Source: a virus. Taken from it: DNA of 64,000 nt. The notes beneath the pieces are model-generated. The model was not told where the DNA came from. It ran no database searches and saw nothing but the letters and a program-made list of their open reading frames with translations. A program made the position numbers and the translations under genes. Where the stretch lies: IMG/VR virus record IMGVR_UViG_3300017934_000005, positions 32,676 through 96,675 of that record; one strand, given 5' to 3'. Below are positions 1 to 64,000 of the stretch, piece after piece (within the stretch, counting starts at the first letter, position 1; every line of letters begins with the position of its first letter).

Positions 1-1
1 C

Positions 2-1894
2 GGCCAAGCCGATTTTTTACAGCGTAAGGAGCAAGAACAGAGAGCCAATATTCCTGTTGAACCTAGTGCGGCGAAACGATATATGAGCGGTTTGTACGCA
101 ACCACACTCGGCCCAATGGCAGGTATTGGTCGAGAACTGATGGAAAAGAATGGTGATCTAATTGCTCAGGCTGCGTCTGATTATCGAGCCGGCAATCATT
201 TGCGGGCCTTCACTAAGCTCGCTTCTCTTGCGGCACCTATTTCGCCGGAAAATCCAGAAATTCAGACTGCTTCAGGTGTCGTTCAGGGCGCGATAAAGTC
301 TATGAACGATGAGTGGGGTAGAGGCATTGCACTTGGTCACCAGGGACGATATTCAGAAGCCGCTGGTCATTTGCTTGCCAGCGTGATCCCGTTTATGGGT
401 CCTGCTGCGGCTCATGCCGGCGAGAGAATGGGCGAAGGTGATATTGCTGGTGGTTTGGGAGAGGCAACTGGATTGGTTTCAACCGCAGTGAGCCCGGAAG
501 CAGCAGCTAGGGTTGTGCCAACTGTGGCTCGGGCTGCAGCTAGAGTTACGCCTGGGGCCGTTTCTGAGGCTTTAGAGCGTTCGGCTGAAGCACGCGAGGC
601 TGCTCGGGCTGCAGAGGCTGTGGAGGAGAAACCCGCTGTTGCAGGCAAGATTATCCAGGAAACCGATCCGAAGAGACTTACGGCCACAACGCGAGCCTTG
701 GGTGCTGTGGATACAACCGGTGTTAAGACTTACTCAGATTTGGCAGATACATTGGATGCCAAGATCAAGGAGAATGTGGCTAAGGTTGACGCGGCTCTTG
801 AGCCTAAAACTGGTGCGCCGCTTCCTGTCTTCAAGGGCACCGATCTAGATCGTACAATTCCAGTGGAAGGAGCCACGCCGCGAGTTGTAAATCCAGTCCG
901 AGATGCTTTGACTCAGATGCGGGATTTTTATGAAAAGACCAATGATGACGCTGAAGCCGCTCGCGTTGAAGGTTTGCAGAATAAGTTTGAGAGAACCGGA
1001 CTTTCACTCAAGGAAATTAACGATGTCGCCAGAGAGCATGGTTCGGAGCTTAGTGCTTTTAGTCCTGTGACCGGAGAATTAGCATCCGGCTTAGGCAGAC
1101 AGGCTGCAGAGAACACTCGCGCTGGTGTCAAGGATGTTATCCATAGATTTACTGATGATAAGACACGAGCCCTGGATGCTCAGACAAGTGATTTGATCAC
1201 AGCTAAAGACTTGACTCGGGATATGGAGCAACAGGTTCTTAAGTTGGAACAGAAAATTCAAGAAGCCGGCTGGGGTCAAAGATTAGCTAAATTTGTAAAG
1301 AGAACCGGTCCCGGTATGGCGGGTGGTCTACTTGCCGGTCCAATTTTAGGTATGGGCCATGTGGCTGGAGCGCTTACAGGCGGTATCTTGAATATGGTTA
1401 TCGAAGGTATGCTGGATAAGACTGGTAATCTGAATGCGGTTAAGTTACAAGCTAGATTACCAAAACTCTTGGGAGAGTTTCGGCGATTGAATGCATTGTC
1501 GCCTGAAAAGGCTCTGAGAGAATTACCGAAGGTTATTCAGGGTCCTAGTCCAGAGCCTCCTAAGGGTCCTACTCCAACCCCAACACCCGGAGGCGGCGCT
1601 GCTCCTGCCGCTCCTGCGGCCGAAGAAGAACCTGAAATTGAAATAGTTGAACCGGGAAGAGTAACGCTTGGTGGTAGTGGCGAGAGTGCTGCGTCTCAAG
1701 AAGCTATCAGTAGGCTCCGGGCTGAAGCAGGCAGGGGTATTAAGCGTTTCCGAGTCGATACGCGGTCGGGAAATCGGGTTCCACTGATTGGTGTGGATGC
1801 TATCGACGCTAAGCCCGGACCCTACGATAGAATCATAATGCGTGATGCCGAAGGACGCGAAGTCACTTTGGATCGTGGTCAGAAAGCTGCTTAA
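2..1894 (+). CDS. Large Ala/Gly-rich probable virion/ejection protein (5'-truncated by window edge)
   Basis: Frame is open from nt 2 through the 603-aa ORF. Ala/Gly-rich helical repeats, a Gly-rich hydrophobic segment and a Pro/Ala/Glu linker. It is the only long, plausibly real + strand gene and converges with the - strand block at 1894/1901. Confidence 0.5.
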   Translation, partial: GQADFLQRKEQEQRANIPVEPSAAKRYMSGLYATTLGPMAGIGRELMEKNGDLIAQAASDYRAGNHLRAFTKLASLAAPISPENPEIQTASGVVQGAIKSMNDEWGRGIALGHQGRYSEAAGHLLASVIPFMGPAAAHAGERMGEGDIAGGLGEATGLVSTAVSPEAAARVVPTVARAAARVTPGAVSEALERSAEAREAARAAEAVEEKPAVAGKIIQETDPKRLTATTRALGAVDTTGVKTYSDLADTLDAKIKENVAKVDAALEPKTGAPLPVFKGTDLDRTIPVEGATPRVVNPVRDALTQMRDFYEKTNDDAEAARVEGLQNKFERTGLSLKEINDVAREHGSELSAFSPVTGELASGLGRQAAENTRAGVKDVIHRFTDDKTRALDAQTSDLITAKDLTRDMEQQVLKLEQKIQEAGWGQRLAKFVKRTGPGMAGGLLAGPILGMGHVAGALTGGILNMVIEGMLDKTGNLNAVKLQARLPKLLGEFRRLNALSPEKALRELPKVIQGPSPEPPKGPTPTPTPGGGAAPAAPAAEEEPEIEIVEPGRVTLGGSGESAASQEAISRLRAEAGRGIKRFRVDTRSGNRVPLIGVDAIDAKPGPYDRIIMRDAEGREVTLDRGQKAA

Positions 1895-2779
1895 TGATTG
1901 TCATAAGTTGTGTGCAGCGGCGGTTCCTAGACCAAGAATTTTTCCTGCTACACACATCTTGTTAAATAATTCTTTGCACTCTTTTTCGGCGAGTGAAAAA
2001 ATCGCACCGGAGGAGAGATAGATTGTATGGTCAGTGTCATTGATGGCTACAAGATTTTCCAAGTTAAAATAGAAGAGTTGGCCATCCGAGTTTCGTGTTT
2101 GGATAAACATTAGCGAGTGACACCGACAGTGACGGTTTCTTTTTCTCCGGTCCCGCCTTCGACAGGTTTGTTCTCTTTGGAGGCTTCGGGATTATATCCT
2201 TCCCACATCGCGTCCCATTTTTCTTGACTCACGGCTTCGCCCATCGGCCTGAACTGAGCCCGACTCGCACCAGACGCTAATCGATCACCGCCGCCGTTCT
2301 GTAATTGCATTTTAATCCTCCCTTATTGTGTCAAGACTTACTTCTGCGATCTGATCCCCATCAAACCAGGTCAAGTATCCACAATCCACAGCCCAGAATC
2401 CGTTTCTTTTCATAGCTGCGATATCACTAGTTGCGTGATCCACGCTTACCTGCGTTCTTACCAGGCGAGGCATACAACCAGGTGGACACTTGAGCATCAC
2501 ATAGGCTCGAATTGGAAGTTCGTGTAACCCCAATTGTCTGCGAAGTCGAGCCTCCATCATCATCGGAGACTGAAGGAACCTATCGAAGTTTTTACGGTAA
2601 ATTTCTTCGCAGGCTATGCACTGCTCCTGAAGGATGTTATGTGGACATAGGGTCCGCTGGCGTTCCTCTTCCAGCAGACGATCTAGTAGCTTCTCCTCGT
2701 GTTCCTTCCTGATTTTCTGCTGCAGCAACTTGCGTCTGTGTCTTGCGGCGTTCATGGGCCTCTTTTGCGATTCGAAGTG

Positions 2780-3028
2780 TCATGTTTTCGGTCCTACTTT
2801 CAAAGCTTCCAAATCAAAATGTGAGACATATTCCTCGATGAATTTTTCTGCGCCTCCGCCTCGCCTTTCCGGGATGACCCACTCGTAAGCAACGAATTCT
2901 TTGTTATCGAGAGTGATTACTTCCGCCTTAGTAATAAGTACACATTCACCAGCAAATTGGTTCCAAGGCCACTCTGTAATTCGAACCATATCACCGGGTT
3001 TGTACAATGGTGTCAATTGGTCCACCAA
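2780..3028 (-). CDS. Small KOW/SH3-like hypothetical protein
   Basis: YKPGDMVRI motif; packed in operon. Confidence 0.4.
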   Translation of the reverse strand: MVDQLTPLYKPGDMVRITEWPWNQFAGECVLITKAEVITLDNKEFVAYEWVIPERRGGGAEKFIEEYVSHFDLEALKVGPKT

Positions 3029-3714
3029 CTCAGTGCTTTCTGTGTTGCGAGTTTGATTTCAGCCGGCGTAGCTGTTCGAGGAGCAGCATCAACCCAGTCT
3101 CCGTCGCCGCGCCAGAAAATGCGGGCATGTTCGCGGTCGGGAGTGAAAGTACGGGTCACGATTGTGATGGTGCCGTCGAGCGGAAAACTTTCGTGAATTT
3201 CATCCTTGTACTGCATGTAATTGCTTCCGGCTCTGTATTCTTCTTCAACGGCGCATTCTACACAAACTTTTTTAGAGTCCTCTGTTTTGAAAGCGCCTTC
3301 TCCGCATTTAATTGTGGCGGTATTGAATAATTCGATCAGGCCAGCATCTCGGCCGGCTCGAAAGGTTGAATTATCTTCCGTAATTGGTTGACCGAAGAAA
3401 TCCTTATCCAAGATTGTATAGCGTCTTTGCCTGTAGACGCCGGCAATGACTTGGGAATAGAGATGCCAGGGATGATCATGGATTGGCGATACACCAGGAA
3501 TCTTGAAATCGGAAATCCAGATGTGGAGTCGAACTGCGTCATTTAGATAGGTTCGAATCATGCCGAGTCCCTGTACGGACCACTTCAGATCGTAAGGGCT
3601 CTTGAGAACGGTTTCGACCAAGAGTCGAATCAGGTCAAACTCTTTGGTGAAGTTAGGTCTACTGACATTTGTGATGATTCGAGGACAACTTAACTCTAGG
3701 GGTTCTGTACTCAC
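3013..3714 (-). CDS. Cupin-fold (cysteine dioxygenase-like) protein
   Basis: RLHIW...IHDHPW...SQVIAG and distal EIHES metal-binding His pattern. Confidence 0.55.
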   Translation of the reverse strand: MSTEPLELSCPRIITNVSRPNFTKEFDLIRLLVETVLKSPYDLKWSVQGLGMIRTYLNDAVRLHIWISDFKIPGVSPIHDHPWHLYSQVIAGVYRQRRYTILDKDFFGQPITEDNSTFRAGRDAGLIELFNTATIKCGEGAFKTEDSKKVCVECAVEEEYRAGSNYMQYKDEIHESFPLDGTITIVTRTFTPDREHARIFWRGDGDWVDAAPRTATPAEIKLATQKALSWWTN

Positions 3715-5075
3715 TCTTCCTCCGAGATGTAAGACTCTACCGAAACGGTCTCCGGCACTTGCCCGAGTTGTTCTTTCTTCCTGGCATTGATATGTTGTAA
3801 CTTCTCCTTGGCTTCGGTCGAGATTGCCTTGCCAGGAATGACGGCAATCCGGTAATACTTCTCGATGAGTCGTCCTTTGTCAATCCAGTCCGTGATCAAC
3901 TTGATGGCTTCGTGCTTGTTGTATTCTCCGAACGGGGCTTCATTGTTAGCCTGTATGCGAGCCCCATGACGATACGCCGGCCAGTTATCTAGAGTCTTGA
4001 CCCAACCTTCGGGCTTACGTTCCCAGACTATTCCCTCTGTGATCATTTAACTAGTGGCAAGGGAATCAGAGTCCCGACTAAACTGCCGCCTGCAAATGCG
4101 ATAACGAATCCTATATAAGAATGAAATGACGAGGCTGTGGTTAGGAATAATATCGCCGCAAATGCAGCGGATAGTCGAATAAGTTTGTTTTTCATTGCTT
4201 TTCTAACTCCTCTTTCCCCTTCACAGCCCATTGAGTGGGCGCAAAGGTGACTTTGCGGTTCTGGGTATCCTTCGTGGCTCTATCCACAGCATCTGCGGCG
4301 CTATCGGCCGGCACCGTGATTTTCTCTTTGTGAACGAGTGTGACTTCGTATAGATTCGGCATGGTTCTCCTTTTTTAGACTAACATTCCAACCAAAATAC
4401 CGCCTATCACAGCTAAAACGGTTGCTGCTACCTTATCGTGAGTTATCCCCGCCACAGTTAAACAGGGTATTGATGTAAGAGCTACAAATATCCTTATGGT
4501 TTTAGAACGGATCATTTGATCACCTTGATGGCGGTGATTTCGAATTCGAACAAACGGCTTTTAATGTCTTCTGTTAGGGGCTGAACTTTGCCCATGATAT
4601 CGTTAATCAAAGCTTCTGGTGTCGGTCTAGCGCCGTTGTTTGGATGGAAATCTCGTTCGAGTTCGATTGTGACCTTCATTTTTTCCTCCCGAGTGCGTTT
4701 GCGATCTGAATTGCTTTAGCGTAAACTTGTACAGCGTAGCGTGCATCCGATATACCGGGTTGTCGGTATATCATGATCGGAGGAGTCATTAGTACGTTAA
4801 AAATTTTCCGGGTTTTTGCCATGTGTTTGTTGACACGTTTTTCTATTTCAGACCCGCTTCCGATGCCTCCGCGTTCTCTGCTCACGTTCCTACCCCATTC
4901 AGCCAGGCGATGGCGGTTTCAGTTTCGTATTCCCAATCCTTGTAACGCTCTAGGGCATCTCGGGTGTCGTGATCGAACGGCATCCGGCGAAGTTGTTGCT
5001 CCGCCCTAGCGATAGCGTCTCTGGCATTACTCAAGCTGGTATCCAAGAGCTTGCGGATTACGTCTCGTGGATTTT

Positions 5076-5972
5076 TCATACTGGTAACTCGAATCCCAGG
5101 CCGGCTTTCTCGGCCCATTGTTTACGAGCGATCAGGTTGTTTTCAAACTTCACATATCGGCCGGCGACTCCGGGGATCGAGTGGCCGAGCCAATAAGAGC
5201 TTAGACCCTGGGGTACATTCTGGGACTCCAGGTGCGTGCGGCGAAAGCGACGGAATGCATGGAACCCGGTATTAAGCCCGGCACGATCCTGGAGATGGTT
5301 GTAGGCAGTGCGTTCGTCTACCGGGAAGAGTCGCCCTTCGCGCCAGATCACTTCTTTGTTCAGGTAGGCGTTCAGAACCGGGTCTAGGTCCACTTGCCGG
5401 TAGCCGGCTTCAGTCTTGGGGCTATCCTGAATCTTGCCGTCCACCAGGGTAGAATTTACACGGATAATAGCCTGGTCTCGATCCCAGTCCTGGGCTTGGA
5501 GCGCCAAGGCTTCTCCGACGCGGAGCCCGGAGCCGGCCAGGAGTGCCAGGAAGCCGTGGATATAGCTCCCGAAGTGCTGAGCCCGGCTAATAGCCTCTTG
5601 GAGCCCTTCCCGGCCTATTGTAGGGGCGTTGACATCCTCATCCCGGACCACAGGAAGGTCGATAAATTCATTGTTCCAGGTCCGGGGATATAGTTGGTTC
5701 CCGTTGGGGTCTACGGCCGAGGCCACAATCTTCTTCACGAGTCCCACCACAGCCGTGACCGTGGTGGGTGCCAGGCGCGGATGAATCTGGGCCACGAATG
5801 CTTTCAAGGTGCCGTTTTCGACATCCTTGAGATTCGCTTTACCCAGGTACGGCAGAACCCAGTTGTCCAGATAGCTCCGATAGGCTTTGATCGTCTTGGC
5901 CTTGGCGGGCTCACGGCGACGGGTCTGAATCTGGTCCATGAAGACCTGAGCTTGTTCACTCATCCGTATCAT
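5076..5972 (-). CDS. int: Tyrosine recombinase/integrase
   Basis: LAGSGLRVGE (R), PKT (K), HAFRR (HxxR), LGH, C-terminal RY; N-terminal SAM-like core-binding region. Confidence 0.9.
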   Translation of the reverse strand: MIRMSEQAQVFMDQIQTRRREPAKAKTIKAYRSYLDNWVLPYLGKANLKDVENGTLKAFVAQIHPRLAPTTVTAVVGLVKKIVASAVDPNGNQLYPRTWNNEFIDLPVVRDEDVNAPTIGREGLQEAISRAQHFGSYIHGFLALLAGSGLRVGEALALQAQDWDRDQAIIRVNSTLVDGKIQDSPKTEAGYRQVDLDPVLNAYLNKEVIWREGRLFPVDERTAYNHLQDRAGLNTGFHAFRRFRRTHLESQNVPQGLSSYWLGHSIPGVAGRYVKFENNLIARKQWAEKAGLGFELPV

Positions 5973-5978
5973 GGCTAT

Positions 5979-6007
5979 AAATTACCAGATTCGCTGGACG
6001 TTGTCAA
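5979..6007 (-). promoter_or_regulatory. Sigma70-type promoter for integrase
   Basis: TTGACA-17 bp-TAATTT with TGG before -10; A-tract upstream. Confidence 0.75.
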
Positions 6008-6356
6008 GAACTTTTTTTCCAAGTCAGCGTTGTTGGACAGGGAACGAATAGATACTGTGCAAGCATTGTTCGCGCTCGGCTTCGAGGCTTCGGCCAGTAG
6101 GATTTAACTTGAACGACAGCGAGAACGTATTTTTTCTTTGCAGTACGTTGAAATTTTTCCGCATCCGGCCGTGTAGAGAAGAATTGAAATCCAGCACGAT
6201 ATCGTCGCTGATTTGAGGCTCCTGGATTATGAACCCAGCGCATCTTTGCTTTGAGCCAAGTATTTCGTGGCACAAGTGTACTACCTTCGTGGGCATGATA
6301 GAGAAATTGAAGAGAGCCCCTTTGATGAATGCGAAAAAGTTTATAAGCAGTCACGT

Positions 6357-6749
6357 TTAATTTCCGGTCGCATCCGGCTCGGGCTCAATAAAGTAGGTGT
6401 CATGAATCTTGAGTCCAATCGGCCGATTGATGTTCTCGACTTGGCCGAGTCTTTGGGAACGATCCAGGTATTTTGCCATCTTGCGCCGTTTCGCGTTCTT
6501 GGCCTCCAGAAGTTCCCAGGGACTGATTTCAGGAAGTTCACCAATGTCTGTGAGAACGTCTAGGACTCCGAGCAAGTCATTGACTTCGGCTCGAAGTTTT
6601 TCTGCGTTACTCGGAGCTTCGAAGTTTTCTCCTGCGCCTTTTAGCCAGCGGCAGTCCTTGCCAAACTGCATCTGTTTCGAAATTACCTGAGAAATTTCAG
6701 CGCATTCTTCCGCGAGCTTGTTCAAGTAATACTGACGAATTGTCATCAT
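6357..6749 (-). CDS. MazG-like NTP pyrophosphohydrolase
   Basis: KLAEECAE...LRAEVNDL acidic helical motifs. Confidence 0.65.
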   Translation of the reverse strand: MMTIRQYYLNKLAEECAEISQVISKQMQFGKDCRWLKGAGENFEAPSNAEKLRAEVNDLLGVLDVLTDIGELPEISPWELLEAKNAKRRKMAKYLDRSQRLGQVENINRPIGLKIHDTYFIEPEPDATGN

Positions 6750-7498
6750 GATACTCTCACCAGGATCGCGGTCGCGTTGTCGTTAGTAGGAGTTCGTGTG
6801 GCACGAGTCACGAGTTCAGGAGCTTCGGCTCCGGCATCGATGAGGCCGGCGATTACGTCTCCCTCGCTAATGTTGTGATGGCTCGGATCAAGGACTCCAT
6901 CCGAGGCCACTAGCGCCCAATCTCCGTACTCACCGAACGGAAGGGAACGAATCTCAGGCTCGTGGCTGAGAAATTTTAGGTTAGTGTCGCCTAAGGCTCT
7001 AGTCATTTGCAGACCAGGACTATAGTCATCGGGATACATGCCAGTATGGAGGGGTTGACAAACGTAGCCGCCTTGATAGATTGCACCACGCATGACCGCA
7101 TCTTCGCGTTCCTCCGGGTTAGAACGTGCGTTATGATCGGGTCCGATGAAAATCTCGTTGCCCGACTTCACGATCACAGGACTGTCGCCCAAGACCGCGA
7201 CGAAGATCAATGGCGCAGATTTGGGCAAATAGATCAGGGAGAGAGTGGTTCCGGCCTCCATCTCACAGGTCTGCAGATCGAGGCTGTGGTAGAGTTCTCT
7301 GATCTGGGTCTCCGGGTTCGGGTTGTCATGGAGAATCCATTTTTGGTGAATCCAGTTCTTAATCTCTTTACTGGCAGCGTCACCGCCGTGGCCGTCTGCA
7401 ACCCACACAAGCGTGCCGGTATAGAATTCTTCGATCCCAAATGTGTCTTCTTGATATTCCCGATGACCCTGGGCTTGAGCTTGACTATAGATTTTCAC
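6746..7498 (-). CDS. PP2C-family Ser/Thr protein phosphatase
   Basis: REYQED, VADGHGG, GTT, LGDS, TRALGD, ASDG, DNAT motifs. Confidence 0.9.
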   Translation of the reverse strand: MKIYSQAQAQGHREYQEDTFGIEEFYTGTLVWVADGHGGDAASKEIKNWIHQKWILHDNPNPETQIRELYHSLDLQTCEMEAGTTLSLIYLPKSAPLIFVAVLGDSPVIVKSGNEIFIGPDHNARSNPEEREDAVMRGAIYQGGYVCQPLHTGMYPDDYSPGLQMTRALGDTNLKFLSHEPEIRSLPFGEYGDWALVASDGVLDPSHHNISEGDVIAGLIDAGAEAPELVTRATRTPTNDNATAILVRVS

Positions 7499-8720
7499 GG
7501 GGTTCTGCCTTGTCTAGGTTAAAACGGTCATTATCGATTTCGACTATTTGTCCGATTCGTGCCATGTATTTTCCAGTAGGAAGCAGGGCTCCGTTCATTT
7601 TTCGAAACATTATTTTGTAGATGGGTCCTCGCTTCCTCAGAATCATTTTGATGTCAATCACTTCGGGGTTCTTCTTGTCCTTCTCTTCTTGGTAACGATT
7701 CGCGCAAGGTTTGCCCTCGTTGCGGCCGAAGAAACCATCGCCACATCCGCAATAGATACACAGATCATACATGCCTCCGAAGGCGTGGGGATACTTTTTG
7801 CGTTCCTCGGCCTCGCAGTTAGCAGCCAGGATCGCTTCTCTGGTAGCTACCCAAGTCTTGAATTCCTTATATTCATTGTGATCCAGGTTCATGATAACCT
7901 TGGCGAAGAAACCGAATTCTGTTGCTATACTTCCGTCATAGTGATAGGTGTGAAAATTTGTAATTCCATCATGTTGTTGCGATGCCATAACTCTCCTTTA
8001 CTTTCTTCATGATTTCGATAGAGACGTACTCAGGAAGCAAGGCTTCCTCGTTAATCTCATGCTCCTCAAATTTGCCAAAGTCGCCAGCAACCTTGAGTTG
8101 ATTCTTGACTTCCTGGACGAAGTCATCGAGCCACTCATTCACGACTCGAACTTGAGCTTCCAGGCTTCCGTTTGTGACGTGACCGTCATACTTAATGCCG
8201 GCTCTATGAAGTTCTTCGCTCAGGTTCATTTTTCATACCCAGTAGTTCTCGGGCAATCCCACACCAACAATTACAGTATGGATCGTTGGTTCCAAAATAG
8301 CCTTCTGCCATCGGACATGAATAGAATCCGTCTTCGCAGTCACTGTGATGTTCTGCAATTCGTTGGACGAAAGCAACTAAGTTGTCAAAATTCTCTCGGG
8401 TGAATTCCATTATTTTGTCAAGTTCTTCAACGGAACGAAGTCCGGGCAGTTCCGAGCACTGGTAAGCATTTTTCCAAATTCTTCCTGACTCGTGTGGTAG
8501 GCGCTAAATTCCCAATGATTTTTTGAACAATCTATGTAGAAGTTTGAACCAGGTGTCCATTCGCTATAGCCTGGCGAGGCTTCTCTATAGTAAAAGTGCT
8601 GACAAAACCAGCATAGCTTGTTTTCAGGTTTGATTTCGACTATTTCATTATTGGTTTTGCAATCTGGACAGATTTTCCCCGGCCACATCCTTCCGCAGTG
8701 TGTACATCTTTTGTGTTCGC

Positions 8721-9005
8721 TCATTTTTTGTTTCCCCAGACCACGATCTTTTCTCCGAAGTAGAGCATCATGGCGAAGTAGGCTGCGTTTGCTACCATAC
8801 GGGGAATCTCACCTACCAGGGATACATTCTGGTTCAAGTGGATGTAGAAATAAATTCGCCACACAGACAGGAAGAGCCAGAAGAAATTCGTGATCAGGGA
8901 CTCTCCGTAGTAGCCCCGAGCTTTCCAGAGTACACGGACGTTATACCAGACTGCGAGTCCAGTCAAAGATTCCAGAATGCCATTGGCGATGTCTTGCCAA
9001 TTCAT
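8721..9005 (-). CDS. Small 3-TM membrane protein, PQ-loop/SemiSWEET-like
   Basis: Three hydrophobic helices, with a G-x-S loop after helix 1. Confidence 0.4.
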   Translation of the reverse strand: MNWQDIANGILESLTGLAVWYNVRVLWKARGYYGESLITNFFWLFLSVWRIYFYIHLNQNVSLVGEIPRMVANAAYFAMMLYFGEKIVVWGNKK

Positions 9006-9210
9006 AATTTTTCCAAAAACTCCTGGACTATCTGGTCGATGCTGTGGGGTCCGTTACCAAAGTCCAAAGCCGCTAGAGTCCGAGCGGAAGCAGCATGGTA
9101 TTTAGCTTTTTCTTCATCATTGCGAGCTAATTCATAACCAGCCAACACAACATGGTGAAACACAAAGTGTGGTTGGTCTCGCATTGCTTTTTCCACGAGT
9201 GCAACTGGTG

Positions 9211-9714
9211 TCAGCATTTCAAATCACGAATGTCACTTGCAATCTCTTCGATTTCACAACCCAGTTTAATATTAAGTAGAGAACCGCAACGTCTGGAATG
9301 CAGTCCTTTTTTCTCAACAATCAGTGCTGCCGTTTCTAATTTTTGGTTGGAGGAGCAGGACTGCGGGAACCCGCTTCCTCCAACCCCCGCAGGTGGTTCC
9401 GGCCGGAGTTGAGAGACCCACTTTTGTCCGGGTAGGACGTAAAGCGGCGTGCTCCAGTGAAGAGACAGCGCCAGAATTACGTAATCAGGATGCAGAACGT
9501 GCTGTAATGCGTGGTCAATTTCGCCGAGTATGTAGGTTATCCTAGCATACTGGAACCGGCCGGAATATTGTTCTGTCTGCGGATCATACTCACGCAAGAA
9601 CAGGAAGTCGCCGAGCTTGAAGTCGCGGTCATTCACGCGAAGCTCGAAGGTCTTTTCACCACTGATGACTCGGGTGAAGAACTGAGGCCAGCTTTTAAGT
9701 TCGTGTATTTTCAT
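9211..9714 (-). CDS. ASCH/PUA-like (DUF3850-type) protein
   Basis: HELKSWPQFF...GEKTFELRVNDRDFKLGDFLFLREY. Confidence 0.85.
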   Translation of the reverse strand: MKIHELKSWPQFFTRVISGEKTFELRVNDRDFKLGDFLFLREYDPQTEQYSGRFQYARITYILGEIDHALQHVLHPDYVILALSLHWSTPLYVLPGQKWVSQLRPEPPAGVGGSGFPQSCSSNQKLETAALIVEKKGLHSRRCGSLLNIKLGCEIEEIASDIRDLKC

Positions 9715-10994
9715 TTAGATGTCCTCAGCAATGCGTTCTTCGCATTCGTCACAGACAAAGATTTCAATTTCTTCTCCATCTACATCTTGAGCGTAAGGGT
9801 CTAATCTCCAACGAGTGCTGTCTTTTTCTTCGTGACAGTAATCACAAACGCTCATTGAGGCGGCTCCGGTACCGTCCTGTTCAGAGTGGCGAGACTGATA
9901 CTGTCTTGTCTTGCTCTATACTCTTCATGGTCTTTCCGAATCTTTTGGTCTTGTAACTCCATCCTGGCATCTCTTAACCCGAGTTCGAAGTAGTAGTCCA
10001 ACCAAGCCAGATAGGATTTTCTCACGACTCGATCCGGTAGTGTCTTAGCCCAGGCTCGAATTGTGTCTATTTTTGCCTGCTCCGCATCCAGAATTGGATT
10101 CCAGTGGTCTGGGTTGTAGTTATGACTGAGCCAAATCTCCAGATCGTTGATATGCCGTAGTCGGGACTGCAGGGCGTGCAGCACTTTCCGGTCTAGGGCT
10201 TCGTACTCGATGCTGCCCTCTTTGAGTTCTTTAACTTCTTTCTCAAGACGAGCCGCTACCTTCTCCATTCGAACTGGTTTCTTCCACCAATTCTTGAAAC
10301 GTTTGATGAATGTCATTACTTTATATCCATTTTACAAACAGCGGCCCATCCTAGCAATCCAAGAAAGAAACAAATGAGTTCGATGTAGGACTTCTGGGTT
10401 CCAACCGCGAGCCCCCAGCCGGCTCCGATGAAGATTGCGTATCCATAAACAACCTTCATATTACAAATCTCCAGTAGAGATAGGCGTCAAAGACAAAAAG
10501 CGCCAGATCAAGAAGAACCATGCCTGTGATCGTGACTCTCATCCTCGTAATGATGCTCTCCATGCATTTGTCTCTTGCGTTAGGAAAGCTTGAATGAGTT
10601 GTAAACAAGACGAATCCCACAGTGTTGTGTCGGCCGGGAAGAACACATATTTTCTCCATCCCGGCCAAAAACGTATTTCGCCGAGACGTTCTTGACTCTC
10701 TCGATGCCGTATAGTCCAGGTCCTGGTTTTACGCGACGGATCGTGTGACTCCACGAATTCAATATAGGTCTTAGTGTCCACGTCTCCCCCAAGTGAATGT
10801 GATTCCCATGGCGATGTTTTTATTCTTGGCCCCAGCCGTTGGAATCAAGTTTAGCCAGATCGCCTCTGGTGCGATCCTGGGCACGTCGAGTTGATGACCA
10901 CCCCGATCTGGCAACCTGAGGGTTGCAACCTGGGGAGGAAACACGGCTCCCAACGGAGTCGCAAAACTGAAAGACAGCACGAGTGAGGCTAAGA

Positions 10995-11375
10995 TCATTC
11001 GCTCACCTTAATATCAAAGGTTCCGAACGGCAACCAGATCGCTCCGGGCATGATGTCTTGCAAATTCTTGGCTCCGCTTGGATTCAGAGAGTGGATTACG
11101 ACTCGTTTCCCCACATTCGGGTCTCGTTCTACCAGATACTTCGCCACGTCCGTGCTGAAAGGCGGCATATAAGGTGCGCCTCCCAGATCGTGATCGAAGA
11201 AAAACAGATCGAAATAACCAGTACCAAGAGATTTGAAAGTCTGAATCGCCTGTTCTGGCGAATCGGTGTGACCCAACAGCCTGATTCCAAGTCGATCCTG
11301 AAACCACCTGATCCGTTCCGGGTTATCCTCAATCAGGAAAACAGTCGCGTTCTTAGGGACAGTAATAAGTGCCAA
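10995..11375 (-). CDS. Cyclic-phosphate-processing receiver-domain protein
   Basis: FLIEDNPER...FFDHDLGG...VIHSLNPSG signature. Confidence 0.8.
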   Translation of the reverse strand: MALITVPKNATVFLIEDNPERIRWFQDRLGIRLLGHTDSPEQAIQTFKSLGTGYFDLFFFDHDLGGAPYMPPFSTDVAKYLVERDPNVGKRVVIHSLNPSGAKNLQDIMPGAIWLPFGTFDIKVSE

Positions 11376-13215
11376 GTTTGCCTCATATAGATCGGGCCGG
11401 CCTGGATCACTGCCAGGAGCGGAGCCCAGTTATCCGGCCGCAGGATGCCATGTTGCGGGCAGAGAAAAAATTCATAGAGAGAGTTCATCCCACAAACTCA
11501 ACCTGGATGTCGTGTCGAGCAAAAATTTCCGAGATTTTCTGTTCTCGATCCAGATCAGAAATATTCTCGTCATCATTGGTCCGATATGCCAAATCAACGT
11601 CTGCAGTTGCACAGCCTGGTTCGAGAAGCCAACCTGGGAGAGTAACATCGTTTTCTAGATGAAGTTCGTCCGCATCCTTGGCACCTGTAAGATAGTTTTC
11701 AGGTACTGGCAAGGCACTGCAGAGAATTCCTATACAACACTGTTTTCCATCGGCTTTGCGACGGAGATAAGAAACTTCGCTGCCTTCGCCCCGAAGCCAA
11801 ATTTTTCGATCAATTATGAGCTTCATCTTTCCTCCTTGACACCAAGCACATTTGCCGCAAGTACATTTCATCAGATGCTTTCATTCACAGTTTCTGGGTT
11901 ATACTCGACTTCAAACTCGATGGGGTTAACCGGATCGTCGTGATCATAATCTCGAATAAAATTGGATGCCACAGTTGGTAACGGCTGTCGTGCCCAGAAA
12001 GGTGAGTTGCTTCTATCAAGGTGTGTAGTCCAATCTAAACTAAACACCCAGGTAACCGGGATGCCGGCATCTCGCATCGCCAAAAAGACCGGGCAGTTTC
12101 CGCCATTCGCTCGGCATCCCTGGCGAATGTGCTCTTCTGTAACTTGAATTCTGATCATTGTTTGTACCTGTAAATATATTGATTCAATCCAACCCTGAGC
12201 GTGAACAAGCCTCTCCAATCCTCGGTCTGGTCCTCATCAACCTTGAGCATCTCGATCTGGACATCAGAGATGAGCCCATATGCTTTCTCCAGTTGTTTGA
12301 TCTGCTCAGGTGTCGGTTTCATCTCTTGGGCTCGTCTATTCGAATTGAGTTTCCACTCACCGGCTGAAATCTCAAAGACCCGAAGCCGGCGCTCACGTCC
12401 AAGTAATAGAGTCCAAGTTCTTCGTGGAGCGTCACGTAGACTTCGCGCTCCTGGTTAGGCTTACCGACCAGGAAAGTTATACTTCTGGCCGGTACGTAGC
12501 GCCTCTTCGTGACCGGACAATTAGTTCCGGCCACTTCTCCCGTACAGGCGCGCTCTTCGTAGAACACCTTGGAAGGCGTCTGGGAGTCCTGGAATTCATT
12601 CAGGATCGTGACCGCGTTCTCACGTTCGCGGATCAAATCCTTGATGTAGTCCTGAGCCCACTTAGGAAGTTTTTCGACGTTGCCGTGTAGCTTTGCCACT
12701 GTCGGCCTTTCTGGGCTGGAGAGCCCACCGCTTCAGGATCGCGGCTGCTTTGGGTTCGAAGTAGACGCAACCAATCAGAAGACCTGGTTTGCTATAAATT
12801 GGCAGTGAGTCCGCAAGACCCCACATAGTTTTTTCCCAAGACTCACCAGGATAATGGCCGTCAAGAGTTATGTATTTTTCTCCTCGGAAATACCTGGCAA
12901 TTTGGGTCCGTTTCACGCTACGCCGAATCTTTTCGCCCGCGCCCACGAGTTGATGCAGGTAGAGAGACGTGAGACGGAAAAAATTATTGCCTGAACTAAA
13001 GTTTCTCGGAAGTTTCATTTTTTCTCCTTTTTATTCCTTGCCATCTCGTATGGCTTGAAGGTGCTCCCATTCGTACTTGGCATCTTCGAGCCATGAAACT
13101 GCCAGGTCCAGTAATTCTCTCTGGAGAGCACTGTCTACCTGCTTCATCGCTTTGATAAAGTATTTCCAGTGCGGGCTGAGCAGGTACCGAACATGACGAA
13201 TTACAGGCCAGAATT

Positions 13216-13767
13216 TCATTTGCCCGCCAATACCTGAACCTTGAGAGCGTAAGCATCCGCATCAGGACCTATGCCATCGTAGTGACTGACCCAAGATCGA
13301 CCGTAAGTCTTAATCATAGACGCCATGATCTTAGTCCCAGTGTCCATGTTCTGCTCAGGATTGAAAAGATTAACCTGGGCGAAATCATACGCGGAAGCCT
13401 GAACCTTGACATTGATCTGTGTGAGTCCAACGGCACCCTTGCCGGAAATCGCCAGTGGATTGCAACTAGATTCCACGGAAACGATGGCCGCTATCATATT
13501 GGCCGGAACCTGATTGCGAATCGAGTTCTCAGCGGTCATCTCTGCAAGTTTCATATCGCCACAGCCAGATTTGCCATAGATTCGAGCCGCGTCAAAGAAT
13601 GCCTTGCGAAATGTGACATTCTGATACGGGTCTATTACTGGAGTAACAGCAGCTTTCACACTTGATTGTGTCGTAAACGGAAACACCATCGTCTCCGCTT
13701 TTGGCTGAATTGGTGCCAAAGTTGCCGCCAGCAAAACCAAGGCTTGGAAAGTGTTGATAAGCTTCAC
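13216..13767 (-). CDS. Secreted lytic transglycosylase (SLT domain)
   Basis: VESS catalytic Glu, AISGKGAVGLTQI, LFNPEQN. Probable start is the GTG at 13767 after AAAGGAGG, giving a signal peptide. Confidence 0.85.
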   Translation of the reverse strand: MKLINTFQALVLLAATLAPIQPKAETMVFPFTTQSSVKAAVTPVIDPYQNVTFRKAFFDAARIYGKSGCGDMKLAEMTAENSIRNQVPANMIAAIVSVESSCNPLAISGKGAVGLTQINVKVQASAYDFAQVNLFNPEQNMDTGTKIMASMIKTYGRSWVSHYDGIGPDADAYALKVQVLAGK

Positions 13768-13789
13768 GCTATCCTCCTTTGAAAAGTTA

Positions 13790-14120
13790 GAGCCGGTACT
13801 CCCATTAGCTTCTTCCACTTATACGGGTGCTTATGGTGGATGTCGGCCGCTTCGTCGGGTCTTCCCCTCCACGGTCACGCTTCCCGGCTCCAGATGGGCT
13901 CACGTGAGCCCAGGTGCACCACATCTATTTATACAGCGACTCATCAGGAGTCAACTGTGTTCGGCACCATTCTGGCCGGCCTGATGCCCGGCTAGATGCC
14001 GCCTTTTGCCGACTATTGACCCCACGTCTGGTCCATTCGGTCGGCATAGATTTTAGAGCCGAATCATCGTTCGGCTCAACTCAAGAATGGCGGCGAGGGG
14101 CGTCTCCGTTGGACCCCTAC
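13790..14120 (-). ncRNA. Multi-stem structured RNA region (unknown family)
   Basis: No credible ORF. Stems: GAGCCGG/CCGGCTC, GGGCTCACGTGAGCCC palindrome, and CGCCATTCT/AGAATGGTG enclosing GAGCCGAA/TTCGGCTC, TGCCGAC/GTCGGCA and GCCGG/CCGGC hairpins. Confidence 0.5.
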
Positions 14121-14165
14121 TTTAATCCGTGACGAACAATAACGAACACAGAACCACGTTAATAG

Positions 14166-14294
14166 CGCCGATGCTGGGAGTCGAACCCAGATTCCCGCTT
14201 TACAGGAGCGGTGTCTTTCCAGAGAGCCTTTTATAAGCGCCGTCTACACGGCTTACCCTTCGCTTTGCGCAGGCTCTACTTAGACCACATCGAT
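14166..14294 (-). tRNA. tRNA-like gene (Thr-TGT-like) with 55-nt structured insertion in the D-loop
   Basis: Acceptor ATCGATG/CATCGGC, D-stem GTCT/AGAC, anticodon arm CCGCT-CCTGTAA-AGCGG, T-arm CTGGG-TTCGACT-CCCAG. Insertion 14223-14277 is closed by AGAGCCT/AGGCTCT. No encoded CCA; C at position 33. Confidence 0.75.
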
Positions 14295-14300
14295 TACCGG

Positions 14301-14442
14301 TAGGAGCCGAGGCACATTATGTGTCCTCTTTGGCGACGATCCCAGGTGCCAAGGCCGGCAGCACCGACTCTTCACGTCACCCGGACGATTATTCCTCAGC
14401 TTGGTCGGCTTCGGCTTATCGTCCCATCCTATATAGCTCCTA
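14301..14442 (-). ncRNA. Multi-stem structured RNA between the two tRNA-like genes
   Basis: Closing stem TAGGAGC/GCTCCTA enclosing GGACGAT/ATCGTCC, GGTGC/GCACC and GAGG-CAC/GTG-CCTC stems. Confidence 0.5.
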
Positions 14443-14446
14443 AATC

Positions 14447-14618
14447 GCGTCCTGGTCGGGGGTTCAACCCGCATCTCCGGTACTAGTATGCTGATTTAGA
14501 AGTTCAGCGTCTATGACCAGAATCTTTTTGTTGAGATGAATTGTTCGCGGCCCTCTACAGGGCTTACCCTTCCGCTTTTCATCTCTCAAGAGCGCAAGGC
14601 TCTTTAGACGACAGGAAT
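14447..14618 (-). ncRNA. Degenerate tRNA-like RNA (Arg-TCT-like loop) with ~93-nt expanded D-loop
   Basis: TCCTG/CAGGA acceptor, GTCT/AGAC D-stem, GCTGA-ACTTCTAAA-TCAGC arm, long variable region, CGGG-TTGAACC-CCCG T-arm. The D-loop holds a GAGATGAA/TTCATCTC stem capped by the same module as in the neighbouring tRNA-like gene. Confidence 0.6.
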
Positions 14619-14623
14619 ATCGT

Positions 14624-14872
14624 TTACAGCGTAAACTTTGGCGTAGCCTTGGCTTGCTGCGGCTTCAGAGCCATCTCAAGAGCATCGATTTCCTCGCGCA
14701 GACGAGCCACGATCTTTTCCACGTGTTCTGAAAGCGGTTTGTGATGCGCAAGCTTGCCAATAAGTTGAATACTGGCAATAGCACGAGACGTGCGAGCCTG
14801 AGCCAACTGAATGAATTTTTGTTGTTTTTCGCTGATAGCGATTTCAGTAGGTGATGCGTTTCCTGGTTTCAT
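14624..14872 (-). CDS. Small helical hypothetical phage protein
   Basis: GGAGG RBS; first gene after promoter at 14890-14918. Confidence 0.6.
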   Translation of the reverse strand: MKPGNASPTEIAISEKQQKFIQLAQARTSRAIASIQLIGKLAHHKPLSEHVEKIVARLREEIDALEMALKPQQAKATPKFTL

Positions 14873-14889
14873 CTATCCTCCACATAAAC

Positions 14890-14918
14890 AAAATACCAAA
14901 TCTCTCGCAGGTTGTCAA
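14890..14918 (-). promoter_or_regulatory. Sigma70-type promoter
   Basis: TTGACA-17 bp-TATTTT, TGG before -10. Confidence 0.75.
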
Positions 14919-14929
14919 CACTTATTTTC

Positions 14930-15203
14930 GGGAATTATAGAGTTAACTCCCCTGAAATTTCCTCAGTTGTTAAAGATCGCAGTCCAGCCTCTGTCCAATA
15001 AGATCGATCAGTTGGACAGGGTGATTGAAGAACCAGATATTGCCATTCTCCTTCCTCAAAATCTAACACTTCCATGATTCGTCCGTAAAAACCAAGATCA
15101 TCGATGAACACAACTTGGTTCTTCTTAAACTTTGGTTTCGGCTGTTTTATTTTTGGCATTGCAATCCCTTTCTTTTCTTGTGGGAGTCATCTATATAATT
15201 CCC
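14930..15203. mobile_element. Non-autonomous IS1595-family cassette (MITE/MIC 1), 274 bp
   Basis: 22-bp TIRs GGGAATTATAGAGTTAACTCCC (left identical to the IS at 51745; right 19/22); 8-bp direct repeat TTATTTTC at 14922-14929 and 15204-15211. Confidence 0.9.
14935..15159 (-). CDS. Cassette cargo: small KOW/SH3-like protein
   Basis: 74 aa filling the cassette; stop codon lies inside the TIR; similar to 47173..47370. Confidence 0.7.
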   Translation of the reverse strand: MPKIKQPKPKFKKNQVVFIDDLGFYGRIMEVLDFEEGEWQYLVLQSPCPTDRSYWTEAGLRSLTTEEISGELTL

Positions 15204-15225
15204 TTATTTTCAACTATTTTTGGGG

Positions 15226-15600
15226 TTACCAGAGTTTACGGAAGGCTCCACGGAGGGCGAGCCGACGCATACCGGCCTCGAAGACCTTGCTAGTCTTGCA
15301 TTTCTTGACTCGCGGGTGTTCCATATGAACCATTTCGTGGAGTAGAGTCGGGAGTGCAACGCGAAGATCGCGTTTATAACGAGCATTGATGATAATCTTG
15401 GCCTCTACATTGGCTTTTACCGTGCGGCCCTTGGGGTCCACAAGATCGAAAGTAAAAGTGCGGCCCATGATATCATGCATGAGCTTGTGGTGATTGGGAA
15501 CAAATCGAATACTATGGAGATGAAGTTTTCCTCCAAAGTATTTTCGATTGTATTTGTTGAAGTAAATCTTAAGACTTCTATCCGTGAGTGTTCGGATCAC
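15226..15600 (-). CDS. SprT-like zinc metalloprotease domain protein
   Basis: FNKYNRKYFGG...TLLHEMVH. Confidence 0.75.
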   Translation of the reverse strand: MIRTLTDRSLKIYFNKYNRKYFGGKLHLHSIRFVPNHHKLMHDIMGRTFTFDLVDPKGRTVKANVEAKIIINARYKRDLRVALPTLLHEMVHMEHPRVKKCKTSKVFEAGMRRLALRGAFRKLW

Positions 15601-15827
15601 GCCGTCCTCCTAATTATTTGCGGTAGAAGCGTACTGAAAAAAGTAGCGAAACTTTCCCACATGGAAAGGAAGCACTGGTTTCTCAAATCCATCGATGTGG
15701 AGTATGCGCCAGATCGAACGGTATCCGATCAAGACTCAGAGCAAGGATAGTTCCTGTTTAATCTGATCTAAAATCTCTTTGTCAAAATAGACCGAATCAG
15801 AACCACAAATGTAGGTTCGATAGGGTT

Positions 15828-16352
15828 TCAACTGTTGATCCTTGTGATCCATCCTGCCAAATCCTTTCGCTCCGCTGGCCTCGCGTTGGCGATCCCGATA
15901 GCATGGCTAACCAGGACAGCCTTGAACGCGGACAAGAACGTGTAGACATCGGCGTCGTTAAGAGCCGCGAGTGTATGAGGACCGAAGACGCCATCCTCGG
16001 CAAGCTTGAGTAAACCCTGAGCGTATTTGATCACGGTACCGGGTCCGAACAAGAAACCTAGATCGAAAATCTTATTGGCTTCGACCTGGTTTACAATTTG
16101 CGAATATAGCGGATGCCAATACGGAGGAACTTGCGGAGGCCGGCCATGAATATAGGCTTGGATAGCCTGGTCCTCGGTCAGGTTCTTGATATCCAGGTCG
16201 GGAAATTCATGCGCACTGATACCGAACTTCGTGCCTTTTAATTCACCGGAACCCTTGACACCACCCGTCCAGTTTCCGGGATCGTCAACGTCGTCTTGGA
16301 AACCCCCTTCATGCTGTAGGGTTATTGCTATTGCTATCTTCGGATCGGCCAT
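15828..16352 (-). CDS. Endolysin, glycosyl hydrolase family 108
   Basis: HEGG...DDPG...TKFGIS, DGVFGPHT, GWITRI. Confidence 0.9.
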   Translation of the reverse strand: MADPKIAIAITLQHEGGFQDDVDDPGNWTGGVKGSGELKGTKFGISAHEFPDLDIKNLTEDQAIQAYIHGRPPQVPPYWHPLYSQIVNQVEANKIFDLGFLFGPGTVIKYAQGLLKLAEDGVFGPHTLAALNDADVYTFLSAFKAVLVSHAIGIANARPAERKDLAGWITRINS

Positions 16353-17487
16353 ACAATCTTCGCTGAATCTCCTTCAGCGCCTCCTCGTGTGGATAGTTCT
16401 GAAAACAATAAGTTCGAAGCTCGGCCTCGGCGCGAGTTAAATTATTGACTTTACAAAATTTCTTGAGGCTGGTGCAGACATCGCAGAAATCGCTACCATC
16501 TTGATCTTCTTGGTTTGAAGGAATATAGACGCCATGAATGCATTTGCCTCCAGGTTCCGTGACGCTAAAATTGTTAAGTCCCACTGGGACGAAGTCGATG
16601 CCGGCTGCTGGTACCACCACATCTGAACGTAGACTTGGAAACATTAGAGATTAGCCTCGGGTTGGAATTTACGCCACACTTCTATTTCTGACTTCACGAA
16701 CTCGGCGATGCGTTCCCGCAACATTTCACGGATCACACGAACAACTGCTGAAACTTAGAAAAAATTTTATAGGTTCTTTCATTTTATTCACCGTGGCAGA
16801 TGCATTGACATCCTCGACGCCGGCTCTTATTTAACAAACATCCACAGGTTGGACAAACCTGATTTGCTAAGGCTACGGATGTGCTCGACTTCTGCACTGG
16901 TTTCTCTCGGAAAACGTAAGGACACTCACACTCGTCCAGTGGCTTTTCACACTGAGAGCAAAGCTGTTCAAAGTCGTGTAATCTCATTTTTTGGGATAAA
17001 TCCCCCCATTTTGGTATAATCAACGTTCGGGTGAGTACCCTTAGATGCAACCATAGCATCAATGAAAAGATTTAACTCATCACCGTCAGCTTGGAAAGTT
17101 ACAACTCGGTCAAGTTCAGGGAAAGCTTCTCCAATGTGCCACTGATACCAATAGTCGTGTCCGGGCATGGACCTACTCTTCATTTTTATTGCAAGCATCT
17201 ATAAGCTCCTGTCGTTTCACTCGGGCTCGAACCCGGTGACCGTGAATGTCCTTGGGATAAGCTAGATAAAAAACCGAAGCATAGACCCTTCGACCTTTCT
17301 CGTCTAGTAAAGGCATCGTGGTGCCAGATACAAACAGGGGTTTGACATCAGACCATTTTACAACCTGACGTTCATTCGGAAAATTAAAACTAGAGTTTCG
17401 TAAGTTTCGTAGGTTGTAAAAGCTTTCATCGCGTTTGTATTTATTCGTGAAAGATATGATTTCAAATCCTTCCATTAGCCCTCCCTA

Positions 17488-18090
17488 TCATTCACCTTTT
17501 CCTTCCGCATCTTTCTCGAAAGTCTTCTTGAACAGAGTTTTCGTAGCTTGGTGATAAACTACAATTCCTTCGGGCTGCATAAACCCTGGAGCAGTCACAC
17601 TCCCTCCCAGGCGTAATCCATTCATCGCGGCTTCAATAGCCGAGGTTTCGAATAAACCTTCATAAAGAATGGGCACGACTCCACAGTAGGCTGGTCGTTG
17701 GTCTCGACCATCCCGCCAGCGATTCACGTTGAAGAGACTGAATCTCTTTTCGCTGAGACCATACCGACGCTGAATTCCGAGACCCCACCACTCCCCGAAA
17801 TGATGCCCAGGTCCGAGTTGGAGAAGTTCGTCTCGATGTTCGTGAGCCCACTTGGAAAAACCATAGTTGTCATCGGAAGGAGTAATCCAGCGGGTCCGTG
17901 AGCCTGTGAGAAAGAGACCTGCATCCCCGTTTTCCTCGCTGCCAATATAGATGCTCGCATTGGTTCCATCGATCTTCTTCGTGATCGTACAGCCGCGACT
18001 TAGCCTCCCGATCTTCGGCATTGGCTTAAACTCCGGTAGTGGCGGAGTACCAGAATTACACTCTGGAGTACCACAAAAATATGTCGTCAT
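17488..18090 (-). CDS. ATP-dependent RNA ligase (Rnl2-like adenylation domain)
   Basis: KIDGTN (motif I), GSR, FGEWWG, FSLFN, PEGIVV, terminal KK. Confidence 0.85.
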   Translation of the reverse strand: MTTYFCGTPECNSGTPPLPEFKPMPKIGRLSRGCTITKKIDGTNASIYIGSEENGDAGLFLTGSRTRWITPSDDNYGFSKWAHEHRDELLQLGPGHHFGEWWGLGIQRRYGLSEKRFSLFNVNRWRDGRDQRPAYCGVVPILYEGLFETSAIEAAMNGLRLGGSVTAPGFMQPEGIVVYHQATKTLFKKTFEKDAEGKGE

Positions 18091-18091
18091 G

Positions 18092-18817
18092 TTAGTCTAA
18101 GCTCCCGTCTGCAGTTCCTAGCTGCTTGTAAGACTCGATTCCCAACGCTTTCGGACAACGACAATTTGGCCCACAAATGTGATTTAACAACCGGAGCCGA
18201 CGACGTTCAGCTTTTTCGACTTCTAAAGCAAGTTCTTCTTGGAACGCAAGTCTCGCCGCGACTGGACCGCGTGCCTGGTACTTATCTGGATCGGCAATGA
18301 ACTCCTCCAATTCGACCGGCTTGTAATCGGTGTACTCCACAGCAAACAAACGTTGCCACGGATTATAAAGCTTGCCGGTTCGAGTAAACCGCTCGGTTTC
18401 TGGTTCGTTCTTATGGAAACCGTGCCAGATGTTGTGAAGGTGACCGTGAATATTCAGATCACATCCGCCTGGTAGTGACTTCGCCGGCTTGTGCGTGAAC
18501 CAAATGTGCCGGAAGATCATGGCATCGCAAGCGAAGTCAAATCCGTTCTGCATCCACCAGGTACAGTTATGGTGCCAATCATGGTTGCCACGAATCAACA
18601 TCTTCCGGCCTGGAAGCGAAGGATAGATCGCCTTCCATCCCGCTGGCGGGCCAATAAAAACGTCGCCGGCACAGATAACTAAGTCTTGAGGCTGAACCAC
18701 GGTCTGCCAATTGTGAACGATCAGGTCCGTAAAATTCCGGGGCCGATCACAATAGGTCTCGATCTTGCTGTGATTCAGGTGTGGATCGCTAATTATCCAA
18801 GTTTTCGGTGCGCTCAT
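18092..18817 (-). CDS. Calcineurin-like metallophosphoesterase
   Basis: SDPHLNH, GD, RGNHD, THKP, HGHLH. Confidence 0.9.
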   Translation of the reverse strand: MSAPKTWIISDPHLNHSKIETYCDRPRNFTDLIVHNWQTVVQPQDLVICAGDVFIGPPAGWKAIYPSLPGRKMLIRGNHDWHHNCTWWMQNGFDFACDAMIFRHIWFTHKPAKSLPGGCDLNIHGHLHNIWHGFHKNEPETERFTRTGKLYNPWQRLFAVEYTDYKPVELEEFIADPDKYQARGPVAARLAFQEELALEVEKAERRRLRLLNHICGPNCRCPKALGIESYKQLGTADGSLD

Positions 18818-19321
18818 TAGTATCCTATCGGTGACCGGTCTCCATACTCCAAATTCTCGCTTAGGTATCCTCTCCAGACCGTAAGTTTGTCGCCGGGTTG
18901 TGGGGTTGCAGATGCCAGAAACCAGGTCTTAGCAGCTTCCACGACATCTTTCTGAGACAAAAATCGCGTGGTCTCATAACCCCAATCTGAGTTGAAGTAA
19001 GTAAGTTCAACGAAATCTGATTGACCGGGACCCACGCGCTCAGGAGGAATTTTAATCGTAGCGTAGTAATGTTCGGCAATATAAATGCCAACATAGGTTG
19101 TGATGCGAAGTTGAAATTTGCTCATGCATTTCGCTTCTTCAATGTAACTTGAACGATTGAGTGCCAGGGAAATCCTGCTTTGTCTTCTTCGTGCCAATAC
19201 ATGCCCTGTGACTGAACGTCCCGGAGCCAATCCATCACGATAGTTGCATCTGGTCGAGTATCGTGTTCACCGATTTCAACTTCAAAATTGTAAGCGCCCT
19301 CTGTTTCAACGTAGAGATGTC

Positions 19322-19552
19322 TCACCAGGATATTCCCTCTCGATACCACTTCCAGAAATTACGTCCTTGGACCACAAATAAAACCGATCCTATGACAATA
19401 ATAGACCAAGTCTTGTGTTGAATCCCAACTATCGTGGTGAAAAATTCAGCCAGGAAAGCCAGGAACGGACCAAGCAATCGCTTGTTACCCATGAGCCAGA
19501 GGCCGGCAAGCAGTAAAACTGTCGCCGAAAGTTGAACGACAAAATCAATCAT
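19322..19552 (-). CDS. PnuC-like small membrane protein
   Basis: Three TM helices ending in FWKW. Confidence 0.5.
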   Translation of the reverse strand: MIDFVVQLSATVLLLAGLWLMGNKRLLGPFLAFLAEFFTTIVGIQHKTWSIIVIGSVLFVVQGRNFWKWYREGISW

Positions 19553-20474
19553 GCGCCCTTCTTCAAAACTTTGACTACATCGATAAGAATACCACCAATG
19601 ATAAGAAGTAATATGACCGTAAGAATCGGATGATTTGATGCGAAATTAAGTATAGTGCTCATGCGCCCTCCGCGACCGAATGTGTGTTGTGGTGACCGAA
19701 ATCAACCAGGTGATGTGAGTCCTCCTCCCGGGCCGGAATCTCGGCCATGACTACGCCTGGACAAAGTGGTTCAATCATTTGTTCAATGATTGTACCTGGT
19801 GTAGTTTTTTCCATTAAAGCGTTGTATGCCTGTTGCCCATAGTCAAGAGTATCTTCAAGATTTTTGATTTTTAACTCCATTTCCCTCATAGCAATATCGT
19901 CTGCTTGTTTAAGAACGCCCAATGCTTCGATTTGAGCGTCGTAGGCACCCAGAAGAACCCTGATGCGATCCGGCGTCACGTAGAGACCGGCCGCAAGATT
20001 GAGACGAAGTTGGCGAATGCTCTCCTCAGGAGTCTCGACACGGACTTCCTTGACTTCTCTGACCTGACTCGCTCTCGCTGTTTTGCTTAACTCAGCCATT
20101 GGTTCATGTTCCTTTCCAGGATTTGAATCCATTCCTCTCGAATCTCGTCTTGAATCACTGGGTCAATACCATCCCACTCATCACCTATACCACCGCGATC
20201 ACTCAGGTCCGCGATGATTTCATCCACTGCAGCTTCATATCGCTCTCTCATATCTTTGTCATGTCTTCGGTCTTGGATTTTTCCTCGGCAATCTCAAAGA
20301 CTTTGTGAGTGAATTCAGCCAGGGAGTCATCAATTTCTTCCTGATATTGTTGATAGTACACAGTCCACCAGTGTAACCAGATATTCTTCATGATTTTCTC
20401 CCAATCAGCTTGAGAGATAGTGTCAAATTCAGCCGGTTTATCCGGTACATTGATTGCAGCTTCAATCGCTATCT

Positions 20475-20815
20475 TCATTTGGGACCCCACGTGAAACAAC
20501 GTTTGTAAACTTCTCTGGCTTTTTGACTTCGGCGCTTTCCAAAATAAGGCATTAGCAGAGTTAAAACCTTCACAATGTCAGATTTTTTCTTTGTACGCCA
20601 GCGAAGTGACGGGCTGTGTTTACGATTCTTGGGTTTCCATAAACGAAGATGCCCGACTTTCACAATCCTTAAAAACCGTCTGACCACATCGCGGTCTTTC
20701 ATTCCTAATGCGAGCCCGGAGTCTTGCATTTGCCAGCTATGAAAATACAACCTTCACCCTCGAACAGGCCAGCAGCCCAAGCAATTTCTCTTGTTCTAAT
20801 CTTTGTACGGATCAT
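20475..20815 (-). pseudogene. Frameshifted LAGLIDADG homing endonuclease
   Basis: ATG at 20815 gives MIRTKIRTREIAWAAGLFEGEGCI..., which stops at ~20706. The continuation LALGMKDRDVVRRF...LMPYFGKRR is in the -1 frame. Confidence 0.75.
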
Positions 20816-21983
20816 ACTCCTCACTACCGGCCATTGCCACACCTAAGGGTTTCAAGGTATGGAGAATTCTGATCGTGGGTCCCATTTCACGGAGTACATC
20901 AGGCAATCGCTTGTAGCAATCTGGGCTTTCATCCAGACCGGAACCGCGAAGCTCAATACCGGATTGGGTCAGCCAAGAATTCATCATAGCATTCGTTACT
21001 CTGCCCGGCCTGGTTATCTCTCCAGTTTTCCGATTTCGTTTGCCCGCCGCTTCCATTCGACCCATCACCCTCCCTGCACCATGGACGGTAGAGTAAAAAG
21101 TGCGTTCGGACTCAAAACCGGCTTCGGCTCCTTCGATGATAACTGCCGACTCAGCCATAGTGCCTCCAACAAATCCTCTCTGTCCGGGAAACGCAGGAGT
21201 CGCACCTTTTCGTACAACATACAGGTCTTTGCCATTGTGTTTTTCGAGCCAGGAAAAATTGTGATGGTTGTGGACCTGTTCAAGAATCTGTCCTCCTATG
21301 ATATTAGCCACTTTCTGGCAGACCCAATCACGGCCAGCGTAGGCGTACCATCCCGCCAACTGCATAGCTTCCTGATACTGCACCCCCAGATCAGAGCAAG
21401 CATCCAAAACCAAGGGCTCGACATCCATACCGTCTTTCGCGCCTCCAGCCTTCAGAAACCAAGTCGCGGTCTTGTGTCCAAGTCCACGGGAACCAAAGTG
21501 AACACCTACCCAGATGCGCTCAAGTTCATCCTCGAAGATGTCAACGTAGTGATTCCCCGAGCCCACGGTACCAAGCTGGTCCTGGGCTAAGTCCTTCAGG
21601 TCTTTGTTGGCTTCAAGATGCCAAAGATTCGCGTCATCGAACATAGGGTGATCAATGACACTAGCATTTTTCCGGCCAATGCCGAAACTGATTTCTTTCC
21701 AAACAGAATCCATAAGCCGGCTAATATTTTCACGCACGTACTGAACAGGAACATCGAGACGAACAGCTTTGTTACCGCAGCCGATGTCATACCCGACGCC
21801 AGATGGAGAGATAGCATTTTCATAAGCTAGAACGCCTCCTATTGGAACCGCATAGCCTTTGTGGTGATCGGCCATCAGTGCTGCGCCCACGACTCGAGGA
21901 TCACGGGCGCATGTTATGATCTGAACCAGTGCGCCGTGATCCATAGGCCAACCATAGACCGGGATGTTCTCAACGATGTGCAT
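20796..21983 (-). CDS. rtcB: RtcB-family RNA ligase
   Basis: MADHHKGY, VGYDIGCG, GTVGSGNHY, HFGSRG, HNHHN, RKGAT, HGAGR, DESPDCYK. Confidence 0.95.
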   Translation of the reverse strand: MHIVENIPVYGWPMDHGALVQIITCARDPRVVGAALMADHHKGYAVPIGGVLAYENAISPSGVGYDIGCGNKAVRLDVPVQYVRENISRLMDSVWKEISFGIGRKNASVIDHPMFDDANLWHLEANKDLKDLAQDQLGTVGSGNHYVDIFEDELERIWVGVHFGSRGLGHKTATWFLKAGGAKDGMDVEPLVLDACSDLGVQYQEAMQLAGWYAYAGRDWVCQKVANIIGGQILEQVHNHHNFSWLEKHNGKDLYVVRKGATPAFPGQRGFVGGTMAESAVIIEGAEAGFESERTFYSTVHGAGRVMGRMEAAGKRNRKTGEITRPGRVTNAMMNSWLTQSGIELRGSGLDESPDCYKRLPDVLREMGPTIRILHTLKPLGVAMAGSEEYDPYKD

Positions 21984-23574
21984 TTTTCTTTTTCTTTTTC
22001 TTTCGTTTTGGTTCTAAATACCCGCTTGGGATGTTGTTGCAGTCCTTCGGACCCTTCTCACAGAATTCACATCGCTCATAGGATCGAGCGAAGATCGAGG
22101 GTTCATTTTCGTAATTCTTTTCCAGACACGGATTGCAAATAAACATGTTATCCCCTCAAAAGAAGTGCGACAAAGATCAGGAGTCCGACCACGATAGCAA
22201 TTGCCACGGTACCCGAGTTAACGAATCCATCTCCCGCTCTGGACTTCATAAGCCACTACTCCTGTCTCAGGATCGGTCACTGGAACCAAGTTAGGATCAA
22301 ATATTTGGGGCGGTCGAGCCGCGTTCCGGGCTCGCTTGCGCTCTACGTAGGCCGCATGGCCTCCCCAACTCTTTTTCTCCCTATGACTCTTCTCTTGCTT
22401 TTTGCCTCGACCGTCCTCATTCCTCATTTCGACTCCTCAAGCGCATTAGCTTTAGCCAACAATTCCTTCGCTTCAGCTAATTGGTCTGTCAGGCGAACAA
22501 CATCTTTTGAGTATTCTTCAATGAGACTTAGTTTTGCAGTTTGAAAAGTCGGATAATAAGACTCGTGCCAACCACCTACCTTGGCAGTTCGGATTTCACG
22601 GTTGTAGAATTTGTCTTTCAAAACCACGAAAGCTTTGGTTTCGCGGACAACTTCAACGGTTTCAATTTTTCCGTATTTCACCCGATACCAAGTCATATAT
22701 TTGTCCTCATGACTTCGGTCTCACCACTGAACATCAGGACTACGGAGCCTTGAATTCTAAATGCCTTCATCTGAGCCAGAATAAGTTCGTACCACTTCTC
22801 GGCGGTCTCAAGCTCTTTCAGATCGTAGCCACGAGACCGGGCTCCACTGGGCATCTCGGTTGCGATCAAAATATCGGTCGGCATTAGTCGCCTTTCGGAA
22901 ATCCGTTTTTCTGAATGGAAAGCACGAAATTAAACTTCGTCACAGTCGTATCTCCTGGAATCTGTGAAAGTACCCGAGCTAGAATCCGACGAACATCACT
23001 GACGGTTTTTATTTTCAGGTCCGACTTGATCTTCATTCAGTCTCCATACTGAAAACCAATCCCTCTTCATTGGTCTTCAAAGCGTCAAGAATCAGGTCAG
23101 CCTCGGTGTAGCCGGCATCCTTGAGACCCTGGAAATAAGGAGCCCAGTCTTTGGTGATCAGGACCGGGACTGAAAACTTTTCTTCCGGCCAAAGGCGAGC
23201 AACCAGGACCTTGCGAAGATTGTAACTGACCGGCACGGATCGAACCTGCGGCCGATAAGCTAATGGCATTGCCATCTATTTCTCCTTGAACCCAATTTGC
23301 GTGTAAGCATCACACAATCGTTCAGCAGCTTTTTCAGAAACCCCAATTGCCACGGTTTGTCTCCAGATGGCAGTCCAATGCTTGGTTTTGGAATTGAACC
23401 TATCTTCATGAAATTCTACTCTCCAATTACTTTCGTTTTCCGATCCGTCCCAGTGACATGAGGGATATAAATCTGCACTCATGTGTGGGGGCTCATTAAC
23501 CGGCTTAGGCATCAGAATAAACATGCTCAACGCTAGAAGCCCCAAACCGGACAAAACGAACAGAAACTTTTTCA

Positions 23575-23913
23575 TCACCAGATTCCTTTCAATGCGCCAA
23601 TTTGAGCCAGGCCCAGCATGACGGCGTTGTGAGCTTTGTTCCTACTACCGCAATTCGGAGTACTGTACATATGAGCCATTTCGTGCAAGAGAAAGAAACA
23701 ACAGAGTCGGCGAAAATATCTGAACTGCTTTCCTATCGTGATCGTATCCTCGCCATCCCACATCGCCATATTGCCGCGAAACGGTTTGTCTGAGAATCTG
23801 ACCCTAACATCCTCGTTCAACTCGTTGTTGAAGTAGGCCCGGTTATAGGCTTTGTAAAGCTTTGTAAGCGACCAGGCCGTGCCATCAAGACCAACTGTGA
23901 TCATTCGAGACAT
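23575..23913 (-). CDS. SprT-like protein (paralog of 15226..15600)
   Basis: YNRAYFNNEL...LLHEMAH. Confidence 0.7.
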   Translation of the reverse strand: MSRMITVGLDGTAWSLTKLYKAYNRAYFNNELNEDVRVRFSDKPFRGNMAMWDGEDTITIGKQFRYFRRLCCFFLLHEMAHMYSTPNCGSRNKAHNAVMLGLAQIGALKGIW

Positions 23914-25469
23914 TACTGCTGCTCCGTGTTCTCCCCTCCGTATTGACCAACCGACTCTTTAGGAGTGTTTATGGTTCGACGCTTGTCGTAGATATCGCTA
24001 CCTTCCGATTTCTCGATCCAGTAGCGCTTACCTCCCTCTGTAAAAGCCTTTGCATACGGCTTGTCCTCGATGAACTTGTTTTCGCCGGTTGTAATGAACC
24101 CAGTTATTTCCGAGCCGTCTGGGAAGATGAAATCCACTTTCTTGGTGTCATCGTTGTAGAGTACTTGAGCTTTGACGAGACCAGCAAAGTCTCCTTTCGG
24201 TCTATAATACTCGGTGACAGCACCCTGACTAGCATCATAACGTTGGCCGGCAATGGTATACTCTTTTTCGACGTACTCGATCTTCAAGTACTCCATGTTC
24301 TGGTGTGCGGCATCGGGATTGGCCGGATCAATGACCGGCTTCTTGAAATGGATACGCACATTGAAATTGTCGCCGCGAGTGGTCTGATACTTGAACGGCA
24401 CGATCCAGCCATTTGCGTCCGTACTCTTCTCCCACAGATCGACGGGTTGACCTACTTTAGCAATCTCAATCTTGAAGAGTTGAGTCGGAGGATATCCGAT
24501 CCGCTCCTCTTTTGGTTTTGGCTTGAAGAGAGCATCGAGTAAGGAACCCTGACGAATCACATCCTGGACCGATGTGACGCCCGAAATTTGTTCCAGGATA
24601 TCCGGGATGCCAAAACCAGGGTCTCCTTCTTTATCGTTGTCTATGAGAACCAGAGCCATGCCTCCCGAGGGAGGAAAGAAAATTTTCAGCCGTGGCTTAG
24701 ACTCAAGGGTATTGTCATGGACAACAGTTCCCTCGATGTAGTCTCCATTGTTGTTATCCGGTTTCTCCTGGTTGATGATCTTATAATTCACCAATAAGAT
24801 CGCTTGCTTCGCCGGCTTCCATACAAACTCGTTGGGATCGTCCATGTGAAGCGGATCGACTTCTTTGCGATCATAGGTACGATTCACGCTGATTTGAGCC
24901 GTCTCAATGATTTTTAGAGTCCCGTCCTTCTTTGCACCCTCGATCTGCTCACTGGTGAACGGAAACGCTTCGGTTACGTCTTGCTCCAAGAAAATCTTTC
25001 GTGGATTGTAACCCCCGACAAGCTCGGCCTCGGGACCGTAACTCGGCACCTGGCCCATCTGTTGTTTAAACTGGGCATCAAGTTCAGCGGCTCGGATACG
25101 AGCGTAAGTAGCTTCGGTAACTTCCTCTTCGTGTTCCAGGTCCGAGCGGAGATTGAAAGTCTCGATATACTTACGATTGTCTTCAGACTTCGGATCAAGA
25201 ATTTGTTTCAGGTCTTCAAGGACCTTGTCCAATTGTTCCCGAACCTTGGCAACCGGGACGCGGCCATACACGATCACGAATTGACTCTCGCCTTTTTGCT
25301 GAGCCCAGAAGATACGGTCTGCGTAGGCAAAAGCCGCAAGTTTCTGCTTCTCAGTCCAGCCTTTGGCATTGCCCTCGTCCCAAAAACGTTGTCTGTATGG
25401 AGGCGCACAGCCGGCCATTGCAAAAAGTGAAGCTAAGACTGCGAATTTTACGATCTTGTTCAATTTCAT
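23913..25469 (-). CDS. Large lipoprotein, unknown function
   Basis: MKLNKIVK + hydrophobic stretch + AMAG-C lipobox; 518 aa. Confidence 0.7.
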   Translation of the reverse strand: MKLNKIVKFAVLASLFAMAGCAPPYRQRFWDEGNAKGWTEKQKLAAFAYADRIFWAQQKGESQFVIVYGRVPVAKVREQLDKVLEDLKQILDPKSEDNRKYIETFNLRSDLEHEEEVTEATYARIRAAELDAQFKQQMGQVPSYGPEAELVGGYNPRKIFLEQDVTEAFPFTSEQIEGAKKDGTLKIIETAQISVNRTYDRKEVDPLHMDDPNEFVWKPAKQAILLVNYKIINQEKPDNNNGDYIEGTVVHDNTLESKPRLKIFFPPSGGMALVLIDNDKEGDPGFGIPDILEQISGVTSVQDVIRQGSLLDALFKPKPKEERIGYPPTQLFKIEIAKVGQPVDLWEKSTDANGWIVPFKYQTTRGDNFNVRIHFKKPVIDPANPDAAHQNMEYLKIEYVEKEYTIAGQRYDASQGAVTEYYRPKGDFAGLVKAQVLYNDDTKKVDFIFPDGSEITGFITTGENKFIEDKPYAKAFTEGGKRYWIEKSEGSDIYDKRRTINTPKESVGQYGGENTEQQ

Positions 25470-26935
25470 TGGACACTAACTCCTGTTATAATTTTGTTCA
25501 GATACTCCAACGTTTGAGCTGGCTCCATCTTGCGAAGATTTTGTAATTCTTTTGGATGTGCTCGAAAATAAGACTCCAGAGTTGCTCGATCCTTAGCACT
25601 AAACATTCGCTGGTACATCTCGATCAGATAATGCGGGACTCGGTCAGATTCCATACTTACGTTATCTTGACCGCCGAGGCCGGCCCGGAAAGCTTCTTTA
25701 GCGATATCCACAATTTCATCATGATGTGATTCCAACCACTCCATCGTTTTCTGGCGACCGCCCAGGAGTGTAGGATCGTAATGAAGAGCCATGACCATGC
25801 GGAAAACCGAATTATTGTCTCCGCGAATGTTGTTGACAGCACCCCACCAGAGTGGATCGGAATAAAATTCCGGGATTACCACGCTCTGGAAAAAGTCTAG
25901 GTTCTCTTTCTGAACCAGTTGCAACTGATCGTAGTAATATTTGTATCTGGCTTCATCATACACGATGTTGCCGGCTAGATCGAATTTGAACACGTCTTTT
26001 TCCATCTGTTTGAAATCAAAACTGAAGTAGATTTCATCGATTTCTCGCAGATCGCTGAAGTAACCGTGTTCAGCCAAATCCATGCGATTCTCAGCCCAGA
26101 GACCTTCCGGGATTGAGGCTTCCATCTCAACATCAAAAGCCTCCTCCATCGGGAATTTCTGAAAGTTGATATTGCCGTGAACCATTTCGTGAGCCATCAC
26201 CTTAGGCTTGCCGGTGATGTAATCCAACATGCGGGCTTCAGGATTGTAATAGATCAAACCCGTGTTGATCCAGGTCACGCCCAGGATTCCGTTTGGAATC
26301 TCGGTAGGATAGCCGAGATGCAGTTCTCGCGGCACAAAATCGGATACCCTGGATGGCTTCGGAAGATGATGAAGCTCACGGAAGGTAATGTTGTAACCGG
26401 GAACTTTTTCGTCAAGTTGTGCGCTTAAGTCCTTGACACTGATGCCCAGCTTTTCGGCCCGAGCCTTAATTGCAAGATCGTAAATGACCTTGTAATAATC
26501 AAAATCCAGTTTGGCTGCTTCCTGAACGACCGATTTCAGATCATCAACATCTGCGAAAGCTTGTTCTTTGGTGATGATCTTCTGACCACAAAGGCTTGTG
26601 ACCTGGACATTGCCATCCGGTCGAATGACATAGTTATCCAGGACAATCTTCATACTGGCTGGATTCGCGGTCACGGAATCCGTCGAGACCACATCGGTCT
26701 GGACTGAAATGCTTTGACTCTGAGAAAAATGTAGTCGTTGCGTGTCCGTGGAAGTCTGGTTACATTGCCAATTCCCCATTAGGGTACGCATGACTTCTTC
26801 GCGTTGATGCAGAGCATCCGTGGTCTGAGCGATGCCGGGCGGAAAATACGAGGGAAGCGACTTCGCTGTCTGGGCTGAAGCCATGACTGAGGACAAAAGC
26901 AAGAACACAACTGCGAATAAATTTCGAACCTTCAT
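25466..26935 (-). CDS. Secreted HExxH zincin-like protein
   Basis: Sec signal (…MASA-Q), AHEMVH plus downstream EMEA. Confidence 0.6.
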   Translation of the reverse strand: MKVRNLFAVVFLLLSSVMASAQTAKSLPSYFPPGIAQTTDALHQREEVMRTLMGNWQCNQTSTDTQRLHFSQSQSISVQTDVVSTDSVTANPASMKIVLDNYVIRPDGNVQVTSLCGQKIITKEQAFADVDDLKSVVQEAAKLDFDYYKVIYDLAIKARAEKLGISVKDLSAQLDEKVPGYNITFRELHHLPKPSRVSDFVPRELHLGYPTEIPNGILGVTWINTGLIYYNPEARMLDYITGKPKVMAHEMVHGNINFQKFPMEEAFDVEMEASIPEGLWAENRMDLAEHGYFSDLREIDEIYFSFDFKQMEKDVFKFDLAGNIVYDEARYKYYYDQLQLVQKENLDFFQSVVIPEFYSDPLWWGAVNNIRGDNNSVFRMVMALHYDPTLLGGRQKTMEWLESHHDEIVDIAKEAFRAGLGGQDNVSMESDRVPHYLIEMYQRMFSAKDRATLESYFRAHPKELQNLRKMEPAQTLEYLNKIITGVSVQ

Positions 26936-27002
26936 TCTTCCTCCAACGGGTTTTTACTACGAATTACCTAAGAAAACTACGAATGTTCTGACCCACAATT
27001 AC

Positions 27003-27031
27003 AAAATACCAGAATCACTCCGCATTGTCAA
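27003..27031 (-). promoter_or_regulatory. Sigma70-type promoter
   Basis: TTGACA-17 bp-TATTTT, TGG before -10. Confidence 0.75.
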
Positions 27032-27042
27032 GAGAATTTTTC

Positions 27043-27268
27043 GGGAATTATCCCTTTAACTCTCTCAAAGTTTGATATTATTGATCCATTCGGCGTCATA
27101 AAACATTGATGACGCGGGCGTTATTTTAGACCGTTTTTCAACATACTTTTCATGCAGCCAAAACATAAGCCAAATTAAAGGCACTCCTATATCCCAAATT
27201 AACAAACACATTCGAGTTATTGTCATTTTCTTTCTCCTTCAGTTAAGGTAGTTAAAGGGATAATTCCC
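27043..27268. mobile_element. Non-autonomous IS1595-family cassette (MITE/MIC 2), 226 bp
   Basis: Perfect 19-bp TIR GGGAATTATCCCTTTAACT; 7-bp direct repeat ATTTTTC at 27036-27042 and 27269-27275. Confidence 0.85.
27065..27226 (-). CDS. Cassette cargo: 53-aa membrane peptide (not in ORF track)
   Basis: GAAGGAG RBS; MTITRMCLLIWDIGVPLIWLMFWLHEKYVEKRSK... Confidence 0.6.
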   Translation of the reverse strand: MTITRMCLLIWDIGVPLIWLMFWLHEKYVEKRSKITPASSMFYDAEWINNIKL

Positions 27269-27398
27269 ATTTTTCAATCCAAATCGTGTTGTTTGGAAAG
27301 ACAGGTTGCACACCATTCTTCGCACATAGCAAACCGATGACGCCAGTACATAATTCTTGCACGAAGCAGAGACCAGACTGCGGATAAGATTTGCTTGA

Positions 27399-28325
27399 TC
27401 ATTTGGGAAAGAGTTTATAAAATTTCGGGAAAGACTCTCCGCGACCAAGGATGGAATCCACTAGATTTCGACCGTCGAAAACACTCACTTGGAATCCAGC
27501 GGCATTCTTGTGACCACCCCCGCCGAGTTCTTTGGCAATTGCGGAGACATCCACATCATTTCGAGACCGCAAGCTGAATTGCATGACGCCGTCACCACGT
27601 TCAAAATAACCGATACCAATTCCATCACAAAGTTTAGCGAGTTCGCCGGCAACTTCGGAGATGTTCATGTAAAGAGCGTTGATGATCAGGACCGGATACC
27701 CACTCAGAGTTCCTTTCTGACCGTGGGGAAGGGCTTCGCGCACGTAATGCTTAATGTGAGCTAGGGCTCCCTGACCTTTGAAAGCAGCCTCTTCGTGGGT
27801 CTTCATGGACGTCAGTCCTTCCCAGGCTTGAATCTCGTAGGGTAGCGTCATAATGTAGGCGTTGACTTCATCAGTCTGTGGAAGTTGTTTACGCCACAGA
27901 TCACGATCCTCAACGTAATCCACGTACCACGGTCGAGGCAAATTAATTGGTTTCGGGAGAACCCAAGTAGTGGGATTCTGCGGCATTTGATAGGCATCTT
28001 TGCCAAAAAGATAGTCCCAGGTCAGACCGGCACCGCTTCGTCCCATATCAAATGTGGCAAAATCCAATCCCTGTAATGTTTCTTGCGCCGTTTTGTGGTG
28101 GTCCAGGATTCGAAATGATCTAGTACACGACGCCATTTCAATATTCTGTTCTCGGGTTCGCCAACTAAAGTCAACGACTAGGACATCTTTGCTCTTCACT
28201 TCGGCATAGGGCGGCTCTAGACCATAGTCACGGGCAAGAAGTTTTGCTTCAGGATAGCGTTGGTGCGCGATGAACGCAGCGCAGAAACCATCGGGGCAAT
28301 TGTTATGATAGATTATCAGGTCCAT
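27399..28325 (-). CDS. DHH/DHHA1 phosphoesterase
   Basis: YHNNCPDG, VDFS, LDHH, SGA, DRDLW, SLRS, GGGHKNAAGF. Confidence 0.9.
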   Translation of the reverse strand: MDLIIYHNNCPDGFCAAFIAHQRYPEAKLLARDYGLEPPYAEVKSKDVLVVDFSWRTREQNIEMASCTRSFRILDHHKTAQETLQGLDFATFDMGRSGAGLTWDYLFGKDAYQMPQNPTTWVLPKPINLPRPWYVDYVEDRDLWRKQLPQTDEVNAYIMTLPYEIQAWEGLTSMKTHEEAAFKGQGALAHIKHYVREALPHGQKGTLSGYPVLIINALYMNISEVAGELAKLCDGIGIGYFERGDGVMQFSLRSRNDVDVSAIAKELGGGGHKNAAGFQVSVFDGRNLVDSILGRGESFPKFYKLFPK

Positions 28326-28795
28326 TTTTTATTTGACTCCAAGTTGGATTGTCGCCTGGTTGATAGTCTTCGTCAGTGGGATTAACAGGCGGGTAAATCA
28401 TTGGCTCTTCAATCTTCTTTCCGATGTACTCTAGTGCATCGAGGGGTTTTAGGCAGGCAGGAATATTTATGGTCTGAGTATGGTGCTCTGGATAGCAGGC
28501 TTCACCATGTCGAATGTAGTCACGGTAGATACGAACCTTACGCTCAAGTTCGATGACTTTGTTATGGAGAGCATCAATGACCTGATTCTCGGCCTGACTC
28601 GTGATACTCGTCATTATCTTGGACACACTGAGTTGAGTCTTCAGAATGCGATTTTCATGCTGAAGTTGAGAGTAAGCCACAGCATTATTCTTTTTCTCTT
28701 CAAGATAAAGTGCTGCGTCATTCTCAGCCACGTTATGCGCTTTGGCTAATTCAACCTTGAGCTTTTCAACTTCTTTCTTTCGATTCTGGTAGGAT

Positions 28796-29431
28796 TTAAC
28801 AGATGGCACGGTTTGTTGTCCTCGATTGTTTCTGTGTATCACGATAGATTTTGGCTTGGTTCTTCCATCCACGTTTTAAAGTTTGAAACATCAGGGCTCG
28901 AACTTCGGTAGCAAAGGCTTCGGCTTCGGGCATGGCCTCAATGAATTCTTTCACACGTTGAACCAGGATAAGCCGGCGCTTACTGAAGTGAGGCTTGATT
29001 CGCTTCTTGGGGCCGATACCCAGGCGAGGCTTTGGATTCACAGGCTCAGTCTGACGAAACTGATCTGGGATGATCAGGTTGTATTTCTTCGCCAGTTCTC
29101 GTATTTCTTTGTGACCGATTCGAACCTTGGCGAAACGTTGTTCACAGACCACGGAGCTACGATGACGCCAGCCACAAACACCACAATTAATCATCTTTCC
29201 CAGGTCAGGGTTGCGGCCGGAAAAACTCCGTTCCCTAAAACTTTGTTGGAAGGACTCGACGGCTTTTAACAAGTCCGCAGAAGCAGCATTTGCTTGTTCT
29301 GACACGACATCATCTGCTTGCGCTGGCACGGTCTGAGAAAAAGTGTTTACGTCGATTGGAGGATACTTCTCGTTAGTGTCCACCTTTAGTCCTTTCATGT
29401 GGGCAAATTCCGCCATTGCGATATCTTCCAC
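28796..29431 (-). CDS. Hypothetical protein with Zn-ribbon-like motif
   Basis: CGVCGWRH...C. Confidence 0.45.
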   Translation of the reverse strand: MEDIAMAEFAHMKGLKVDTNEKYPPIDVNTFSQTVPAQADDVVSEQANAASADLLKAVESFQQSFRERSFSGRNPDLGKMINCGVCGWRHRSSVVCEQRFAKVRIGHKEIRELAKKYNLIIPDQFRQTEPVNPKPRLGIGPKKRIKPHFSKRRLILVQRVKEFIEAMPEAEAFATEVRALMFQTLKRGWKNQAKIYRDTQKQSRTTNRAIC

Positions 29432-29795
29432 AATTGCAGTTATAGCAAAGTAGTCTTAAACTTTTTGGATATCGGTGTTTGACAACCCAAAGATAAAAAG
29501 CCCATGATTTTCCTACTCTTCGCTTGTGAGCAGCGCCGTCATTTTTAACATGATCCAGAGTTAGGAATAAAGATTCTAGTTCACCACAACATGAACATTT
29601 ATTGCCATAATAGGCATAAATTTTAAACAGAAGAGCAGCATATTTTTGTTGTCTACGCTCTTTGCTTCTCAAGTAATACTGATGGTGCCAACGACTATAC
29701 AGCGCCTTGTTTTCAAGATAATGTTGCCGCTGATACTGTCTCAGGTGCTCTCTATTTCTTCTTCTCCATTTTTGTTGAGGGGTTTCTTTTCTCAT
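29373..29795 (-). CDS. HNH endonuclease
   Basis: CSCCGE...LTLDHVKNDG...LLCYNCN; basic N-terminal repeats. Confidence 0.8.
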   Translation of the reverse strand: MRKETPQQKWRRRNREHLRQYQRQHYLENKALYSRWHHQYYLRSKERRQQKYAALLFKIYAYYGNKCSCCGELESLFLTLDHVKNDGAAHKRRVGKSWAFYLWVVKHRYPKSLRLLCYNCNCGRYRNGGICPHERTKGGH

Positions 29796-30407
29796 TTAAT
29801 GACCACCCGGAGTTCGATCATCGGGTGGAAAGGGGAATAACAGTCTTCCTTCTGTCGGATCGTCCCGGAAAGGCACGATGAGTTTTGCTCGATTTCCCAT
29901 AAAAAGTTTGTGACACTCTTCAATATAACGTATAAAAGTAGGATTCAGATCAATGTAAGCCCGCTCGATGTCGGCTTGAGAAACCAGATCAATTCTGGGC
30001 ACTTTGGTCTGCTGGGCTCGCCATATGTGTGTCTCGATGACGGTTGCGCCTGTTGGATTGCCATCTCGATCTTTGATAGACTTTTCTCGTTGGTACAACT
30101 CCATTCGTTCATGTTTTTTGTTTAGCTCCCATATAGCTTTAGCGTTGCCATTCTGGAGCAAATCCATGGCTTCTGCGTAGCCAATTAGTTGTCTGCAACT
30201 GCAGCGCTGGATATCGCCGTGTTTGGTTGATTTGAGTTTGAGGGCAAAGTATTGATGACCCTCGGTGATTTGGAGAGGCCGAAATAGGTCTTCAGGATCG
30301 GGACCGTCTAAAACGTACCTGAAGCCGTCCACCAGAGTACCCTTTAGACTTACAACGGGTTCTGTTGGACATGAATGGACGAGGACTGAATAAATTAGGT
30401 TTCGCAT
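29796..30407 (-). CDS. Hypothetical protein downstream of promoter-like motif
   Basis: 203-aa ORF starting 8 nt after the motif at 30415. Confidence 0.55.
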   Translation of the reverse strand: MRNLIYSVLVHSCPTEPVVSLKGTLVDGFRYVLDGPDPEDLFRPLQITEGHQYFALKLKSTKHGDIQRCSCRQLIGYAEAMDLLQNGNAKAIWELNKKHERMELYQREKSIKDRDGNPTGATVIETHIWRAQQTKVPRIDLVSQADIERAYIDLNPTFIRYIEECHKLFMGNRAKLIVPFRDDPTEGRLLFPFPPDDRTPGGH

Positions 30408-30840
30408 CTTCCGCTAATATAGGTTCCGATAGGAACGCGATTTTCTTCGGCCGTCCTCGGGGCCGCTTATGCCCATTCTTATGATGAACAGTTTCTCCTC
30501 GTCCTACTTGCAGCAAGCCCTGAACTATCCCCTTGATAACGATAGGAGATACACTCAATTCAGCAGCAACCTGACCCCTGGTCATGCCCATCCGAAAGTA
30601 AAGATGAATGACTCGAATCCAGCGGGCTGCGCCTTTGCGTTGACGAGCGTCGGTACTAAATTTCGGGAAGGACCGGAGAATGATTTCCCTTACTTTTTTA
30701 TCGTCCAGGACCCATTCGGGCACACTTTTCTTATCATCAGATCGAGGCTTGATGATCTGATGCCCGTGTGTCATGAACGGGTCCTTGGCGTCGATTTTTC
30801 GGCTAAGCTGCTTATTTATGTACCGAAGGTCTTCCATCAA
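30292..30840 (-). CDS. Sigma region-4-like HTH DNA-binding protein with AT-hook
   Basis: RVIHLYFRMGMTRGQVAAELSVS; RPRGRPKK. Confidence 0.55.
   Translation of the reverse strand: MMEDLRYINKQLSRKIDAKDPFMTHGHQIIKPRSDDKKSVPEWVLDDKKVREIILRSFPKFSTDARQRKGAARWIRVIHLYFRMGMTRGQVAAELSVSPIVIKGIVQGLLQVGRGETVHHKNGHKRPRGRPKKIAFLSEPILAEDAKPNLFSPRPFMSNRTRCKSKGYSGGRLQVRFRRSRS
30415..30441 (-). promoter_or_regulatory. Phage-specific promoter-like motif, copy 1
   Basis: ATCGCGTTCCTATCGGAACCTATATTA; repeated at 49799, 50185, 63737 and partially at 63633. Confidence 0.65.
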
Positions 30841-31063
30841 CGACTCTTTTCAGGGTCTGGGTTGCCTCCTTTAGCCATGCTCTTGTCGAACTGCTTGCCC
30901 GCGAAAGTGTTCGGCGGAGGCGGGGCTACTGGGGAGCAGCGCCTACAAAGATATCTAAAATTCAGTGAAGGATTCTCTACTTCAATGAATTCTCTACAAT
31001 CTTCCGTAGAACGTCCCTTGCTTGAATTAGGGTGTTTCTTGCCGCTACACTGAACCTTTACAC

Positions 31064-32263
31064 TCATTCTTCTTCCTCGTCATCGTCCAATAGATCATTG
31101 AACGATTCCTCTTGGGTTTTTTCAAAATGCTGTTGCTTGAAGGTTTCGTCGCCTAGGATAAACGCGCGGAAATACGGATCATTCCTATCATCTCGGGGAT
31201 ATCTTATACCGAAAGTGTTAGGCCAGGACTTGGTCTTCCAGGAGTTGACGATCTGGACTATCTGCCGGCCGGCCTCGACGCCAGCTTCAGCCCCTGATTC
31301 CAAACTAACATATCCTGAGATAAATTGCAAGCGTTGTCTTGTAAGAATATTGACCGGAACAACGATGCCGTGTTCCTGGAGCCAATCCACTTTCTTTTGC
31401 TTCCCGACTTTAGTATTATCTCCAGCTTGGTCCATGACTTCAATCATGTAATCGTTCTTTACTAACCACGCAGTGTCTTCTTGAACCTGAGCCACAACTG
31501 CTTCATCGCCTGCTTCAAAAAAAGGCTCAGAGACCGGAGGCTTGTAGGCATTACCAAGAAGGGATACACTCGAACCTTTCTGCAGACGGCGACCTGACTT
31601 TTTGAATCCCAATAAAGCAACATCCCGTATCCCGGTAAGCCAAGAATAGCGTCGAAGTTGTTTGTCAAAGCCTGCAATTCCGGGCTGCTCTGGAAAATCG
31701 ATTCCAGATGTTTTAATGTCGATAATGATGGGACGATAAAGTCCATTTTCCGGTCTCCAGTCTCGCTTAACAAGAGTCGGATGGTCGGGGTCTGCATAGG
31801 CGATGATGTCAAGTTTTCCTTCATCTTCAATTTCTCCATAGTTGGGATCACCGGGAAAAACTTCTTTTCGATAGGGTCTTTGAAATACTGAACGACCACC
31901 AAGCGGAATTGGCAAACTCGGTTGCCGGATAATGTAGAGTTTCACCATCTCAATACCATCGAAAAGTAGCGTCTCCCAGTCTTTTTCGGTTTTTGTAAAC
32001 AGAAGGTCTGTTCTTTCCTTATGTTCGGACCAACGTCGAATAAAGTCTTCGACAGCACCTTCCCCGTTGTGGTCATGGTGGAATTGAATTGCCTCTTCGA
32101 GAGCGTGCCCGAAAAGGTAACGAGCCTTATTCTCTTTCTCTTTCCATCCTAAAACACGTCGCAAGAAATACTTGTAGGGGCATTGGTCATACTCGTTACC
32201 AGCACTGTAGCTGTGCTTCCTGTGTGGATTTCCTTTGCTGTTGCGATATAGAAAAGCCATCAA
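31064..32263 (-). CDS. PD-(D/E)XK nuclease (RecB/AddB-like)
   Basis: SYS...QCPYKY, GHALE, GKLD, IDIKTS, QLRRY. Confidence 0.85.
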   Translation of the reverse strand: MMAFLYRNSKGNPHRKHSYSAGNEYDQCPYKYFLRRVLGWKEKENKARYLFGHALEEAIQFHHDHNGEGAVEDFIRRWSEHKERTDLLFTKTEKDWETLLFDGIEMVKLYIIRQPSLPIPLGGRSVFQRPYRKEVFPGDPNYGEIEDEGKLDIIAYADPDHPTLVKRDWRPENGLYRPIIIDIKTSGIDFPEQPGIAGFDKQLRRYSWLTGIRDVALLGFKKSGRRLQKGSSVSLLGNAYKPPVSEPFFEAGDEAVVAQVQEDTAWLVKNDYMIEVMDQAGDNTKVGKQKKVDWLQEHGIVVPVNILTRQRLQFISGYVSLESGAEAGVEAGRQIVQIVNSWKTKSWPNTFGIRYPRDDRNDPYFRAFILGDETFKQQHFEKTQEESFNDLLDDDEEEE

Positions 32264-32434
32264 TCTTCCTTTGGATCAGTGAAAGTTAACAACTCGGGAC
32301 TGCCACTAATTCGGCAATCATCAAATCCTTTACTGGAGTAATCTTCGTCGGCAATCTCCTGAAGCCAAGCTTCGAATTCCCCTTCCTTGCCGACTGGGAT
32401 CAGGTAGTGGTGTCCATCATCGTCGGAAAGCAAT

Positions 32435-34102
32435 CTAAATCTCTTCATCTTCTTCCTCCAGAAAATCCAGTCCCGTATCATTATCCAATCCTAGACCTGT
32501 ATAAGTCTTGATCCGATCCTTGTGAATTATGAATTCACTTGGTTCTTCATTGAAAGTGATCGTCAGAGATTTTCCAGCCCGGCTGCAGGCCACGAAAAAG
32601 ATTCTCTTCTCTTCAGCCGGGTCTCCCTCGATATGAGGCATCTTGCCCTGATTGGCTCCTACCACGAAGACGTGATCCCATTCCCGCCCTTTGGCTTGGT
32701 GTACGGTCGCAAGAGTTAGAGTCTTGACGTTCTTCACATCTCGTCTCGCGTAGGTGAGTTTGCGAACATAGCTCAAAAACTCCTTGAGAGTTCCTTTCCC
32801 AACTGCGATCTGAACCAATCCGTTCAAGTTGTTAACCGGATCGCTATCATCGGTAGCTTCTCGTTTACTAAAGTAATCAACTAGATCATGATATTCAATC
32901 AATTGAGTCAAAACTTCGTGAGCCGGCCGGCTGTCATCCTCGACTTCCTTTGCGTGCCCCAGCACCGTTTTGATTTCTTTCTGATCCCAAAAATCTTTCT
33001 TCCCTAAGAAATTGTATTTTATTCCTTTGGCTGCACAGACTCGTTGGAAAGTGAAGAGCTGTCTGTTGGTTCGAGCCAAGATTGCTGTCCGTGCCGGATC
33101 ACATACACGTTCGAGGACCCAGTGAGCCTCGGTAAAATCGTCATAGAATTTAACGAATGTAGGCTGGATTCCTTCTTCGTTGTGCGTGACCATGTGAGAA
33201 GCAATGCCGTTATCCACTGGGAGAATCTCGCGGAAAAACTTGACCAACTCTCCCGTACTTCGAAAGTTCTCTCCGAGATAGAGCTTTTGGGCTCCTGGGA
33301 ACATTCTTTCAAAGTTTGTAAGTGACCCAGGCTGAGCGGATCGCCATTCATAAATGAGTTGATTCTCGTCTCCTACAACGAAAATATTTCCTCCGAATAA
33401 AAGTTTAAGAAGCTTGTACTGAACCACGTCAGTATCTTGGGCTTCATCAACGCCTAGATACTTGCATTGATGACGAGTCCGAACCGTATCATTAGATTCA
33501 AGAAGCGCTACGGTCTCCTGCATCAGAGAATCGAAATCAAGCCAACCCTGTTCCCGACACTGAATCTCGTAATCTGCGTAAGCATTGGCTAGACTAACCA
33601 AGGAGACCTGACGCCGTTTGCCCCGTTTGAATCTGTACTTGATGGCTTCCTGCGCTGCCATCGCGGGTGTGATGTTGGTTCGTTTCCATGCTGAAATAGA
33701 GCCTTGTAAGTCTTCGTAATCCCAGATTCCGTGACTCTTACATAGATCGAAAATGAGTTTATAGTCCTCGCCTCGAACCGGGATCACGGTATCGCAGAGC
33801 GTGAATGGAAAGTTGTCTCGTTCCTTCTTGGCAAAATCCAGAGCCCAGCTATGGAAAGTTCGAAAAACTTTATCAGCATTCAGAATCCCGGTACGCCGAG
33901 CCATTTCCTCAGCGGCAGCGCTTGTGAACGTCAGATTCAGAATATCCCATTCTTGGATACCCTGCATCAGCATGTTCTTGAAGCGCTGGCTGAAAACTGT
34001 GGTCTTTCCCGAGCCAGGGCCGGCTACCACCACATAGACCCCTTTGATGGCTCGCAATGCGATCTGTTGTTCTTCGTTAAAGGGAAAATCAAATAGTTGC
34101 AT
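32435..34102 (-). CDS. UvrD/Rep-family SF1 helicase
   Basis: AGPGSGKT, TFHS, VDEAQD, GDENQLIYEWR, ENFRS, TVHQAKGRE, EEKRIFFVACSRA. Confidence 0.95.
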   Translation of the reverse strand: MQLFDFPFNEEQQIALRAIKGVYVVVAGPGSGKTTVFSQRFKNMLMQGIQEWDILNLTFTSAAAEEMARRTGILNADKVFRTFHSWALDFAKKERDNFPFTLCDTVIPVRGEDYKLIFDLCKSHGIWDYEDLQGSISAWKRTNITPAMAAQEAIKYRFKRGKRRQVSLVSLANAYADYEIQCREQGWLDFDSLMQETVALLESNDTVRTRHQCKYLGVDEAQDTDVVQYKLLKLLFGGNIFVVGDENQLIYEWRSAQPGSLTNFERMFPGAQKLYLGENFRSTGELVKFFREILPVDNGIASHMVTHNEEGIQPTFVKFYDDFTEAHWVLERVCDPARTAILARTNRQLFTFQRVCAAKGIKYNFLGKKDFWDQKEIKTVLGHAKEVEDDSRPAHEVLTQLIEYHDLVDYFSKREATDDSDPVNNLNGLVQIAVGKGTLKEFLSYVRKLTYARRDVKNVKTLTLATVHQAKGREWDHVFVVGANQGKMPHIEGDPAEEKRIFFVACSRAGKSLTITFNEEPSEFIIHKDRIKTYTGLGLDNDTGLDFLEEEDEEI

Positions 34103-35237
34103 CGATGGTTTTTACTAGTTCCGCTGGACTCATGGATTCCAGAAACTTAAAGAAATCTTCCCACTGCTCGATACTGAGTTGAGATACTTCAGAGACATTG
34201 TATCTTTTTATGGCGAAGGCTCGTAAACGCATTCCAATTCCTCCGCGTTCGTTCGGTATCATGCCGGCCTTGGGAAGAATCTCGTCATTATAAGCCCGCA
34301 GTCTGACGCGATACTCTTTCCTCTGAGCCGCGTCGGGCATCGCCGCGACTCGTGTGATAGGTTCTATGATCACAGGATCGAATGCCGGTCCTACCTTGAA
34401 AGTCATGGTGTGGCCGATGTCTTTGACAATGTCTCCAATCACAGGACAGCCATCATCAAAAACCGGATTACCCTGCTTGTCATGGTTTGGGTAATTTTCC
34501 TCGTTTCCAAACATAGTCCACCCGAAACCTGTAGGCTGAACGACGCCCTGAGCACAGGCAGTATCCGGGATCGGAGTCAGTACAAAAGGTTTGTCGAAAC
34601 TAGGAGCTTTTGATCTAACCAGTTTCGCTCCGGGAGATTGAAAAGTTGGTTCCACAAAAGATTCAGGAGTCGGCAATTCTGACTTACCTGGGGCCGCGTT
34701 TGGTTGCACCGTAGGCTGAGCCGCGACCTGGGTCAAACTAGGAGCCTGAGAGATATTAGTGGTGGAGGTTTCCGCAATCTCAGTCTCATCCAATATGCCT
34801 CCACCCACGAACTGGAGCGTCATACGACGCAGTGCTTTGGTCTGAGCCCACATCACGGCCGATTCGAGTTCCCGGCCTCGTAAACCCTCAGTACTCTTCG
34901 AGCCTGAGGACATTTCAATTCGGCCGGCCTTATTCTGACCTTTAGCTATCCACGTCACTTCACCCTGACCATTATCTTTTTTTAGATCAATTACAGAGAT
35001 ACCTAAATTCTCTCGAATTATATCGGTTGCACCCTTCTTGGCATAGAGCACTAACTTTCTTGCACCGTCACCTTGATCCATCCAATGAAAAGCGAGAACG
35101 TTGAGTTCAGGAGGAATATGCAAATATTCGCAAGCTGCGAGATAATATTGTTGGCGTTCTTCCTCACTCAATCGTTCCAGATCATACATCGGTATGAATT
35201 TAATCATCAACCTTCTCCGACTTCTTACCACTCTCAT
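34089..35237 (-). CDS. Putative single-strand annealing/recombination protein
   Basis: N-terminal domain ending MWAQTKALRR followed by a low-complexity linker; adjacent to helicase and nuclease. Confidence 0.5.
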   Translation of the reverse strand: MRVVRSRRRLMIKFIPMYDLERLSEEERQQYYLAACEYLHIPPELNVLAFHWMDQGDGARKLVLYAKKGATDIIRENLGISVIDLKKDNGQGEVTWIAKGQNKAGRIEMSSGSKSTEGLRGRELESAVMWAQTKALRRMTLQFVGGGILDETEIAETSTTNISQAPSLTQVAAQPTVQPNAAPGKSELPTPESFVEPTFQSPGAKLVRSKAPSFDKPFVLTPIPDTACAQGVVQPTGFGWTMFGNEENYPNHDKQGNPVFDDGCPVIGDIVKDIGHTMTFKVGPAFDPVIIEPITRVAAMPDAAQRKEYRVRLRAYNDEILPKAGMIPNERGGIGMRLRAFAIKRYNVSEVSQLSIEQWEDFFKFLESMSPAELVKTIDATI

Positions 35238-35513
35238 CCCTGATCGTAGTCAGGTGCCAACCGTCACAAACTTCACAGTGATAAGCATCGTGCGGGTAAG
35301 CTCTTTCTTTATTCTTCTTGAACCATTCCGCGTTCAGTGCTGCTTGCTTATTCGTGAACCTAGATTTGTCATAACAACTTCGAGCATGTTGGTAGTGAGC
35401 GTCTCTAAACCTTCTCAGGAAGGGGAGGAGTTGCTCAATTCTGAAAACACGCTTCCGGCCTCGACGGACTGTAAAGGCTAACTGCAGGTCCCACTTGGGC
35501 ATTAAATTTCCTC

Positions 35514-36602
35514 TTACTTATGATAATAAAATGATTCAAAACCATCGGCTCCAAGTGGAAGACCGGGAGCCCAGAGTATTGGCTGACGCATTGTATCTTC
35601 CATCTCGTGAACACCGGGATAGAACGGATCGTCAAGGGTTTCAGAAATACCTTCATCGTGAACATGGCCGACAATCGGAAGGCCCATGCTGAATTCAAAC
35701 TTGAGTAAGGATTCAACCAGTACATCTCGGGCAATGGCTTGCACAATGTTCTCGAATATTTTCCCGCCATGAGTCGTGATCCCATCTTCCCAATTCTTGG
35801 TTTCCTGGTTTACTCCGCCGTAACAAAGACTTGTGCGATAAACATCCTCACCATTTGAGCCCTTCCAGGGTGCCTTGATATCATCAACGAATGCATTCAC
35901 GTAGTGAAGCCGACGACCACTAGGAAGATGAATTCTGAAGATATGACGTTCGTTCCCATGATCCATCACGGTGAACTTATCCATGAAAATCTTTAATTCT
36001 TCCAAACGTTTCAAGGCATAGATTAGTTTGCTTCCGTACTCTGAATCCTCGTTAACTTTAATCGGTTTCCCAGTCATAACCGAGACGGGTAACTTGTCTA
36101 GTGCATACCAGGTGAACACAATCTCATTGTAGAGTTCCCGGAATGCTTTCACAGTCTCGTTAGATTTTTCCTGGGTCATGTCAACACCCATATTCTCGGC
36201 ATACAACCAAAGACCCGTTTTCATAGGTTCGCCGGTTTTAGGGTTAACACCCATCTCACCACCGGATTGTCTATATACGGCGGCTAACGTTCCGGCTTTA
36301 GCAATCTGGCGCTTCTCTTTGGCCGGCCCTTTCAGTTGAGGGTCTTTATTGTTGTAATCTCGGGCTAAGGTGAAATAGTCCAGATTGTACATTTTGCAAG
36401 CGAAATCTAGGTATGGGTCTTTCTGTTTCAAGGGCCGACCGCAGACTACGCAACTCTGACCATAGATTCGCATCGTGGATTCTGGATGATCCAGGCACAC
36501 ATAAGTAGTGAAGACATCCAGGAGTGGCTGGCAACCAGCAACCCAGGCCGCAACTCTGGTCTCGATAGCATTTAGGTCCGAGACATTAAACCTGTGTTGC
36601 AA
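35514..36602 (-). CDS. Family A DNA polymerase, C-terminal polymerase part
   Basis: Motif A SDLNAIETR, motif B RQIAK, ENIVQAIARD, motif C HVHDE. Confidence 0.9.
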   Translation of the reverse strand: MQHRFNVSDLNAIETRVAAWVAGCQPLLDVFTTYVCLDHPESTMRIYGQSCVVCGRPLKQKDPYLDFACKMYNLDYFTLARDYNNKDPQLKGPAKEKRQIAKAGTLAAVYRQSGGEMGVNPKTGEPMKTGLWLYAENMGVDMTQEKSNETVKAFRELYNEIVFTWYALDKLPVSVMTGKPIKVNEDSEYGSKLIYALKRLEELKIFMDKFTVMDHGNERHIFRIHLPSGRRLHYVNAFVDDIKAPWKGSNGEDVYRTSLCYGGVNQETKNWEDGITTHGGKIFENIVQAIARDVLVESLLKFEFSMGLPIVGHVHDEGISETLDDPFYPGVHEMEDTMRQPILWAPGLPLGADGFESFYYHK

Positions 36603-37851
36603 CGAACACCGTCCTGATACAGTTTTTTACCGTGAGAAGCACAGCGCCGTAATCTGGAGTCCCGTCTTCCTGAGGCTTACCAAATTCTTTGATGATGCCA
36701 TTATAGTCCTCGGCATAGATTAGTGCGCGGGCTCGATCCAAAACTTTCTTGTCCTCAAACCGGGAATCAGGTCTTGCCATGTTGTGCATTTGAACCGCAT
36801 TTCCTGACCAGCGACCGCAACGGGCTGATCCCATGTAGAGGAATTGACCGCGAAGCCGTCCATCATCATTGATTTGACGCATAATAGCCAGGAGCTTTTT
36901 GTAGGTAGTGGAAGACGCTGCTTTACGTGCCTCAAGCACTTTAATACAGAGTGGCGTAAGCTTATCTCGTTTGTATTTAAGGACCGCAGTGACGTGCTCT
37001 TTTCGAAGTGTTGCCTTGCCATCAGGACCGTATGGGTATCCCTGAGATTTAACCCACTCCTGCATCTGAGGGTTAGAATTTGAATTCTCTAGACCTGTCA
37101 ATTCATTTTGTTTCTTAACAGCTTCTCGTTTGGCCTGATCTGCGAGAGCATAGGCTTTCTTCACGAAACCGATATCGACCGGAATGCCACGATCATTGAC
37201 TCGCTGATCGAATATCCAAACCTGTCGCTCTCGGGGGGGAAGCGGGAACACATCTACGATATTCAGGCGTCGAGCAATTTCACGTTCGGCCACGAGGTCT
37301 TGTTTACAATAGGAACAAAACTCTTCCCACTCAGCCGGATGAGAATTCCAATCCTTATAAAATCGTTGCTCGGGAGTTCCCTTCTTCTTATTGGCCTTGA
37401 TTACGGTCTCCATGCTAAACATCTTAATCAGTTCCCCGCCGCGCTTATCCTTAGCGAGACTGTGAGGGAGACCCAAGATAACACCATCCTCATCCAGGTC
37501 TCCGGTAAGAGAGAGATACCGCGAACTTGCCTGGGGGTCCTGGAATCTCTCGATGGGAAGCTTGTGACCTAGACGCTGAAGCAAGTAGCGTTCGAACGTA
37601 GAGTGCCAGGCCATAATGTCTAGGTCTGAGTAAAGCGCCTGCTCCAGATCGGCCGGAATCGGATCGTCGGCCCAAAGTCTCCACATCTTAAGTTCCATAT
37701 CAAGTGGGCTCAGGTCTCCAATCGCATAACCCAGCATTAAGGGCTCAGTTGTCGGATGGAAGCAATAATTGTAGGTTCCCACACTGAGTTGACCCTTAAG
37801 CTCAGCCTTGCTTCTGGTTTCAAAGTCGATGATGAGAAAGTTACTCGACAT
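36586..37851 (-). CDS. Family A DNA polymerase, N-terminal 3'-5' exonuclease/thumb part
   Basis: IDFET, FER, YCKQD, NDRG, GRWSG..Q.HN, IRTVFVA. Confidence 0.9.
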   Translation of the reverse strand: MSSNFLIIDFETRSKAELKGQLSVGTYNYCFHPTTEPLMLGYAIGDLSPLDMELKMWRLWADDPIPADLEQALYSDLDIMAWHSTFERYLLQRLGHKLPIERFQDPQASSRYLSLTGDLDEDGVILGLPHSLAKDKRGGELIKMFSMETVIKANKKKGTPEQRFYKDWNSHPAEWEEFCSYCKQDLVAEREIARRLNIVDVFPLPPRERQVWIFDQRVNDRGIPVDIGFVKKAYALADQAKREAVKKQNELTGLENSNSNPQMQEWVKSQGYPYGPDGKATLRKEHVTAVLKYKRDKLTPLCIKVLEARKAASSTTYKKLLAIMRQINDDGRLRGQFLYMGSARCGRWSGNAVQMHNMARPDSRFEDKKVLDRARALIYAEDYNGIIKEFGKPQEDGTPDYGAVLLTVKNCIRTVFVATQV

Positions 37852-38317
37852 ATTTTTCGGCGAGAGTATTTAAAAATTCCTTTTGGGAGAAGAATATTTC
37901 TGTAGCAAATTGAGCCATCACATCCCATCTTTCTTGGGGCTCTTTAGGGAAAAGAATAAATCCTGGTTTTCCTTTTCCGAGCGTATATCCTAATTCCAAA
38001 TGGGCTGAGCGTCCTGCCGGATGCAAAAGAACTGCACCATCAGTTCGGTCTAGGTGATATTTATCAAATTCGAAAACATGCGGAGCCATGTATCCCTTAA
38101 GCGCCTGTCCGTATGTTCTCCCTCTTCCTTGCTCATATTTTTTCCACCAGTCGTCCGTTTCTGGACCGGACGCAAACCAGTCTTCGAATACATCCAGACC
38201 TAGTTTACGAAGAGCATTACCAAGTTTAGGAACTGCTGGATTACGTAGCGAGCCTATCACATAAATCGATTTCACTTTATTCTCCAGTAATCTTACTCCA
38301 GGTATGTTCGTGTCCAA
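37841..38317 (-). CDS. Nucleoside 2-deoxyribosyltransferase-like protein
   Basis: IYVIGS...FEFDKYHLD...AGRSAHLELGY..GKGKP. Confidence 0.75.
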   Translation of the reverse strand: MDTNIPGVRLLENKVKSIYVIGSLRNPAVPKLGNALRKLGLDVFEDWFASGPETDDWWKKYEQGRGRTYGQALKGYMAPHVFEFDKYHLDRTDGAVLLHPAGRSAHLELGYTLGKGKPGFILFPKEPQERWDVMAQFATEIFFSQKEFLNTLAEKYVE

Positions 38318-38534
38318 TTTCCTTGAATAACCTAGCTAAGTTATCTTCTATTCCATCCAAGCGACGTTGAAAATCTAAAATGAGCCTGCCTATCTGTTCA
38401 ACGGGATCAGAAAAAAAATTCATCATTTATACCAGCTTCTTCTGCTGTTTGAGGCTTAGCGGCGGCTTTTTCATCTTGCCACAGAGCTTCTTTCTGTAAT
38501 TCCGACAAAGACGCATCACGAAAACTTTCATCAC

Positions 38535-39011
38535 TCATTGAATTTCCTCCACAGGATATTCCTTCCAAAACAAATCCATCTCATTCAGGTACTGCTTACT
38601 CTTGTCTAAAGCTTTCGCCCAACGAGAGAGCATGTCCTGGGTTGGAAAAGGGAACACAAACTTCTTGATGCCAGCCTGAGCCATGTGGACCAGGCATCGG
38701 TCGCAACTGGCACAGGGCCAGGTGTAGAGCGTGTAATCGCCAGGAATAGTATATCCAGGCATAATCCGCTCTTGCAAATGAAGTACAGCATTCATTTCAC
38801 AATGCACAACGCGGCTATACTTCTCCTCTCGATTGTTCAACCATTCTTCCTTATCGGGCATCATGGTTGGGAATCCGTTGAATCCCACCGAGGCTACAGT
38901 TCGATCCGGCCGCACAATCACGGCTCCAGTCTTAGTGCTAGGGTCCTTGGACCATGTTGAGACTAACCGAGCAAGACTCAGAAATCTTAGGTCCCATTTC
39001 TTGTCAAACAT
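38535..39011 (-). CDS. dCMP deaminase
   Basis: SKDPSTKTGAVIV, GFNG, HCEMNA, CDRC. Confidence 0.9.
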   Translation of the reverse strand: MFDKKWDLRFLSLARLVSTWSKDPSTKTGAVIVRPDRTVASVGFNGFPTMMPDKEEWLNNREEKYSRVVHCEMNAVLHLQERIMPGYTIPGDYTLYTWPCASCDRCLVHMAQAGIKKFVFPFPTQDMLSRWAKALDKSKQYLNEMDLFWKEYPVEEIQ

Positions 39012-39700
39012 CAGGGTGCTATCCTTTCATTATTGATAAAGTTCTCATACGTGATTGGCATGAGTGATTGAAAAATTTCTTCAAGCCTAATGGCGTACTG
39101 CCGAATCTCCCACATCGCTTTGTCATGGTTCCGAAGCGAGAGAAAATTCATCAGGGATCGAGCATTGCAACACCAGTACATCTCGCTATAGATATTAACG
39201 GGAAGAAAAAATCGAGCCTGCTCCTTGGCAATTCCTCGGGCTAAAGCGGTCTGGTATCTCTCAAAGGATTCTCGACTATGAATCTCAAGTTCGGAGATGA
39301 ACCAACCCGCATCTGCAGGGGCCGCGACTTCGTAGTAATAGTTGCCCGACTTGCCGACCTGGGTTCGAACGTGATCCGTGGTTGGGATGTAGAAGTCGTT
39401 ACGGAGTTCAGAGTATCTGGCGCTCCACTCGTTAATGCTGATTCCAATCCGGTGTCGATGCCATTCTCTGAAGACAAAGATCGGGGCCTTGATACGGAAT
39501 CGAAAAAAGTTCTGTTCGAATGGTGTACCATGTCGATTCTTGAGTAGGAATCGAATCAGTTGTTCATCACCTTCCTCAAGACCCCAATGGTATTTGTGAT
39601 ACGAAACTCGGGCTGCGTTGATTACGCTCAGATCATCGGCACAACTATTTTCTAGTGCAACAAAACCCCTGTCTAAAACTTTCGTCTCAGGATATGTCAT
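39011..39700 (-). CDS. thyX: Flavin-dependent thymidylate synthase
   Basis: AARVS, HGTPFE, RHR...NEWSARY, EQARFFLP, LR...AMWEIR. Confidence 0.95.
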   Translation of the reverse strand: MTYPETKVLDRGFVALENSCADDLSVINAARVSYHKYHWGLEEGDEQLIRFLLKNRHGTPFEQNFFRFRIKAPIFVFREWHRHRIGISINEWSARYSELRNDFYIPTTDHVRTQVGKSGNYYYEVAAPADAGWFISELEIHSRESFERYQTALARGIAKEQARFFLPVNIYSEMYWCCNARSLMNFLSLRNHDKAMWEIRQYAIRLEEIFQSLMPITYENFINNERIAP

Positions 39701-39856
39701 TCTTTAACCTTTCTGCTGTATCTGGTGAATCATCTCGATCATTATAAAAACGAGACACTTCTTGTACTTCTTCGCAACGGGGGCAGTAAGTAAAACCGCT
39801 TCGGAAATCGTATTCTAGGACGTATCCATGAATAATACAAAAATCATTATCTATCA

Positions 39857-41953
39857 TTAGATTCCTTCTTTCAATAAATACACCATGGCCGGTTTGTGAT
39901 CCGGCCCTCCGCGAACACCATCGCGGTAAGCTAGAATATGCTGATCTTGGAGTGTTTTGAATACTTGCATCCATAGGCGTCCCTGGCCCAAGCCATCAAG
40001 TTTTCGATACAAGTCTCGATACGGAACTTTTCCACCTGAGCGTTGCACTTCTCGGACAATGACTTTAGCGAGTCTACCATCAAGAGTTTCGGCTTCTACC
40101 GGATCGAGATAAGCTTTCGTATCCCGAGCATAGACAGTCAGAGCCTTAGCCTTCTCAATGTCCTCAAACATAATTTTGTCATGACCGGAATCTACGGCAA
40201 AGTAGAGAGCGAATCGCTCAGTAAGGGTTTGCTCTCGGGCATCAAGGCCATCAAAGTGACGATCCACGTCTGAAAACTCATCATATTCGTATTCCTTACG
40301 AGCCGTAGCCGCACTGATACAAGCCTTAGTTTTCTGCAACCCCTCCAAGCTAAACTGATCCAATTGCGCGTGGAACAGAGCTTTTTTGGGCTGATCTGGC
40401 GTGATCAGGAAAAACATTCGATCATTCAGACCGCTGCTATCGCCAGGGAGTTTCGACCACAGAGTTGGGAATTTGCGATCCGTAGTACACCACATCCAGG
40501 AGAAGCAATAACTATTCGAATCGAAAGTAAAGGATTCCTTTCGCGCCTTGATCGAGTTCGAAAACCGTCTAGACTCGTAGAAACTCAACATGTCATCAGT
40601 GAAGCTGGAGTTCTCGATTCTGGCCTTCTGAATGAATTTGCTAAGCTCGTCAAAGAACACAACCGCGTTCCGGGCTTGCATTCGGTACATCTCCAGACCC
40701 AAACCTTCTGTGCTACCTGGACTGATAATCACAGTCTGACCATTCGCGCTTGTCAGTTTTTGATTGTGATTTGTAGCCAGGTTCATGACTCGAAAATATT
40801 CTTGAGCAATCTCACAGCTTGTGCTCTTATAAAACTTACCGTAAGGTGAGATGATACCCAAGAAAATAACTGGCGTGAACGGTCTGTTCTTGACTGTAAC
40901 CTTGGTGCCAAGATAGTTCAAGTACATGACCAGAGCCGGCATAAAGACTAGCTCGGGATACTTATCACTGGTCTGCTCCACAGGTCCGACCAAACCATCC
41001 CATAGCGATGTGCCTCGCATGATCCAGGTCGGAAAGATCGGATGTGGTACAATCGAGGATGTCTCAATCTCAGGTTCATCATCCTGCTGAGCCTCGCGGG
41101 TCTGCTTCAACTGCTCGGCTTGGGCATCAATATTCTGTTTGAACACATCTACTGGAACCGGCCGCTTACCAATGCTATGCGCGATCTTCTCGCACATCTC
41201 TCGATAATCTGAGCCGTAGTTCTCACACCGAGCTTCGCAGATCACGATGAGTCTGGAACAGAGTTCATCCTCACTCCAGTCTGGATTCTCGTGATGCAAC
41301 TTGCCAGCAATCGAAGTCAACGTGGTATCATGGGCTCCATAAGGAATCTTCGGCCCATCTGAAGCTGTATCCACAGTTTTGAATTCTCGCTGCGTCGGCT
41401 CCTGATACTCGAAACGATCTATTTTCTTCTGACTAATACACCAATCTATTAACCAGTCTGGAGCCTCACTGAGAGGAGACTCATCTATGATCCGATACTG
41501 CTGACCGGAATCTGGATGCCAGGAACCGGGACCGACTACGTATTGATTATCAACTCTGGCACTCCAATCCTCGTTCTTGACGAAACCTTGGGCCAAGTTG
41601 CCCATATGGATCGAACGCGGACTCTGTTTGAAATAGAAATGGCCTCGACCAGGACGGGATCGCACCTTGAACGTAGCAATACTGAACAGCAGTTTACCGG
41701 TCTCGGCTTCAACACGCTGCGCTACTTCAACTCTATCTATTTCGAAGAACCAGACCCCACTCGGCACTCCCTTGGCAACAGATGCAACATTGGCATCTGG
41801 ATATGTTTGGTCCCAAGCTTCGATTACAGCCGGTTCAGTTGTAGCCTTGCTAGGCCAGTCTGAAAGAAAAGCTTGTTTTGTGTGGGCTCGAAGAGGGACA
41901 ACTGGAATGCCTAACTGAATGAGTGGAGTTGCAATCTCTTTAAAAAAAGCCAT
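39857..41953 (-). CDS. Bifunctional primase-polymerase with C-terminal P-loop-like domain
   Basis: N-terminal Prim-Pol pattern (VVPL...W...ATT...W, GRGHFYF, YVVGPGSWHP..G..Y, APDWL); C-terminal STEGL, FDELS, DRM. Confidence 0.8.
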   Translation of the reverse strand: MAFFKEIATPLIQLGIPVVPLRAHTKQAFLSDWPSKATTEPAVIEAWDQTYPDANVASVAKGVPSGVWFFEIDRVEVAQRVEAETGKLLFSIATFKVRSRPGRGHFYFKQSPRSIHMGNLAQGFVKNEDWSARVDNQYVVGPGSWHPDSGQQYRIIDESPLSEAPDWLIDWCISQKKIDRFEYQEPTQREFKTVDTASDGPKIPYGAHDTTLTSIAGKLHHENPDWSEDELCSRLIVICEARCENYGSDYREMCEKIAHSIGKRPVPVDVFKQNIDAQAEQLKQTREAQQDDEPEIETSSIVPHPIFPTWIMRGTSLWDGLVGPVEQTSDKYPELVFMPALVMYLNYLGTKVTVKNRPFTPVIFLGIISPYGKFYKSTSCEIAQEYFRVMNLATNHNQKLTSANGQTVIISPGSTEGLGLEMYRMQARNAVVFFDELSKFIQKARIENSSFTDDMLSFYESRRFSNSIKARKESFTFDSNSYCFSWMWCTTDRKFPTLWSKLPGDSSGLNDRMFFLITPDQPKKALFHAQLDQFSLEGLQKTKACISAATARKEYEYDEFSDVDRHFDGLDAREQTLTERFALYFAVDSGHDKIMFEDIEKAKALTVYARDTKAYLDPVEAETLDGRLAKVIVREVQRSGGKVPYRDLYRKLDGLGQGRLWMQVFKTLQDQHILAYRDGVRGGPDHKPAMVYLLKEGI

Positions 41954-41974
41954 ACAACCCCTTGAGGAAATCCT

Positions 41975-42028
41975 GGGCGGTCTCTGCCGCCCGTCAAGCC
42001 TAGTCTCTAACCGACCGGCTTTCGTCGG
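41975..42028 (-). ncRNA. Pseudoknot-type structured RNA motif, copy A (5' of primase)
   Basis: CCGAC-GAAAGCCG-GTCGG...ACTAGGCTTGAC-GGGCGG-CAGAGA-CCGCCC; covaries with copy B. Confidence 0.65.
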
Positions 42029-42053
42029 ACAATCCGAAGGTTATTCCTTCGAC

Positions 42054-42653
42054 TTAGAACGTGGCATTGGTGGACTGAGCAGCAGGCGGTGCAGGAGGGG
42101 TGTACGATCCCGCAACGCTTGCTGCCGGTTGGACAGGCTGAGCCTGCGGTGCCGGGGTTCCGGCTGTTGCTTGCAACCGAGCCGCAGCCGCTAGATTATC
42201 TCCCGGAACAAACGGCTTCTTGTCCTTGGCTCGAACGAAATCGGTTGGAATTTTCGGCACTACGGCTCCGGGAGGAAGGGCGTTGATACCCTTGATATTG
42301 GAGAATTCCTTACCCTGTTCGTTCTTTTCCCTCATGATAAACAACTGGCTCGCCTTACCGATCAGAAGCTGAGCTAGTGCCTCAGTATTTTGAACGATAG
42401 GGGGGTTGGTACCTAGAATGGCGCGGACTGCTTTGAACAGGTCGGCCTTCTCATGCATTGTTCCGTTTTTCGTCAGGACAGCATGATACGGCTTGCCCTG
42501 AGAATTGTTCTTGTCCAGAATCCAGACGATTCTTACCCGGTTTTTCTCGCCAAACTTGGTCTTGACACCATACAAATCGACCACATCAGCAATCACTCCG
42601 ATGAAAATCCCGGAATCTGGCTGTTCATATGTCGAATTTTGACCTAACTCCAT
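42054..42653 (-). CDS. Putative ssDNA-binding protein
   Basis: OB-like beta-rich N-terminus, Pro/Ala-rich tail ending in F; next to primase. Confidence 0.55.
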   Translation of the reverse strand: MELGQNSTYEQPDSGIFIGVIADVVDLYGVKTKFGEKNRVRIVWILDKNNSQGKPYHAVLTKNGTMHEKADLFKAVRAILGTNPPIVQNTEALAQLLIGKASQLFIMREKNEQGKEFSNIKGINALPPGAVVPKIPTDFVRAKDKKPFVPGDNLAAAARLQATAGTPAPQAQPVQPAASVAGSYTPPAPPAAQSTNATF

Positions 42654-42668
42654 TGCTTTTCTCCTAAT

Positions 42669-43187
42669 CTATCCACAGTTGATCCATGGATAAGTCTGTT
42701 CTAGTACTGGTCTGTTAAGATAAGCTTTTAGAAAATCTGGCAACAGATCAACATCGCCGCGCTTTTCAAATAAGCCTAAAACAACATTACATCTGTGGCA
42801 TAACAAACCGCGAATACACTTCCCGCAAGACCGATATCCTTGACAACAAGCGTGGTCATGATCTATTCGAGGAATATTAAAGGAATCTCCAGAGCCTCTG
42901 TCAGAAAAAATCAAACCACAGGGACACCGTCCGTGTTGCCTAATTAGAAACTCATCAAATTGACGCTGCGAAATATGATATGTCCACTCTAAAGTGTATT
43001 CAGGTTTCGCAAGTCTCCGTAACCGCGCTTTTTCTCTTGTTTTTTCTCGATGGCCTTCATTCCACTTCCGATTTCTTATGCGATCACACTCTAAACACGA
43101 ACGCTTATTCCGCAGCAGCCCAGTCCAGTGAACATTCTCACCACTTAACGCATGTCCTCGTTTACAGTGTTCTCTTAATTTCCCCAT
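42669..43187 (-). CDS. Endonuclease VII-like HNH homing endonuclease
   Basis: HCKRGH Zn finger; IDHDHACC...IRGLLCHRCN. Confidence 0.85.
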   Translation of the reverse strand: MGKLREHCKRGHALSGENVHWTGLLRNKRSCLECDRIRNRKWNEGHREKTREKARLRRLAKPEYTLEWTYHISQRQFDEFLIRQHGRCPCGLIFSDRGSGDSFNIPRIDHDHACCQGYRSCGKCIRGLLCHRCNVVLGLFEKRGDVDLLPDFLKAYLNRPVLEQTYPWINCG

Positions 43188-43918
43188 ACTTGATCTAGTG
43201 ATAAATCCTTGCGAACGCTAATCTCAAAAGGGGCCGAGTTTCTAAGATTTTCTACATCGATTTCCTTGACTGCTTTCCACCACAATTTCAAATCACTATT
43301 CCACCAAAACTTGAGTTTTTTGGCATCGTTGTTATTACCACGTCCTTGATGACTCTGAAGGATGACAAACGGGGATCGGGCTCTTGCCAGGATCGGCTCT
43401 ATGTTACCATCCTGCGGCGTGTGTTCTTCGATCAAAAGCAAAGCACTGAGGGCATCCGTAAAAGCAGAATGCGGAAATGGATTTAAGACCATGTGGTCCG
43501 CAAGCATATATTGAAGCTTCTTGCCTTCGATGCCAGGGATATCCCAGAGAGTGTCAATAATCACTTTTTCTTTCAGAGTAGGAGCAAAGTGATTTTTGCG
43601 AGCCATCCAATTGTCCAGGACCAACTTATCAAAACGAATTATGTTCTGACCTAGGAGTCCATCGGCTTGATTCGCCATTCCAAGCAGAGTTGCGAGGGCA
43701 TCGTGTTCCTCAAATCCAAATCGATCCACTGCGGCCTGAGTAAGTCCTGTAATCCTTGTGATTTCCTCAGTAACCGGTGCATCTGATTTAACCAGACAAT
43801 CTATGGCAGCTAAAACACGATGCTGAGCCGTGGACCAGAGTACGGCTCCGGCTTCTATGACACGATCATTGGCTGGGTCTAAGCCAGTGGTCTCAAAATC
43901 TAGCGATAATAGGATCAT
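43175..43918 (-). CDS. DnaQ-like DEDDh 3'-5' exonuclease
   Basis: DFETTG, N..FD, IDT, HSAFTD. Confidence 0.9.
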   Translation of the reverse strand: MILLSLDFETTGLDPANDRVIEAGAVLWSTAQHRVLAAIDCLVKSDAPVTEEITRITGLTQAAVDRFGFEEHDALATLLGMANQADGLLGQNIIRFDKLVLDNWMARKNHFAPTLKEKVIIDTLWDIPGIEGKKLQYMLADHMVLNPFPHSAFTDALSALLLIEEHTPQDGNIEPILARARSPFVILQSHQGRGNNNDAKKLKFWWNSDLKLWWKAVKEIDVENLRNSAPFEISVRKDLSLDQVWGN

Positions 43919-44311
43919 GACGGTTTGTGTTCAACGGTCTCAAGCGAACCTTGGCCGGTTAAGGGGATGCCGGGTTCTTCAACCCGAGGAAGTTCTGTCA
44001 TGGGTTTAATAACAGTTTCTATATACCGAATGTTATCCATCGGGGCAAAGTATCGAAGTGATGGGTCCAAAAGTTGCTCCGGCGTCAAAACCTTCTTGGT
44101 AACATCAGGTTTAAAGACCAGCATACCGCGTTGAAACCCAATGTTGATAAGGCGCGTGTTGACATCGTTTATGAGACTGGCCTTATTCGGGCAATGGTAT
44201 ATGTTGCCTTCCACAACCACAGCAGGAGAGCCAGGAAAAAGTGCCGGCTCCTTTACATAGCCGATAAATTCAACCCAAGCATCGAACGCAGGCGGGTCTT
44301 TCTTGATGTTT

Positions 44312-44596
44312 TCAGGAACTGGAACGCTCACTCTTGGTGTCCTTTCCGAGAATATCATCTTCCTTGAGTATCAGATACTTCTCGCCGTCGAGTTCAATCT
44401 CGGTGCCGCTATACTTGCCGAAATAGATATGATCACCAACTTCAACACCAAGGTTTCGACGGCCTACGGCCAGGACTTCGGCTTCCATCGGCCGTTCTTT
44501 AGCCGTGTCAGGGATGAAAAGGTTTCCCTTCGTGACTTCCCGGTCGGGAAGGACTCGAATGAGAGCGCGATCACCAAGTGGTTTAAAATTTAGCAT
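44312..44596 (-). CDS. groES: Co-chaperonin GroES
   Basis: FKPLGDR...IPDTAKERP...VLAVG...KYSGTEIELDGEKYLILKEDDILG. Confidence 0.95.
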   Translation of the reverse strand: MLNFKPLGDRALIRVLPDREVTKGNLFIPDTAKERPMEAEVLAVGRRNLGVEVGDHIYFGKYSGTEIELDGEKYLILKEDDILGKDTKSERSSS

Positions 44597-44987
44597 TAGG
44601 ATACGGCCGGCTGAATGTTAACCGGTTTCCCCTCCCGCAGCGCAGTTTCAGCAGTACGTGCAGCTTCTGCAGCTTGAGCAGCGGCTCGAACAGCAGCGAG
44701 TTGATCGCCACTAGGCATCTGGATGAGTTTTTTCTCTTCGTAGTTGTGCTTCTGAGTCTTGATTCCTTCAACTTCACAGACATCAGAACAGTATGTGAAA
44801 GACTTGTCAGGAGCCTGAGGATGTTCCTTGAACAGAGCGCCGACAATACGCACATTTTTGAGCCAGGGATTTGCTTTGATGGTTTCCTCGGCTTGAGACT
44901 GTGCGAATGTCACTAACTTGTCACAGCCAGGAGCATCGCATTTGATGGTTTGAACTAGTGTGTTAACTATTGACATTCATTTCTCCT

Positions 44988-45458
44988 TTATTTCTTCAGC
45001 GGATCGCAATTCGGACTCTCATTGCGTAGCCGTCCTGTTTCTGAATTTGGGATTAAACAACCTTCTGCAGTGGTAACTTCATTAAACTTCTTCAATCCAC
45101 CACCTAGGATTGGAAACTCGCTGGAAGAATGTCCTGCTAGACGCTCTAGATCAGATGGACGCCCATGAACCATCAAGAGACGAACTAACAAACCAATCAC
45201 CTTGATGATTCGAACACGAACCGATCCACCATCCGGCGTAAAATTCGTGAATGCAAGACGGGCTTCGTCCAAATATTTATCAGCAAATGTAACGAAATCC
45301 ATCTGTGAATACGGCTGACCGACCAGTGGCGCTAGAGGGTTCACATCCTCATTGGCAACACCTTCTACCAAAGAGATTTTACGGCTACCTTTAGCCCAGC
45401 CTTTTGCATATTCAGACTCCTTCCTGATCAAATCAAAAACTTGTTCTTGCGTTAACAT
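44988..45458 (-). CDS. All-alpha NTP-PPase-like hypothetical protein
   Basis: QVFDLIRKESEY...IIKVIGL pattern shared with 48061..48327. Confidence 0.4.
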   Translation of the reverse strand: MLTQEQVFDLIRKESEYAKGWAKGSRKISLVEGVANEDVNPLAPLVGQPYSQMDFVTFADKYLDEARLAFTNFTPDGGSVRVRIIKVIGLLVRLLMVHGRPSDLERLAGHSSSEFPILGGGLKKFNEVTTAEGCLIPNSETGRLRNESPNCDPLKK

Positions 45459-45715
45459 TAGTAAACATCTCCATTCTGTTTTATTTTTTCGTCTTCGTAT
45501 GGGGCGACCACACGACGATAGAATTCTTGTTTTGCACCTTCAAAGACACCCAAGATGCCGTTCAATCTAGCATAATTTTTCACATCTTTGTTCAGATAGC
45601 TCATAACGATGGTGGTTAAAACGTAGTTTAGTTCTCCTACGTCTTGGATTCTTTCACCTAGAATATCAGCTTCGGCGAGAAATTCTTGTCTAATTGCCGG
45701 TTTGATATATGGCAT
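45458..45715 (-). CDS. Conserved small phage protein (MPYIK...GELNY...YEDEKI..NGDVY type)
   Basis: Recognisable motif family in phage nucleotide-metabolism clusters. Confidence 0.7.
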   Translation of the reverse strand: MPYIKPAIRQEFLAEADILGERIQDVGELNYVLTTIVMSYLNKDVKNYARLNGILGVFEGAKQEFYRRVVAPYEDEKIKQNGDVY

Positions 45716-46164
45716 TACTTGTGCCCCTTTCGTTTTGAAGTCTTCTGGAGTCCGATCAAATAATTCTTGAGTTCGTCTAGATGACGAAGGTGAGTCATCT
45801 CGGGTAGATAATCAAAGATGGGCTGTGGACCGCCTACGATCACGATACGTTTTCCTTTCGCATAAGCAAGCCCCTGCTCAAACATTCGGGACCCGGTCGC
45901 AAGCTTGGCCGGTACGGTTGCACCACTCAGGTCATCACTGAACCGGACTAACATATCGGCTCTTAGGACATCATCCACGTCCTCCTGAGCCCGGCGACGG
46001 CGAAAACGATTGCCTCGAACTATCTTTGAGCCTAGAACCGTGGGTTCTTTTAACCACCGACTGGTAATTTCCAAGTTCGGAAGTTTCCTCAACTCATTAG
46101 CAACCTCTGCAATTTCATCTCTCCTAGACCAAGCTGCAGCTAGATAAATCTTAAGTAATTTCAC
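45715..46164 (-). CDS. Nucleoside deoxyribosyltransferase-like protein
   Basis: KIYLAA...TSRW...EDVDDV..AD...FEQGLAYAKGK..VIVG. Confidence 0.7.
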   Translation of the reverse strand: MKLLKIYLAAAWSRRDEIAEVANELRKLPNLEITSRWLKEPTVLGSKIVRGNRFRRRRAQEDVDDVLRADMLVRFSDDLSGATVPAKLATGSRMFEQGLAYAKGKRIVIVGGPQPIFDYLPEMTHLRHLDELKNYLIGLQKTSKRKGHK

Positions 46165-46342
46165 GGATTCGTTTCCTTTATTCTGAATATGTGTTGGAGT
46201 GGAAACTTATAAACGATATCAGTATCAGTTGAAACGAACTTATTCATCATCACACAATATAGATCACCTTTTTGATATGCATTGCGAACATCCAATATTC
46301 TTATTGGTTCTGATTGTGTGTAGAGATGGACTTCGATAGTCA

Positions 46343-46741
46343 TTAGAATGCTCGATTGTGCTTGTATGGTCTTTTACTGTTGTAAACCGTCTTTGCCATT
46401 ATCGCTTCAGGAATATTCCACCCCTTGTTTCGAGCTATGTTCATGAGACGAATAACGGCATCTGCAATCTCTTCCTCGGCATGACTAAACTCTGGAATTT
46501 TCTGACTCGGCGGATTGCCGTCTCGCATAGCTTCCAAAGTTTCACTCAACTCCCCGTGAGTCAGGGCAATCTTCTCACCAAAATTCTGATCCGGTTCCTC
46601 GAAGCCGTGAGCCTGATTAACTTGCCAAGTTGCTTCCTCGAAAAGGTGCCAAAGAGCAGCAAACTTATCAGCCTCATTTTGCACAGTTCGAACTAAGTGA
46701 TCTTGGAGTTCTTTATTTTTGAGTTCCGGTATTTCCGACAT
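46343..46741 (-). CDS. MazG-like NTP pyrophosphohydrolase
   Basis: IALTHGELSETLEAMR...EEEIADAVIR...K..YN..RPYKH; probable start MSEIP. Confidence 0.8.
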   Translation of the reverse strand: MSEIPELKNKELQDHLVRTVQNEADKFAALWHLFEEATWQVNQAHGFEEPDQNFGEKIALTHGELSETLEAMRDGNPPSQKIPEFSHAEEEIADAVIRLMNIARNKGWNIPEAIMAKTVYNSKRPYKHNRAF

Positions 46742-47186
46742 TGTCGAATTGCTCCTGTGATATTCCGAAGAAATCTCGAAGTCTGGTATATTCGTATTCG
46801 GCCAAGGGTTCGGCCGGTGCATCCTTGATCTGATCCCACATATCCGACAACTGAGCCGGCCTCGTGCCAATCCTAGACAGCCAGGATGTAAAGACATAGC
46901 CGACCATATTCCAGATCACTTGGCTCGCGTGGGGTTCATCACGTAGGCCAGCCTTGAGCTTGGCTAGATGACGTTCGGCGCTATCCAGATAATTACTTAG
47001 AGGCATTCCGTGTTCCCAGTTTCGAGCCGCGTACTTGACTGCGCCGTCCTCGTAGATACACGAGACCAACCACATCACCCAGTTCGGGAACAGAGAAGGC
47101 TTGCCTTTCCCACGTTGCCTATCCCGTTGGGCACCGGTTTGAAACGTTGTCCGTTCTCCGCTATCCTTAAATTCAGTCACCTTCAA
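46713..47186 (-). CDS. dATP/dGTP diphosphohydrolase-domain protein
   Basis: FQTGAQRD...GK...GAVKYAARNWEHG...SAERHL...DEPH. Confidence 0.8.
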   Translation of the reverse strand: MKVTEFKDSGERTTFQTGAQRDRQRGKGKPSLFPNWVMWLVSCIYEDGAVKYAARNWEHGMPLSNYLDSAERHLAKLKAGLRDEPHASQVIWNMVGYVFTSWLSRIGTRPAQLSDMWDQIKDAPAEPLAEYEYTRLRDFFGISQEQFDNVGNTGTQK

Positions 47187-47370
47187 TCTCCTCTTTAGTC
47201 AAGGGACGAATCTCTTGAATGTAGTAAAACAGGCGGGGATCATTGCTGTCGTCTTCAGACAGATAAACTTTATCGCCTACGATTCGAACGATTTTCTGGT
47301 ACTGAGATTGAGATTCCATAATCTCTTCAGAATTAATGTCCAAAGCAACTACTTGCCCTTTCTTGAACAC
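47173..47370 (-). CDS. Small KOW/SH3-like protein (paralog of cassette cargo)
   Basis: FKKGQVV...IRPLTKEEI. Confidence 0.55.
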   Translation of the reverse strand: MFKKGQVVALDINSEEIMESQSQYQKIVRIVGDKVYLSEDDSNDPRLFYYIQEIRPLTKEEIEGD

Positions 47371-48060
47371 TAGTCCTCCCGAAGATAGGTCAGAATTACG
47401 ACCTGCTCGTTCTCACCGAAGTCTGGGCCATATGCTTTTCGCATCGAATCCAGAAGTCCTAAGTATTGACGAGAACGAATCTCATGCTCATGCTCTAAAT
47501 ATCGTGCCGGCACATCCTTAAAGAGACCAGACCAAATATCCGTAACCAGGCCGTGCCCTTCAATTTTGTGCGTCGGAACCCCGATTAGAAACGGGACCGG
47601 CCCTTCTTCCGTACATGCAATTCGGTTACAGACGCAAAGTTCTATAGTCAAACCGAACGCATCAGCCCATTTGTTTCCCTTTCGTACTGTGGAGCCGTGT
47701 TCCCCGACAGCACAGTCGAGGCTGTGAAGCATGTGAAGTGTTCTCATTTTTATCTCCGCGCACTCCCCAGTCTGAGGATCGTAATCACATTCTCGACCGG
47801 GATGCGCTGCTTTACATCGTCCACAGAACTGAGTTGCCATTACCCATTCACTTTCAGCCACTGACGTTTATTGTTCCAAATATTTCTAGCTGTTCGCGGA
47901 TGGACTAAAGCAGCATATCCGCAAAGCTGATCTATTGAGCTTATGATGGCCGCTTGTTTTCGAACCCCAGATCGTATGAAACCCTGAACGGACAATAAGA
48001 ACTGAACGATTCGACACGTTGGGATTTGATTACCTTTGGTATCCAAAAAACGCTGTTTTT

Positions 48061-48327
48061 TCATTTTCTATCTCGTATCCCGCTATAGATCATTCCACGA
48101 ATGAAGATCGCTGCTAACTTACGGAGGAAAGGAAGCGCGGCTTCGTTTCCTTTGTTATCAGACCAGGCGTCCTCCAAGCGTCGTAGGTAAACTCGGCCAA
48201 GTGTTGCGAACCCTTCGGGACCTTTCGCTTCACTCTCCTCCGTGCGTCGAGGCAAGTTGTTTTGATATTCTATTTCTGACCAAACTGCCTCGACAGCTAT
48301 ATCAAAAACAGCTCTGCTAACAATCAT
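48061..48327 (-). CDS. All-alpha NTP-PPase-like hypothetical protein
   Basis: AVWSEIEYQ...LRKLAAI. Confidence 0.4.
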   Translation of the reverse strand: MIVSRAVFDIAVEAVWSEIEYQNNLPRRTEESEAKGPEGFATLGRVYLRRLEDAWSDNKGNEAALPFLRKLAAIFIRGMIYSGIRDRK

Positions 48328-49070
48328 TTATCCACCTTGACTGCAGAGCCCTCGAACCAACCACCGCAGTGTTGGCACTGGAATCTTTGCTTCTTTCTCA
48401 AGAGCGTGAAGGCCCATCCACGTCTTTGAACCTTGTCTGATCCGCACTTAGGGCAGTTATAAAGCTCGCCCTGATTTACGTTCGGATGATTCTTCATCCA
48501 AGGCCGCATCATGAAGTAGACTCGTTCGAGCAAAATTATGTCTCGTCCGTTATACCGCTTCATTTTCTTCCAGGCTTTGGGATCGCCTTGCATACAGGCT
48601 TGCCACAAATGAAAGCCTGTATGAGCCAGTTTCCGGCCGATTCCGAGGCAACGACCTACTTCATCAAGCTTGTTGGAATCAAACTTGAAGACTTTGCGAG
48701 CTATCTGAAGCGTATCAACCGTCTTATAAGGCGACGGCGGCTTCAAGCCGTGGATCAAAAATCTTGTGTTGATCTTGGGTACATCGAATCGATCACCGTT
48801 GTGGGCCACAACGATATCGGCTTCGTCAAGAACTTTCCAGAGTTCCTGAATTAACTGTTTGTCATTCTCCTTGGCATTTTCGTAACCAGGGTAATCAGCA
48901 AGACAATAGGTTCTGACTTTCTGTCCTGGTTCCTTGACTGCGAAACTAAGTACGTACCAATCTGCTTTGAAATCGATTACATCCTGTTGCCATTTACCCC
49001 ATACCCATCCGAGGCTCGGTGCTGTCTCAATGTCCACGAAGACAAGTCTAGCAGGCGTGCTCTTAACCAT
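48324..49070 (-). CDS. RNase H-fold 3'-5' exonuclease with C-terminal Zn ribbon
   Basis: DIETAP, AHNGDRFD, SNKLD, YNGRD, CPKC...CQHC. Confidence 0.85.
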   Translation of the reverse strand: MVKSTPARLVFVDIETAPSLGWVWGKWQQDVIDFKADWYVLSFAVKEPGQKVRTYCLADYPGYENAKENDKQLIQELWKVLDEADIVVAHNGDRFDVPKINTRFLIHGLKPPSPYKTVDTLQIARKVFKFDSNKLDEVGRCLGIGRKLAHTGFHLWQACMQGDPKAWKKMKRYNGRDIILLERVYFMMRPWMKNHPNVNQGELYNCPKCGSDKVQRRGWAFTLLRKKQRFQCQHCGGWFEGSAVKVDK

Positions 49071-49098
49071 AGAACTCCAGAGAAACTTTGTTGGATGT

Positions 49099-49785
49099 TT
49101 AAAACGACAGGTTGTGAATTCTGCCGAGAGTGAACCCTGTCACAACTCCGGCAATGAACCACTTGAATTTGCTCTTGCGAGCCTGAGCTTTCACCGTAAC
49201 TATTTCTTGATTTGCTGCATCCAACTTAGCCTGGATCGCATTCACATCACTCTTGTGAGATTGTTTCTCAGAATCAAGAGCTTTTGCATCGTTAGCGATT
49301 ATTACGGTATCGTTGGCAATGACGGTCTGATCGGCAGCTAGTTCCTGCCTGAGGATAGCCGGCTCTTCAAGTGCTTGAGCCACGGAAACGGCTTCGGATT
49401 GGTCCATCTGATAAGCACTTCCGACCACAGTAACGGAACCGCCAGGGGCCAGAGTTTGAATACGCGAGGCAAGATCATTCGGAGCAAGGGTAGCATCTTT
49501 TTTCTTATTTGCTTGAAGCTGCGAAATAAGGCTGGAGACTAAAACTGTTTGCTGTTGATTCGCGGTCTGCAACTGAGTATTTTGTATAGCCAGTTGAGCC
49601 ATTTGATCCGTTATCTGTTTCTGAAACTGGGCGTTTGAAGAATCTTTTTGATCCGCCAGAGTCTTTAAGTCTTCATACCTCTGCTCTGCTCGGCTGGCTA
49701 TCCGAGACTCAATCGCGTAAGTGAGGCCCAAGGCGAGAAAAATAGTTGCAATGTAGAGCGTGATATGATGGCGATCCAAAGTCAT
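49099..49785 (-). CDS. Membrane-anchored coiled-coil protein (spanin-like)
   Basis: N-terminal TM, long Gln/Ala coiled coil, C-terminal hydrophobic segment. Confidence 0.5.
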   Translation of the reverse strand: MTLDRHHITLYIATIFLALGLTYAIESRIASRAEQRYEDLKTLADQKDSSNAQFQKQITDQMAQLAIQNTQLQTANQQQTVLVSSLISQLQANKKKDATLAPNDLASRIQTLAPGGSVTVVGSAYQMDQSEAVSVAQALEEPAILRQELAADQTVIANDTVIIANDAKALDSEKQSHKSDVNAIQAKLDAANQEIVTVKAQARKSKFKWFIAGVVTGFTLGRIHNLSF

Positions 49786-50183
49786 TGTTCTTCTCTCTTA
49801 ATATAGGTTCTAATAGGAACGCGATTTTTCTGCGCTTTTAATAACTTCTTTCGGGCCTTCCGCTGCACCTTGGTTCCTACTCGGTGTGGTAGACCATAGT
49901 GAGGATGTCCCAGGGCTTGAGTCGCGGGAGGATTCTTAGCATATCTGAGGATATTCTCCAAACGTTCTATTGTGACCCAGTCCGGGATAAGTTTATTACA
50001 ACGGAAACACAGTAGACCACGGACGAGACCTGTCTTATGGTCATGATCAGTGAGAGTACAATGATCAGGAAGGGGTTCTCCACAACCGGGGCAGAGACCA
50101 TTCTGAAATCTGTAGATTAGTATCCACTCGTCTTGCGTCAGGAGGAACGTGAGACGTAGATAATTCGCGTTCGGAACCTTCAT
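49782..50183 (-). CDS. Endonuclease VII-like protein
   Basis: FQNGLCPGC...DHDHKTGLVRGLLCFRCN. Confidence 0.85.
   Translation of the reverse strand: MKVPNANYLRLTFLLTQDEWILIYRFQNGLCPGCGEPLPDHCTLTDHDHKTGLVRGLLCFRCNKLIPDWVTIERLENILRYAKNPPATQALGHPHYGLPHRVGTKVQRKARKKLLKAQKNRVPIRTYIKREEQ
49799..49825 (-). promoter_or_regulatory. Phage-specific promoter-like motif, copy 2
   Basis: ATCGCGTTCCTATTAGAACCTATATTA, 13 nt before spanin-like ATG. Confidence 0.65.
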
Positions 50184-50184
50184 C

Positions 50185-50211
50185 TAATCTAGGTTCCGAT
50201 AGGAACGCGAT
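50185..50211 (-). promoter_or_regulatory. Phage-specific promoter-like motif, copy 3
   Basis: ATCGCGTTCCTATCGGAACCTAGATTA, 1 nt before EndoVII ATG. Confidence 0.65.
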
Positions 50212-50373
50212 TTATTTCATGTAGATTTTACGCAGTGGGTAGAACTTACTCATCCCATGGTTCTAGCTTGGGAACAAAGACCGGAATCGGCATATTTCTG
50301 AGCCGGCGAAACCAAGATTTCGCCAGGTGATAGATTGGAGGCCGAGGCCGGTAATACCAACGAAAGAGACGAA

Positions 50374-51060
50374 TCATTCCTCGTCTTTCTCCTTGTCGTA
50401 AACCGTACCGTGATGATCAGGATCGTTATCAGGCACAAAGACCGGTGTGATGTCATGCTTCTCCGCGTCTTGGACGGCCTCAGAACCATGTTCGCTCTCA
50501 TTGAATATCTTCTCGATGCGCTCGGGAATCCAAGCATAGAAGATGCCAGGAAACGAAGCGATGAGTCCACCTTTGAGTTTGGGATTGAGTTCTACATCCT
50601 CCGGCATCACGGGGCGCTCGATGGTCTTGCGATGGGCCAGGAACACTGGGGTCCCGATCTTAAAGCCTCGCGGGATAGCCTTGATGCGACGGCTGAGGCC
50701 CATTGCCAAGCCTTCCCGGAGAAACTTGGCCGGTGACGGGTAAAAACTACCCCCAATCCAGAGCAAGCCAGCCTTTTCAAACTTGCCGGGAGTAGTACAG
50801 AGCCAACAACCTTCTTTACACTCACAAAGTTTGCTTTCTGTAAACATGCCGTCAAAATGTGACTTTAAATGCAGACCTTGGAACAAGAGACCGGGCTTGA
50901 TCCAGGTCCAACCCAGTGCCGGCTTAATGCCTGCGCTGCAGCAAGGACAGATTTCAAGCTCAAAGGGGAGACGGTCGCATGGCACTCCGATACCGCCGCC
51001 AACAAGATACGTTCCCCCAGCTTTCCGATATCCACAACCACGTCTGGCTTCGACGGCCAC
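50374..51060 (-). CDS. Cys-rich conserved hypothetical phage protein
   Basis: RRGCGYRK.GG.YL, CPCC; GGAGG RBS. Confidence 0.55.
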   Translation of the reverse strand: MAVEARRGCGYRKAGGTYLVGGGIGVPCDRLPFELEICPCCSAGIKPALGWTWIKPGLLFQGLHLKSHFDGMFTESKLCECKEGCWLCTTPGKFEKAGLLWIGGSFYPSPAKFLREGLAMGLSRRIKAIPRGFKIGTPVFLAHRKTIERPVMPEDVELNPKLKGGLIASFPGIFYAWIPERIEKIFNESEHGSEAVQDAEKHDITPVFVPDNDPDHHGTVYDKEKDEE

Positions 51061-51069
51061 GATTCCTCC

Positions 51070-51312
51070 TTAATAGAGACGAATCGAATCAACTTGGTCC
51101 TTAGCATCTTTGAGACTCGCACCGGTCATCTGACGGAACAGTTTAATGGCTTCGATCTTCCGGCCTTGCTGGACGAGACTGCGGATGTTATCAAATGTTG
51201 CGGGTGGTTCTGTCGTGGTCTGAGATGCCGCTCTCATAGTTGTAGAATAAACATCGACAAACTTCTCTACAGCCGCGACGAATCGATCTTCGGTGAACTG
51301 ATTTCGAAACAA
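51070..51312 (-). CDS. Ribosomal protein bL12 C-terminal-domain-like protein
   Basis: GRKIEAIKLFRQMTGASLKDAKDQVD. Confidence 0.7.
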   Translation of the reverse strand: MFRNQFTEDRFVAAVEKFVDVYSTTMRAASQTTTEPPATFDNIRSLVQQGRKIEAIKLFRQMTGASLKDAKDQVDSIRLY

Positions 51313-51703
51313 GGTAGCCTCCTATTTTGGTATGTACATCTCTCGTGCCGTGACAACTCGATCCCGGCCGATCACTTTCCGAAACCTCACTTTCCGAACA
51401 ATGCAATCCTTGAAAAAGGCCGGGTTACGACGAAATTCATCGCAAGCCAGAGTCTTTGTAGACCAAGCGTGGAATTCCCCAGATGTATCGGGGTCCTCCA
51501 CAGGAGACTCGGCCCTGTGCCATTTGCCGATAGCGTAGCCGTCTTTCCCTCGCCCATGCCAGTCATACGGCGAAGTTAATAAAAGATCGACTCCAAATCC
51601 GGGCTGGAGGCGGAAGATTTTCCAAACCGCGATCACTGTGGTTCGCTTTCCCTCATATCCTTTGGCAACTTCACACATGATCTATTTTCTCCTCAACGAG
51701 GAT

Positions 51704-51733
51704 ATGGTGACATGCCACATGTGTGGCTGTCAA
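51704..51733 (-). promoter_or_regulatory. Sigma70-type promoter (weak -10)
   Basis: TTGACA-18 bp-CACCAT with TG extension; upstream of GAGGAG RBS and ORF 51678. Confidence 0.5.
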
Positions 51734-51785
51734 GCATTATTTTCGGGAATTATAGAGTTAACTCCCTCACTTTTTGTGGCGTCTC

Positions 51786-51923
51786 TCACCCGGATTCCCG
51801 TAGCCTCTTCAATTCTTTGCGTTTATTTTGTCGTACTCTACGCTTCGCCGCCTTCGTTTTCGGCTTCGGGTGATAAGACAAAACTACATCTGTAATTCGG
51901 TCGAGTTCGGGCGGTACTTTCAC
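51786..51923 (-). CDS. 45-aa basic peptide translationally coupled to transposase (not in ORF track)
   Basis: GTG overlaps the transposase TGA; MKVPPELDRITDVVLSYHPKPKTKAAKRR... Confidence 0.55.
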   Translation of the reverse strand: MKVPPELDRITDVVLSYHPKPKTKAAKRRVRQNKRKELKRLRESG

Positions 51924-52837
51924 TTCGTCAACTCCGCATACGTGATTCTCTTTCCTACCACAGCGTCAACAAAACTGTTAATACGCTCCGTGGTGTGCCG
52001 CTGCACTCGGCCAGCATTCAAGCGAAAGGTAAACTCGTCTACGTATCGGCCCATATGCTTGCGACTGGCATGATGATAGACGCCATGCATTCCCCGTTTC
52101 ATCACGGCCCAAACGGACTCGATGGAATTCGTGTGAGCCGTACCACGAACATATTCGCCAGCGACGTGCTTGACTGCTTCATGGCCGTATCCTTCACCAC
52201 GGATGCGAGCATAGCCGGGATTCTCGTCTGTGATGATTACGGAACCAGGGAGCACATTATCCTTGATGGCTGTACGAAGGGCTAAGCCGCCAATGCTATC
52301 CGTAACCTTGGCGACGGTGTTACCACCACGTTCTCGGATACCGATAACGGCGACCTTCTCAGACCGTTCCCTCGGTTTGTTGATTCTGTCGTACATGTGC
52401 CGATTGCTCTCTTCCCCGCCAAAGAACGTCTCATCGGCTTCCACGGTGCCCTTGAGCATCTCAATTTTCGTGCCGCAAGCCTCTCGCAGCCTGTGTAGGA
52501 CGAACCAAGCCGATTTCTGCGTTATGCCTATCTCTTTCCCTAACTGGAGCGAAGAGATGCCCTTGCGTGCTGTAACAAGCAAGTACATGGCATATAGCCA
52601 CTTGTGCAAAGGAACATGGCTCCGCTCGAAGATAGTTCCTGTTCTCACTGTAAAATCCAGTTTGCAGGCGTTGCAACGATAGAAACCATCTTTGCGCTGA
52701 GTGATTCTCTCGCCCGATTTACACTCTGGACAAATAGAACCGTTAGGCCAAAGGCGTCCTTCCAAGTATTTGCGGGCTGTTTCTTCATCTGGAAATAACT
52801 CGAACAGTTTGAAAGTGCTGATTGTACTTCGGCTCAT
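51920..52837 (-). CDS. IS1595-family DDE transposase
   Basis: Zn ribbon CPEC...CNAC, TGTIFE, KGISS HTH, VEADETFFGG, ITDE, HTNSIESVW, YVDEFTFR. Confidence 0.95.
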   Translation of the reverse strand: MSRSTISTFKLFELFPDEETARKYLEGRLWPNGSICPECKSGERITQRKDGFYRCNACKLDFTVRTGTIFERSHVPLHKWLYAMYLLVTARKGISSLQLGKEIGITQKSAWFVLHRLREACGTKIEMLKGTVEADETFFGGEESNRHMYDRINKPRERSEKVAVIGIRERGGNTVAKVTDSIGGLALRTAIKDNVLPGSVIITDENPGYARIRGEGYGHEAVKHVAGEYVRGTAHTNSIESVWAVMKRGMHGVYHHASRKHMGRYVDEFTFRLNAGRVQRHTTERINSFVDAVVGKRITYAELTK

Positions 52838-53648
52838 TGATAGGCTCCTTAACTGAGCCTAGTGTAGATAATTCCCTTGCGGGAGTCAAGTATAATTCTT
52901 GTTCTGTTTCGCAATAAGCCTCTATGAACGCTTGCGCTTGCGGGGCACATAAGGCGTTTCCGAAAGCCTTAGTTTCTTCCACACGGTCGGTAGACCCATC
53001 AATAAACACAGGAACAGGGGATTGAGTTTCCCGCTCCTTCCAAGTTGACGTTGCATGAACTCGTTCAAATTCACCCCACGAGGATGTAATTTCCGTCGCT
53101 CTAGGTTTTGTAGGCTCATACCGCTGCGGTAGTCCCTCGCCATAGGCGTTGGAAGCGCAGAAATAGAGCCGTTGTCGGATGTGCGGAGCACCGAAGCCCG
53201 CAGCGCAGGTATCACACGCCCCGATGGTGTAACCCTTTTCTTCCAAATCATTTGATACAATGTCGAACCACTCAAGACCGCCCTTCGATGAAGTTTGTTC
53301 ACCAAAGATAGTTGAAGGTGCTTTTGCTGCGATAAGTCGGAACCACTCCGGCCATAAATGGCGGCTATCCGAGAAACCTTTTCGGTGTCCCGCCAAACTG
53401 AAAGGCTGGCAGGGGCAACTCCCAGTCCAGACTGGTCTATCATCAGGCCATCCGGCTTGGCGCAAGGCATAACTCCAGACCCCAATTCCTGCAAAGAAGT
53501 GACATTGTGTGTAGCCATATAACTCCTGTGGTTTGACATCTACGATAGAGCGGTCATCAACTTCGCCTGTGGCTATGAGTCCTTCGGCAATCAAGTCTCT
53601 TAACCGAGATGCCGCGAATTTATTATTTTCGTTGTAATAAGCCGCCAT
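52785..53648 (-). CDS. C5-cytosine DNA methyltransferase (alpha chain)
   Basis: FFAGIG (I), GSCPCQPFS (IV), GEQ (VI), PHIRQR (VIII), FGNA (X). Confidence 0.88.
   Translation of the reverse strand: MAAYYNENNKFAASRLRDLIAEGLIATGEVDDRSIVDVKPQELYGYTQCHFFAGIGVWSYALRQAGWPDDRPVWTGSCPCQPFSLAGHRKGFSDSRHLWPEWFRLIAAKAPSTIFGEQTSSKGGLEWFDIVSNDLEEKGYTIGACDTCAAGFGAPHIRQRLYFCASNAYGEGLPQRYEPTKPRATEITSSWGEFERVHATSTWKERETQSPVPVFIDGSTDRVEETKAFGNALCAPQAQAFIEAYCETEQELYLTPARELSTLGSVKEPINEPKYNQHFQTVRVISR
52861..52889 (-). promoter_or_regulatory. Transposase promoter overlapped by TIR-like boxes
   Basis: TTGACT-17 bp-TACACT, embedded in GAATTATACTTGACTCCC and GGGAATTAT. Confidence 0.65.
52922..53539 (-). CDS. Nested alternative-frame ORF, putative MTase beta chain
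   Basis: 205 aa entirely within the MTase gene; LPTPMARD and KLNPLFLCLLMGLP (motif IX-like). Confidence 0.65.
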   Translation of the reverse strand: MSNHRSYMATHNVTSLQELGSGVMPCAKPDGLMIDQSGLGVAPASLSVWRDTEKVSRIAAIYGRSGSDLSQQKHLQLSLVNKLHRRAVLSGSTLYQMIWKKRVTPSGRVIPALRASVLRTSDNGSISALPTPMARDYRSGMSLQNLERRKLHPRGVNLNEFMQRQLGRSGKLNPLFLCLLMGLPTVWKKLRLSETPYVPRKRKRS

Positions 53649-53666
53649 CGAAGTCTCCTAAAATTT

Positions 53667-53718
53667 GGTAGTCTCTCCTACCCGCCAAGCCTAGTTTTTC
53701 GTATCCGGCTTTCGATAC
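53667..53718 (-). ncRNA. Pseudoknot-type structured RNA motif, copy B (5' of MTase, inside IS)
   Basis: GTATC-GAAAGCCG-GATAC...ACTAGGCTTGGC-G-GGTAG-GAGAGA-CTACC. Confidence 0.65.
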
Positions 53719-53758
53719 CCCGAGTTCGTTCGCCCTAGATTCGCTTAGGGAGTTAACT

Positions 53759-54121
53759 CTATAATTCCCTTATTTTCAATACAACTCCCAGGACTGCGTC
53801 AACTAACGGTCCTGACTCCTTGCTAAGACCACGAACTGCACCGGTCTTCGGGTTGAGTTGAATCTCATGGGGAATGTGTTGGCGACGAACTACACGCCGG
53901 AGTTCACCGTGGATTTGTCTGATGCTCATCGCATCTAATTTCTGGTTACGGATGTACAAATCGGGTCGGCGCTCCGCAGCCGTGAGTGACTTCTTGGGCG
54001 AAAGTGGCAGCGTCTCCTCCTCAATTGGTTTCGCAAGCTCGGGATGAGTCTTCAGAACCGCTGCAGCCTGCTGAACTGCAGAACCTGCACTGACAACCGC
54101 AATGCTCTTAACTTGTCCCAT
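53759..54121 (-). CDS. Hypothetical protein whose stop codon is supplied by the IS TIR
   Basis: GGAGG RBS; ends ...LKIREL-TAG inside the TIR. Confidence 0.55.
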   Translation of the reverse strand: MGQVKSIAVVSAGSAVQQAAAVLKTHPELAKPIEEETLPLSPKKSLTAAERRPDLYIRNQKLDAMSIRQIHGELRRVVRRQHIPHEIQLNPKTGAVRGLSKESGPLVDAVLGVVLKIREL

Positions 54122-54989
54122 TTGATTCCTCCTTCTTTTCAGATTTGAATCTGTCCAAGAGTATACCGTAAAGTGAAACTCCGGTATTAAGTTCGACAGC
54201 GTTGAAACGCTGATCTAATCTTACAGACGTGACCACGATTTCTTCGACACCGTCCAGATATCCCGTTTGATTCGGTTTGATCAAAAGCGTTCTCCTCTAG
54301 AGCGTTTCGCTCATTAATTTTCGATTCTGGCGGGCTCGGGCTGCCCCGATCCGAACCCAACTCTGGCGATAATCATCGAACTTGACACGACGCATACCTC
54401 GACGCTGGAATGTGGGGGTCCGGGTTGCGACTTTTGAGAGTCCTAATGTTGCAGTTCGTTCCTGAAAAATTTCTTCGGATTCGCCTGATCTTGTGACGAA
54501 GCTGTTTTTGTGGAGAATAGAGAGTTGATGGCGAGCGCAATATGATCCGTTCATCTCCTCAAGTAATTCTCGATTGTATTGGTCTTCCCAAGCATCCAGA
54601 ATTTTCTCGGCCTTGATTTCAGCTTCAGTTCGGAACGAAAGGACTTGAGTTGCCATCAAACAGTCTCCTTGATTTGGGTTGAAGTGAGTTTGTCTCGCAC
54701 CGCGATAGTCTCAAAGGAAACCTTAAGGCCGACTTCAAGAGCCGCAACATAGACACTAGGATCGGTTTTGGGGTAGTTCCCGTGATATCCATACCACCGT
54801 TGCGGCATGGCGCATGACCTGCGTTCGTGGCAAAATATCGAACTTTGTTGAATTGTGCATCAGCTTTCTTTGCTACTTCCAAACCGAATTCACGTAAAAT
54901 ATTAAAAATGGTTCGCTGGGTAAGTGTCATGTCATAAACATCTTTTGCGCCGACCTTTTGTAATGCCATCTCTTCAACGGTCTCGTATT

Positions 54990-57068
54990 TCAACATGCAT
55001 CTTCCTCCTGTTTGAGTTCAATACCTGCGGCCTGGAGCAAAGCGGCCGGCAATTGACGTTGATACTTACGCACAAGTTTTTGGCCGGCTGCAGCCTGTTT
55101 CGGAGTTAAAGAAAATGCAGAGGCGAGTTTCTTACCAAAATCCGTATCGATCTTATTGAATCCGGCCCCGTCAATTGCTTGGGCTCCATCACAACGGGCC
55201 GCGAGAATGCCAAGACAGGTATGGATAGCCTTCGCTGTAGCCTGATCAAGACGAGGCTCATCAAGATGTGCTTGCGTATTGCCTACCTGCTTCGCTAGCT
55301 CTCGCACTGCATCAGCATTCCATTTTCGCGTTGGTTTCGCAAAATCTACTTGTGTTAGCACGGCAGAATAAACTTGTTTTGGCACGGCTCCGACTTCAGG
55401 CATTTGCTTCTCAACTTGGGTGTCAAGACCTTTGACAATCACTTCCTGCTTAGCTACGAGTTCTTCAGCCATGCGAGCCGAGACTGAATTGTTCAAGACC
55501 AGATATTTGATCAGAACCGAATTGAGTTGGCCGATACGATGGCAACGATCCTCAGCCTGTTCGATGTTACCGGGAACCCAATCAAGTTCAACGAAGATTT
55601 CATTTGAGGCTGCAGTCAAGGTGATACCGATACCAGCGGCTTGGATTGAACCGATAAAGAGCTTTATATCAGGATCACTCTGGAAACGATCTACAGCTTC
55701 TTGCCGAGCCGTTTGTGAAGTCTCTCCGTAAACTACAACGGAGGAAGAAAACCTTTCCGCCAAGGCTTCAATAACAGAATGATGATGAGCCCAAACAACC
55801 AGCTTATCAGTCTCTTCAAGGGCTTCCTCAATCTCCTGGATGGCCAGGGGTAAGATAGCTTCCGCTACAGCCTTGCGCGTGGCTGAGAGCAACTCAAAGT
55901 CTACAATCTGAGATTCGAATTTAGCCGACTTAAAACTGTCATAGGCTGCACGCTCAGCATTGATAAGCTTGTCGAGGGTTGGCGTGGACTCCAAGACTAC
56001 AACTTGACGACGCTTGGGCGGGAGTTCCTTGAGCACATCAGCTTTGAGCCGGCGAATCATGAACCGAGACCGCATCTGCTCCTGAAGGTCTTCGAGATTT
56101 GAGGCTCCGCTCTTGTCCCAGTAACCGGCATAGTTGACGCCAGCGGCACAATACTTCGTCTCGAACTTGCTCTTGTACTTGCCCAGACCTTCGGGATCAA
56201 GAGCACGGATGAGCGGCCAGAGTTCAACTGGACGATTCACGATGGGGGTTCCGGTCAAGAATACACGCTTGGCAGCAGGGATAGGCAACTTGGGAAGGTC
56301 CCAAGACCGCGTCGAGGGATTCCATTTGTACTCGCCGAGCAATGCAATTGTGCGCTGTGTCTTGGGCTCCTTGACACGATGGCATTCGTCCACAACCAGG
56401 ATGTCCCAGGTAATGGCATGTAGAGCCTCACTATGGCGAGTCAGGATATCGTAGTTGATGATGACCACATCGGTCTGAGGGAAAATATTGCCTTCTGCGA
56501 TGCCTACACTCAAGGACTTGACATCCCACTTCGTGAATTCTCGACGCCAGTTCAACTTGAGCGTAGCCGGGCAGACGATCAGGATGCGCTTGACTTCGGA
56601 CAATGCATTTGAGACACCAATGGCCTGAATAGTTTTGCCCAAGCCCATCTCATCGCCAATAAGCGTGTTCTGGCGTGCGATAGCGTAGGCGATGCCGGCT
56701 TTCTGGTAGGGAAGATATTCGAGCCCGTCTGGTTTGGGAATCTCAATATCGGCATTCGTGGCCCGCGAAGCCTGAAGACTCTCTTGCTTTTTAAGTTCTG
56801 CGCCGAGGGTTTCGATGGCGACTAGATTCGCGTCAGGATCAGAAGCGATCCGGGTCCGGGCATCGGAGTCCAGATACTGATAAAGTTTACAGACGATCTT
56901 GACCTGTTCAAGCCAGGTCCGCTGCTTTCGATCAGGGTAGTTCTGGGAATGCCACACCTTAGTTCCGTTGAAGTCAAAACTAAACTGTGCAGCTTTCAGA
57001 GTCTCCTTGTCAGAGAACGCTGACTGTGCGTCAAAGCGTTGAAGGGCTTCGTTGTAGGTGATCAGCAC
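54990..57068 (-). CDS. SNF2-family helicase/annealing ATPase
   Basis: LPYQ, DEMGLGKT, CPA, VDECH, LTGTP, RRLK, GITLTAA, QAEDRCHRIGQ. Confidence 0.93.
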   Translation of the reverse strand: MLITYNEALQRFDAQSAFSDKETLKAAQFSFDFNGTKVWHSQNYPDRKQRTWLEQVKIVCKLYQYLDSDARTRIASDPDANLVAIETLGAELKKQESLQASRATNADIEIPKPDGLEYLPYQKAGIAYAIARQNTLIGDEMGLGKTIQAIGVSNALSEVKRILIVCPATLKLNWRREFTKWDVKSLSVGIAEGNIFPQTDVVIINYDILTRHSEALHAITWDILVVDECHRVKEPKTQRTIALLGEYKWNPSTRSWDLPKLPIPAAKRVFLTGTPIVNRPVELWPLIRALDPEGLGKYKSKFETKYCAAGVNYAGYWDKSGASNLEDLQEQMRSRFMIRRLKADVLKELPPKRRQVVVLESTPTLDKLINAERAAYDSFKSAKFESQIVDFELLSATRKAVAEAILPLAIQEIEEALEETDKLVVWAHHHSVIEALAERFSSSVVVYGETSQTARQEAVDRFQSDPDIKLFIGSIQAAGIGITLTAASNEIFVELDWVPGNIEQAEDRCHRIGQLNSVLIKYLVLNNSVSARMAEELVAKQEVIVKGLDTQVEKQMPEVGAVPKQVYSAVLTQVDFAKPTRKWNADAVRELAKQVGNTQAHLDEPRLDQATAKAIHTCLGILAARCDGAQAIDGAGFNKIDTDFGKKLASAFSLTPKQAAAGQKLVRKYQRQLPAALLQAAGIELKQEEDAC

Positions 57069-58398
57069 GTGTTCAGTCTAGCAGAATCAAGATCAAATGC
57101 AATAGTACTTCGGTACTAGTCCTTGCCTTCGAGAACCCACCACTTCACATATATCCACGTATTTAGGGCGACACTAACTCCCATCACCCACAAAATACGT
57201 TGATTGTGATGCTCGATCCCATACATTAACTGACCCACTGCCGGCATCGTCAAAAGCATCATTGCCAAGACGAGACGGTAGAATCGTTTAAGCTCGGCCA
57301 TCGATTAATCCTTTCTTGCGAAACTGATCGGCTTCCCAGGTCTCATGCGCCATGATCAAACCCGGAGATGCCGCCATGGACTTCACAATAGAGTCACAGA
57401 TATCGCAGTATCGCGGCTTGCCTGGGCTTCCATCATTACCGAGTCCTTCATTGCGCATGAAAGACTCGATGCTCAACTCAATACCGCATTCGGAACATGG
57501 CACTGGTTTATAACTCAGCTTGCCAGCCCGAACATCCGAGATGACACGATCCTGGGTCTGTTGCGTAATTCCTCGCGGCATGACACGCTCCAAAGCCAGT
57601 GTGCCTTTCATTGCGGCCCAGGCTTGTCTAAGAGCACCTTGACCAGGACTTTCTGCCTCCTCAAGTCTAGAGCCTTGGAATTGCCATGTCGTGGCACATT
57701 CCATGGGTTGAATCCTGATCAGTAACATCCGAGTTGTACACTTAGTACACTTCTGACCATCAGCCGGCAATCCAAGCGGCTGATCGGCGAGAATCTCGGT
57801 GGTCTTACAGGGTCCGCAACGATATTCTTTTAAATAACGGTCTCTCATTTGCACACCAGCTTCTTTGCAATCTCTACACAGGGAGGGCAAGAATGGTTGA
57901 GATGGTGTTCTGTGATTTCAACATCAATATCCCAAGCAACTTGACATCCACAAAGTGCTGGAGTATCTGCACCACCACCAAGCTTCTTCCCGCGCTGAGT
58001 CAGAGGTCGAATATGCCATCGAGCATTGGGACCTGCTGCGATACTTTCACAAAAGCTATATTCAATCATAATACATCTCCTAGAGTCTGGGAGTTACTTA
58101 CAATACAACGGGCATCCGCATTTTCGCATATGAGTCTCCCTACCTGTCCAACAACGTGAATGATGAAAGCCGTGTCCACAGGAGTGGCTTGCCCAGATGA
58201 GCCCGGAGCATGTCTGCCATAATCTCGCGCCAAGTTGATAGCAATTTCGGCTTTCTCGGCAAAGACCAAATACTTGACATGGACATGCGAATCTAGGTCA
58301 ACGATGTGCGCGATGTAGGGACGCAGGCCGGCACGTTCGGTTCGTTCTCGAATCTGCTCTGGGGTTAACTCAACTCGGGGTTTTTGCACTATATGAGT

Positions 58399-58427
58399 AA
58401 AATACCATATTGATTATGGAATGTCAA
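58399..58427 (-). promoter_or_regulatory. Sigma70-type promoter
   Basis: TTGACA-17 bp-TATTTT, TGG before -10. Confidence 0.75.
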
Positions 58428-58446
58428 GAGGCAAAAACTCTCATTG

Positions 58447-58887
58447 TCATTCATCATTTCCATTATCCAGAAAAACTACTCTGCATAATGGTCGATTTTT
58501 CAAGTATTTCTGCACCAGGACGTTCTGCAAAGCAGGCACTTTTTCTAACATCGGGAGAAGCCAGCCGTTACAAGGACCGCAAAGTAAACCACGGACTGCG
58601 TCAGGTCCTCGTTCTCCGTGAACGTGATCGACACCAAGTTTATGCTTGAAAAATTTCTCAGCGATGCCGCAAAGAGCGCAGCAACCTTTTTGTAAGAAGT
58701 ACAAATACAAATACTGAATAAGCGTGATCCCAAACTTGTACTTTAATTTATCGTTGCGATCCGACAACTGCACACAAATTTTGCAATAAAATTGCAAACC
58801 ATCTTTGCGACTTTTATTCGCGCCGAACCGATCACGGGATTTTCTTTTCTGACACATACTGCATATCTTTGTTTTTCTGAAAATCAT
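58447..58887 (-). CDS. Endonuclease VII-like HNH homing endonuclease
   Basis: CSMC...CKIC, KFGIT, QKGCCALC, VDHVH, VRGLLCGPCN. Confidence 0.85.
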   Translation of the reverse strand: MIFRKTKICSMCQKRKSRDRFGANKSRKDGLQFYCKICVQLSDRNDKLKYKFGITLIQYLYLYFLQKGCCALCGIAEKFFKHKLGVDHVHGERGPDAVRGLLCGPCNGWLLPMLEKVPALQNVLVQKYLKNRPLCRVVFLDNGNDE

Positions 58888-59678
58888 CTTTTCGTTTTCC
58901 TTTTCAAAACCGGTTTAAAAAATCACGATTTTTTGAGCCCGAAAAAGGTCTGGGCGTTCATGCTCAATGGTAGAATTTATCGTTATGCACTTTTGGTCTG
59001 CCGACACATCAAGCAGGCGAATCTAGAGCGAAGCCCAGACTTAAGCCTAACACACTCAGACATTGTGAACGCACACGTATACATTCTCTGAAGCCTAGTA
59101 CACTCACACACTTAGAGCGTAGCACGGCTCCGCAGTCTGGACACGTCCAGCGAATCCGCTCGGATCAAGACTCGAATTGTGACAAGCTAGTCTATTATAA
59201 TCCTCCTTTCAGACGTGCTAGGACTATGCCAGAATCGCGCGGGCTTGGCTCTTATTCGTTCTATTTTTGCGTCTGATATACTCCCAGCACGTCAAATTTT
59301 GCGTGTCTCTAATCGGCTCCTATGCCTTTACGAGTAGGGCATACGGGAGCCCGCTAGACGCGACCAGTGGGCTCCAATCTGCCTACTCCCTAGGCAAATG
59401 ATCGAAACAAAATGCTTCGCCTAGTTCTGCCGTTTGCTCGCATTGATTGCCTAGAGACGCGCCAAATAGACAACGGTCTCCGTGCTCCTCCTCTTCGTCC
59501 TCTTCTCCGTATACATCCACACGTTCCGATAGAGCCCACTGGTACAGTCCCTCATCGTTTAGAATCCACTGCTCTAAGGCTTCATCGTCTAAGGGTTGGC
59601 GAACGTTAGGACAATAACGCACGATTGCTGAGACTAGCTCGGCTCTGTTCTCTTCGATGAATTGCGCCATAGTTTTCA

Positions 59679-60428
59679 TTATTCGTTTTCCTCCTTTATG
59701 TTTTCGGGTTTAAAAGCTTGAGAGATGGCACGCGCAGAAAAACCTAGAGCCTGTAATTGCGTTTTCAATTCGGCTAACTGTTCTTGCGCTATTTCGTCAA
59801 AATAACTCCTGTTGGAATCAGACTCAATCCCCCAGAGACCGCCGGAAGTAATGGTGTGGTGAGTCACATCGAATTGTGCGGGATAGTTGGCAACGTCGCC
59901 TATACCTATTTCCGCGTCCGCACGAATCCCGATATAACACCAGTGACCAGCGTTGAGGGATTCCATTCTGTCATAATCCTCGCGGACGTATTTCCGTACT
60001 TCATCGGGTGTGAGACCGTCTGCGGGCTCATCGGATTTTGTGATGTAGTTAAAGGACGGGTTAAAGTAGCGATACTCTCGGCTCGAAATGCGGTCTCCTC
60101 CGCAGTCGCAAGCCTGTACGTCCTCTTGCAAACCCGCGAGAATATCGGATGCATCGTCCAAGGATTCCCAGTCCGTATTATTAGCATCATTCGCACATTC
60201 GGTGCGCCACGCCATAACATGACCTAGAATTCTTTCAAGCTTGCCTAAGACTTCGCAGTGATTCGCTTCGAGACTTGCGCAGTCTTCGCGGTGGGCTCTA
60301 TCAATGCTGAAACGTGATTTTTGACGGTCGCTATATTCGCCTAAGTGGGAAGTGTCTGGACATTCGTCTAAGATTCGTTTGATTGTCACTGATAGGATGC
60401 GTTTACCGTTTCGTTTTTTGATTCTCAT
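59679..60428 (-). CDS. Hypothetical early phage protein
   Basis: 249 aa, acidic, W.YIGIRA...GLWGIESDS; in operon. Confidence 0.55.
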   Translation of the reverse strand: MRIKKRNGKRILSVTIKRILDECPDTSHLGEYSDRQKSRFSIDRAHREDCASLEANHCEVLGKLERILGHVMAWRTECANDANNTDWESLDDASDILAGLQEDVQACDCGGDRISSREYRYFNPSFNYITKSDEPADGLTPDEVRKYVREDYDRMESLNAGHWCYIGIRADAEIGIGDVANYPAQFDVTHHTITSGGLWGIESDSNRSYFDEIAQEQLAELKTQLQALGFSARAISQAFKPENIKEENE

Positions 60429-61265
60429 GGGTGCGTCTGTCCTTTGATTTTAGATTTGACTACAGGCTAGAGTCTAGCCTATGACGGGCTCGGCCATCTA
60501 GAGTATGGTGATTCCTTCTTGATCCAATTCGTGGACGTGCTCCGCGTCCAGGATATCGCGGACCGCATCCACATAGCTATATTCGGAGCAACCCGTAGAG
60601 CATAGATCAGACTCCAGGTTATCCCGTACACTGTCTTCGTTCACGTCTGTGGGATTCTCGGCTCCGCAGATGTCTTGATCTACTGCGGTCTCCAATTCAT
60701 CCTCTGCCAGTTTGCGGGCCTGTTCGATCACTGCGGCTCTATTGAATCCTGCCACAGTAAAGAGAGGATCGCTATAACGCCAGAACAAGGTCTCCACGTA
60801 AACCATTTTTGTCTTGGCGTCTTCGTCTGTATACGTTTTTCCCATAATTATTTTCACGGTCTCGGCTCCTTTGTGGGTTTGATTGCGAATTGCTTAACGG
60901 AATTGGAATCGCACGAAGGACAGCGTCCGTGCGCGTTCAGACTCGGGTAATCGCGGACGCAGTTAGCACAGAACCAGTCTAGCGGGCTCCGTTTGGTCTC
61001 GCGGATTGTGTCGGGAGTGTTAATCATCGGCTCGGCTCCTTTACTCCGGCTCTGGGAGAACGAGCCGCGAATGTGAATTGTATGGGCTCGGAATATCCTC
61101 TCTAACTTGTTCCAAAAACGAAGACTCAATAGCGAGCAAGGCTCCTGATTCCGGGTCCTTGTGAATTTCTAATTCAATGTTACTTCCGGTGTCAGGATCA
61201 GTCACGGAAATTGCCTTCACGAATCGTGTCGTAATCTGTTTGCGTTTCATGGGCTCGGGCTCCTC

Positions 61266-61940
61266 TTAGGATTCTTTGCTGCGCACAGCGAATGTTACCA
61301 TTGGTGTGCCACGTTCTCCCTGTCCGTCTTTGCGAGACTCACAAACGCCAGTGTAGGGAAAATCACGAGAGACGTTATAATGGGTGTCAAATAAGGCTCT
61401 AATCTGGGAGTGAATCACGGAAACGGTAGGGTATTGCAATTTTCCGAAGTTTGCTCCTCCTGTGGCGCGTACACGCGAGATGCGGAATTTTCTTGCTAGG
61501 GCTTCGATCAATGAAGGGTTTCCGCGTGTGGTGAACGTACAGGAAAACTTAGCTATACGATGAATAGCTAGAGCCTGTAACGTTTTCAAGGCTTCCGGGT
61601 TGAATGCGAGTACGTCAAAATCTACTTGGACTATTTCGGGAAATTTGTCTAGGGCTTGCGTCATCGTGCCATGGAAAACCTGTCCACGATAGCGTGTCTT
61701 CTCCGCCCATTGTGCTAATCCTAGATAGGTTTGCAAATCCATTTCCACCATAATTTGACGGGCTTGTGGGAAACCTAAGGCTTCCCATTCTCGCACGTGT
61801 CTAGCGGCTCCTGTTGCTTTGCCTACCGTTCCGGCAATCGTACCTTTATTGGTTTCGCCCAGATGCGCATGGATAAAGGGTACAGATTTGTTTATCTTGC
61901 CCTTTGACGTTGTGGAATGTTTTTCGTGTATCATCGCCAT
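61266..61940 (-). CDS. Hypothetical early phage protein
   Basis: 224-aa ORF with RBS in the early cluster. Confidence 0.5.
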   Translation of the reverse strand: MAMIHEKHSTTSKGKINKSVPFIHAHLGETNKGTIAGTVGKATGAARHVREWEALGFPQARQIMVEMDLQTYLGLAQWAEKTRYRGQVFHGTMTQALDKFPEIVQVDFDVLAFNPEALKTLQALAIHRIAKFSCTFTTRGNPSLIEALARKFRISRVRATGGANFGKLQYPTVSVIHSQIRALFDTHYNVSRDFPYTGVCESRKDGQGERGTPMVTFAVRSKES

Positions 61941-62139
61941 TCCCTCGTGGGCTTTCCTGTTAGGATTTTATGCTCTTCGGTAATTGTGGTGTAGGCAATT
62001 CCGGCTTGAGATGTTCGATTGTCGGATTGGCATCATGGATCGTGATCGGTTTCGCTGTTATACGTCCCAAGATGAAGGACACGAAGACTAACGCCAGGAT
62101 CAAGCACACGATTGCGATTCGTTTCATGGTCTGGGCTCC

Positions 62140-62403
62140 TTAGCTGAGAAGAGCTTTAACGTCCGGTCTGTCTAGGACGCTGGACGCGGGCTCGGATTGG
62201 ACACGAACGATGACGAACGAAGCATCTATCCCGATATTGTCGCTAACAAGACTGCGTATTGCGTAACGCAAAACACGTTCGCGCACGGTCTGGGCTTTGT
62301 CGTTAATGCGCACGACAAGGTCTAGCACGTCGTGTGTTTGACCAGAATAATTCAACGCTTTAACATCGTTGAAAGCGTACAGCATTTCAATTAGTTCTTT
62401 CAT
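62140..62403 (-). CDS. Hypothetical protein (paralog of 62449..62829)
   Basis: AQTVRERVLRYAI vs AETARERVISYAI. Confidence 0.55.
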   Translation of the reverse strand: MKELIEMLYAFNDVKALNYSGQTHDVLDLVVRINDKAQTVRERVLRYAIRSLVSDNIGIDASFVIVRVQSEPASSVLDRPDVKALLS

Positions 62404-62448
62404 GGTCTAAGCTCCCTTGTTTCAGGCTTGTATGTATCTGTAGTGGCA

Positions 62449-62829
62449 TCATAAAACAGGTCCTAGCACATCAGAGATGGTATCATAACTGCCAGCGTCC
62501 AGGTATTGAATGGCGTAGCTAATAACTCGTTCGCGTGCGGTCTCCGCTACGGACCTTAAGTCTTGTTCCAATGGGATAATGCGACCAAGCTTCGCATTTG
62601 CAGCCTTGGCGTCCTCCAATTCGTCTAGGATGTCCACAAGCTGAAACACGCTGGAATTCTCTTCCCGTTCGCGTTCCGCGTGATAGGCTTCGAGAACATC
62701 GAAAATGCTATCGGACTTGGGAGCATTGGAAAGCTCGAATTCGATGAGGTCCACAAGCTCACCTTGCGAAGTATCTGAGCCCGTTCCGAATGCTGGCATT
62801 TTAAAGGTTTGAATCTGATAGACTGGCAT
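62449..62829 (-). CDS. Hypothetical protein, first gene of leftward early operon
   Basis: AAGGAG RBS; downstream of promoter at 62868-62895. Confidence 0.6.
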   Translation of the reverse strand: MPVYQIQTFKMPAFGTGSDTSQGELVDLIEFELSNAPKSDSIFDVLEAYHAEREREENSSVFQLVDILDELEDAKAANAKLGRIIPLEQDLRSVAETARERVISYAIQYLDAGSYDTISDVLGPVL

Positions 62830-62867
62830 CGTCTCGGCTCCTTTGTGCGCACACGTTGCGCAGTCTC

Positions 62868-62895
62868 AGGATATCATATCCTAGGATGATGTCAA
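62868..62895 (-). promoter_or_regulatory. Sigma70-type promoter
   Basis: TTGACA-16 bp-TATCCT with TG extension. Confidence 0.6.
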
Positions 62896-62947
62896 GCCTA
62901 TTCGCCTGACTAATTGAGCACAATTTAGTACTATGTAAAAATTACCG

Positions 62948-63424
62948 TCAGGATACGCGGAAAATAAAACCGTCTTTTTGAACAAATTGGTGAGATGGAA
63001 TAGGCTCGAATCCGCCTAGCATGATTCCTTCTTTGCGCTGGTGACAGATTTTGTGCATTAGTTGTAGGTTGTCTAACTCATTGCATTTTCGCTTAGCATC
63101 TCGGAAGGATAACTCGCCTGAGAAGACGGAACGAGCCCAGAATGAGACCGGCTTAATGTGGTGGATGTGCCGCTCATCTCCGTCTTCGATAGGCTCGTTA
63201 CACTCAATGCAGAGGCTTTTCTGTTTTTTGAATAGACGCGAGATAAGCGAGGTCCTTCGACTCTGAATATCCCAACGCAAGACTGCCAATACATCTTGAT
63301 AGGAGACGTTTACCTGAACTGTCTCAGTCTCGGGTTTAGGAGTCGGCTCTTCGACTTGTGCAGTCTTTGGATCACTCTCCGTAAAAAATTGACCGTCTCT
63401 GAGTACTCGTTTACCTAACCTCAT
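62948..63424 (-). CDS. HNH endonuclease
   Basis: CIECNE...HIHHIKP...NLQLMHKICH. Confidence 0.8.
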   Translation of the reverse strand: MRLGKRVLRDGQFFTESDPKTAQVEEPTPKPETETVQVNVSYQDVLAVLRWDIQSRRTSLISRLFKKQKSLCIECNEPIEDGDERHIHHIKPVSFWARSVFSGELSFRDAKRKCNELDNLQLMHKICHQRKEGIMLGGFEPIPSHQFVQKDGFIFRVS

Positions 63425-63473
63425 AATGTGATTCTCCTCTAAGCTTATGTTTTCAACGATTTAGTGATTGGCG

Positions 63474-63621
63474 GAATGTGAGGAATACTGAGTGTCAGAT
63501 AAACCGTATAGTGAGGGAGTACTGAGGCTTCTCATGCGAGGTTCATACCCCTTGGAACAATACTAATCCTATTCTCTCCCTCACTTATGGCATTTTCTGA
63601 CACTCAGTAACGCTCACATTC
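63474..63621. repeat. Long interrupted inverted repeat
   Basis: Nested arms GAATGTGAG/CTCACATTC, TACTGAGTGTCAGA/TCTGACACTCAGTA, AGTGAGGGAG/CTCCCTCACT. Confidence 0.85.
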
Positions 63622-63736
63622 TGACATTCTCTGTTTGGATAGGAACGCGAATAAAAAGTAATAGGACATTCTGACAAATAGGCGAACGCTGAGCGAATCG
63701 CTTAATGTTTTCAGTGAATTACAGCGAAAATGGATA

Positions 63737-63763
63737 ATCGCGTTCCTATTCAAACCTATATTA
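63737..63763 (+). promoter_or_regulatory. Phage-specific promoter-like motif, rightward copy
   Basis: ATCGCGTTCCTATTCAAACCTATATTA; partial leftward copy at ~63633-63651. Confidence 0.6.
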
Positions 63764-64000
63764 TCAGGGAGAACACGCTAGAATGCGGTCTCCTGAACGT
63801 CAAGAACGCAAGCACGAGCCAAGCCGTAGAGACGCGAGGACCGGATCACAGCAAACGACAGCGAAGCTAGAATTTAGCGTGATTGTCAGAACGTGGGAAC
63901 GTCCGATTGATTGTCAGAATGTGCTAGGCGAAATGAGCGAAACGAAACCCGCAGAGCCGATATTTCCTGTTTCAATCATTAGCGTAATGATTGCAAGGCG

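Follow-up and report, generated by a model that had tools for sequence, protein, structure and literature searches.

Additional RNAs with no explained role are a known feature of phage tRNA arrays. In T4, the species 1 and 2 RNAs are stable non-tRNA RNAs that are co-transcribed with the phage tRNA clusters. Functional RNAs are also found fused to tRNA-like carriers, as in tmRNA, the bacterial YrlA Y RNAs, the tRNA-miRNA units of the herpesvirus MHV68 and engineered tRNA scaffolds. To our knowledge, in carriers of this kind it is the anticodon or acceptor region that is replaced or extended, never the D-loop.

Here we describe a phage RNA island in which a conserved hairpin module occupies the D-loop of a tRNA-shaped unit. 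As with the T4 RNAs, structured RNAs lie between tRNA-shaped units on what would be one transcript, from which, we propose, tRNA-processing enzymes release them; two other phage contigs (L023 and L087) carry the module in exactly such array positions. Unlike in the T4 clusters, the extra RNA lies inside the tRNA D-loop, and the island is located 40 kb from the main tRNA array and follows a promoter of its own and a protein-coding gene. With the tRNA-like carriers it would share a tRNA-shaped body that provides processing and stability for another RNA element. The island also resembles the GOLLD and ROOL RNAs in being a large structured non-coding phage region beside tRNA-like sequence, but it has no sequence or structure match and is modular rather than one RNA. 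Finally, two reports describe archaeal tRNA introns at unusual positions, the D-arm region included (PMC4090602, PMC3241643). Such introns are comparable in that they interrupt a tRNA gene at a place other than the anticodon loop, in a genome that also encodes an RtcB ligase; in contrast to them, the present insertion shows no bulge-helix-bulge, and the phage has no splicing endonuclease.

Setting of the RNA island

The window, that is, the whole 64,000-nucleotide stretch that was analysed, corresponds to bases 32676-96675 of an IMG/VR virus record of 96.7 kb that is about 94% complete. The public sequencing runs containing it are wetland DNA metagenomes. Its SLT lysis gene, sigma-70 promoter and Shine-Dalgarno sites are clues that point to a bacterial host. 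Every gene surrounding the island lies on the - strand, in the order promoter, 82-aa ORF, gap of ~850 nt and SLT gene, and the gene-free island itself spans window positions 13777-14623 (- strand). Two features precede it:

14890..14918, - strand: sigma-70-type promoter, with -35 TTGACA, 17-nt spacer, extended TG and -10 TATTTT
14624..14872, - strand: first cistron, an ORF for a conserved small protein of 82 aa with five homologues (70-90% identity)

Read in its own direction (14918..14890), the promoter matches the sigma-70-type consensus at 10 of 12 positions, with a perfect -35 box, and the original prediction had correctly placed the island downstream of it. Five promoter-like sites were found in the region, compared with 1.7 expected from shuffles. 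The promoter would drive both the 82-aa ORF and the RNA island; its presence and the absence of a - strand terminator from the gap are in favour of one transcript. Directly upstream of it lies a 274-bp element (window 14930-15203) with 22-nt inverted repeats that are 86% complementary.

The 82-aa protein gave no match in Pfam, PHROG or PDB and no atlas lead. The gene at the far end of the gap encodes a lytic transglycosylase (Pfam SLT, 1.7e-16) with a signal-peptide-like start. Between these two genes, only ORFs of 30-77 aa were found, without convincing ribosome-binding sites, and in variant contigs from four wetland runs these short ORFs were cut by indels that are not multiples of three and by deletions of whole units. 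Thus, the stretch holds no credible ORF, as had been proposed.

A tRNA-shaped unit with a loaded D-loop

The two tRNA-like units of the island are as follows:

14166..14294, - strand: unit 2, a tRNA-Thr(UGU)-type cloverleaf interrupted in the D-loop, identified by ARAGORN after excision and by covariation
14223..14277, - strand: the D-loop insertion of unit 2, 55 nt, with a 6-bp outer stem, an internal loop, an inner stem and the module as cap
14445..14618, - strand: unit 1, a decayed tRNA-like paralogue of unit 2 with a homologous 5' half

Standard ARAGORN called no tRNA gene in the window. Left uncut, unit 2 scored 18.2 bits with the Rfam tRNA model (RF00005), against a threshold of 29, and the match (14229..14174) covered model positions 9-63 only, without the acceptor stem. 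When the 55-nt hairpin, which interrupts the variable D-loop region, was removed in silico, ARAGORN recognized a canonical 75-nt tRNA-Thr(tgt) with a 10-nt D-loop containing GG. The resulting cloverleaf has a 7-position acceptor stem, a 4-bp D stem, an anticodon arm with a contiguous 5-bp stem, a 7-nt loop and the anticodon UGU, and a perfect T arm with a UUCGA-type loop. The alternative call made by ARAGORN in intron mode, a tRNA-Tyr with a 63-nt intron, was rejected as an artefact, since it breaks the contiguous anticodon stem. Another call, a tRNA-Tyr with a 264-nt intron at 20258-20615 of the record, also looks false.

A scan for the conserved hairpin tip revealed the same D-loop design in two more metagenomic phage contigs. 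One of them (L024) yielded a tRNA-Gln(ttg) with ARAGORN after excision; its source phage is related to the window phage (seven proteins at 35-72% identity) and carries the unit elsewhere in the genome. The other (L034) is of the Thr(CGU) type and has an 8-nt T loop. The three D-loop insertions are 47-55 nt long. In an alignment of the three sequences, 95.9% of the cells were paired, compared with 35-51% in controls in which the structure was shifted by one to three columns. Both sides changed in 11 of the 34 pairs, and these double changes were located in the acceptor, anticodon and T stems and in the insertion stems. The retention of all helices through 11 double changes indicates that the loaded D-loop design has been kept by selection since a single ancestral insertion.

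The loaded tRNAs differ from the working tRNAs of the phage. Unit 2 ends in GCUA, with no encoded CCA, and has an A:C mismatch at 1:72 and a C at position 33, so that the encoded CCA, U33 and paired 1:72 of a working decoder are all missing. None of the three tRNAs with D-loop insertions encodes CCA, all show a mismatch or wobble at 1:72, and two of them have C33. By comparison, all 20 ordinary tRNAs of the phage (record bases 291-4705, outside the window) encode CCA, and 19 of the 20 have U33. It is possible that CCA is added to unit 2 after transcription. In general, the lack of CCA, the C33 and the weak 1:72 pair fit carriers better than decoders. The ordinary array contains no Thr, Leu, Pro, His, Cys or Tyr tRNA.

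In both related contigs, a second cloverleaf-shaped RNA lies directly upstream of the loaded tRNA (L024:1-100; L034, reverse strand, about 160-270). Its parts are an acceptor-like stem, a first arm that is large and covaries, a short arm with a 4-5-nt loop in place of the anticodon loop, and a T-like arm; it is only partly like unit 1.

For its part, unit 1 shares with unit 2 the 5' half, which comprises the acceptor side, the D stem, the start of the insertion and the module. Its D-loop insertion (~85 nt) carries the module, and it keeps the D stem, an anticodon-like arm with an irregular loop containing UCU, and a T-like arm with a non-standard loop. It scored 43 bits with model R2, with many non-standard pairs, and no cloverleaf was called by ARAGORN even after removal of the insertion. 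In a related strain the unit is absent, with 13 other letters in its place (joint 14434>14624). Of the two tRNA-like units originally predicted, then, unit 2 is a canonical tRNA-Thr once the insertion is excised, and unit 1 is a decayed relative only.

A portable 23-nt module

The tips of both D-loop insertions are formed by the only long direct repeat of the region, a common element that the original prediction did not describe:

14550..14572, - strand: module copy 1, 47.2 bits with model R1
14239..14261, - strand: module copy 2, 54.5 bits with model R1

In the module, a 5-bp stem with a 4-nt loop is joined on the 5' side by a purine-rich bulge of 9 nt, and all bases of the 3' side are paired. 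When viral, genome and metagenome collections were scanned with patterns, true instances were located in at least 14 distinct places, and a 15th, with one bulge base changed, was found in a 300-kb phage contig. Every instance caps a hairpin stem whose sequence differs from case to case. Among 14 instances, the three innermost pairs of this closing stem were paired in practically every case, and each of them showed 4 to 7 double changes; the covariation score was 0.607, compared with 0.153 for shuffles, a value reached by 0 of 500 of them. The 23-nt core is nearly invariant and all flanks differ; the invariance of the core is partly by construction, since it was fixed in the scan patterns.

The orientation of the module is always that of the genes and of transcription, and it was observed in three contexts. 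It occurs in tRNA D-loops (the window, L024 and L034), in slots of phage tRNA arrays (L023 and L087), in one case starting directly after a CCA end, and on long terminator-like stems followed by T-runs (L004, L027 and L035). The terminator-like hairpins follow late genes or lie between two of them, for example portal or terminase. A related arrangement was noticed just upstream of a large terminase gene, where an RNA of ~190 nt with a 12-bp closing stem, followed by a T-run, carries the module at the tip of an inner hairpin (L007:2860-3060, identical in L003, L006, L026 and L029). The tRNA array of L023 (750-1705) comprises six tRNA-Leu and one tRNA-Tyr, and a second, non-tRNA hairpin shares the slot of the module hairpin.

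The carriers of the module are unrelated soil and wetland phages. Besides the window phage, four viral records contain it, with exactly one copy each; none of the four encodes RtcB, and two are complete. Two matches in Acidobacteriota MAGs hint at this phylum as the host. In 50,697 records of cultured phages, blastn found no true match to the island or to the module. With the bulge left free, the looser pattern retrieved mostly antisense of coding sequence, plus one true variant; with the loop left free, it gave at least 118 matches, and among those listed two passed the stem filter, neither of them convincing.

Several functions were considered for the module and discarded. A role as RNA anti-CRISPR, by mimicry of a solitary repeat, was rejected because only single matches, and no arrays, were present in 185,579 species genomes; likewise, model R1 found single matches in 151 Terriglobia genomes, mostly within coding sequence, among them five weak extra ones, of which all but one lay in coding sequence. 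Mimicry of the 3' end of 16S rRNA was also rejected, the local alignment being no better than those of shuffles (p 0.30). No antisense targets of the bulge beyond chance were detected in the phage's own genome.

Folding of the island and its division into units

The whole stretch folded with a z value of -3.45 on both strands, and none of 20 dinucleotide shuffles folded as well, so the predicted density of structure withstood comparison with shuffled controls. The values for the sub-domains, all on the - strand, were -3.56 (14300-14443, with three inner hairpins), -3.95 (13963-14095), -2.4 (13893-13962) and -2.1 (13786-13892). The 70-nt spacer 14094-14163 was unstructured (z +0.2, - strand). 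Apart from the tRNA-like units, these features were distinguished:

14301..14442, - strand: middle domain, ~140 nt, self-contained, with three hairpins and an 8-bp closing stem
13954..14141, - strand: large multi-branch domain, ~190 nt, with a 9-bp long-range closure (14133-14141 with 13954-13962)
13896..13911, no strand assigned: 16-bp perfect palindrome with a CACGTG centre, between two RNA domains
13790..13890, - strand: 3' domain with a 7-bp closing stem, ending few bases before the SLT ribosome-binding site

The original prediction had described three of these structures, and each was recovered in folding. The middle domain is closed by the TAGGAGC/GCTCCTA stem named there and folds on its own. 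So does the three-hairpin junction proposed at ~13965-14093 (here about 13967-14089), which is enclosed by the 9-bp closure of the multi-branch domain. The 3' domain, with its GAGCCGG/CCGGCTC closing stem, lies just 5' of the SLT ribosome-binding site as claimed; in strain variants the changes in its inner part were not compensatory, and only the closing stem is therefore supported. The palindrome, which folds as an 8-bp hairpin, could act as such in the RNA or be a protein-binding site on the DNA.

One variant contig carries the middle domain on its own, flanked by an A-run on one side and a T-run on the other, and the sequence there differs by 13 substitutions and 7 gap positions. It had no Rfam match, and a 22-nt piece of it gave no matches in the viral scan. 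No homologue of the non-tRNA domains was found by blastn against all the collected loci. Thermodynamics and cassette-like behaviour are what suggest that the middle, multi-branch and 3' domains may be functional RNAs. Covariation among homologues, on which the original prediction depended, was present in the cloverleaf, the insertion stem and the closing stem of the module, and none was seen in the variants of the 3' domain.

Infernal searches against Rfam (4227 families) yielded no family at the gathering threshold over the 64 kb, and between 13300 and 15200, with E values of up to 10, the only relevant match was the weak tRNA. In related strains, variant joints skipped 13928-14050 and 14080-14362. 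Seven more distant relatives bearing the SLT gene have no gap, tRNA or module in front of it, and the module was absent from five of these records as a whole. The gain and loss of units, together with the seven relatives without the island, indicates an accessory cassette of independent RNA genes.

These data bear on the two readings offered by the original prediction, that is, one large ornate RNA or a polycistronic array. Dense structure and a tRNA neighbourhood are typical of the GOLLD and ROOL families and would suit a single ornate RNA of 830 nt. However, no Rfam family matched even with the permissive E value, domains are deleted, replaced or standing alone in close relatives, and the spacer is unstructured, so that we consider a single RNA very improbable. 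An array punctuated by tRNA-like units fits the anatomy, and the loss or replacement of whole units in relatives, together with the absence of an Rfam match, argues for a mosaic of independent RNA genes. The island would thus be a string of at least five self-contained RNA units, presumably co-transcribed, a reading that forms part of the carrier model considered next.

A carrier model and its alternatives

In each of its three contexts, the module would end up at the tip of a small stable RNA, which favours a carrier model. The island would then be a processed array in which tRNA bodies display a portable module to a partner, and we regard this as having about an even chance of being right. 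Transcription from the promoter would generate the island as one RNA string, which RNase P and 3' trimming, by the tRNA-processing enzymes of the host, would cut at the tRNA-shaped units; we infer both steps from the sequence. These cuts would separate the small-protein mRNA, the small RNAs and the SLT mRNA. The D-loop insertion might, more speculatively, be retained in the RNA, and the tRNA body or the hairpin would serve as a nuclease-resistant carrier, showing the module to its partner in trans. In the other contexts, the hairpin in an array slot between two tRNAs would be freed by the same processing cuts, and the terminator hairpin with the module would survive as a 3' fragment.

The partner would most likely be a host or phage protein, for which the module might speculatively be a decoy or a handle. 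A more specific version, in which the module is a portable RNA decoy or handle that captures a host protein, e.g., a defence or RNA-surveillance factor, and the D-loop tRNA is its natural scaffold, is put forward only tentatively and appears rather doubtful. No protein family was common to all the module-bearing phages, and the Endonuclease VII family was common to some only. The phage was searched for a reverse transcriptase, a Ro/TROVE protein and a tRNA splicing endonuclease (PF01974), all of which were absent.

Some findings speak against the carrier model. Compensatory changes have preserved the 5 bp and the 7-nt loops of the anticodon arms, and no other tRNA of the phage is a tRNA-Thr; both observations would fit a working tRNA too. 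In addition, an RNA end-healing and sealing set encoded 3-7 kb away keeps a splicing or repair reading alive:

17488-18090, - strand: RNA ligase of the Rnl2 family, adjoining the metallophosphoesterase
18092-18817, - strand: metallophosphoesterase, calcineurin-like
20796-21983, - strand: RtcB

The main alternative to the carrier model is that the D-loop insertion is an intron, cut by an endonuclease, after which the exons are sealed by RtcB or by the Rnl2-type ligase and the phosphoesterase. Excision does restore a canonical tRNA with a D-loop of normal length, none of the 20 ordinary phage tRNAs reads Thr codons, unit 2 being the sole tRNA-Thr, and the phage encodes all three enzymes; moreover, RtcB is missing in five relatives that lack the island. 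However, the insertion boundaries are simply the base of a plain stem, and the module also caps hairpins that need no splicing and is carried by phages without RtcB. An archaeal-type intron spliced by proteins was rejected, as there is neither a bulge-helix-bulge nor PF01974 in the phage, and so was a group I or II intron, since 47-55 nt is far too small for self-splicing, which takes a catalytic core that is a few hundred nucleotides long, and none of the intron models in Rfam gave a match. With its acceptor end, its 1:72 mismatch and its C33 also unlike those of the working tRNAs of the phage, unit 2 is unlikely to be spliced. If the D-loop extension were instead kept in a working tRNA, it might shield the elbow from a host nuclease that targets tRNAs or recruit phage repair enzymes. 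Compensatory changes have preserved the cloverleaf, anticodons have changed between relatives in the manner of evolving tRNAs, and the phage is rich in RNA repair genes, all of which would agree with this. Nevertheless, it speaks against decoding that unit 2 lacks CCA, has C33 and is weakly paired at the top of its acceptor stem, the module is found away from tRNAs too, and a 50-nt hairpin at the tRNA elbow should clash with the ribosome sites that grip it, and we therefore think a working tRNA quite unlikely.

It could also be argued that the tRNA-like units derive from tRNA genes that are now dead and that received a small selfish hairpin element, and that the island is decaying filler devoid of function. 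Unit 1 is clearly degenerate, the units come and go among strains, and the module is always located in hairpin loops, as would be the case for a loop-seeking insertion. Against this, three lineages have kept all the helices of cloverleaf and insertion with double changes accumulated since a single ancestral event, and the core of the module is nearly invariant among flanks that all differ. Furthermore, no target duplications or common ends surround the module, and there is one copy per genome, not many. A selfish origin with functionless remains is thus improbable.

We found no description in the literature of a tRNA that is otherwise complete and bears a conserved module in its D-loop. The module is a short and well-defined RNA element, known from 14 independent contexts and with strong covariation, and unit 2 offers a natural test case both for a tRNA body as carrier and for bacteriophage tRNA splicing by RtcB. 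Whichever of the two proves right, phage biology would gain a new type of tRNA-derived RNA. If the scaffold reading is true, unit 2 would be a natural "tRNA scaffold," a way of expressing functional RNA so far known only from engineering; should the module bind a host factor, this could bring to light a new interaction between phage and host in soils rich in Acidobacteria.

A mimic of the tmRNA or YrlA type was also considered for the tRNA-like units and was rejected, given that ARAGORN found no tmRNA, Rfam gave no match and the phage has no TROVE domain. In a distant relative of the phage, ARAGORN predicted a permuted tmRNA whose tag has 27 residues (L052:5946-6365, - strand).

What the first reader, a model, noticed from the sequence alone, without database searches (positions are those of the whole stretch)
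14166..14618. Two tRNA scaffolds carrying the same covarying 29-nt RNA module grafted into the D-loop
Seen (- strand): both RNAs have an acceptor stem, a GTCT/AGAC D-stem, an anticodon arm and a T-arm, but their D-loops are expanded to 65 and 93 nt. Each expansion is a long stem capped by an identical architecture: AGCG-AAGGGTAAG-CCGT-GTAG-ACGG-CGCT (14236-14264) and GCGG-AAGGGTAAG-CCCT-GTAG-AGGG-CCGC (14547-14575). The 9-nt bulge and GTAG loop are invariant, while both stems change compensatorily. Removing 14223-14277 restores a normal 10-nt D-loop (AAGTCTGGAA). Neither RNA encodes CCA. One has C33 and a 1-72 mismatch; the other has a degenerate T-loop. Inference: either these are small D-loop introns excised and religated by the phage RtcB/Rnl ligases, or they are non-translational tRNA mimics that use the tRNA fold for processing and stability while displaying a protein-binding aptamer, for example as decoys for anticodon nucleases or other defence proteins.
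Basis: partly seen in the sequence, partly recalled or inferred. Interest (0 to 1): 0.88.

Follow-up and report, generated by a model that had tools for sequence, protein, structure and literature searches.

The report
Phage tRNA-shaped RNAs with extra arm
An uncultured soil phage carries tRNA-shaped RNAs with an extra hairpin built into the D-loop, tipped by a conserved 29-base RNA knob that unrelated phages also place on ordinary hairpins. The knob is a new, portable RNA signal of unknown partner, and probably not a tRNA intron.

Summary

RNA B (14166-14294, minus strand) is a true cloverleaf with anticodon UGU. A 55-nt hairpin sits in its D-loop. ARAGORN and Rfam miss it as it stands, but ARAGORN calls tRNA-Thr once the hairpin is removed in silico.

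Two metagenome homologues carry the same arm at the same place: L157 (Thr-CGU) and L147 (Gln-UUG). Across the three, 12 of 33 base pairs change compensatorily. RNA A (14448-14618) is only loosely tRNA-like.

The 29-nt tip is a lower stem, the bulge AAGGGUAAG, the stem CCNU/ANGG and the loop GUAG. It is a real motif with no Rfam family. I found 15 distinct instances in soil phages and Acidobacteriota MAGs, always on the transcribed strand.

Most instances are not in cloverleaf tRNAs. They sit on plain intergenic hairpins, on spacer RNAs of tRNA arrays, or in a structured RNA before terL.

Two complete phage genomes carry the module with no tRNA, RtcB or RNA ligase. No protein is shared by all carriers.

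Best reading: a portable docking knob displayed on stable RNA frames, here on a tRNA body. The intron reading is not excluded but is weakened. This scan has noted other phage tRNA-frame RNAs with inserts elsewhere, though not this module.

The parts
14166..14294 (-). RNA B: tRNA-Thr(UGU)-shaped RNA with a five-arm fold. It has A1.C72, U2.G71, U8, the D-stem GUCU/AGAC, C33, the T-loop UUCGACU and G73, and no encoded CCA.
   Evidence: Fold. ARAGORN calls tRNA-Thr after hairpin removal. Weak Rfam tRNA hit at 18.2 bits. Consensus cloverleaf with L157 and L147, with 12 of 33 pairs compensatory.
14223..14277 (-). 55-nt hairpin arm of RNA B, inserted between D-loop positions about 17 and G18. It consists of the stem AGAGCCU/AGGCUCU, a 6x6 internal loop and the module.
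   Evidence: The homologous arms are 47 nt in L157 and 50 nt in L147, at the same position.
14236..14264 (-). Module copy B: AGCG-AAGGGUAAG-CCGU-GUAG-ACGG-CGCU.
   Evidence: Covariance model R1, 52.3 bits, E 1.6e-13. Alignment A1.
14448..14618 (-). RNA A: a diverged tRNA-like RNA. Its 5' part, UC-GUCU-AAAG, matches that of L157 and L147. It has a UCU anticodon-like loop, an 18-nt variable region, the T-loop-like UUGAACC and a mismatched acceptor stem. Its 93-nt D-region holds two hairpins.
   Evidence: ARAGORN does not call it under any deletion tried.
14547..14575 (-). Module copy A: GCGG-AAGGGUAAG-CCCU-GUAG-AGGG-CCGC.
   Evidence: R1, 47.4 bits, E 5.6e-12.
14299..14441 (-). Structured RNA packed between A and B. 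A 7-bp closing stem, AGGAGCU/GGCUCCU, is followed by A-CC, and then 4 nt (GGUA) separate it from B.
   Evidence: L157 and L147 have an analogous, larger tRNA-like RNA ending in A-CC-GGU directly before their arm-bearing tRNA.
14890..14918 (-). Promoter-like site, TTGACA-17-TATTTT with an upstream TG, ahead of an 82-aa ORF and the RNA island.
   Evidence: This is a consensus match only.
14624..14872 (-). 82-aa ORF with no known family, directly upstream of RNA A.

Best explanation
**What the RNAs are.** RNA B, and more loosely RNA A, belong to a small, undescribed family of phage tRNA-derived RNAs that carry an extra helical arm. The arm is built into the variable alpha region of the D-loop, between positions about 17 and G18. 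That region is solvent-exposed in the L-shaped fold, so the tRNA core can still form. The core features are retained: U8, A14, G18-G19, A21, the T-loop and four covarying stems.

**What the tip is.** The tip of the arm is a 29-nt knob. It has a free lower stem, a 9-nt bulge AAGGGUAAG, the 4-bp helix CCNU/ANGG and the loop GUAG. The knob is an autonomous, portable RNA signal. Unrelated soil phages put the same knob on plain intergenic hairpins next to ribosome-binding sites or U-runs, on spacer RNAs inside tRNA arrays, and in a structured RNA in front of terL.

**Proposed mechanism (inferred, not shown).**
1. The island is transcribed from the promoter-like site at 14918-14890 as one RNA.
2. 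The tRNA shape lets RNase P and 3'-end enzymes cut out stable units.
3. The arm presents the knob to a trans-acting partner.
4. That partner is most likely a conserved host factor, either a protein or a large RNA machine, because complete carrier genomes share no protein.

The arm is most likely retained in the mature RNA, not spliced out. Whether B still accepts threonine and decodes is open. I lean 60:40 towards a poor decoder or a non-decoder.
For: **Shown.**
- Cloverleaf plus arm is predicted for B alone and as the consensus of B, L157 and L147. Twelve of 33 pairs are compensatory, in the acceptor stem, anticodon stem, arm and module.
- Removing the arm gives ARAGORN tRNAs Thr-UGU, Gln-UUG and, at a relaxed threshold, Thr-CGU.
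- The module has 15 distinct instances, with 21 of 29 positions invariant or nearly so. The lower stem takes 10 different sequences. The third pair of the upper stem is G-C, C-G or U-A, and the second is U.G in L166.
- Every instance I could orient lies on the strand of the flanking genes or tRNAs.
- There is no Rfam family and no match in 50,697 GenBank phage records.
- G152 and G153 are complete genomes with terminal repeats. Each has one module, no tRNA, no RtcB and no PF09414 ligase.
- No protein is common to the carriers by BLASTP.
- The units are packed 4-7 nt apart, like a tRNA array.

**Inferred.** The partner is a host factor, the arm is retained in the mature RNA, and processing is by RNase P and RNase Z.
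Against: - No expression, processing or binding data exist, and the partner is unidentified.
- The 21 near-invariant bases are partly an ascertainment effect of my search patterns. Three relaxed scans of IMG/VR did find no variants.
- BLASTP would miss a remote shared protein.
- Several features are what a spliced, decoding tRNA would look like. B keeps an intact 7-nt anticodon loop. Its anticodon is missing from the phage's 20-tRNA array. The D-loop has a canonical length once the arm is removed.
- The family is tiny: three cloverleaf members plus A.
Confidence: 0.5

Rival explanations
1. D-loop intron. The arm is cut out of the precursor and the two tRNA parts are rejoined by the phage RtcB or Rnl2-like ligase, giving an ordinary tRNA-Thr of about 74 nt. 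The module would be the recognition handle for the cutting enzyme, or a functional RNA nested in the intron.
For: - Arm removal restores D-loops of 10-11 nt and ARAGORN-recognisable tRNAs.
- The phage array has no tRNA-Thr.
- RtcB (20796-21983), a PF09414 ligase (17488-18090) and a metallophosphoesterase (18092-18817) lie 3-8 kb away.
- Archaeal tRNA-Trp introns nest a box C/D RNA (PMC4090602), so an intron that carries a functional RNA has a precedent.
Against: - There is no bulge-helix-bulge motif. The two single-stranded stretches at the arm's base face each other as a 4x6 loop and are not staggered (inspection).
- No EndA-type endonuclease is found in the phage.
- At 47-55 nt the arm is far too small for a group I intron, and there is no Rfam hit.
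- The distance from the module to the arm's base varies from 9 to 14 nt, so the module cannot serve as a ruler.
- Most module instances are outside cloverleaf tRNAs, and two complete carrier genomes have no ligase and no tRNA.
- C33, the N1.C72 mismatch and the lack of CCA remain after any splicing.
Confidence: 0.17
2. Five-armed working tRNA. The arm stays in place, and the RNA is still charged and decodes. The arm and C33 would shield it from host tRNA-targeting nucleases, or would recruit a factor to it.
For: - All core tRNA features are kept, and the anticodon arm covaries.
- The anticodons UGU, CGU and UUG are ordinary phage-tRNA choices.
- A CCA-bearing array tRNA of the same phage (Ile-UAU) also has A1.C72, so this mismatch is tolerated there.
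Against: - U33 is replaced by C in both Thr members.
- CCA is not encoded, although all 20 array tRNAs encode it.
- A helix of about 15 bp at the elbow would probably collide with the ribosomal sites that contact the elbow (general knowledge, not tested).
- RNA A keeps the module while its tRNA features decay.
Confidence: 0.2
3. Decay. A small palindromic, possibly mobile, DNA element landed in two tRNA genes and inactivated them, so the RNAs have no function.
For: - The lower stem of B's arm, AGAGCCU/AGGCUCU, is identical to that of the plain hairpin in the unrelated phage G152 (L104). This hints at lateral spread of the whole hairpin.
- Endonuclease-VII-type homing nuclease genes occur in several carriers.
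- RNA A does look degenerate.
Against: - Three diverged homologues keep the arm at the same site, with compensatory changes in every tRNA stem and in the arm.
- The tertiary-contact nucleotides are conserved.
- The orientation always matches transcription.
- Only one or two copies occur per genome, unlike a proliferating repeat.
Confidence: 0.06

Closest known systems
Phage tRNA-like stable RNAs co-transcribed with tRNAs: T4 species 1 and 2 RNAs (rnaC, rnaD) and T5 RNA1
   Same: Both are non-canonical RNAs built on a tRNA frame. They are packed with tRNA-type units, are presumably released by tRNA-processing enzymes, and have no known function. This rests on my own knowledge and on leads from earlier notes of this scan.
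   Different: Here the anticodon arm is intact and the extra structure sits in the D-loop. The insert's tip is a sequence motif that also lives outside tRNA frames. No sequence similarity was tested.
YrlA-type bacterial and phage Y RNAs (Chen et al. 2014, PMC4201824)
   Same: Both are tRNA mimics encoded by bacteria and phages, often near RtcB, that combine a tRNA-like domain with a protein-binding module.
   Different: There is no TROVE/Ro60 gene in the phage and no Rfam YrlA hit. The arm order is normal, not permuted. The GNCGAAN0-1G Ro motif is not a conserved feature, because the lower stem varies freely. The L146 spacer RNA does have a permuted T-arm-then-module order.
Protein-spliced tRNA introns of archaea and eukaryotes, including the tRNA-Trp intron that nests a box C/D RNA (PMC4090602)
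   Same: A structured insert interrupts a tRNA gene, and an RtcB-type ligase is available.
   Different: There is no BHB motif and no EndA. The setting is a bacterial virus, and the module also stands alone elsewhere.
Long variable arm of class II tRNAs, and the engineered 'tRNA scaffold' for displaying RNA aptamers (Ponchon and Dardel 2007; own knowledge)
   Same: An extra helix projects from an otherwise normal L-shape. The tRNA body gives folding, processing and stability to a displayed RNA element.
   Different: The arm leaves from the D-loop, not from the variable region or the anticodon stem. It is natural and conserved, and the partner of its tip is unknown.

Membership tests
Canonical tRNA (Rfam RF00005) | Four-stem cloverleaf with conserved tertiary nucleotides (U8, A14, G18G19, A21, G53, T-loop UUCRANY, C61) | tested here: met
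   Met for RNA B: and inspection. RNA A does not meet it.
Canonical tRNA (Rfam RF00005) | Detected by tRNA finders or reaches the Rfam gathering score | tested here: not met
   ARAGORN finds 0 genes in the window. The Rfam tRNA hit scores 18.2 bits against a cut-off of 29. ARAGORN detects it only after the arm is deleted in silico.
Canonical tRNA (Rfam RF00005) | U33, a paired 1-72 position and a CCA end (encoded or added); aminoacylation | tested here: inconclusive
   B has C33, A1.C72 and no encoded CCA. CCA addition and charging cannot be tested in silico.
Protein-spliced tRNA intron (archaeal or eukaryal type) | Bulge-helix-bulge motif at the splice sites | tested here: not met
   The base of the arm is a symmetric-position 4x6 internal loop, not two 3-nt bulges staggered by 4 bp. 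The motif definition is from PMC4090602.
Protein-spliced tRNA intron (archaeal or eukaryal type) | EndA/Sen-type splicing endonuclease available | tested here: not met
   PF01974 is absent from the phage genome. The host genome is unknown.
Group I intron in bacterial or phage tRNA | Catalytic core of about 200 nt or more, inserted in the anticodon loop | tested here: not met
   The insert is 55 nt and lies in the D-loop. There is no Rfam intron hit.
YrlA / Y RNA | Adjacent Ro60 (TROVE) gene and a match to the Rfam YrlA models | tested here: not met
   PF05731 is absent. There is no Rfam hit even at E up to 10.
RNA anti-CRISPR (solitary CRISPR repeat mimic) | The same sequence occurs as tandem repeats in host CRISPR arrays | tested here: not met
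   The strict pattern hits only 3 contigs among one genome each of 185,579 species, one copy each, with no array.
Intrinsic terminator hairpin (for the non-tRNA instances) | GC-rich stem followed by a U-run | tested here: inconclusive
   Clear U-runs follow the hairpin in L104, L152 and L159. The other plain hairpins have weak U-runs or none (by eye).

The most novel reading that the evidence does not exclude
A natural five-armed tRNA. In this reading the phage tRNA keeps a conserved, factor-binding arm in its D-loop and still works in translation. Alternatively, the arm is removed by a splicing route in bacteria that is independent of both BHB motifs and group I chemistry and that uses phage or host RtcB/Rnl ligases. 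Either would be a new chapter in tRNA biology.
Probability: 0.3. Interest if true: 0.9.

Novelty: new variant of a known kind. Interest (0 to 1): 0.7.

Why it matters
The work defines a new structured RNA motif. It has no Rfam family and is not in GenBank phages, yet it has clean covariation and an unusually rigid 21-nt core shared by phages that have no proteins in common. That pattern points to an unknown RNA-recognition event in Acidobacteriota-type soil hosts.

It also shows that phages can build a foreign RNA signal into the D-loop of an otherwise intact tRNA and maintain it over evolutionary time. This site was not known to accept an arm.

If the arm is retained, this is a natural counterpart of the laboratory 'tRNA scaffold'. 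It would also be a new class of tRNA mimic that standard tRNA finders miss. If the arm is excised, it is a new kind of bacterial tRNA splicing.

Both outcomes can be tested directly with one northern blot or one small-RNA library.

Tried and rejected
- **Rfam.** Searches at gathering and permissive thresholds on the window, the rest of the genome and related loci gave only a weak tRNA and a weak mascRNA hit on B's 3' half.
- **Ro/Y RNA.** There is no TROVE gene and the Ro motif is not conserved.
- **CRISPR-repeat mimic or mimic of a conserved host RNA.** The strict pattern is almost absent from one genome each of 185,579 species. It was found in only 2 of 151 genomes of the Ca. Acidoferrum family, one copy each.
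- **Resemblance to the RNase P specificity domain (GGUAAGGGUGAAA).** I looked at the host-type RNase P alignment. The likeness is only a shared GUAAG/AAGGGU word, not an equivalent structure.
- **Antisense partner for the bulge in the window.** None above chance.
- **Partner protein.** All-against-all BLASTP of carrier genomes and flanks found nothing common. Only Endonuclease-VII-type homing nucleases were shared by some carriers. Neighbouring small ORFs show no common family.
- **Relatives through the RNA ligase.** Sixty-two IMG/VR loci (0.96 Mb) contain no module. The four weak model hits are coding-sequence coincidences such as A-K-G-K.
- **Relaxed patterns for the bulge or loop.** Only chance hits in coding DNA.
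- **Literature.** Searches for the motif and for D-loop arms in phage tRNAs found nothing relevant.
- As a result, the roughly 100-kb relatives revealed by the exonuclease search could not be fetched.

Full report
**1. What is there**

The window is the right-hand 64 kb of a 96.7-kb IMG/VR virus record, estimated 94% complete. On the minus strand, genes are interrupted by a gene-free stretch of about 800 nt (13818-14624). It lies behind a promoter-like site (14918-14890) and an 82-aa ORF. ARAGORN and Rfam at curated thresholds find nothing in the window.

RNA B (14166-14294) folds on its own as a cloverleaf whose D-loop contains a 55-nt hairpin. It has:
- U8, the D-stem GUCU/AGAC, and A14 and A15 before the hairpin, with GG-A-A after it;
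- a 5-bp anticodon stem with the loop CCUGUAA;
- a 4-nt variable region;
- the T-arm CUGGG-UUCGACU-CCCAG;
- a 7-position acceptor stem with A1.C72 and U2.G71, then G73, and no CCA.

Deleting 14223-14277 in silico makes ARAGORN call tRNA-Thr(tgt).

RNA A (14448-14618) shares the 5' signature UC-GUCU-AAAG and has an anticodon-like loop CUUCUAA. However, it has a mismatched acceptor stem, an 18-nt variable region and the T-loop UUGAACC. It is not called a tRNA under any deletion tried, and its minimum-energy fold is not a cloverleaf. I therefore treat B as a true tRNA body and A as a diverged relative.

**2. The module is real and portable**

Both arms end in the same 29-nt architecture. I scanned public collections with a pattern that fixed the bulge, the loop and three of the four pairs of the upper stem. 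It left the third upper pair and the whole lower stem free.

| Collection | Loci matched |
|---|---|
| IMG/VR | 6 |
| GTDB genomes | 3 |
| JGI metagenomes | 16 |

Twenty-two of these 25 loci have both stems complementary. They collapse to 12 distinct sequences besides the two in the window. A covariance-model search of 151 genomes of the Ca. Acidoferrum family added one more (L166), in which the upper stem is CUGU/ACGG.

The lower stem takes ten different sequences. The third upper pair is G-C, C-G or U-A. Five of 8 pairs covary, and 98.9% of cells pair against 72% after shuffling and under 57% when the partner is slid. This count is partly circular, because I kept only paired instances. The 22-of-25 figure is the unbiased one.

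Relaxed scans found no variants of the bulge or the loop in IMG/VR. The module is absent from 50,697 GenBank phage records and from Rfam. Every instance I could orient lies on the strand of its flanking genes or tRNAs, which argues for an RNA-level role.

**3. Contexts**

- **(i) D-loop of a cloverleaf.** Window B (Thr-UGU), L157 (Thr-CGU, also with C33) and L147 (Gln-UUG), plus window A. The arms are 55, 47 and 50 nt long. All leave four D-loop nucleotides before the arm and N2-3-GG-N-A after it. RNAalifold on the three gives a cloverleaf plus arm, with 12 of 33 pairs compensatory. Acceptor positions 3-6 and anticodon-stem positions 3-5 are among them. ARAGORN calls L147 tRNA-Gln and, at a relaxed threshold, L157 tRNA-Thr once the arm is removed.
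- **(ii) Spacer RNAs inside phage tRNA arrays.** In L146 the RNA lies between two tRNA-Leu genes. It has a closing stem, a T-arm with the loop UUCGACU, and then the module hairpin. In L145/L148/L158 it lies between tRNA-Leu and tRNA-Arg.
- **(iii) Plain intergenic hairpins.** L104, L152 and L159 are followed by U-runs. L142, L156, L159, L147 and L157 end 20-40 nt before a ribosome-binding site and a start codon. In the complete phage G153 the hairpin lies in the head-gene block, between the portal gene (plus a 166-aa gene) and a 373-aa gene followed by the major head protein gene.
- **(iv) A structured RNA of about 170 nt directly before terL.** L058/G154.

**4. What the module does not depend on**

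G152 (35 kb) and G153 (42.5 kb) have terminal repeats and are rated complete. Each has one module, no tRNA, no RtcB and no PF09414 ligase. BLASTP finds no protein common to the carriers. Only Endonuclease-VII-type homing nucleases are shared, and only by some.

L147 is a genuine relative of this phage, with seven syntenic proteins at 35-72% identity. Its arm-bearing tRNA, however, sits next to genes whose homologues here lie 30 kb away. The unit therefore moves as a cassette.

**5. Interpretation**

The decay or mobile-repeat reading is unlikely. The stems covary, the tertiary nucleotides are conserved, the copy number is one or two, and the strand is fixed.

The intron reading has real points in its favour:
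- the D-loop has a canonical length after removal of the arm;
- the phage's 20-tRNA array, in which every tRNA encodes CCA, lacks Thr;
- RtcB, an Rnl2-like ligase and a phosphoesterase lie 3-8 kb away.

Against it:
- there is no BHB motif (definition from PMC4090602);
- there is no EndA;
- there is no fixed distance between the module and the arm's base;
- the module stands alone in most contexts.

I therefore favour a retained arm that displays a docking knob, with the tRNA body supplying fold, processing and stability. It also parallels other phage tRNA-frame 'carrier' RNAs noted by this scan on other genomes (unverified notes), and the long-known T4 species 1/2 RNAs (own knowledge).

Because the carriers share no protein, the partner is more likely a host component. 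This is an inference. The sequence conservation of the paired CC/GG and U-A positions suggests direct readout of the helix, or base triples with the bulge. That too is an inference.

Whether B still decodes is open:
- C33 in both Thr members, the N1.C72 mismatch and the lack of CCA argue against it;
- the intact, covarying anticodon arm argues for it;
- the CCA-bearing tRNA-Ile(UAU) of the same phage also has A1.C72, so that mismatch is no sign of decay.

**6. Novelty**

No paper in the library mentions the motif or an arm in the D-loop of a phage tRNA. I class the finding as a new variant of a known kind, namely phage tRNA-like stable RNAs and structured RNA motifs.

**7. Limits**

- There are no expression data.
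- The family is small.
- The metagenome and genome scans were single-shot and pattern-bound.

Noticed in passing
window 14299-14441 (-); L157:166-336 (-); L147:1-100 (+): The RNA just upstream of each arm-bearing tRNA has a 7-bp acceptor-like closing stem followed by A-CC and then GGU(A), that is, CCA lacking its last A. The L157 and L147 versions are about 170 nt with a T-arm, and they covary with each other (for example AUGA/UCAU against ACGA/UCGU). They may be a second class of expanded tRNA-like RNA.
   Followed up: partly
G000:291-4705 (L126), outside the window: This is a 20-tRNA array in which every tRNA encodes CCA. It has no Thr, Leu, Pro, His, Cys or Tyr. tRNA-Ile(UAU) has a long variable arm and an A1.C72 mismatch like that of RNA B.
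   Followed up: partly
window 13834-14125 (-): More structured RNA lies downstream of B. It includes a CUGAUGA word near 13945 that recalls a hammerhead core, but Rfam gives no ribozyme hit even at E up to 10.
   Followed up: partly
window 51920-52837 (-); 42669-43187, 49782-50183, 58447-58887 (-): An IS1595-family transposase gene lies inside the phage, together with three Endonuclease-VII-type (homing-nuclease-like) genes. The region homologous to L147's neighbourhood lies next to them, which suggests rearrangement.
   Followed up: no
L146:750-1705 (-): A metagenome contig carries an array of six tRNA-Leu genes plus a tRNA-Tyr gene. It also has two non-tRNA spacer RNAs, one of which has a permuted T-arm-then-module layout reminiscent of YrlA.
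   Followed up: partly
L058:3162-3316 (+) (also G154): A structured RNA of about 155-170 nt, closed by a long stem of about 20 bp, lies between an 84-aa gene and the large terminase gene. The module is one branch of it (z-score -3.1).
   Followed up: partly
window 17488-21983 (-): An RNA-repair set is present: RtcB, a PF09414 RNA ligase and an adjacent metallophosphoesterase. The ligase has relatives at up to 64% identity in 62 IMG/VR loci, none of which carries the module.
   Followed up: yes

What the first reader, a model, noticed from the sequence alone, without database searches (positions are those of the whole stretch)
14922..53777. Promoter-anchored transposition: three IS1595-type elements each inserted exactly 11 bp upstream of a TTGACA -35 box
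Seen: an autonomous IS (51745-53769) and two non-autonomous cassettes (14930-15203, 27043-27268) share GGGAATTAT-N4-TTAACT ends and have target duplications TTATTTTC, ATTTTTC and TTATTTTC. In all three, exactly 11 nt separate the element end from a perfect TTGACA (14913-18, 27026-31, 51728-33). The reconstructed empty sites on the - strand are TTGAAAATAAGTGTTGACA, TTGAAAAATTCTCTTGACA and TTGAAAATAATGCTTGACA. The promoter cores stay intact and the cargo genes are co-oriented with the phage operons. Three other TTGACA promoters (6002, 58422, 62890) lack TTGAAAA in this register and are unoccupied. Known: IS1595 members make ~8-bp TSDs at AT-rich sites and form transporter ISs and MITEs. Inference: this transposase targets the UP-element/-35 region, either by reading the sequence or by tethering to promoter-bound RNA polymerase. 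That would be a safe-harbour gene-delivery system for phage operon boundaries. I do not know of this being described.
Basis: partly seen in the sequence, partly recalled or inferred. Interest (0 to 1): 0.9.

Follow-up and report, generated by a model that had tools for sequence, protein, structure and literature searches.

The report
Phage transposons docked beside promoters
A jumping gene of a known family (IS1595) and two transposase-less single-gene cassettes sit in this wetland phage with one tip exactly 11 bases upstream of a TTGACA promoter box. The same geometry recurs in dozens of independent insertions made by one branch of this transposase family, so the landing site is chosen, not accidental.

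Summary
The window holds three IS1595-family elements: one autonomous, carrying a C5 DNA methylase, and two single-ORF cassettes. Each has clean terminal repeats and a 7-8 bp target duplication, and each has TTGACA exactly 11 nt outside the same end.

The pattern generalises. Among 520 distinct family ends from phage, MAG and metagenome contigs, exact TTGACA occurs 26 times at offset 11. It occurs 0-2 times at every other offset, apart from an explained artefact at offsets 28-29.

On a tree of 97 transposases the habit is confined to one clade: 17 of 18 inside it against 1 of 79 outside. That clade includes chromosomal copies in Acidobacteriota, where both orientations occur. So the aiming is a heritable property of a transposase lineage. 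It is not explained by A-tract preference or by selection alone.

How the hexamer is sensed is unresolved. I put direct DNA reading at about 0.45 and docking on promoter-bound RNA polymerase at about 0.38.

The unrelated TnGBS/ISLre2/ISKra4 transposases insert 15-17 bp upstream of -35 boxes (PMC3942029). I found no description of this for IS1595 elements or for phage genomes.

This scan already noted the same 11-bp rule on other phage DNA (e1-5648804, e1-5993436, e1-5985770).

Verdict: a new variant of a known kind.

The parts
14930..15203 (-). Cassette 1: a 274-bp non-autonomous IS1595-type element. IRs lie at 14930-14951 and 15182-15203.
   Evidence: The left IR is 22/22 identical to that of the autonomous element.
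14935..15159 (-). Cargo ORF of cassette 1, 74 aa, no family match. It starts 45 nt from the promoter-distal tip.
   Evidence: No Pfam or PHROG hit. Architecture.
14922..14929 (.). TSD copy TTATTTTC. The second copy is at 15204-15211.
14890..14918 (-). Promoter 1: TTGACA (14913-18), 17 nt, then TG-extended TATTTT (14890-95). It drives the 82-aa ORF at 14624-14872.
   Evidence: 10/12, TG present.
27043..27268 (-). Cassette 2: a 226-bp non-autonomous element of the IR variant GGGAATTATCCCTTTAACT.
27065..27226 (-). Cargo ORF of cassette 2, 53 aa, hydrophobic, no family match.
27036..27042 (.). 7-bp TSD copy ATTTTTC. The second copy is at 27269-27275.
27003..27031 (-). Promoter 2: TTGACA (27026-31), 17 nt, then TG-extended TATTTT (27003-08). 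It lies upstream of the 489-aa ORF at 25466-26935.
51745..53769 (-). Autonomous 2025-bp IS1595-family 'transporter' IS with perfect 22-bp IRs.
51920..52837 (-). Transposase, 305 aa: Zn ribbon, HTH and an RNase-H-like DDE core. D135 and D204 are invariant; E240 is nearly invariant and followed by K247.
   Evidence: Pfam; invariant columns; model, pLDDT 80.5; integrase/ISCth4-like fold.
51786..51923 (-). 45-aa basic ORF. Its GTG start overlaps the transposase stop codon.
   Evidence: Homologous coupled ORFs occur in at least 101 of 160 related loci.
52785..53648 (-). Passenger gene: C5 cytosine DNA methyltransferase.
   Evidence: Pfam DNA_methylase 5e-15; phrog_363 1e-61.
52861..52900 (-). Internal transposase promoter TTGACT-17-TACACT (52861-52889), overlapping a degenerate old left IR (52881-52900).
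   Evidence: Relatives have the same arrangement.
51737..51744 (.). TSD copy TTATTTTC. The second copy is at 53770-53777.
51728..51733 (-). TTGACA hexamer 3. It is followed by the palindrome GCCACACATGTGGC, has no canonical -10, and lies 49 nt upstream of the ATG of the 118-aa ORF.
5979..6007 (-). Unoccupied promoter of the same architecture (AAAAAAAG TTC TTGACA-17-TAATTT).

Best explanation
SHOWN. The three elements are insertions of one lineage of IS1595-family DDE transposons. In this lineage, target capture is anchored on a -35-type hexamer. The 8-bp staggered cut is placed so that the duplicated octamer ends 3 bp upstream of (C)TTGACA and the element tip lies 11 bp upstream of it.

The octamer is usually the A-rich stretch of the promoter's upstream half, with consensus NAAAATAR, followed by Y-S-C and then TTGACA. 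The register follows the hexamer even where the octamer is not A-rich.

In chromosomes either end of the element can face the hexamer. In phages only co-oriented copies are seen.

INFERRED FROM THE ANATOMY. A promoterless gene flanked by the two IRs lands as the last gene of the upstream transcription unit. The next promoter's -35 and -10 stay intact. This works as a low-damage slot for accessory genes such as methylases and small unknown ORFs.

INFERRED, probability about 0.45. The transpososome itself contacts the hexamer DNA on one side of the target. This adds to the family-wide preference for AT-rich octamers.

INFERRED. The uniform orientation in phages is produced by selection, not by the chemistry.
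For: Anchoring is real:
- 131 fully delimited elements gave 15 exact and 22 one-mismatch TTGACA at offset 11, against 0-1 exact (and about 1 on average with one mismatch) at other offsets.
- 520 distinct family ends gave 26 exact and 42 one-mismatch.
- Six whole phage genomes show 14-15 of about 16 elements anchored.

It is lineage-encoded:
- One clade of 18 transposases (support 91) holds 13 strict cases plus L124, L206, L251 and L128. Outside it the count is 1 of 79.
- An independent promoter score gives 11/18 inside against 0/80 outside.
- The clade includes copies in large Acidobacteriota contigs (L233 in a 305-kb contig, L236 in a 5.4-Mb chromosome). Sister clades in similar hosts are not anchored.

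It is not A-tract reading:
- Octamers CTTTATTT, CAAAGTCC, GAAGTTTG, AATCAACA and CAACTAAG still sit in exact register.
- Good A-tract promoters remain empty.
- The 7-bp TSD of cassette 2 keeps the 11-nt distance on the promoter side.

For direct reading:
- The distance is exact in over 90% of cases.
- The hexamer is far better conserved than the -10. Only 21/42 sites have a 4/6 or better match and 16/42 have TAnnnT. Window site 3 has no -10 at all.
- The cut lies inside the stretch that promoter-bound alpha-CTD would occupy (established promoter geometry; inference).

For orientation arising by selection:
- 10/10 cassettes and 9/9 autonomous phage copies are co-oriented, even those with 22/22 symmetric IRs.
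- MAG and metagenome copies show both orientations.
Against: - No candidate reader exists. The anchored clade has no extra domain and only three signature residues: M148, R151 and G183. The first two lie in a low-confidence loop after D135.
- The Zn ribbon and HTH are near-invariant across anchored and non-anchored relatives.
- The module that reads the IR inner box tolerates TTAACT, TTGACT and TTCACT, whereas the target has G at position 3 in 40/40. IR mimicry is therefore unlikely.
- Three in-clade sites have poor hexamers but a good -10 in exact register: L124 TTGCAG-17-TATAAT, L206 TGGTGA-17-TATACT, L251 TTGTAA-17-TAATTT. This looks like recognition of a promoter, not of a word.
- The conserved target features (A-tract, C at -1, TTG conserved more strongly than ACA) are those of the host's own promoters. 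The family's internal transposase promoters share them.
- No empty allele and no transposition event was observed directly.
Confidence: 0.45

Rival explanations
1. Docking on promoter-bound RNA polymerase. The transpososome binds sigma region 4 (or alpha-CTD) sitting on the -35/UP half of a promoter. Specificity for TTGACA is therefore borrowed from sigma, as was proposed but never shown for TnGBS, by analogy with Ty3.
For: - The clade has no new DNA-binding module and few signature residues.
- The order of conservation in the hexamer and the flanking A-tract and C match promoter consensus.
- There are cases with a weak -35 and a strong -10 in register.
- The same idea was put forward for TnGBS/ISLre2 (PMC3942029).
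- Both orientations occur in chromosomes, as expected if either protomer of a symmetric complex can dock.
Against: - About half of the anchored hexamers lack a recognisable -10, including window site 3.
- The spacing is exact, whereas TnGBS varies over 15-17 bp.
- The cuts fall at about -47 and -39, where alpha-CTD and sigma4 would crowd the DNA (inference).
Confidence: 0.38
2. No aiming at the hexamer. The transposase only prefers A/T-rich octamers. In 45-50% GC phage genomes these occur mainly as UP-element A-tracts at a fixed register from -35, and selection removes every other insertion.
For: - The whole family makes AT-rich TSDs. Out-of-clade relatives land in terminator T-tracts (L164, L166, L177, L196).
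- Many unoccupied promoters carry the same A-rich octamer register.
Against: - Non-A-rich octamers are still in exact register.
- Sister clades with the same AT preference in similar hosts score 0/80.
- The free space between the upstream stop codon and -35 is about 22 bp at site 1, so viability alone cannot fix a single position.
Confidence: 0.06
3. The cassettes spread between promoters by homologous or microhomology recombination at the conserved promoter-upstream sequence, as PeSL-type regulatory cassettes do in T4-like phages. They do not spread by transposition.
For: Elements 1 and 3 share an identical TSD plus IR (30 nt) on the left and an identical IR plus TTATTTTCAA on the right.
Against: - TSDs differ from site to site and always match across each element.
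- The spacer triplets differ.
- A cognate DDE transposase with intact catalytic residues is present.
Confidence: 0.03

Closest known systems
TnGBS ICEs and ISLre2 / ISKra4-group insertion sequences (prokaryotic Mutator-like DDE transposases; Brochet 2009; Guerillot 2013, 2014, PMC3942029)
   Same: - DDE transposition at a fixed short distance upstream of the -35 box of sigma70/sigmaA-type promoters, leaving the promoter intact.
- The habit is restricted to particular transposase lineages.
- Both orientations occur when the ends are symmetric.
- A mechanism was proposed but not shown.
   Different: - A different transposase family: here Pfam DDE_Tnp_IS1595 with a Zn ribbon, related to IS1/Merlin, not to IS256/Mutator.
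- 11 bp exactly, rather than 15-17 bp.
- An 8-bp TSD that overlaps the UP-proximal A-tract.
- The elements live in phage genomes and have spawned transposase-less single-gene cassettes.
IS1595-family 'transporter IS' with passenger genes (ISNwi1+, ISPna2+ and ISNha5 groups; Siguier, Gagnevin and Chandler 2009; cited from my own knowledge and the earlier scan notes, paper not read here)
   Same: - Zn-ribbon plus DDE(K) transposase.
- Short terminal IRs.
- 8-bp AT-rich target duplications.
- Passenger genes inside the IRs.
- MITE-like derivatives.
   Different: - I know of no report of promoter-anchored insertion for this family, and three literature searches found none.
- This clade is phage-borne.
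- Its non-autonomous derivatives each carry one ORF.
Ty3 and Ty1 retrotransposons, tethered to Pol III transcription factors (PMC5911963)
   Same: Integration within a few bases of a transcription-initiation landmark. It is seen as a safe-harbour strategy.
   Different: These are eukaryotic retroelements whose tether has been demonstrated experimentally. Here the sensor is unknown.
Integron gene cassettes and phage 'morons' (own knowledge)
   Same: Small, mostly promoterless single-gene units added at defined slots in a co-oriented array.
   Different: These elements move by DDE transposition with IRs and TSDs. There is no attC/attI recombination and no integrase, and each promoter is a potential slot.

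Membership tests
IS1595 family | Transposase with a DDE_Tnp_IS1595 (ISXO2-like) catalytic domain | tested here: met
   PF12762, 3.6e-39, residues 127-274, full profile.
IS1595 family | N-terminal zinc ribbon | tested here: met
   PF12760, 4.6e-10. C36, C39 and C55 are invariant and C58 nearly invariant.
IS1595 family | Catalytic D, D, E with a basic residue about 7 positions after E | tested here: met
   D135 and D204 are invariant; E240 is at least 90% conserved; K247 is read from the sequence. The fold is RNase-H-like.
IS1595 family | Terminal inverted repeats and an ~8-bp AT-rich target duplication | tested here: met
   22-bp IRs with TSDs of 8, 7 and 8 bp in the window. 131 delimited relatives have 8-bp TSDs.
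IS1595 family, named subgroup (ISNwi1-like?) | Similarity to ISfinder reference elements | not testable with these tools
   No ISfinder library is available here. The assignment in earlier scan notes was not checked.
TnGBS / ISLre2 / ISKra4 promoter-targeting elements | Mutator-like (p-MULT) transposase | tested here: not met
   The only Pfam hits are the IS1595 domains. Structural similarity to the IS256-family ISCth4 is only the generic DDE fold, TM about 0.3.
TnGBS / ISLre2 / ISKra4 promoter-targeting elements | Insertion 15-17 bp upstream of the -35 box | tested here: not met
   The distance here is 11 bp, with a single sharp peak. The behaviour is analogous but this is not membership.
MITE (non-autonomous derivative) | No transposase, with the same IRs as an autonomous partner | tested here: met
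   The left IR of cassette 1 is 22/22 identical to the autonomous element. Cassette 2 is an IR variant that also occurs in other phages.
MITE (non-autonomous derivative) | Non-coding | tested here: not met
   10/10 cassettes hold one ORF starting about 45 nt from the distal tip. They are better described as mobile single-gene cassettes.

The most novel reading that the evidence does not exclude
A bacterial/phage DDE transposase lineage docks on the sigma-bound upstream half of promoters. Every strong promoter of a phage thereby becomes an attachment site for promoterless gene cassettes. This would be a transposon-based counterpart of the integron that shuffles accessory genes (methylases, small unknown ORFs, captured phage genes) among phages of Acidobacteriota.
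Probability: 0.3. Interest if true: 0.8.

Novelty: new variant of a known kind. Interest (0 to 1): 0.62.

Why it matters
Promoter-anchored DDE transposition was known from one transposase superfamily, and its mechanism has been open since 2009. A second, unrelated family that does the same thing gives an independent system in which to ask how a transposase finds a promoter. This family adds single-base precision, closely related sister clades that lack the habit, and only a handful of clade-specific residues.

For phage biology, it shows how small accessory genes can be added at operon ends without breaking a compact genome. It also shows that such genes travel as IR-flanked cassettes between phages.

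If the rule holds on naked DNA, the transposase would be a compact enzyme that inserts at a predictable distance from a 6-7 bp word.

Tried and rejected
- Empty alleles. A search for close relatives through the 489-aa flanking protein found none. In five related ~100-kb phages the flanking genes are only 27-57% identical and not syntenic, so no orthologous empty site could be read.
- Public runs. Five wetland metagenome runs hold the phage. No RNA holder is listed.
- Laid contigs. No clean empty allele appeared. Minor alleles skip or replace 14901-15226 (two runs) and 27052-27268 (one run). One contig carries a W3-type IR at the cassette-2 junction. This suggests site polymorphism but rests on contigs only, with short sides.
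- IR-box mimicry, where the target hexamer is read like the IR inner box. Rejected: the IR box is mostly TTAACT and varies at position 3, while the target has invariant G. The CTCCC part of the IR is also absent from targets.
- The 45-aa ORF as aiming factor. Rejected.
- The HTH region against Pfam at E up to 10 gave only a generic HTH_11 at 0.14 and no sigma-r4 similarity.
- PDB by sequence gave nothing.
- Open frames spanning the reconstructed empty sites were inconclusive.
- Complex prediction of the transposase with region 4 of an Acidobacteriota RpoD gave no verdict (score 0.13, below the mark). It is not evidence either way.
- The bump of TTGACA at offsets 28-29 is an artefact. Near-palindromic left IRs were read inwards, reaching the elements' own internal promoter.

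Full report
**What is in the window.**
Three elements share termini of the form GGGAATTAT-N4-TTAACT.
- Element 1 spans 14930-15203 (274 bp) and element 2 spans 27043-27268 (226 bp). Each holds one small ORF on the - strand and no transposase.
- Element 3 spans 51745-53769 (2025 bp) and has perfect 22-bp IRs. It carries a 305-aa protein that matches Pfam DDE_Tnp_IS1595 (3.6e-39) and Zn_ribbon_IS1595.
- Element 3 also carries a 45-aa basic ORF whose GTG start overlaps the transposase stop codon, and upstream a C5 DNA methyltransferase (Pfam; phrog_363 at 1e-61).
- An internal TTGACT-17-TACACT promoter sits over a decayed older left IR just upstream of the transposase.
- The target duplications are TTATTTTC, ATTTTTC and TTATTTTC.

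The record is a 96.7-kb IMG/VR virus contig, estimated 94% complete, and these are its only copies. The phage occurs in wetland metagenomes. The nearest chromosomal relatives of its transposase are in Acidobacteriota/Terriglobia MAGs, so that phylum is the likely host. The host assignment is an inference.

**The 11-nt register.**
In all three elements TTGACA on the - strand starts 11 nt outside the same tip: the 8-bp duplication plus 3 nt.
- Sites 1 and 2 are TTGACA-17-TATTTT with a TG extended -10.
- Site 3 has the hexamer, a palindrome, and then no canonical -10.
- No terminator lies between the upstream gene and the insertion point.
- At site 1 the upstream stop codon is 15 nt from the duplication. 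About 22 positions would have been equally harmless there.

**Does it generalise?**
I collected relatives in four ways: an IR pattern scan of viral contigs, and transposase homologues in viral contigs, species genomes and metagenomes.
- Among 131 non-redundant elements delimited by both IRs and a matching 8-bp duplication, exact TTGACA read outward from a tip occurs 15 times at offset 11 and 0-1 times at every other offset from 0 to 49. With one mismatch the counts are 22 against about 1.
- Over 520 distinct family ends the counts are 26 exact and 42 with one mismatch.
- The only other bump, at offsets 28-29, comes from reading near-palindromic IRs inwards into the elements' own promoter.
- I read six complete or nearly complete ~100-kb phage genomes of this group in full. 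Almost every element in them is anchored, including five in one phage.

**It is a property of a transposase lineage.**
On a FastTree of 97 transposases whose elements I could delimit, anchoring falls in one clade of 18 (support 91).
- Thirteen of the 18 are strict cases.
- Three more sit in exact register with a promoter whose -35 is weak: L124 TTGCAG-17-TATAAT, L206 TGGTGA-17-TATACT and L251 TTGTAA-17-TAATTT.
- L128 is displaced by 2 nt inside a poly-A run.
- Outside the clade 1 of 79 is anchored. No label shuffle in 500 clustered as well.
- A separate promoter score (at least 9 of 12) gives 11/18 inside against 0/80 outside, and only at offset 11.
- The clade contains phage copies and copies in MAG contigs, two of them large (a 305-kb contig and a 5.4-Mb chromosome).
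- Sister clades in the same kinds of organisms make AT-rich duplications but are not anchored. Several sit in terminator T-tracts.
- Metagenome relatives at 68-85% identity add eleven further independent anchored insertions.

**What the target looks like.**
For 42 anchored sites the consensus is [A/C]AAAATA[G/A], then Y-S-C, then TTGACA.
- T1, G3 and A4 of the hexamer are invariant, C5 is 40/42 and A6 is 31/42. This set was selected for at most one mismatch, so part of the invariance is circular.
- The preceding C is present in 36/42.

The A-rich octamer is a feature of promoters in these genomes generally.
- Unoccupied promoters carry it in the same register, including an exact GAAAATAA-AGC-TTGACA in another phage.
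- The family's own internal promoters carry it too.

The octamer is not required. TSDs such as CTTTATTT, CAAAGTCC, GAAGTTTG, AATCAACA, CAACTAAG and GAAGATTG keep the register. The -10 is much less conserved than the hexamer: 21/42 sites match at 4/6 or better and 16/42 have TAnnnT.

**Orientation and cargo.**
- In phage contigs all nine autonomous copies have the transposase 3' end next to the hexamer.
- All ten cassettes carry one ORF that starts about 45 nt from the distal tip and points toward the promoter. This holds even where the two IRs are identical over 22/22 bases.
- In MAG and metagenome contigs six anchored copies face the other way.
- I therefore attribute the uniform orientation in phages to selection, not chemistry. 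This is an inference.
- Cargo includes C5 and N6-adenine methylases and unknown small proteins.
- One cassette in a related phage carries a gene whose 72%-identical homologue is an ordinary operon gene in this window at 48064-48321. So phage genes are being captured.

**How the hexamer is sensed.** I see two live models.

For direct reading by the transpososome:
- The spacing is exact.
- Half of the targets lack a -10.
- The cuts fall where promoter-bound alpha-CTD and sigma would sit.

Against direct reading, and for docking on promoter-bound RNA polymerase:
- The clade has no extra domain and only three signature residues, M148, R151 and G183. The first two lie in a low-confidence loop after catalytic D135.
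- The DNA-binding domains are nearly invariant across anchored and non-anchored relatives.
- The module that reads the IR inner box accepts TTAACT, TTGACT and TTCACT, whereas the target G is invariant.
- Three weak-hexamer sites are nevertheless promoters in register.
- Every conserved target feature is a promoter feature.

I put direct reading at about 0.45, polymerase docking at about 0.38, and other explanations in the remainder. A complex prediction with an Acidobacteriota sigma region 4 gave no verdict and counts for nothing.

**Comparison with what is known.**
The element is a member of the IS1595 family by every feature I could test. The habit has a clear precedent in an unrelated family. 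TnGBS ICEs and the ISLre2 and ISKra4 ISs (Mutator-like transposases) insert 15-17 bp upstream of sigmaA -35 boxes. Their orientation is governed by IR asymmetry, and an untested polymerase-interaction model has been proposed (PMC3942029).

Three literature searches found no such report for IS1595 elements or for phage genomes. The scan's own notes show that follow-up agents reached the same 11-bp rule on other phage genomes. One of those notes gave me the lead to the TnGBS paper, which I then read.

- Anchoring is restricted to one transposase clade that also lives in chromosomes, where both orientations occur.
- The 45-aa ORF and IR mimicry are excluded as explanations.
- The -35 is conserved far more strongly than the -10.

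**Limits.**
- Loci were found by similarity to this element, so they are a sample of relatives, not of all IS1595 elements.
- Some MAG contigs may be phage DNA.
- The tree is a FastTree.
- No transposition event or precise empty site was observed.
- The read evidence is contigs only.

Noticed in passing
window 51786-51923 (-); also L123-L285 downstream of each transposase: A 35-55 aa basic ORF (motif LDxIxDVVLAYRPKPKTKAAKRR...) starts 1 nt before the transposase stop codon in at least 101 of 160 related loci. It occurs in anchored and non-anchored clades alike. No Pfam or PHROG match; function unknown.
   Followed up: partly
L309:10770-13940 (= G003 10.7-13.9 kb): An array of cassettes. Four promoter-proximal IRs in a row are each followed by an ORF and a TTGACA promoter, but only two matching distal IRs are present. 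Flanking octamers do not match for some of them, so nested insertion or recombination between elements has occurred.
   Followed up: partly
window 48064-48321 (-): An ordinary operon gene here is 72% identical (86 aa) to the cargo of a 336-bp cassette in a related phage (G003 20560-20895). Cassettes capture phage genes.
   Followed up: partly
window 51745-51766 and all family IRs: The 22-bp IR is itself a near-palindrome of two half-sites, GGGARTYAW ... WTRAYTCCC. Together with the T-rich duplication it scores as a terminator-like hairpin on the antisense strand (53747-53770).
   Followed up: no
window 51714-51727: The perfect palindrome GCCACACATGTGGC lies directly downstream of the third TTGACA, where a spacer and -10 would be expected. 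It may be an operator.
   Followed up: no
L164, L166, L177, L196, L168, L054 (viral contigs): Out-of-clade relatives of the same IS family sit in the T-tract of intrinsic terminators. The family seems to use whichever AT-rich punctuation a GC-richer genome offers.
   Followed up: no
window 27043-27051 in run X3; window 14900-15227 in runs X1 and X3: Metagenome contigs show minor alleles at both cassette sites. One continues from the cassette-2 junction into the IR type of the autonomous element, as if the same slot were used by a different element.
   Followed up: partly
L056:4280-5177; L030:2807-3289: One 898-bp cassette ends with the last ~20 residues of a transposase, so it is a deletion derivative of an autonomous copy. 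Another carries an NPPY N6-adenine methylase split into two ORFs.
   Followed up: no
L208, L253, L146, L348-L385 (inside the left end): In a non-anchored subgroup the transposase promoter reads GAAAATAA-NNC-TTGACA-N7-GGGAATCAA..., which is the target motif of the anchored clade followed by an IR-like word. This may be a fossil of an insertion next to a promoter that later became part of the element.
   Followed up: no
window 53649-53747 (-): The methylase has an unusually long leader of about 120 nt inside the element. Another note of this scan (e1-6033714) calls it a structured RNA motif. I did not examine it.
   Followed up: no

What the first reader, a model, noticed from the sequence alone, without database searches (positions are those of the whole stretch)
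41975..53718. Duplicated covarying pseudoknot RNA motif 5' of the primase and the methyltransferase
Seen: two copies (41975-42028; 53667-53718) keep the loop GAAAGCCG, the linker ACTAGGCTTGRC and the terminal loop (C/G)AGAGA, while both stems are rewritten compensatorily (CCGAC/GTCGG vs GTATC/GATAC; GGCGG/CCGCC vs GGTAG/CTACC). Loop AAGCC is complementary to linker GGCTT, giving a 5-bp pseudoknot. Each copy ends ~20 nt before a start codon and is preceded by another hairpin. Inference: a cis-regulatory RNA (riboswitch or protein-binding leader), a 5' stabiliser or a small ribozyme. One copy travels inside the IS.
Basis: partly seen in the sequence, partly recalled or inferred. Interest (0 to 1): 0.72.

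Follow-up and report, generated by a model that had tools for sequence, protein, structure and literature searches.

The report
Uncatalogued phage pseudoknot-hairpin RNA module
The two look-alike stretches are real copies of a small knotted RNA fold that hundreds of unrelated phages carry, usually once per genome, just in front of a gene or a tRNA. It is in no RNA catalogue, and its job (my best guess: cutting or marking RNA ends) is untested.

Summary
Copies at 42029-41975 and 53719-53666 share an H-type pseudoknot (P1 hairpin; loop AAGCC pairs with GGCUU), then GAC/GGC, then a hairpin with a (C/G)AGAGA loop. Searches of IMG/VR turned this pair into a large family of at least 184 distinct members. 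It also occurs in proteobacterial prophages and in cultured Pseudomonas, Aggregatibacter, Sinorhizobium and Gordonia phages. All three helices covary. Rfam 15 has no match and I found no paper describing it.

The motif always lies in sense with its neighbours. It sits 17-21 nt before start codons of unrelated genes, or inside tRNA arrays (0-6 nt after CCA, 3-8 nt before the next tRNA). Seventeen of 18 near-complete genomes have one copy. Closer orthologues of the primase lack it.

The window has two copies because copy 2 is cargo of a freshly inserted IS1595-family element (perfect 23-bp inverted repeats, 8-bp target duplication). Relatives of that element carry a sigma-70-like promoter at the same place.

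A gene-specific riboswitch and a sigma-70 promoter are effectively excluded. My best guess is an autonomous self-cleaving or end-defining RNA (confidence 0.3). The rivals are a free-standing small RNA and a put-like antiterminator. Nothing was tested experimentally.

The parts
41975..42029 (-). Motif copy 1 (native copy): P1 hairpin, pseudoknot, GAC, P2 hairpin with CAGAGA loop
   Evidence: Sequence. Covariance model R1 scores it 49.8 bits, E 9e-13.
42011..42028 (-). Copy 1 P1 hairpin: CCGAC/GUCGG closing the loop GAAAGCCG
   Evidence: P1 covaries across the family.
41996..42021 (-). Copy 1 pseudoknot helix: AAGCC (42021-42017) pairs with GGCUU (42000-41996)
   Evidence: The helix is 99.7% paired and 3 of its 5 pairs change on both sides across the family.
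41975..41992 (-). Copy 1 P2 hairpin: GGGCGG/CCGCCC, loop CAGAGA
   Evidence: P2 covaries.
42034..42052 (-). 7-bp hairpin between the stop codon of the upstream ORF (42054) and copy 1; not a conserved part of the family
   Evidence: Minimum-energy fold.
39857..41953 (-). Prim-Pol / helicase (primase) gene; its ATG lies 21 nt after copy 1
   Evidence: Pfam PF09250 5.7e-23; PHROG DNA primase.
53666..53719 (-). Motif copy 2 (IS-borne): P1 GUAUC/GAUAC, pseudoknot AAGCC/GGCUU, GGC, P2 GGUAG/CUACC with GAGAGA loop
   Evidence: Sequence. R1 scores it 54.4 bits, E 4e-14.
52785..53648 (-). C5 cytosine DNA methyltransferase gene (IS cargo); its ATG lies 18 nt after copy 2
   Evidence: PF00145; phrog_363 1e-61.
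51920..52837 (-). IS1595-family (ISXO2-like DDE) transposase gene; overlaps the end of the methyltransferase gene
   Evidence: PF12762 3.6e-39 and PF12760.
51745..53769 (-). Whole IS1595-family element (2,025 bp). Order on the minus strand: inverted repeat, copy 2, methyltransferase, transposase, inverted repeat
   Evidence: Perfect 23-nt inverted repeats at 51745-51767 and 53747-53769. The 8-bp direct repeat TTATTTTC lies at 51737-51744 and 53770-53777.

Best explanation
The two sites are members of one widespread, uncatalogued phage RNA family. Each is a self-contained module of about 45-75 nt: a short hairpin whose loop forms a 5-bp pseudoknot with a downstream strand, then U-GAC-A, then a hairpin closed by G-C with a GAGAGA loop. 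It acts as RNA in its own right and does not switch the primase or methyltransferase gene.

The mechanism I think most likely is end definition on a polycistronic early or tRNA transcript. The module would cut itself, most plausibly at its 5' border. This would resemble HDV-like 'theta' ribozymes behind phage tRNAs, or the 5' ribozymes of R2 retrotransposons. The cut would free the upstream tRNA or mRNA and leave the downstream RNA with a compact structured 5' end just ahead of its ribosome-binding site or tRNA.

Shown: the fold, its covariation, its strand, its positions and its copy number. Inferred: every step about cleavage.
For: Structure under selection:
- P1 has a covariation score of 0.656 against 0.193 in shuffles (0 of 500 reach it) and at most 0.241 when the partners are slid.
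- The pseudoknot is 99.7% paired. Eight helix variants were seen: AAGCC/GGCUU, ACGCC/GGCGU, AAGUC/GACUU, ACGAC/GUCGU, AUGCC/GGCAU, ACGUC/GACGU, ACGCG/UGCGU and AAGCC/GGUUU. P2 covaries in all 5 pairs.

Size and make-up resemble small ribozymes: about 50 nt, some 10-12 fixed letters at junctions and loops, and an optional inserted hairpin in the variable linker.

The host range suggests a self-contained activity. Members occur in phages or prophages of alpha-, beta- and gamma-proteobacteria and of Gordonia.

Position:
- The motif is always in sense: tRNAs within 150 nt are 19 on the same strand and 0 opposite; a Shine-Dalgarno plus start codon follows in 19 cases against 0 on the antisense strand.
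- In tRNA arrays P1 starts 0-6 nt after the encoded CCA, for example CCA|ACAUC in L063 and CCA|GUCGC in L107. The module ends 3-8 nt before the next tRNA.
- A stable knot that abuts a tRNA 3' end needs a dedicated cut. This is the situation in which theta ribozymes work (PMC10879173).

Modular and sporadic: downstream genes are unrelated, and primase orthologues at 37-43% identity lack the motif while one at 29% has it.

IS context: the window's element has this module exactly where three related elements checked have a sigma-70-like promoter; none of the 80 related loci carries the motif. This fits expression from read-through transcripts that must be cut free.
Against: - No cleavage data of any kind exist.
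- I could not name a conserved scissile dinucleotide.
- The topology does not match HDV-like, hammerhead or pistol folds, and no Rfam ribozyme model gives even a weak hit.
- No known ribozymes lie nearby in 143 kb of motif-bearing loci.
- There is no link with RtcB end-joining ligase: 2 of 50 records carry it.
- One copy per genome in 17 of 18 near-complete genomes is odd for a general 'punctuation' device. It fits a single RNA gene or a single regulatory site equally well.
- Self-cleavage would leave a 2',3'-cyclic phosphate on an already encoded CCA end, which then needs repair.
Confidence: 0.3

Rival explanations
1. It is a free-standing small RNA gene. The module is released from the precursor by ordinary host enzymes: RNase P at the next tRNA, tRNA 3' processing, and RNase E in the A/U-rich spacer before the Shine-Dalgarno sequence. 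It then works in trans by binding a conserved bacterial or phage partner, as a decoy, sponge or cofactor. T4 species 1 and 2 RNAs, which also sit in a tRNA cluster, are a comparable case.
For: - There is one locus per genome in 17 of 18 near-complete genomes.
- Inside arrays it is spaced like one more tRNA unit.
- It lies in non-coding 'RNA islands' of Pseudomonas phage Itty13 and Aggregatibacter phage S1249, together with tRNA-like genes.
- The invariant letters (U-GAC-A, GAGAGA loop) look like a recognition surface.
- It is portable as IS cargo.
Against: - No partner is known, and no protein gene co-occurs with it in the flanks I examined.
- In most members it is only 17-21 nt from a start codon, so release would cut the mRNA leader.
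- A knot abutting CCA would hinder exonucleolytic maturation of the upstream tRNA.
Confidence: 0.25
2. It is a put-like, factor-independent antiterminator. The nascent RNA folds, binds the RNA polymerase that made it near the RNA exit channel, and makes that polymerase read through pauses and terminators into delayed-early genes and tRNA arrays.
For: - There are one (rarely 2-3 tandem) copies per genome, in sense, upstream of replication genes and tRNAs.
- It has two helical domains joined by a short linker, as HK022 put RNA has (PMC9378689).
- RNA polymerase is universal, which would fit the broad host range.
- In S1249 it lies in a long leader that also holds an rrn-type boxA, CGCTCTTTAACAA.
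Against: - It shows no sequence or fold likeness to put, which has two long stem-loops, a triplex and about 70 nt.
- There is no systematic terminator downstream. The terminator-like profile is flat, with a slight excess upstream.
- Native copy 1 of the window sits in the middle of a long co-directional gene block, not near an operon start.
Confidence: 0.12
3. It is a cis-acting 5' leader element for the downstream gene. It would serve as a translation enhancer or insulator that keeps the ribosome-binding site open, as a 5' stabiliser, or as the operator of a repressor protein.
For: - The spacing to start codons is tight, with a mode of 17-21 nt, whereas the distance from the upstream gene varies from 4 to 150 nt.
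- In L003/L010 the GGAG of the loop may itself serve as the Shine-Dalgarno sequence.
Against: - The same module directly precedes tRNAs, where translation is irrelevant.
- Only one gene per genome has it.
- That gene differs from phage to phage, and orthologues lack it.
Confidence: 0.12
4. It is a riboswitch aptamer that senses a small molecule such as a nucleotide or SAM.
For: - H-type pseudoknots are common aptamer folds.
- Several downstream genes act on DNA: primase, DNA polymerase, exonuclease, methyltransferase.
Against: - There is no expression platform. The module ends 3-8 nt before tRNAs and does not overlap the Shine-Dalgarno sequence.
- Downstream genes share no pathway.
- No Rfam riboswitch gives a hit.
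- The linker length varies from 2 to about 60 nt.
Confidence: 0.04
5. It is a DNA-level signal: a sigma-70 promoter whose -35 box is the conserved (T/G)TGACA.
For: - The conserved UGACA resembles TTGACA.
- The module lies a short distance upstream of genes and tRNAs.
- In the IS it replaces a promoter.
Against: - A -10-like hexamer lies at 16-18 nt in only 5 of 184 members, fewer than at control offsets.
- No promoter was called at either window copy.
- The transcription start would fall inside the tRNA in the array cases.
- Three covarying helices, one of them a pseudoknot, are not explained by duplex-DNA recognition.
Confidence: 0.02

Closest known systems
Theta (minimal HDV-like) ribozymes next to phage tRNAs (PMC10879173)
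   Same: Both are small pseudoknotted RNAs of about 50 nt in Caudoviricetes. Both lie in sense and start within a few nt of a tRNA 3' end. Both are also found alone in intergenic DNA, with one or a few copies per genome.
   Different: The fold differs. This motif has no nested double pseudoknot, no P1.1 and no J4/2 catalytic C. The hosts here are Proteobacteria and Actinobacteria with CCA-encoding tRNAs, not gut Bacteroidota or Bacillota phages. Cleavage has not been shown.
Pistol self-cleaving ribozyme (Rfam RF02679)
   Same: The order of elements is the same: a hairpin whose loop forms a 5-6-bp pseudoknot with a downstream strand, a purine right after that strand, then a second hairpin. Both are about 50 nt and phage-associated.
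   Different: This motif lacks the enclosing P2 helix that presents the G-U cleavage site; nothing conserved follows the last hairpin. The Rfam model gives no hit even at E<=10.
HK022 put antiterminator RNA (PMC9378689)
   Same: Both are cis-encoded, protein-independent candidates with two helical domains. Both occur in one or two copies in early transcripts.
   Different: put has two long stem-loops with a triplex, is about 70 nt, and is known from only a handful of lambdoid phages. There is no sequence or topology match, and no terminator relation is seen here.
Lambda-type nut site boxB hairpin
   Same: Both have a short covarying stem with a conserved purine-rich loop in an early transcript.
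   Different: boxB is a 5-nt GNRA-like loop bound by phage-specific N proteins and sits next to boxA. Here there is a 6-nt GAGAGA loop coupled to a pseudoknot, across phages that share no N protein.
T4 species 1 and 2 RNAs (rnaC, rnaD), and the RNase P-processed phage RNAs C4 of P1/P7 and CI of P4 (from my own knowledge, not tested here)
   Same: All are small stable structured RNAs embedded in phage tRNA clusters or operon leaders and released by tRNA-processing enzymes.
   Different: There is no sequence or structural similarity. Those RNAs are lineage-specific, whereas this family spans bacterial phyla.

Membership tests
Any Rfam 15 family | Covariance-model score at or above the family's gathering threshold | tested here: not met
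   There were 0 hits in the 64-kb window. At E<=10 on the two sites only chance-level hits appeared, none to a ribozyme model (a 9.4-bit Glutamine-II match lies beside, not on, copy 2). Nine further loci and then 143 kb of motif-bearing loci gave tRNA (at E<=0.1 also sub-threshold tRNA-Sec and Plastid-ycf2 matches on tRNA genes) and nothing on the motif.
HDV-like / theta ribozyme | Nested double pseudoknot (P1, P1.1, P2, P3, with or without P4) with a catalytic C in J4/2 and a G-U pair at the base of P1 | tested here: not met
   I mapped the helices by hand. The helix order is X-Y-X'-Y'-hairpin. There is no P3/L3 between the strands, only 1-2 nt (GA) where J4/2 would be, and no conserved C.
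HDV-like / theta ribozyme | Self-cleavage at the 5' end of the fold | not testable with these tools
   This needs an in vitro transcription and cleavage assay.
Pistol ribozyme | P2 helix pairing the linker with the 3' tail, so as to present the G-U cleavage site after P3 | tested here: not met
   The tails after P2 are unconserved and not complementary to the linker. In arrays the tail is 3-8 nt and runs straight into a tRNA.
Hammerhead ribozyme | Three-way junction with the CUGAUGA and GAAA cores | tested here: not met
   GAA-A(N4)...(N4)U-N could mimic GAAA plus stem III, but no CUGAUGA is present. The topology is a pseudoknot, not a three-way junction.
HK022 put RNA | Two long stem-loops of about 70 nt, placed downstream of an early promoter and upstream of terminators | tested here: not met
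   The architecture differs, and there are no enriched downstream terminators. Antitermination activity itself cannot be tested here.
Riboswitch (generic) | An aptamer coupled to an expression platform, with consistent downstream gene function | tested here: not met
   Members end 3-8 nt before tRNAs. Downstream genes are unrelated. Orthologous primase genes lack the motif.
Sigma-70 promoter | A -35 hexamer followed by a -10 hexamer at 16-18 bp | tested here: not met
   5 of 184 members have a -10-like hexamer at that spacing. None was called at the window sites.
IS1595-family insertion sequence (context of copy 2) | DDE_Tnp_IS1595 transposase, terminal inverted repeats, 8-bp target duplication | tested here: met
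   PF12762 and PF12760; perfect 23-bp inverted repeats; TTATTTTC on both sides.

The most novel reading that the evidence does not exclude
The module is a new structural class of small self-cleaving ribozyme. It would be the proteobacterial and actinobacterial phage counterpart of theta ribozymes. It would cut at its own border to release tRNA 3' ends and to free promoter-less genes, including the cargo of an insertion sequence, from read-through transcripts.
Probability: 0.25. Interest if true: 0.85.

Novelty: categorically new. Interest (0 to 1): 0.7.

Why it matters
- A 50-nt RNA fold that is kept almost letter for letter in its core by phages of several bacterial phyla, yet missing from Rfam and from the papers I could search, is a rare find.
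- If it cleaves itself, it adds a new ribozyme class and a compact insulator part for synthetic operons and tRNA arrays.
- If it binds RNA polymerase or another host machine, it reveals a widespread takeover device.
- In any case it corrects annotation. In Pseudomonas phage Itty13 an annotated protein gene overlaps the RNA-rich region.
- It also shows that insertion sequences can carry such RNA modules as cargo in place of a promoter.

Tried and rejected
- **Rfam:** the whole window at gathering thresholds, both sites at E<=10, nine more loci at E<=0.1 and 143 kb of family loci. Nothing but tRNA matched.
- **Literature:** searches by sequence words and by topic found no description. The 2023 catalogue of 10,006 unnamed viral structured RNAs (PMC10690425) may contain the motif, but no supplementary files are held.
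- **RNA evidence:** no RNA holder was listed for the window, so no reads could be laid.
- **Phage P1:** My model and a loose pattern found nothing convincing in NC_005856.
- **E. coli genomes:** no BLAST match.
- **RtcB link:** the window's phage encodes RtcB, but only 2 of 50 motif-bearing records do.
- **Primase-specific regulation:** rejected.
- **Motif as a fixed part of the IS family:** rejected; 0 of 80 related transposase loci have it.
- **Empty insertion site in a related phage:** none found by exact 20-mer.
- **Sigma-70 promoter:** rejected.
- **Terminator profile around the motif:** flat and uninformative.
- **Crude ORF-overlap test of strand:** uninformative in GC-rich DNA. I replaced it with the tRNA test and the Shine-Dalgarno plus start-codon test.
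- **Phage phiEt88:** the BLAST hit is only a degenerate look-alike at 16 bits.


Full report
**1. The observation**

Both sites read 5'->3' on the minus strand.
- Copy 1 (42029-41975) is UCCGAC-GAAAGCCG-GUCGG-UUAGAGACUA-GGCUU-GAC-GGGCGG-CAGAGA-CCGCCC.
- Copy 2 (53719-53666) is GGUAUC-GAAAGCCG-GAUAC-GAAAAACUA-GGCUU-GGC-GGGUAG-GAGAGA-CUACC.

The shared pattern occurs twice in the window against none in 100 shuffles. A covariance model (R1), run without filters, finds only these two copies in the window and in the whole 96.7-kb virus record.

Copy 1 ends 21 nt before the ATG of a Prim-Pol/helicase gene. Copy 2 ends 18 nt before the ATG of a C5 DNA methyltransferase gene. A 7-bp hairpin precedes copy 1. 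The one before copy 2 is weak.

**2. It is a large family, and all three helices covary**

A scan of IMG/VR with the two fixed words gave 54 loci. Thirty-two distinct ones also had the unsearched part: GAC, then a stem, a (G/C/U)AGAG(A) loop and the return stem.

A second scan left the ten pseudoknot letters free. It returned the same architecture with other, still complementary, helices: ACGCC/GGCGU (the commonest), AAGUC/GACUU, ACGAC/GUCGU, AUGCC/GGCAU, ACGUC/GACGU, ACGCG/UGCGU and AAGCC/GGUUU.

Pair counts:
- On a gap-free alignment not fitted to any structure, the two inner P1 pairs are formed in 49 and 48 of 56 sequences, with five or six pair types each. The covariation score is 0.656 against 0.193 in shuffles and at most 0.241 when the partners are slid.
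- On a model-based alignment of 76 distinct members, the pseudoknot is 99.7% paired, with changes on both sides in three of five pairs. P2 covaries in all five pairs. That alignment leans toward the structure by construction.

A third scan left the 5' half free. It showed that 'CUA' before the knot and the loop letters G-A...G are not invariant; AA...A, G...G and GUA...A forms exist. The truly fixed core is the 3' strand of the knot, then U-GAC-A, then a hairpin closed by G-C with a GAGAGA loop. The linker between P1 and the knot runs from 2 to about 60 nt and often holds an extra hairpin.

**3. Where it occurs**

- Prophage-like regions of Caballeronia, Pseudolabrys, a Pseudomonadales MAG and Rhodospirillaceae.
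- Cultured phages: Pseudomonas Itty13 (36 bits), Aggregatibacter S1249 (27 bits, two to three copies), Gordonia LittleMunchkin (25 bits) and Sinorhizobium phiM9 (23 bits). About 60 Vibrio phages carry a GGAAAGAC-loop variant.
- Nothing was found in E. coli genomes.

**4. Context**

The motif is strictly in sense:
- tRNAs within 150 nt are 19 on the same strand and none on the other.
- A Shine-Dalgarno sequence plus the start of an ORF of at least 60 codons follows within 3-45 nt in 19 of 71 members, against 0 for the mirrored test. Distances cluster at 17-21 nt.

In tRNA arrays the module fills the spacer exactly. P1 starts 0-6 nt after the encoded CCA (CCA|ACAUC in L063, CCA|GUCGC in L107). 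P2 ends 3-8 nt before the next tRNA.

Downstream genes are unrelated: primase (twice), DNA polymerase, exonuclease, methyltransferase, a head-tail adaptor and small ORFs. The primase of L024 is a 29%-identical orthologue of the window's primase and also has the motif. The four closer orthologues (37-43% identity) do not.

In 17 of 18 near-complete genomes there is exactly one copy. One genome has three copies in tandem within 270 nt.

**5. The second copy came with an insertion sequence**

Window 51745-53769 is bounded by perfect 23-nt inverted repeats and the 8-bp duplication TTATTTTC. On the minus strand it contains copy 2 (28 nt inside the repeat), the methyltransferase gene and an IS1595-family transposase gene.

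None of 80 related transposase loci in other phages has the motif. Their elements carry other cargo, and the three I checked have a good sigma-70-like promoter (9-11 of 12 matches) at the same place. The window's element has no such promoter.

**6. What it is not**

- It is not in Rfam 15.
- It is not a sigma-70 promoter, despite the (T/G)TGACA. A -10-like hexamer at 16-18 nt occurs in 5 of 184 members, and in arrays the start site would fall inside the tRNA.
- It is not a gene-specific riboswitch or operator. There is no room for a platform before tRNAs, the downstream genes are unrelated, and orthologues lack it.
- By hand mapping it is not HDV-like/theta (no P3/L3, no J4/2 C), not hammerhead (no CUGAUGA, and a knot instead of a junction) and not pistol (no enclosing P2 helix).
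- It does not resemble put RNA.

**7. Best explanation and rivals**

The module is autonomous and portable, independent of host lineage, and is placed at RNA boundaries. A stable knot that begins right after a tRNA's CCA would block normal exonucleolytic trimming unless something cuts at that border. Theta ribozymes do exactly this job in gut phages. A 5' ribozyme that frees a mobile element's message from a host co-transcript is known from R2 elements (my own knowledge). That parallels the IS, which has this module in place of a promoter.

I therefore rank a self-cleaving or end-defining module first, at 0.3.

Points against it:
- There are no cleavage data and no identifiable scissile site.
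- No known ribozymes lie nearby.
- There is no RtcB association.
- One copy per genome fits two rivals equally well: a single small-RNA gene released by tRNA-processing enzymes (0.25), and a put-like RNA acting on RNA polymerase (0.12).
- The terminator profile does not help to choose.

A cis leader for translation or stability (0.12) explains the 17-21-nt spacing but not the tRNA cases.

**8. Earlier notes of this scan**

Two earlier findings on other genomes (e1-5802752 and e1-2576196) describe what is evidently the same 'pseudoknot clamp plus GAGAGA hairpin' as unclassified. They agree with my reading and add no function. Their statement that phage P1 carries the motif was not reproduced here.

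**9. Verdict**

It is wrong in tying the motif to the two downstream genes. The family is real, broad and uncatalogued, and its function is open. Bench tests are cheap and are listed under the next steps.

Noticed in passing
window 51737-53777: A recently inserted IS1595-family element (perfect inverted repeats, 8-bp duplication) carries a C5 DNA methyltransferase as cargo. The stop codon of the upstream 120-aa ORF (54121-53759, minus strand) lies inside the inverted repeat, so the insertion altered that ORF's end.
   Followed up: yes
L183-L262 (IMG/VR loci); e.g. L183:1512-3563, L186:1925-3563, L235:1895-3443: The same IS family is common in phages: 162 loci encode a relative of the transposase. 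Between the left inverted repeat and the transposase it carries variable cargo of 0 to about 1 kb, and the three elements scanned have a sigma-70-like promoter just inside the repeat.
   Followed up: partly
window 20796-21983, 27399-28325 and 5076-5972 (all minus strand): The phage encodes an RtcB RNA ligase, a DHH phosphoesterase and a tyrosine integrase. It has no tRNA genes in the window.
   Followed up: partly
L181:2100-3340 (Pseudomonas phage Itty13, MW460249.1 about 34650-35890): An RNA-rich gap on the strand opposite to the annotated genes holds two motif or P2 copies. It also holds tRNA-like units, each enclosed by a long helix (CUGCAUCGG...CCGAUGCAG), which ARAGORN does not call. The annotated CDS QRE00608 overlaps this gap and may be spurious.
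   Followed up: partly
L362:1400-2720 (Aggregatibacter phage S1249, GQ866233.1 about 34270-35590): After a terminator and an AT-rich promoter region comes a 1.2-kb non-coding leader. It contains an rrn-type boxA (CGCTCTTTAACAA at L362:1681-1693), two motif copies, an unannotated tRNA (2522-2609) and a third CAGAGA-loop hairpin.
   Followed up: partly
L009:4265-4347; L016:1226-1305; L013:2750-2849: tRNA genes directly upstream of the motif escape the default ARAGORN settings. One has an 8-nt insert in the anticodon loop. One is a tRNA-Asp(GUC) with C at position 33. One is called only with a 10-nt intron.
   Followed up: partly
L180:2809-2896 (Vibrio phage 1.103.O, MG592475.1): The GenBank record annotates tRNA-Ser(GCU) on the strand opposite to the one ARAGORN calls. 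On ARAGORN's strand it is co-oriented with the motif-like element 285 nt upstream.
   Followed up: no
G027 (L059) 18649-18917; L083:10102-10221; L161:4047-4261: Some phages carry two or three tandem copies 20-120 nt apart. The later copies have a weaker pseudoknot (GGAACGCAC...GGCGUGAC).
   Followed up: partly
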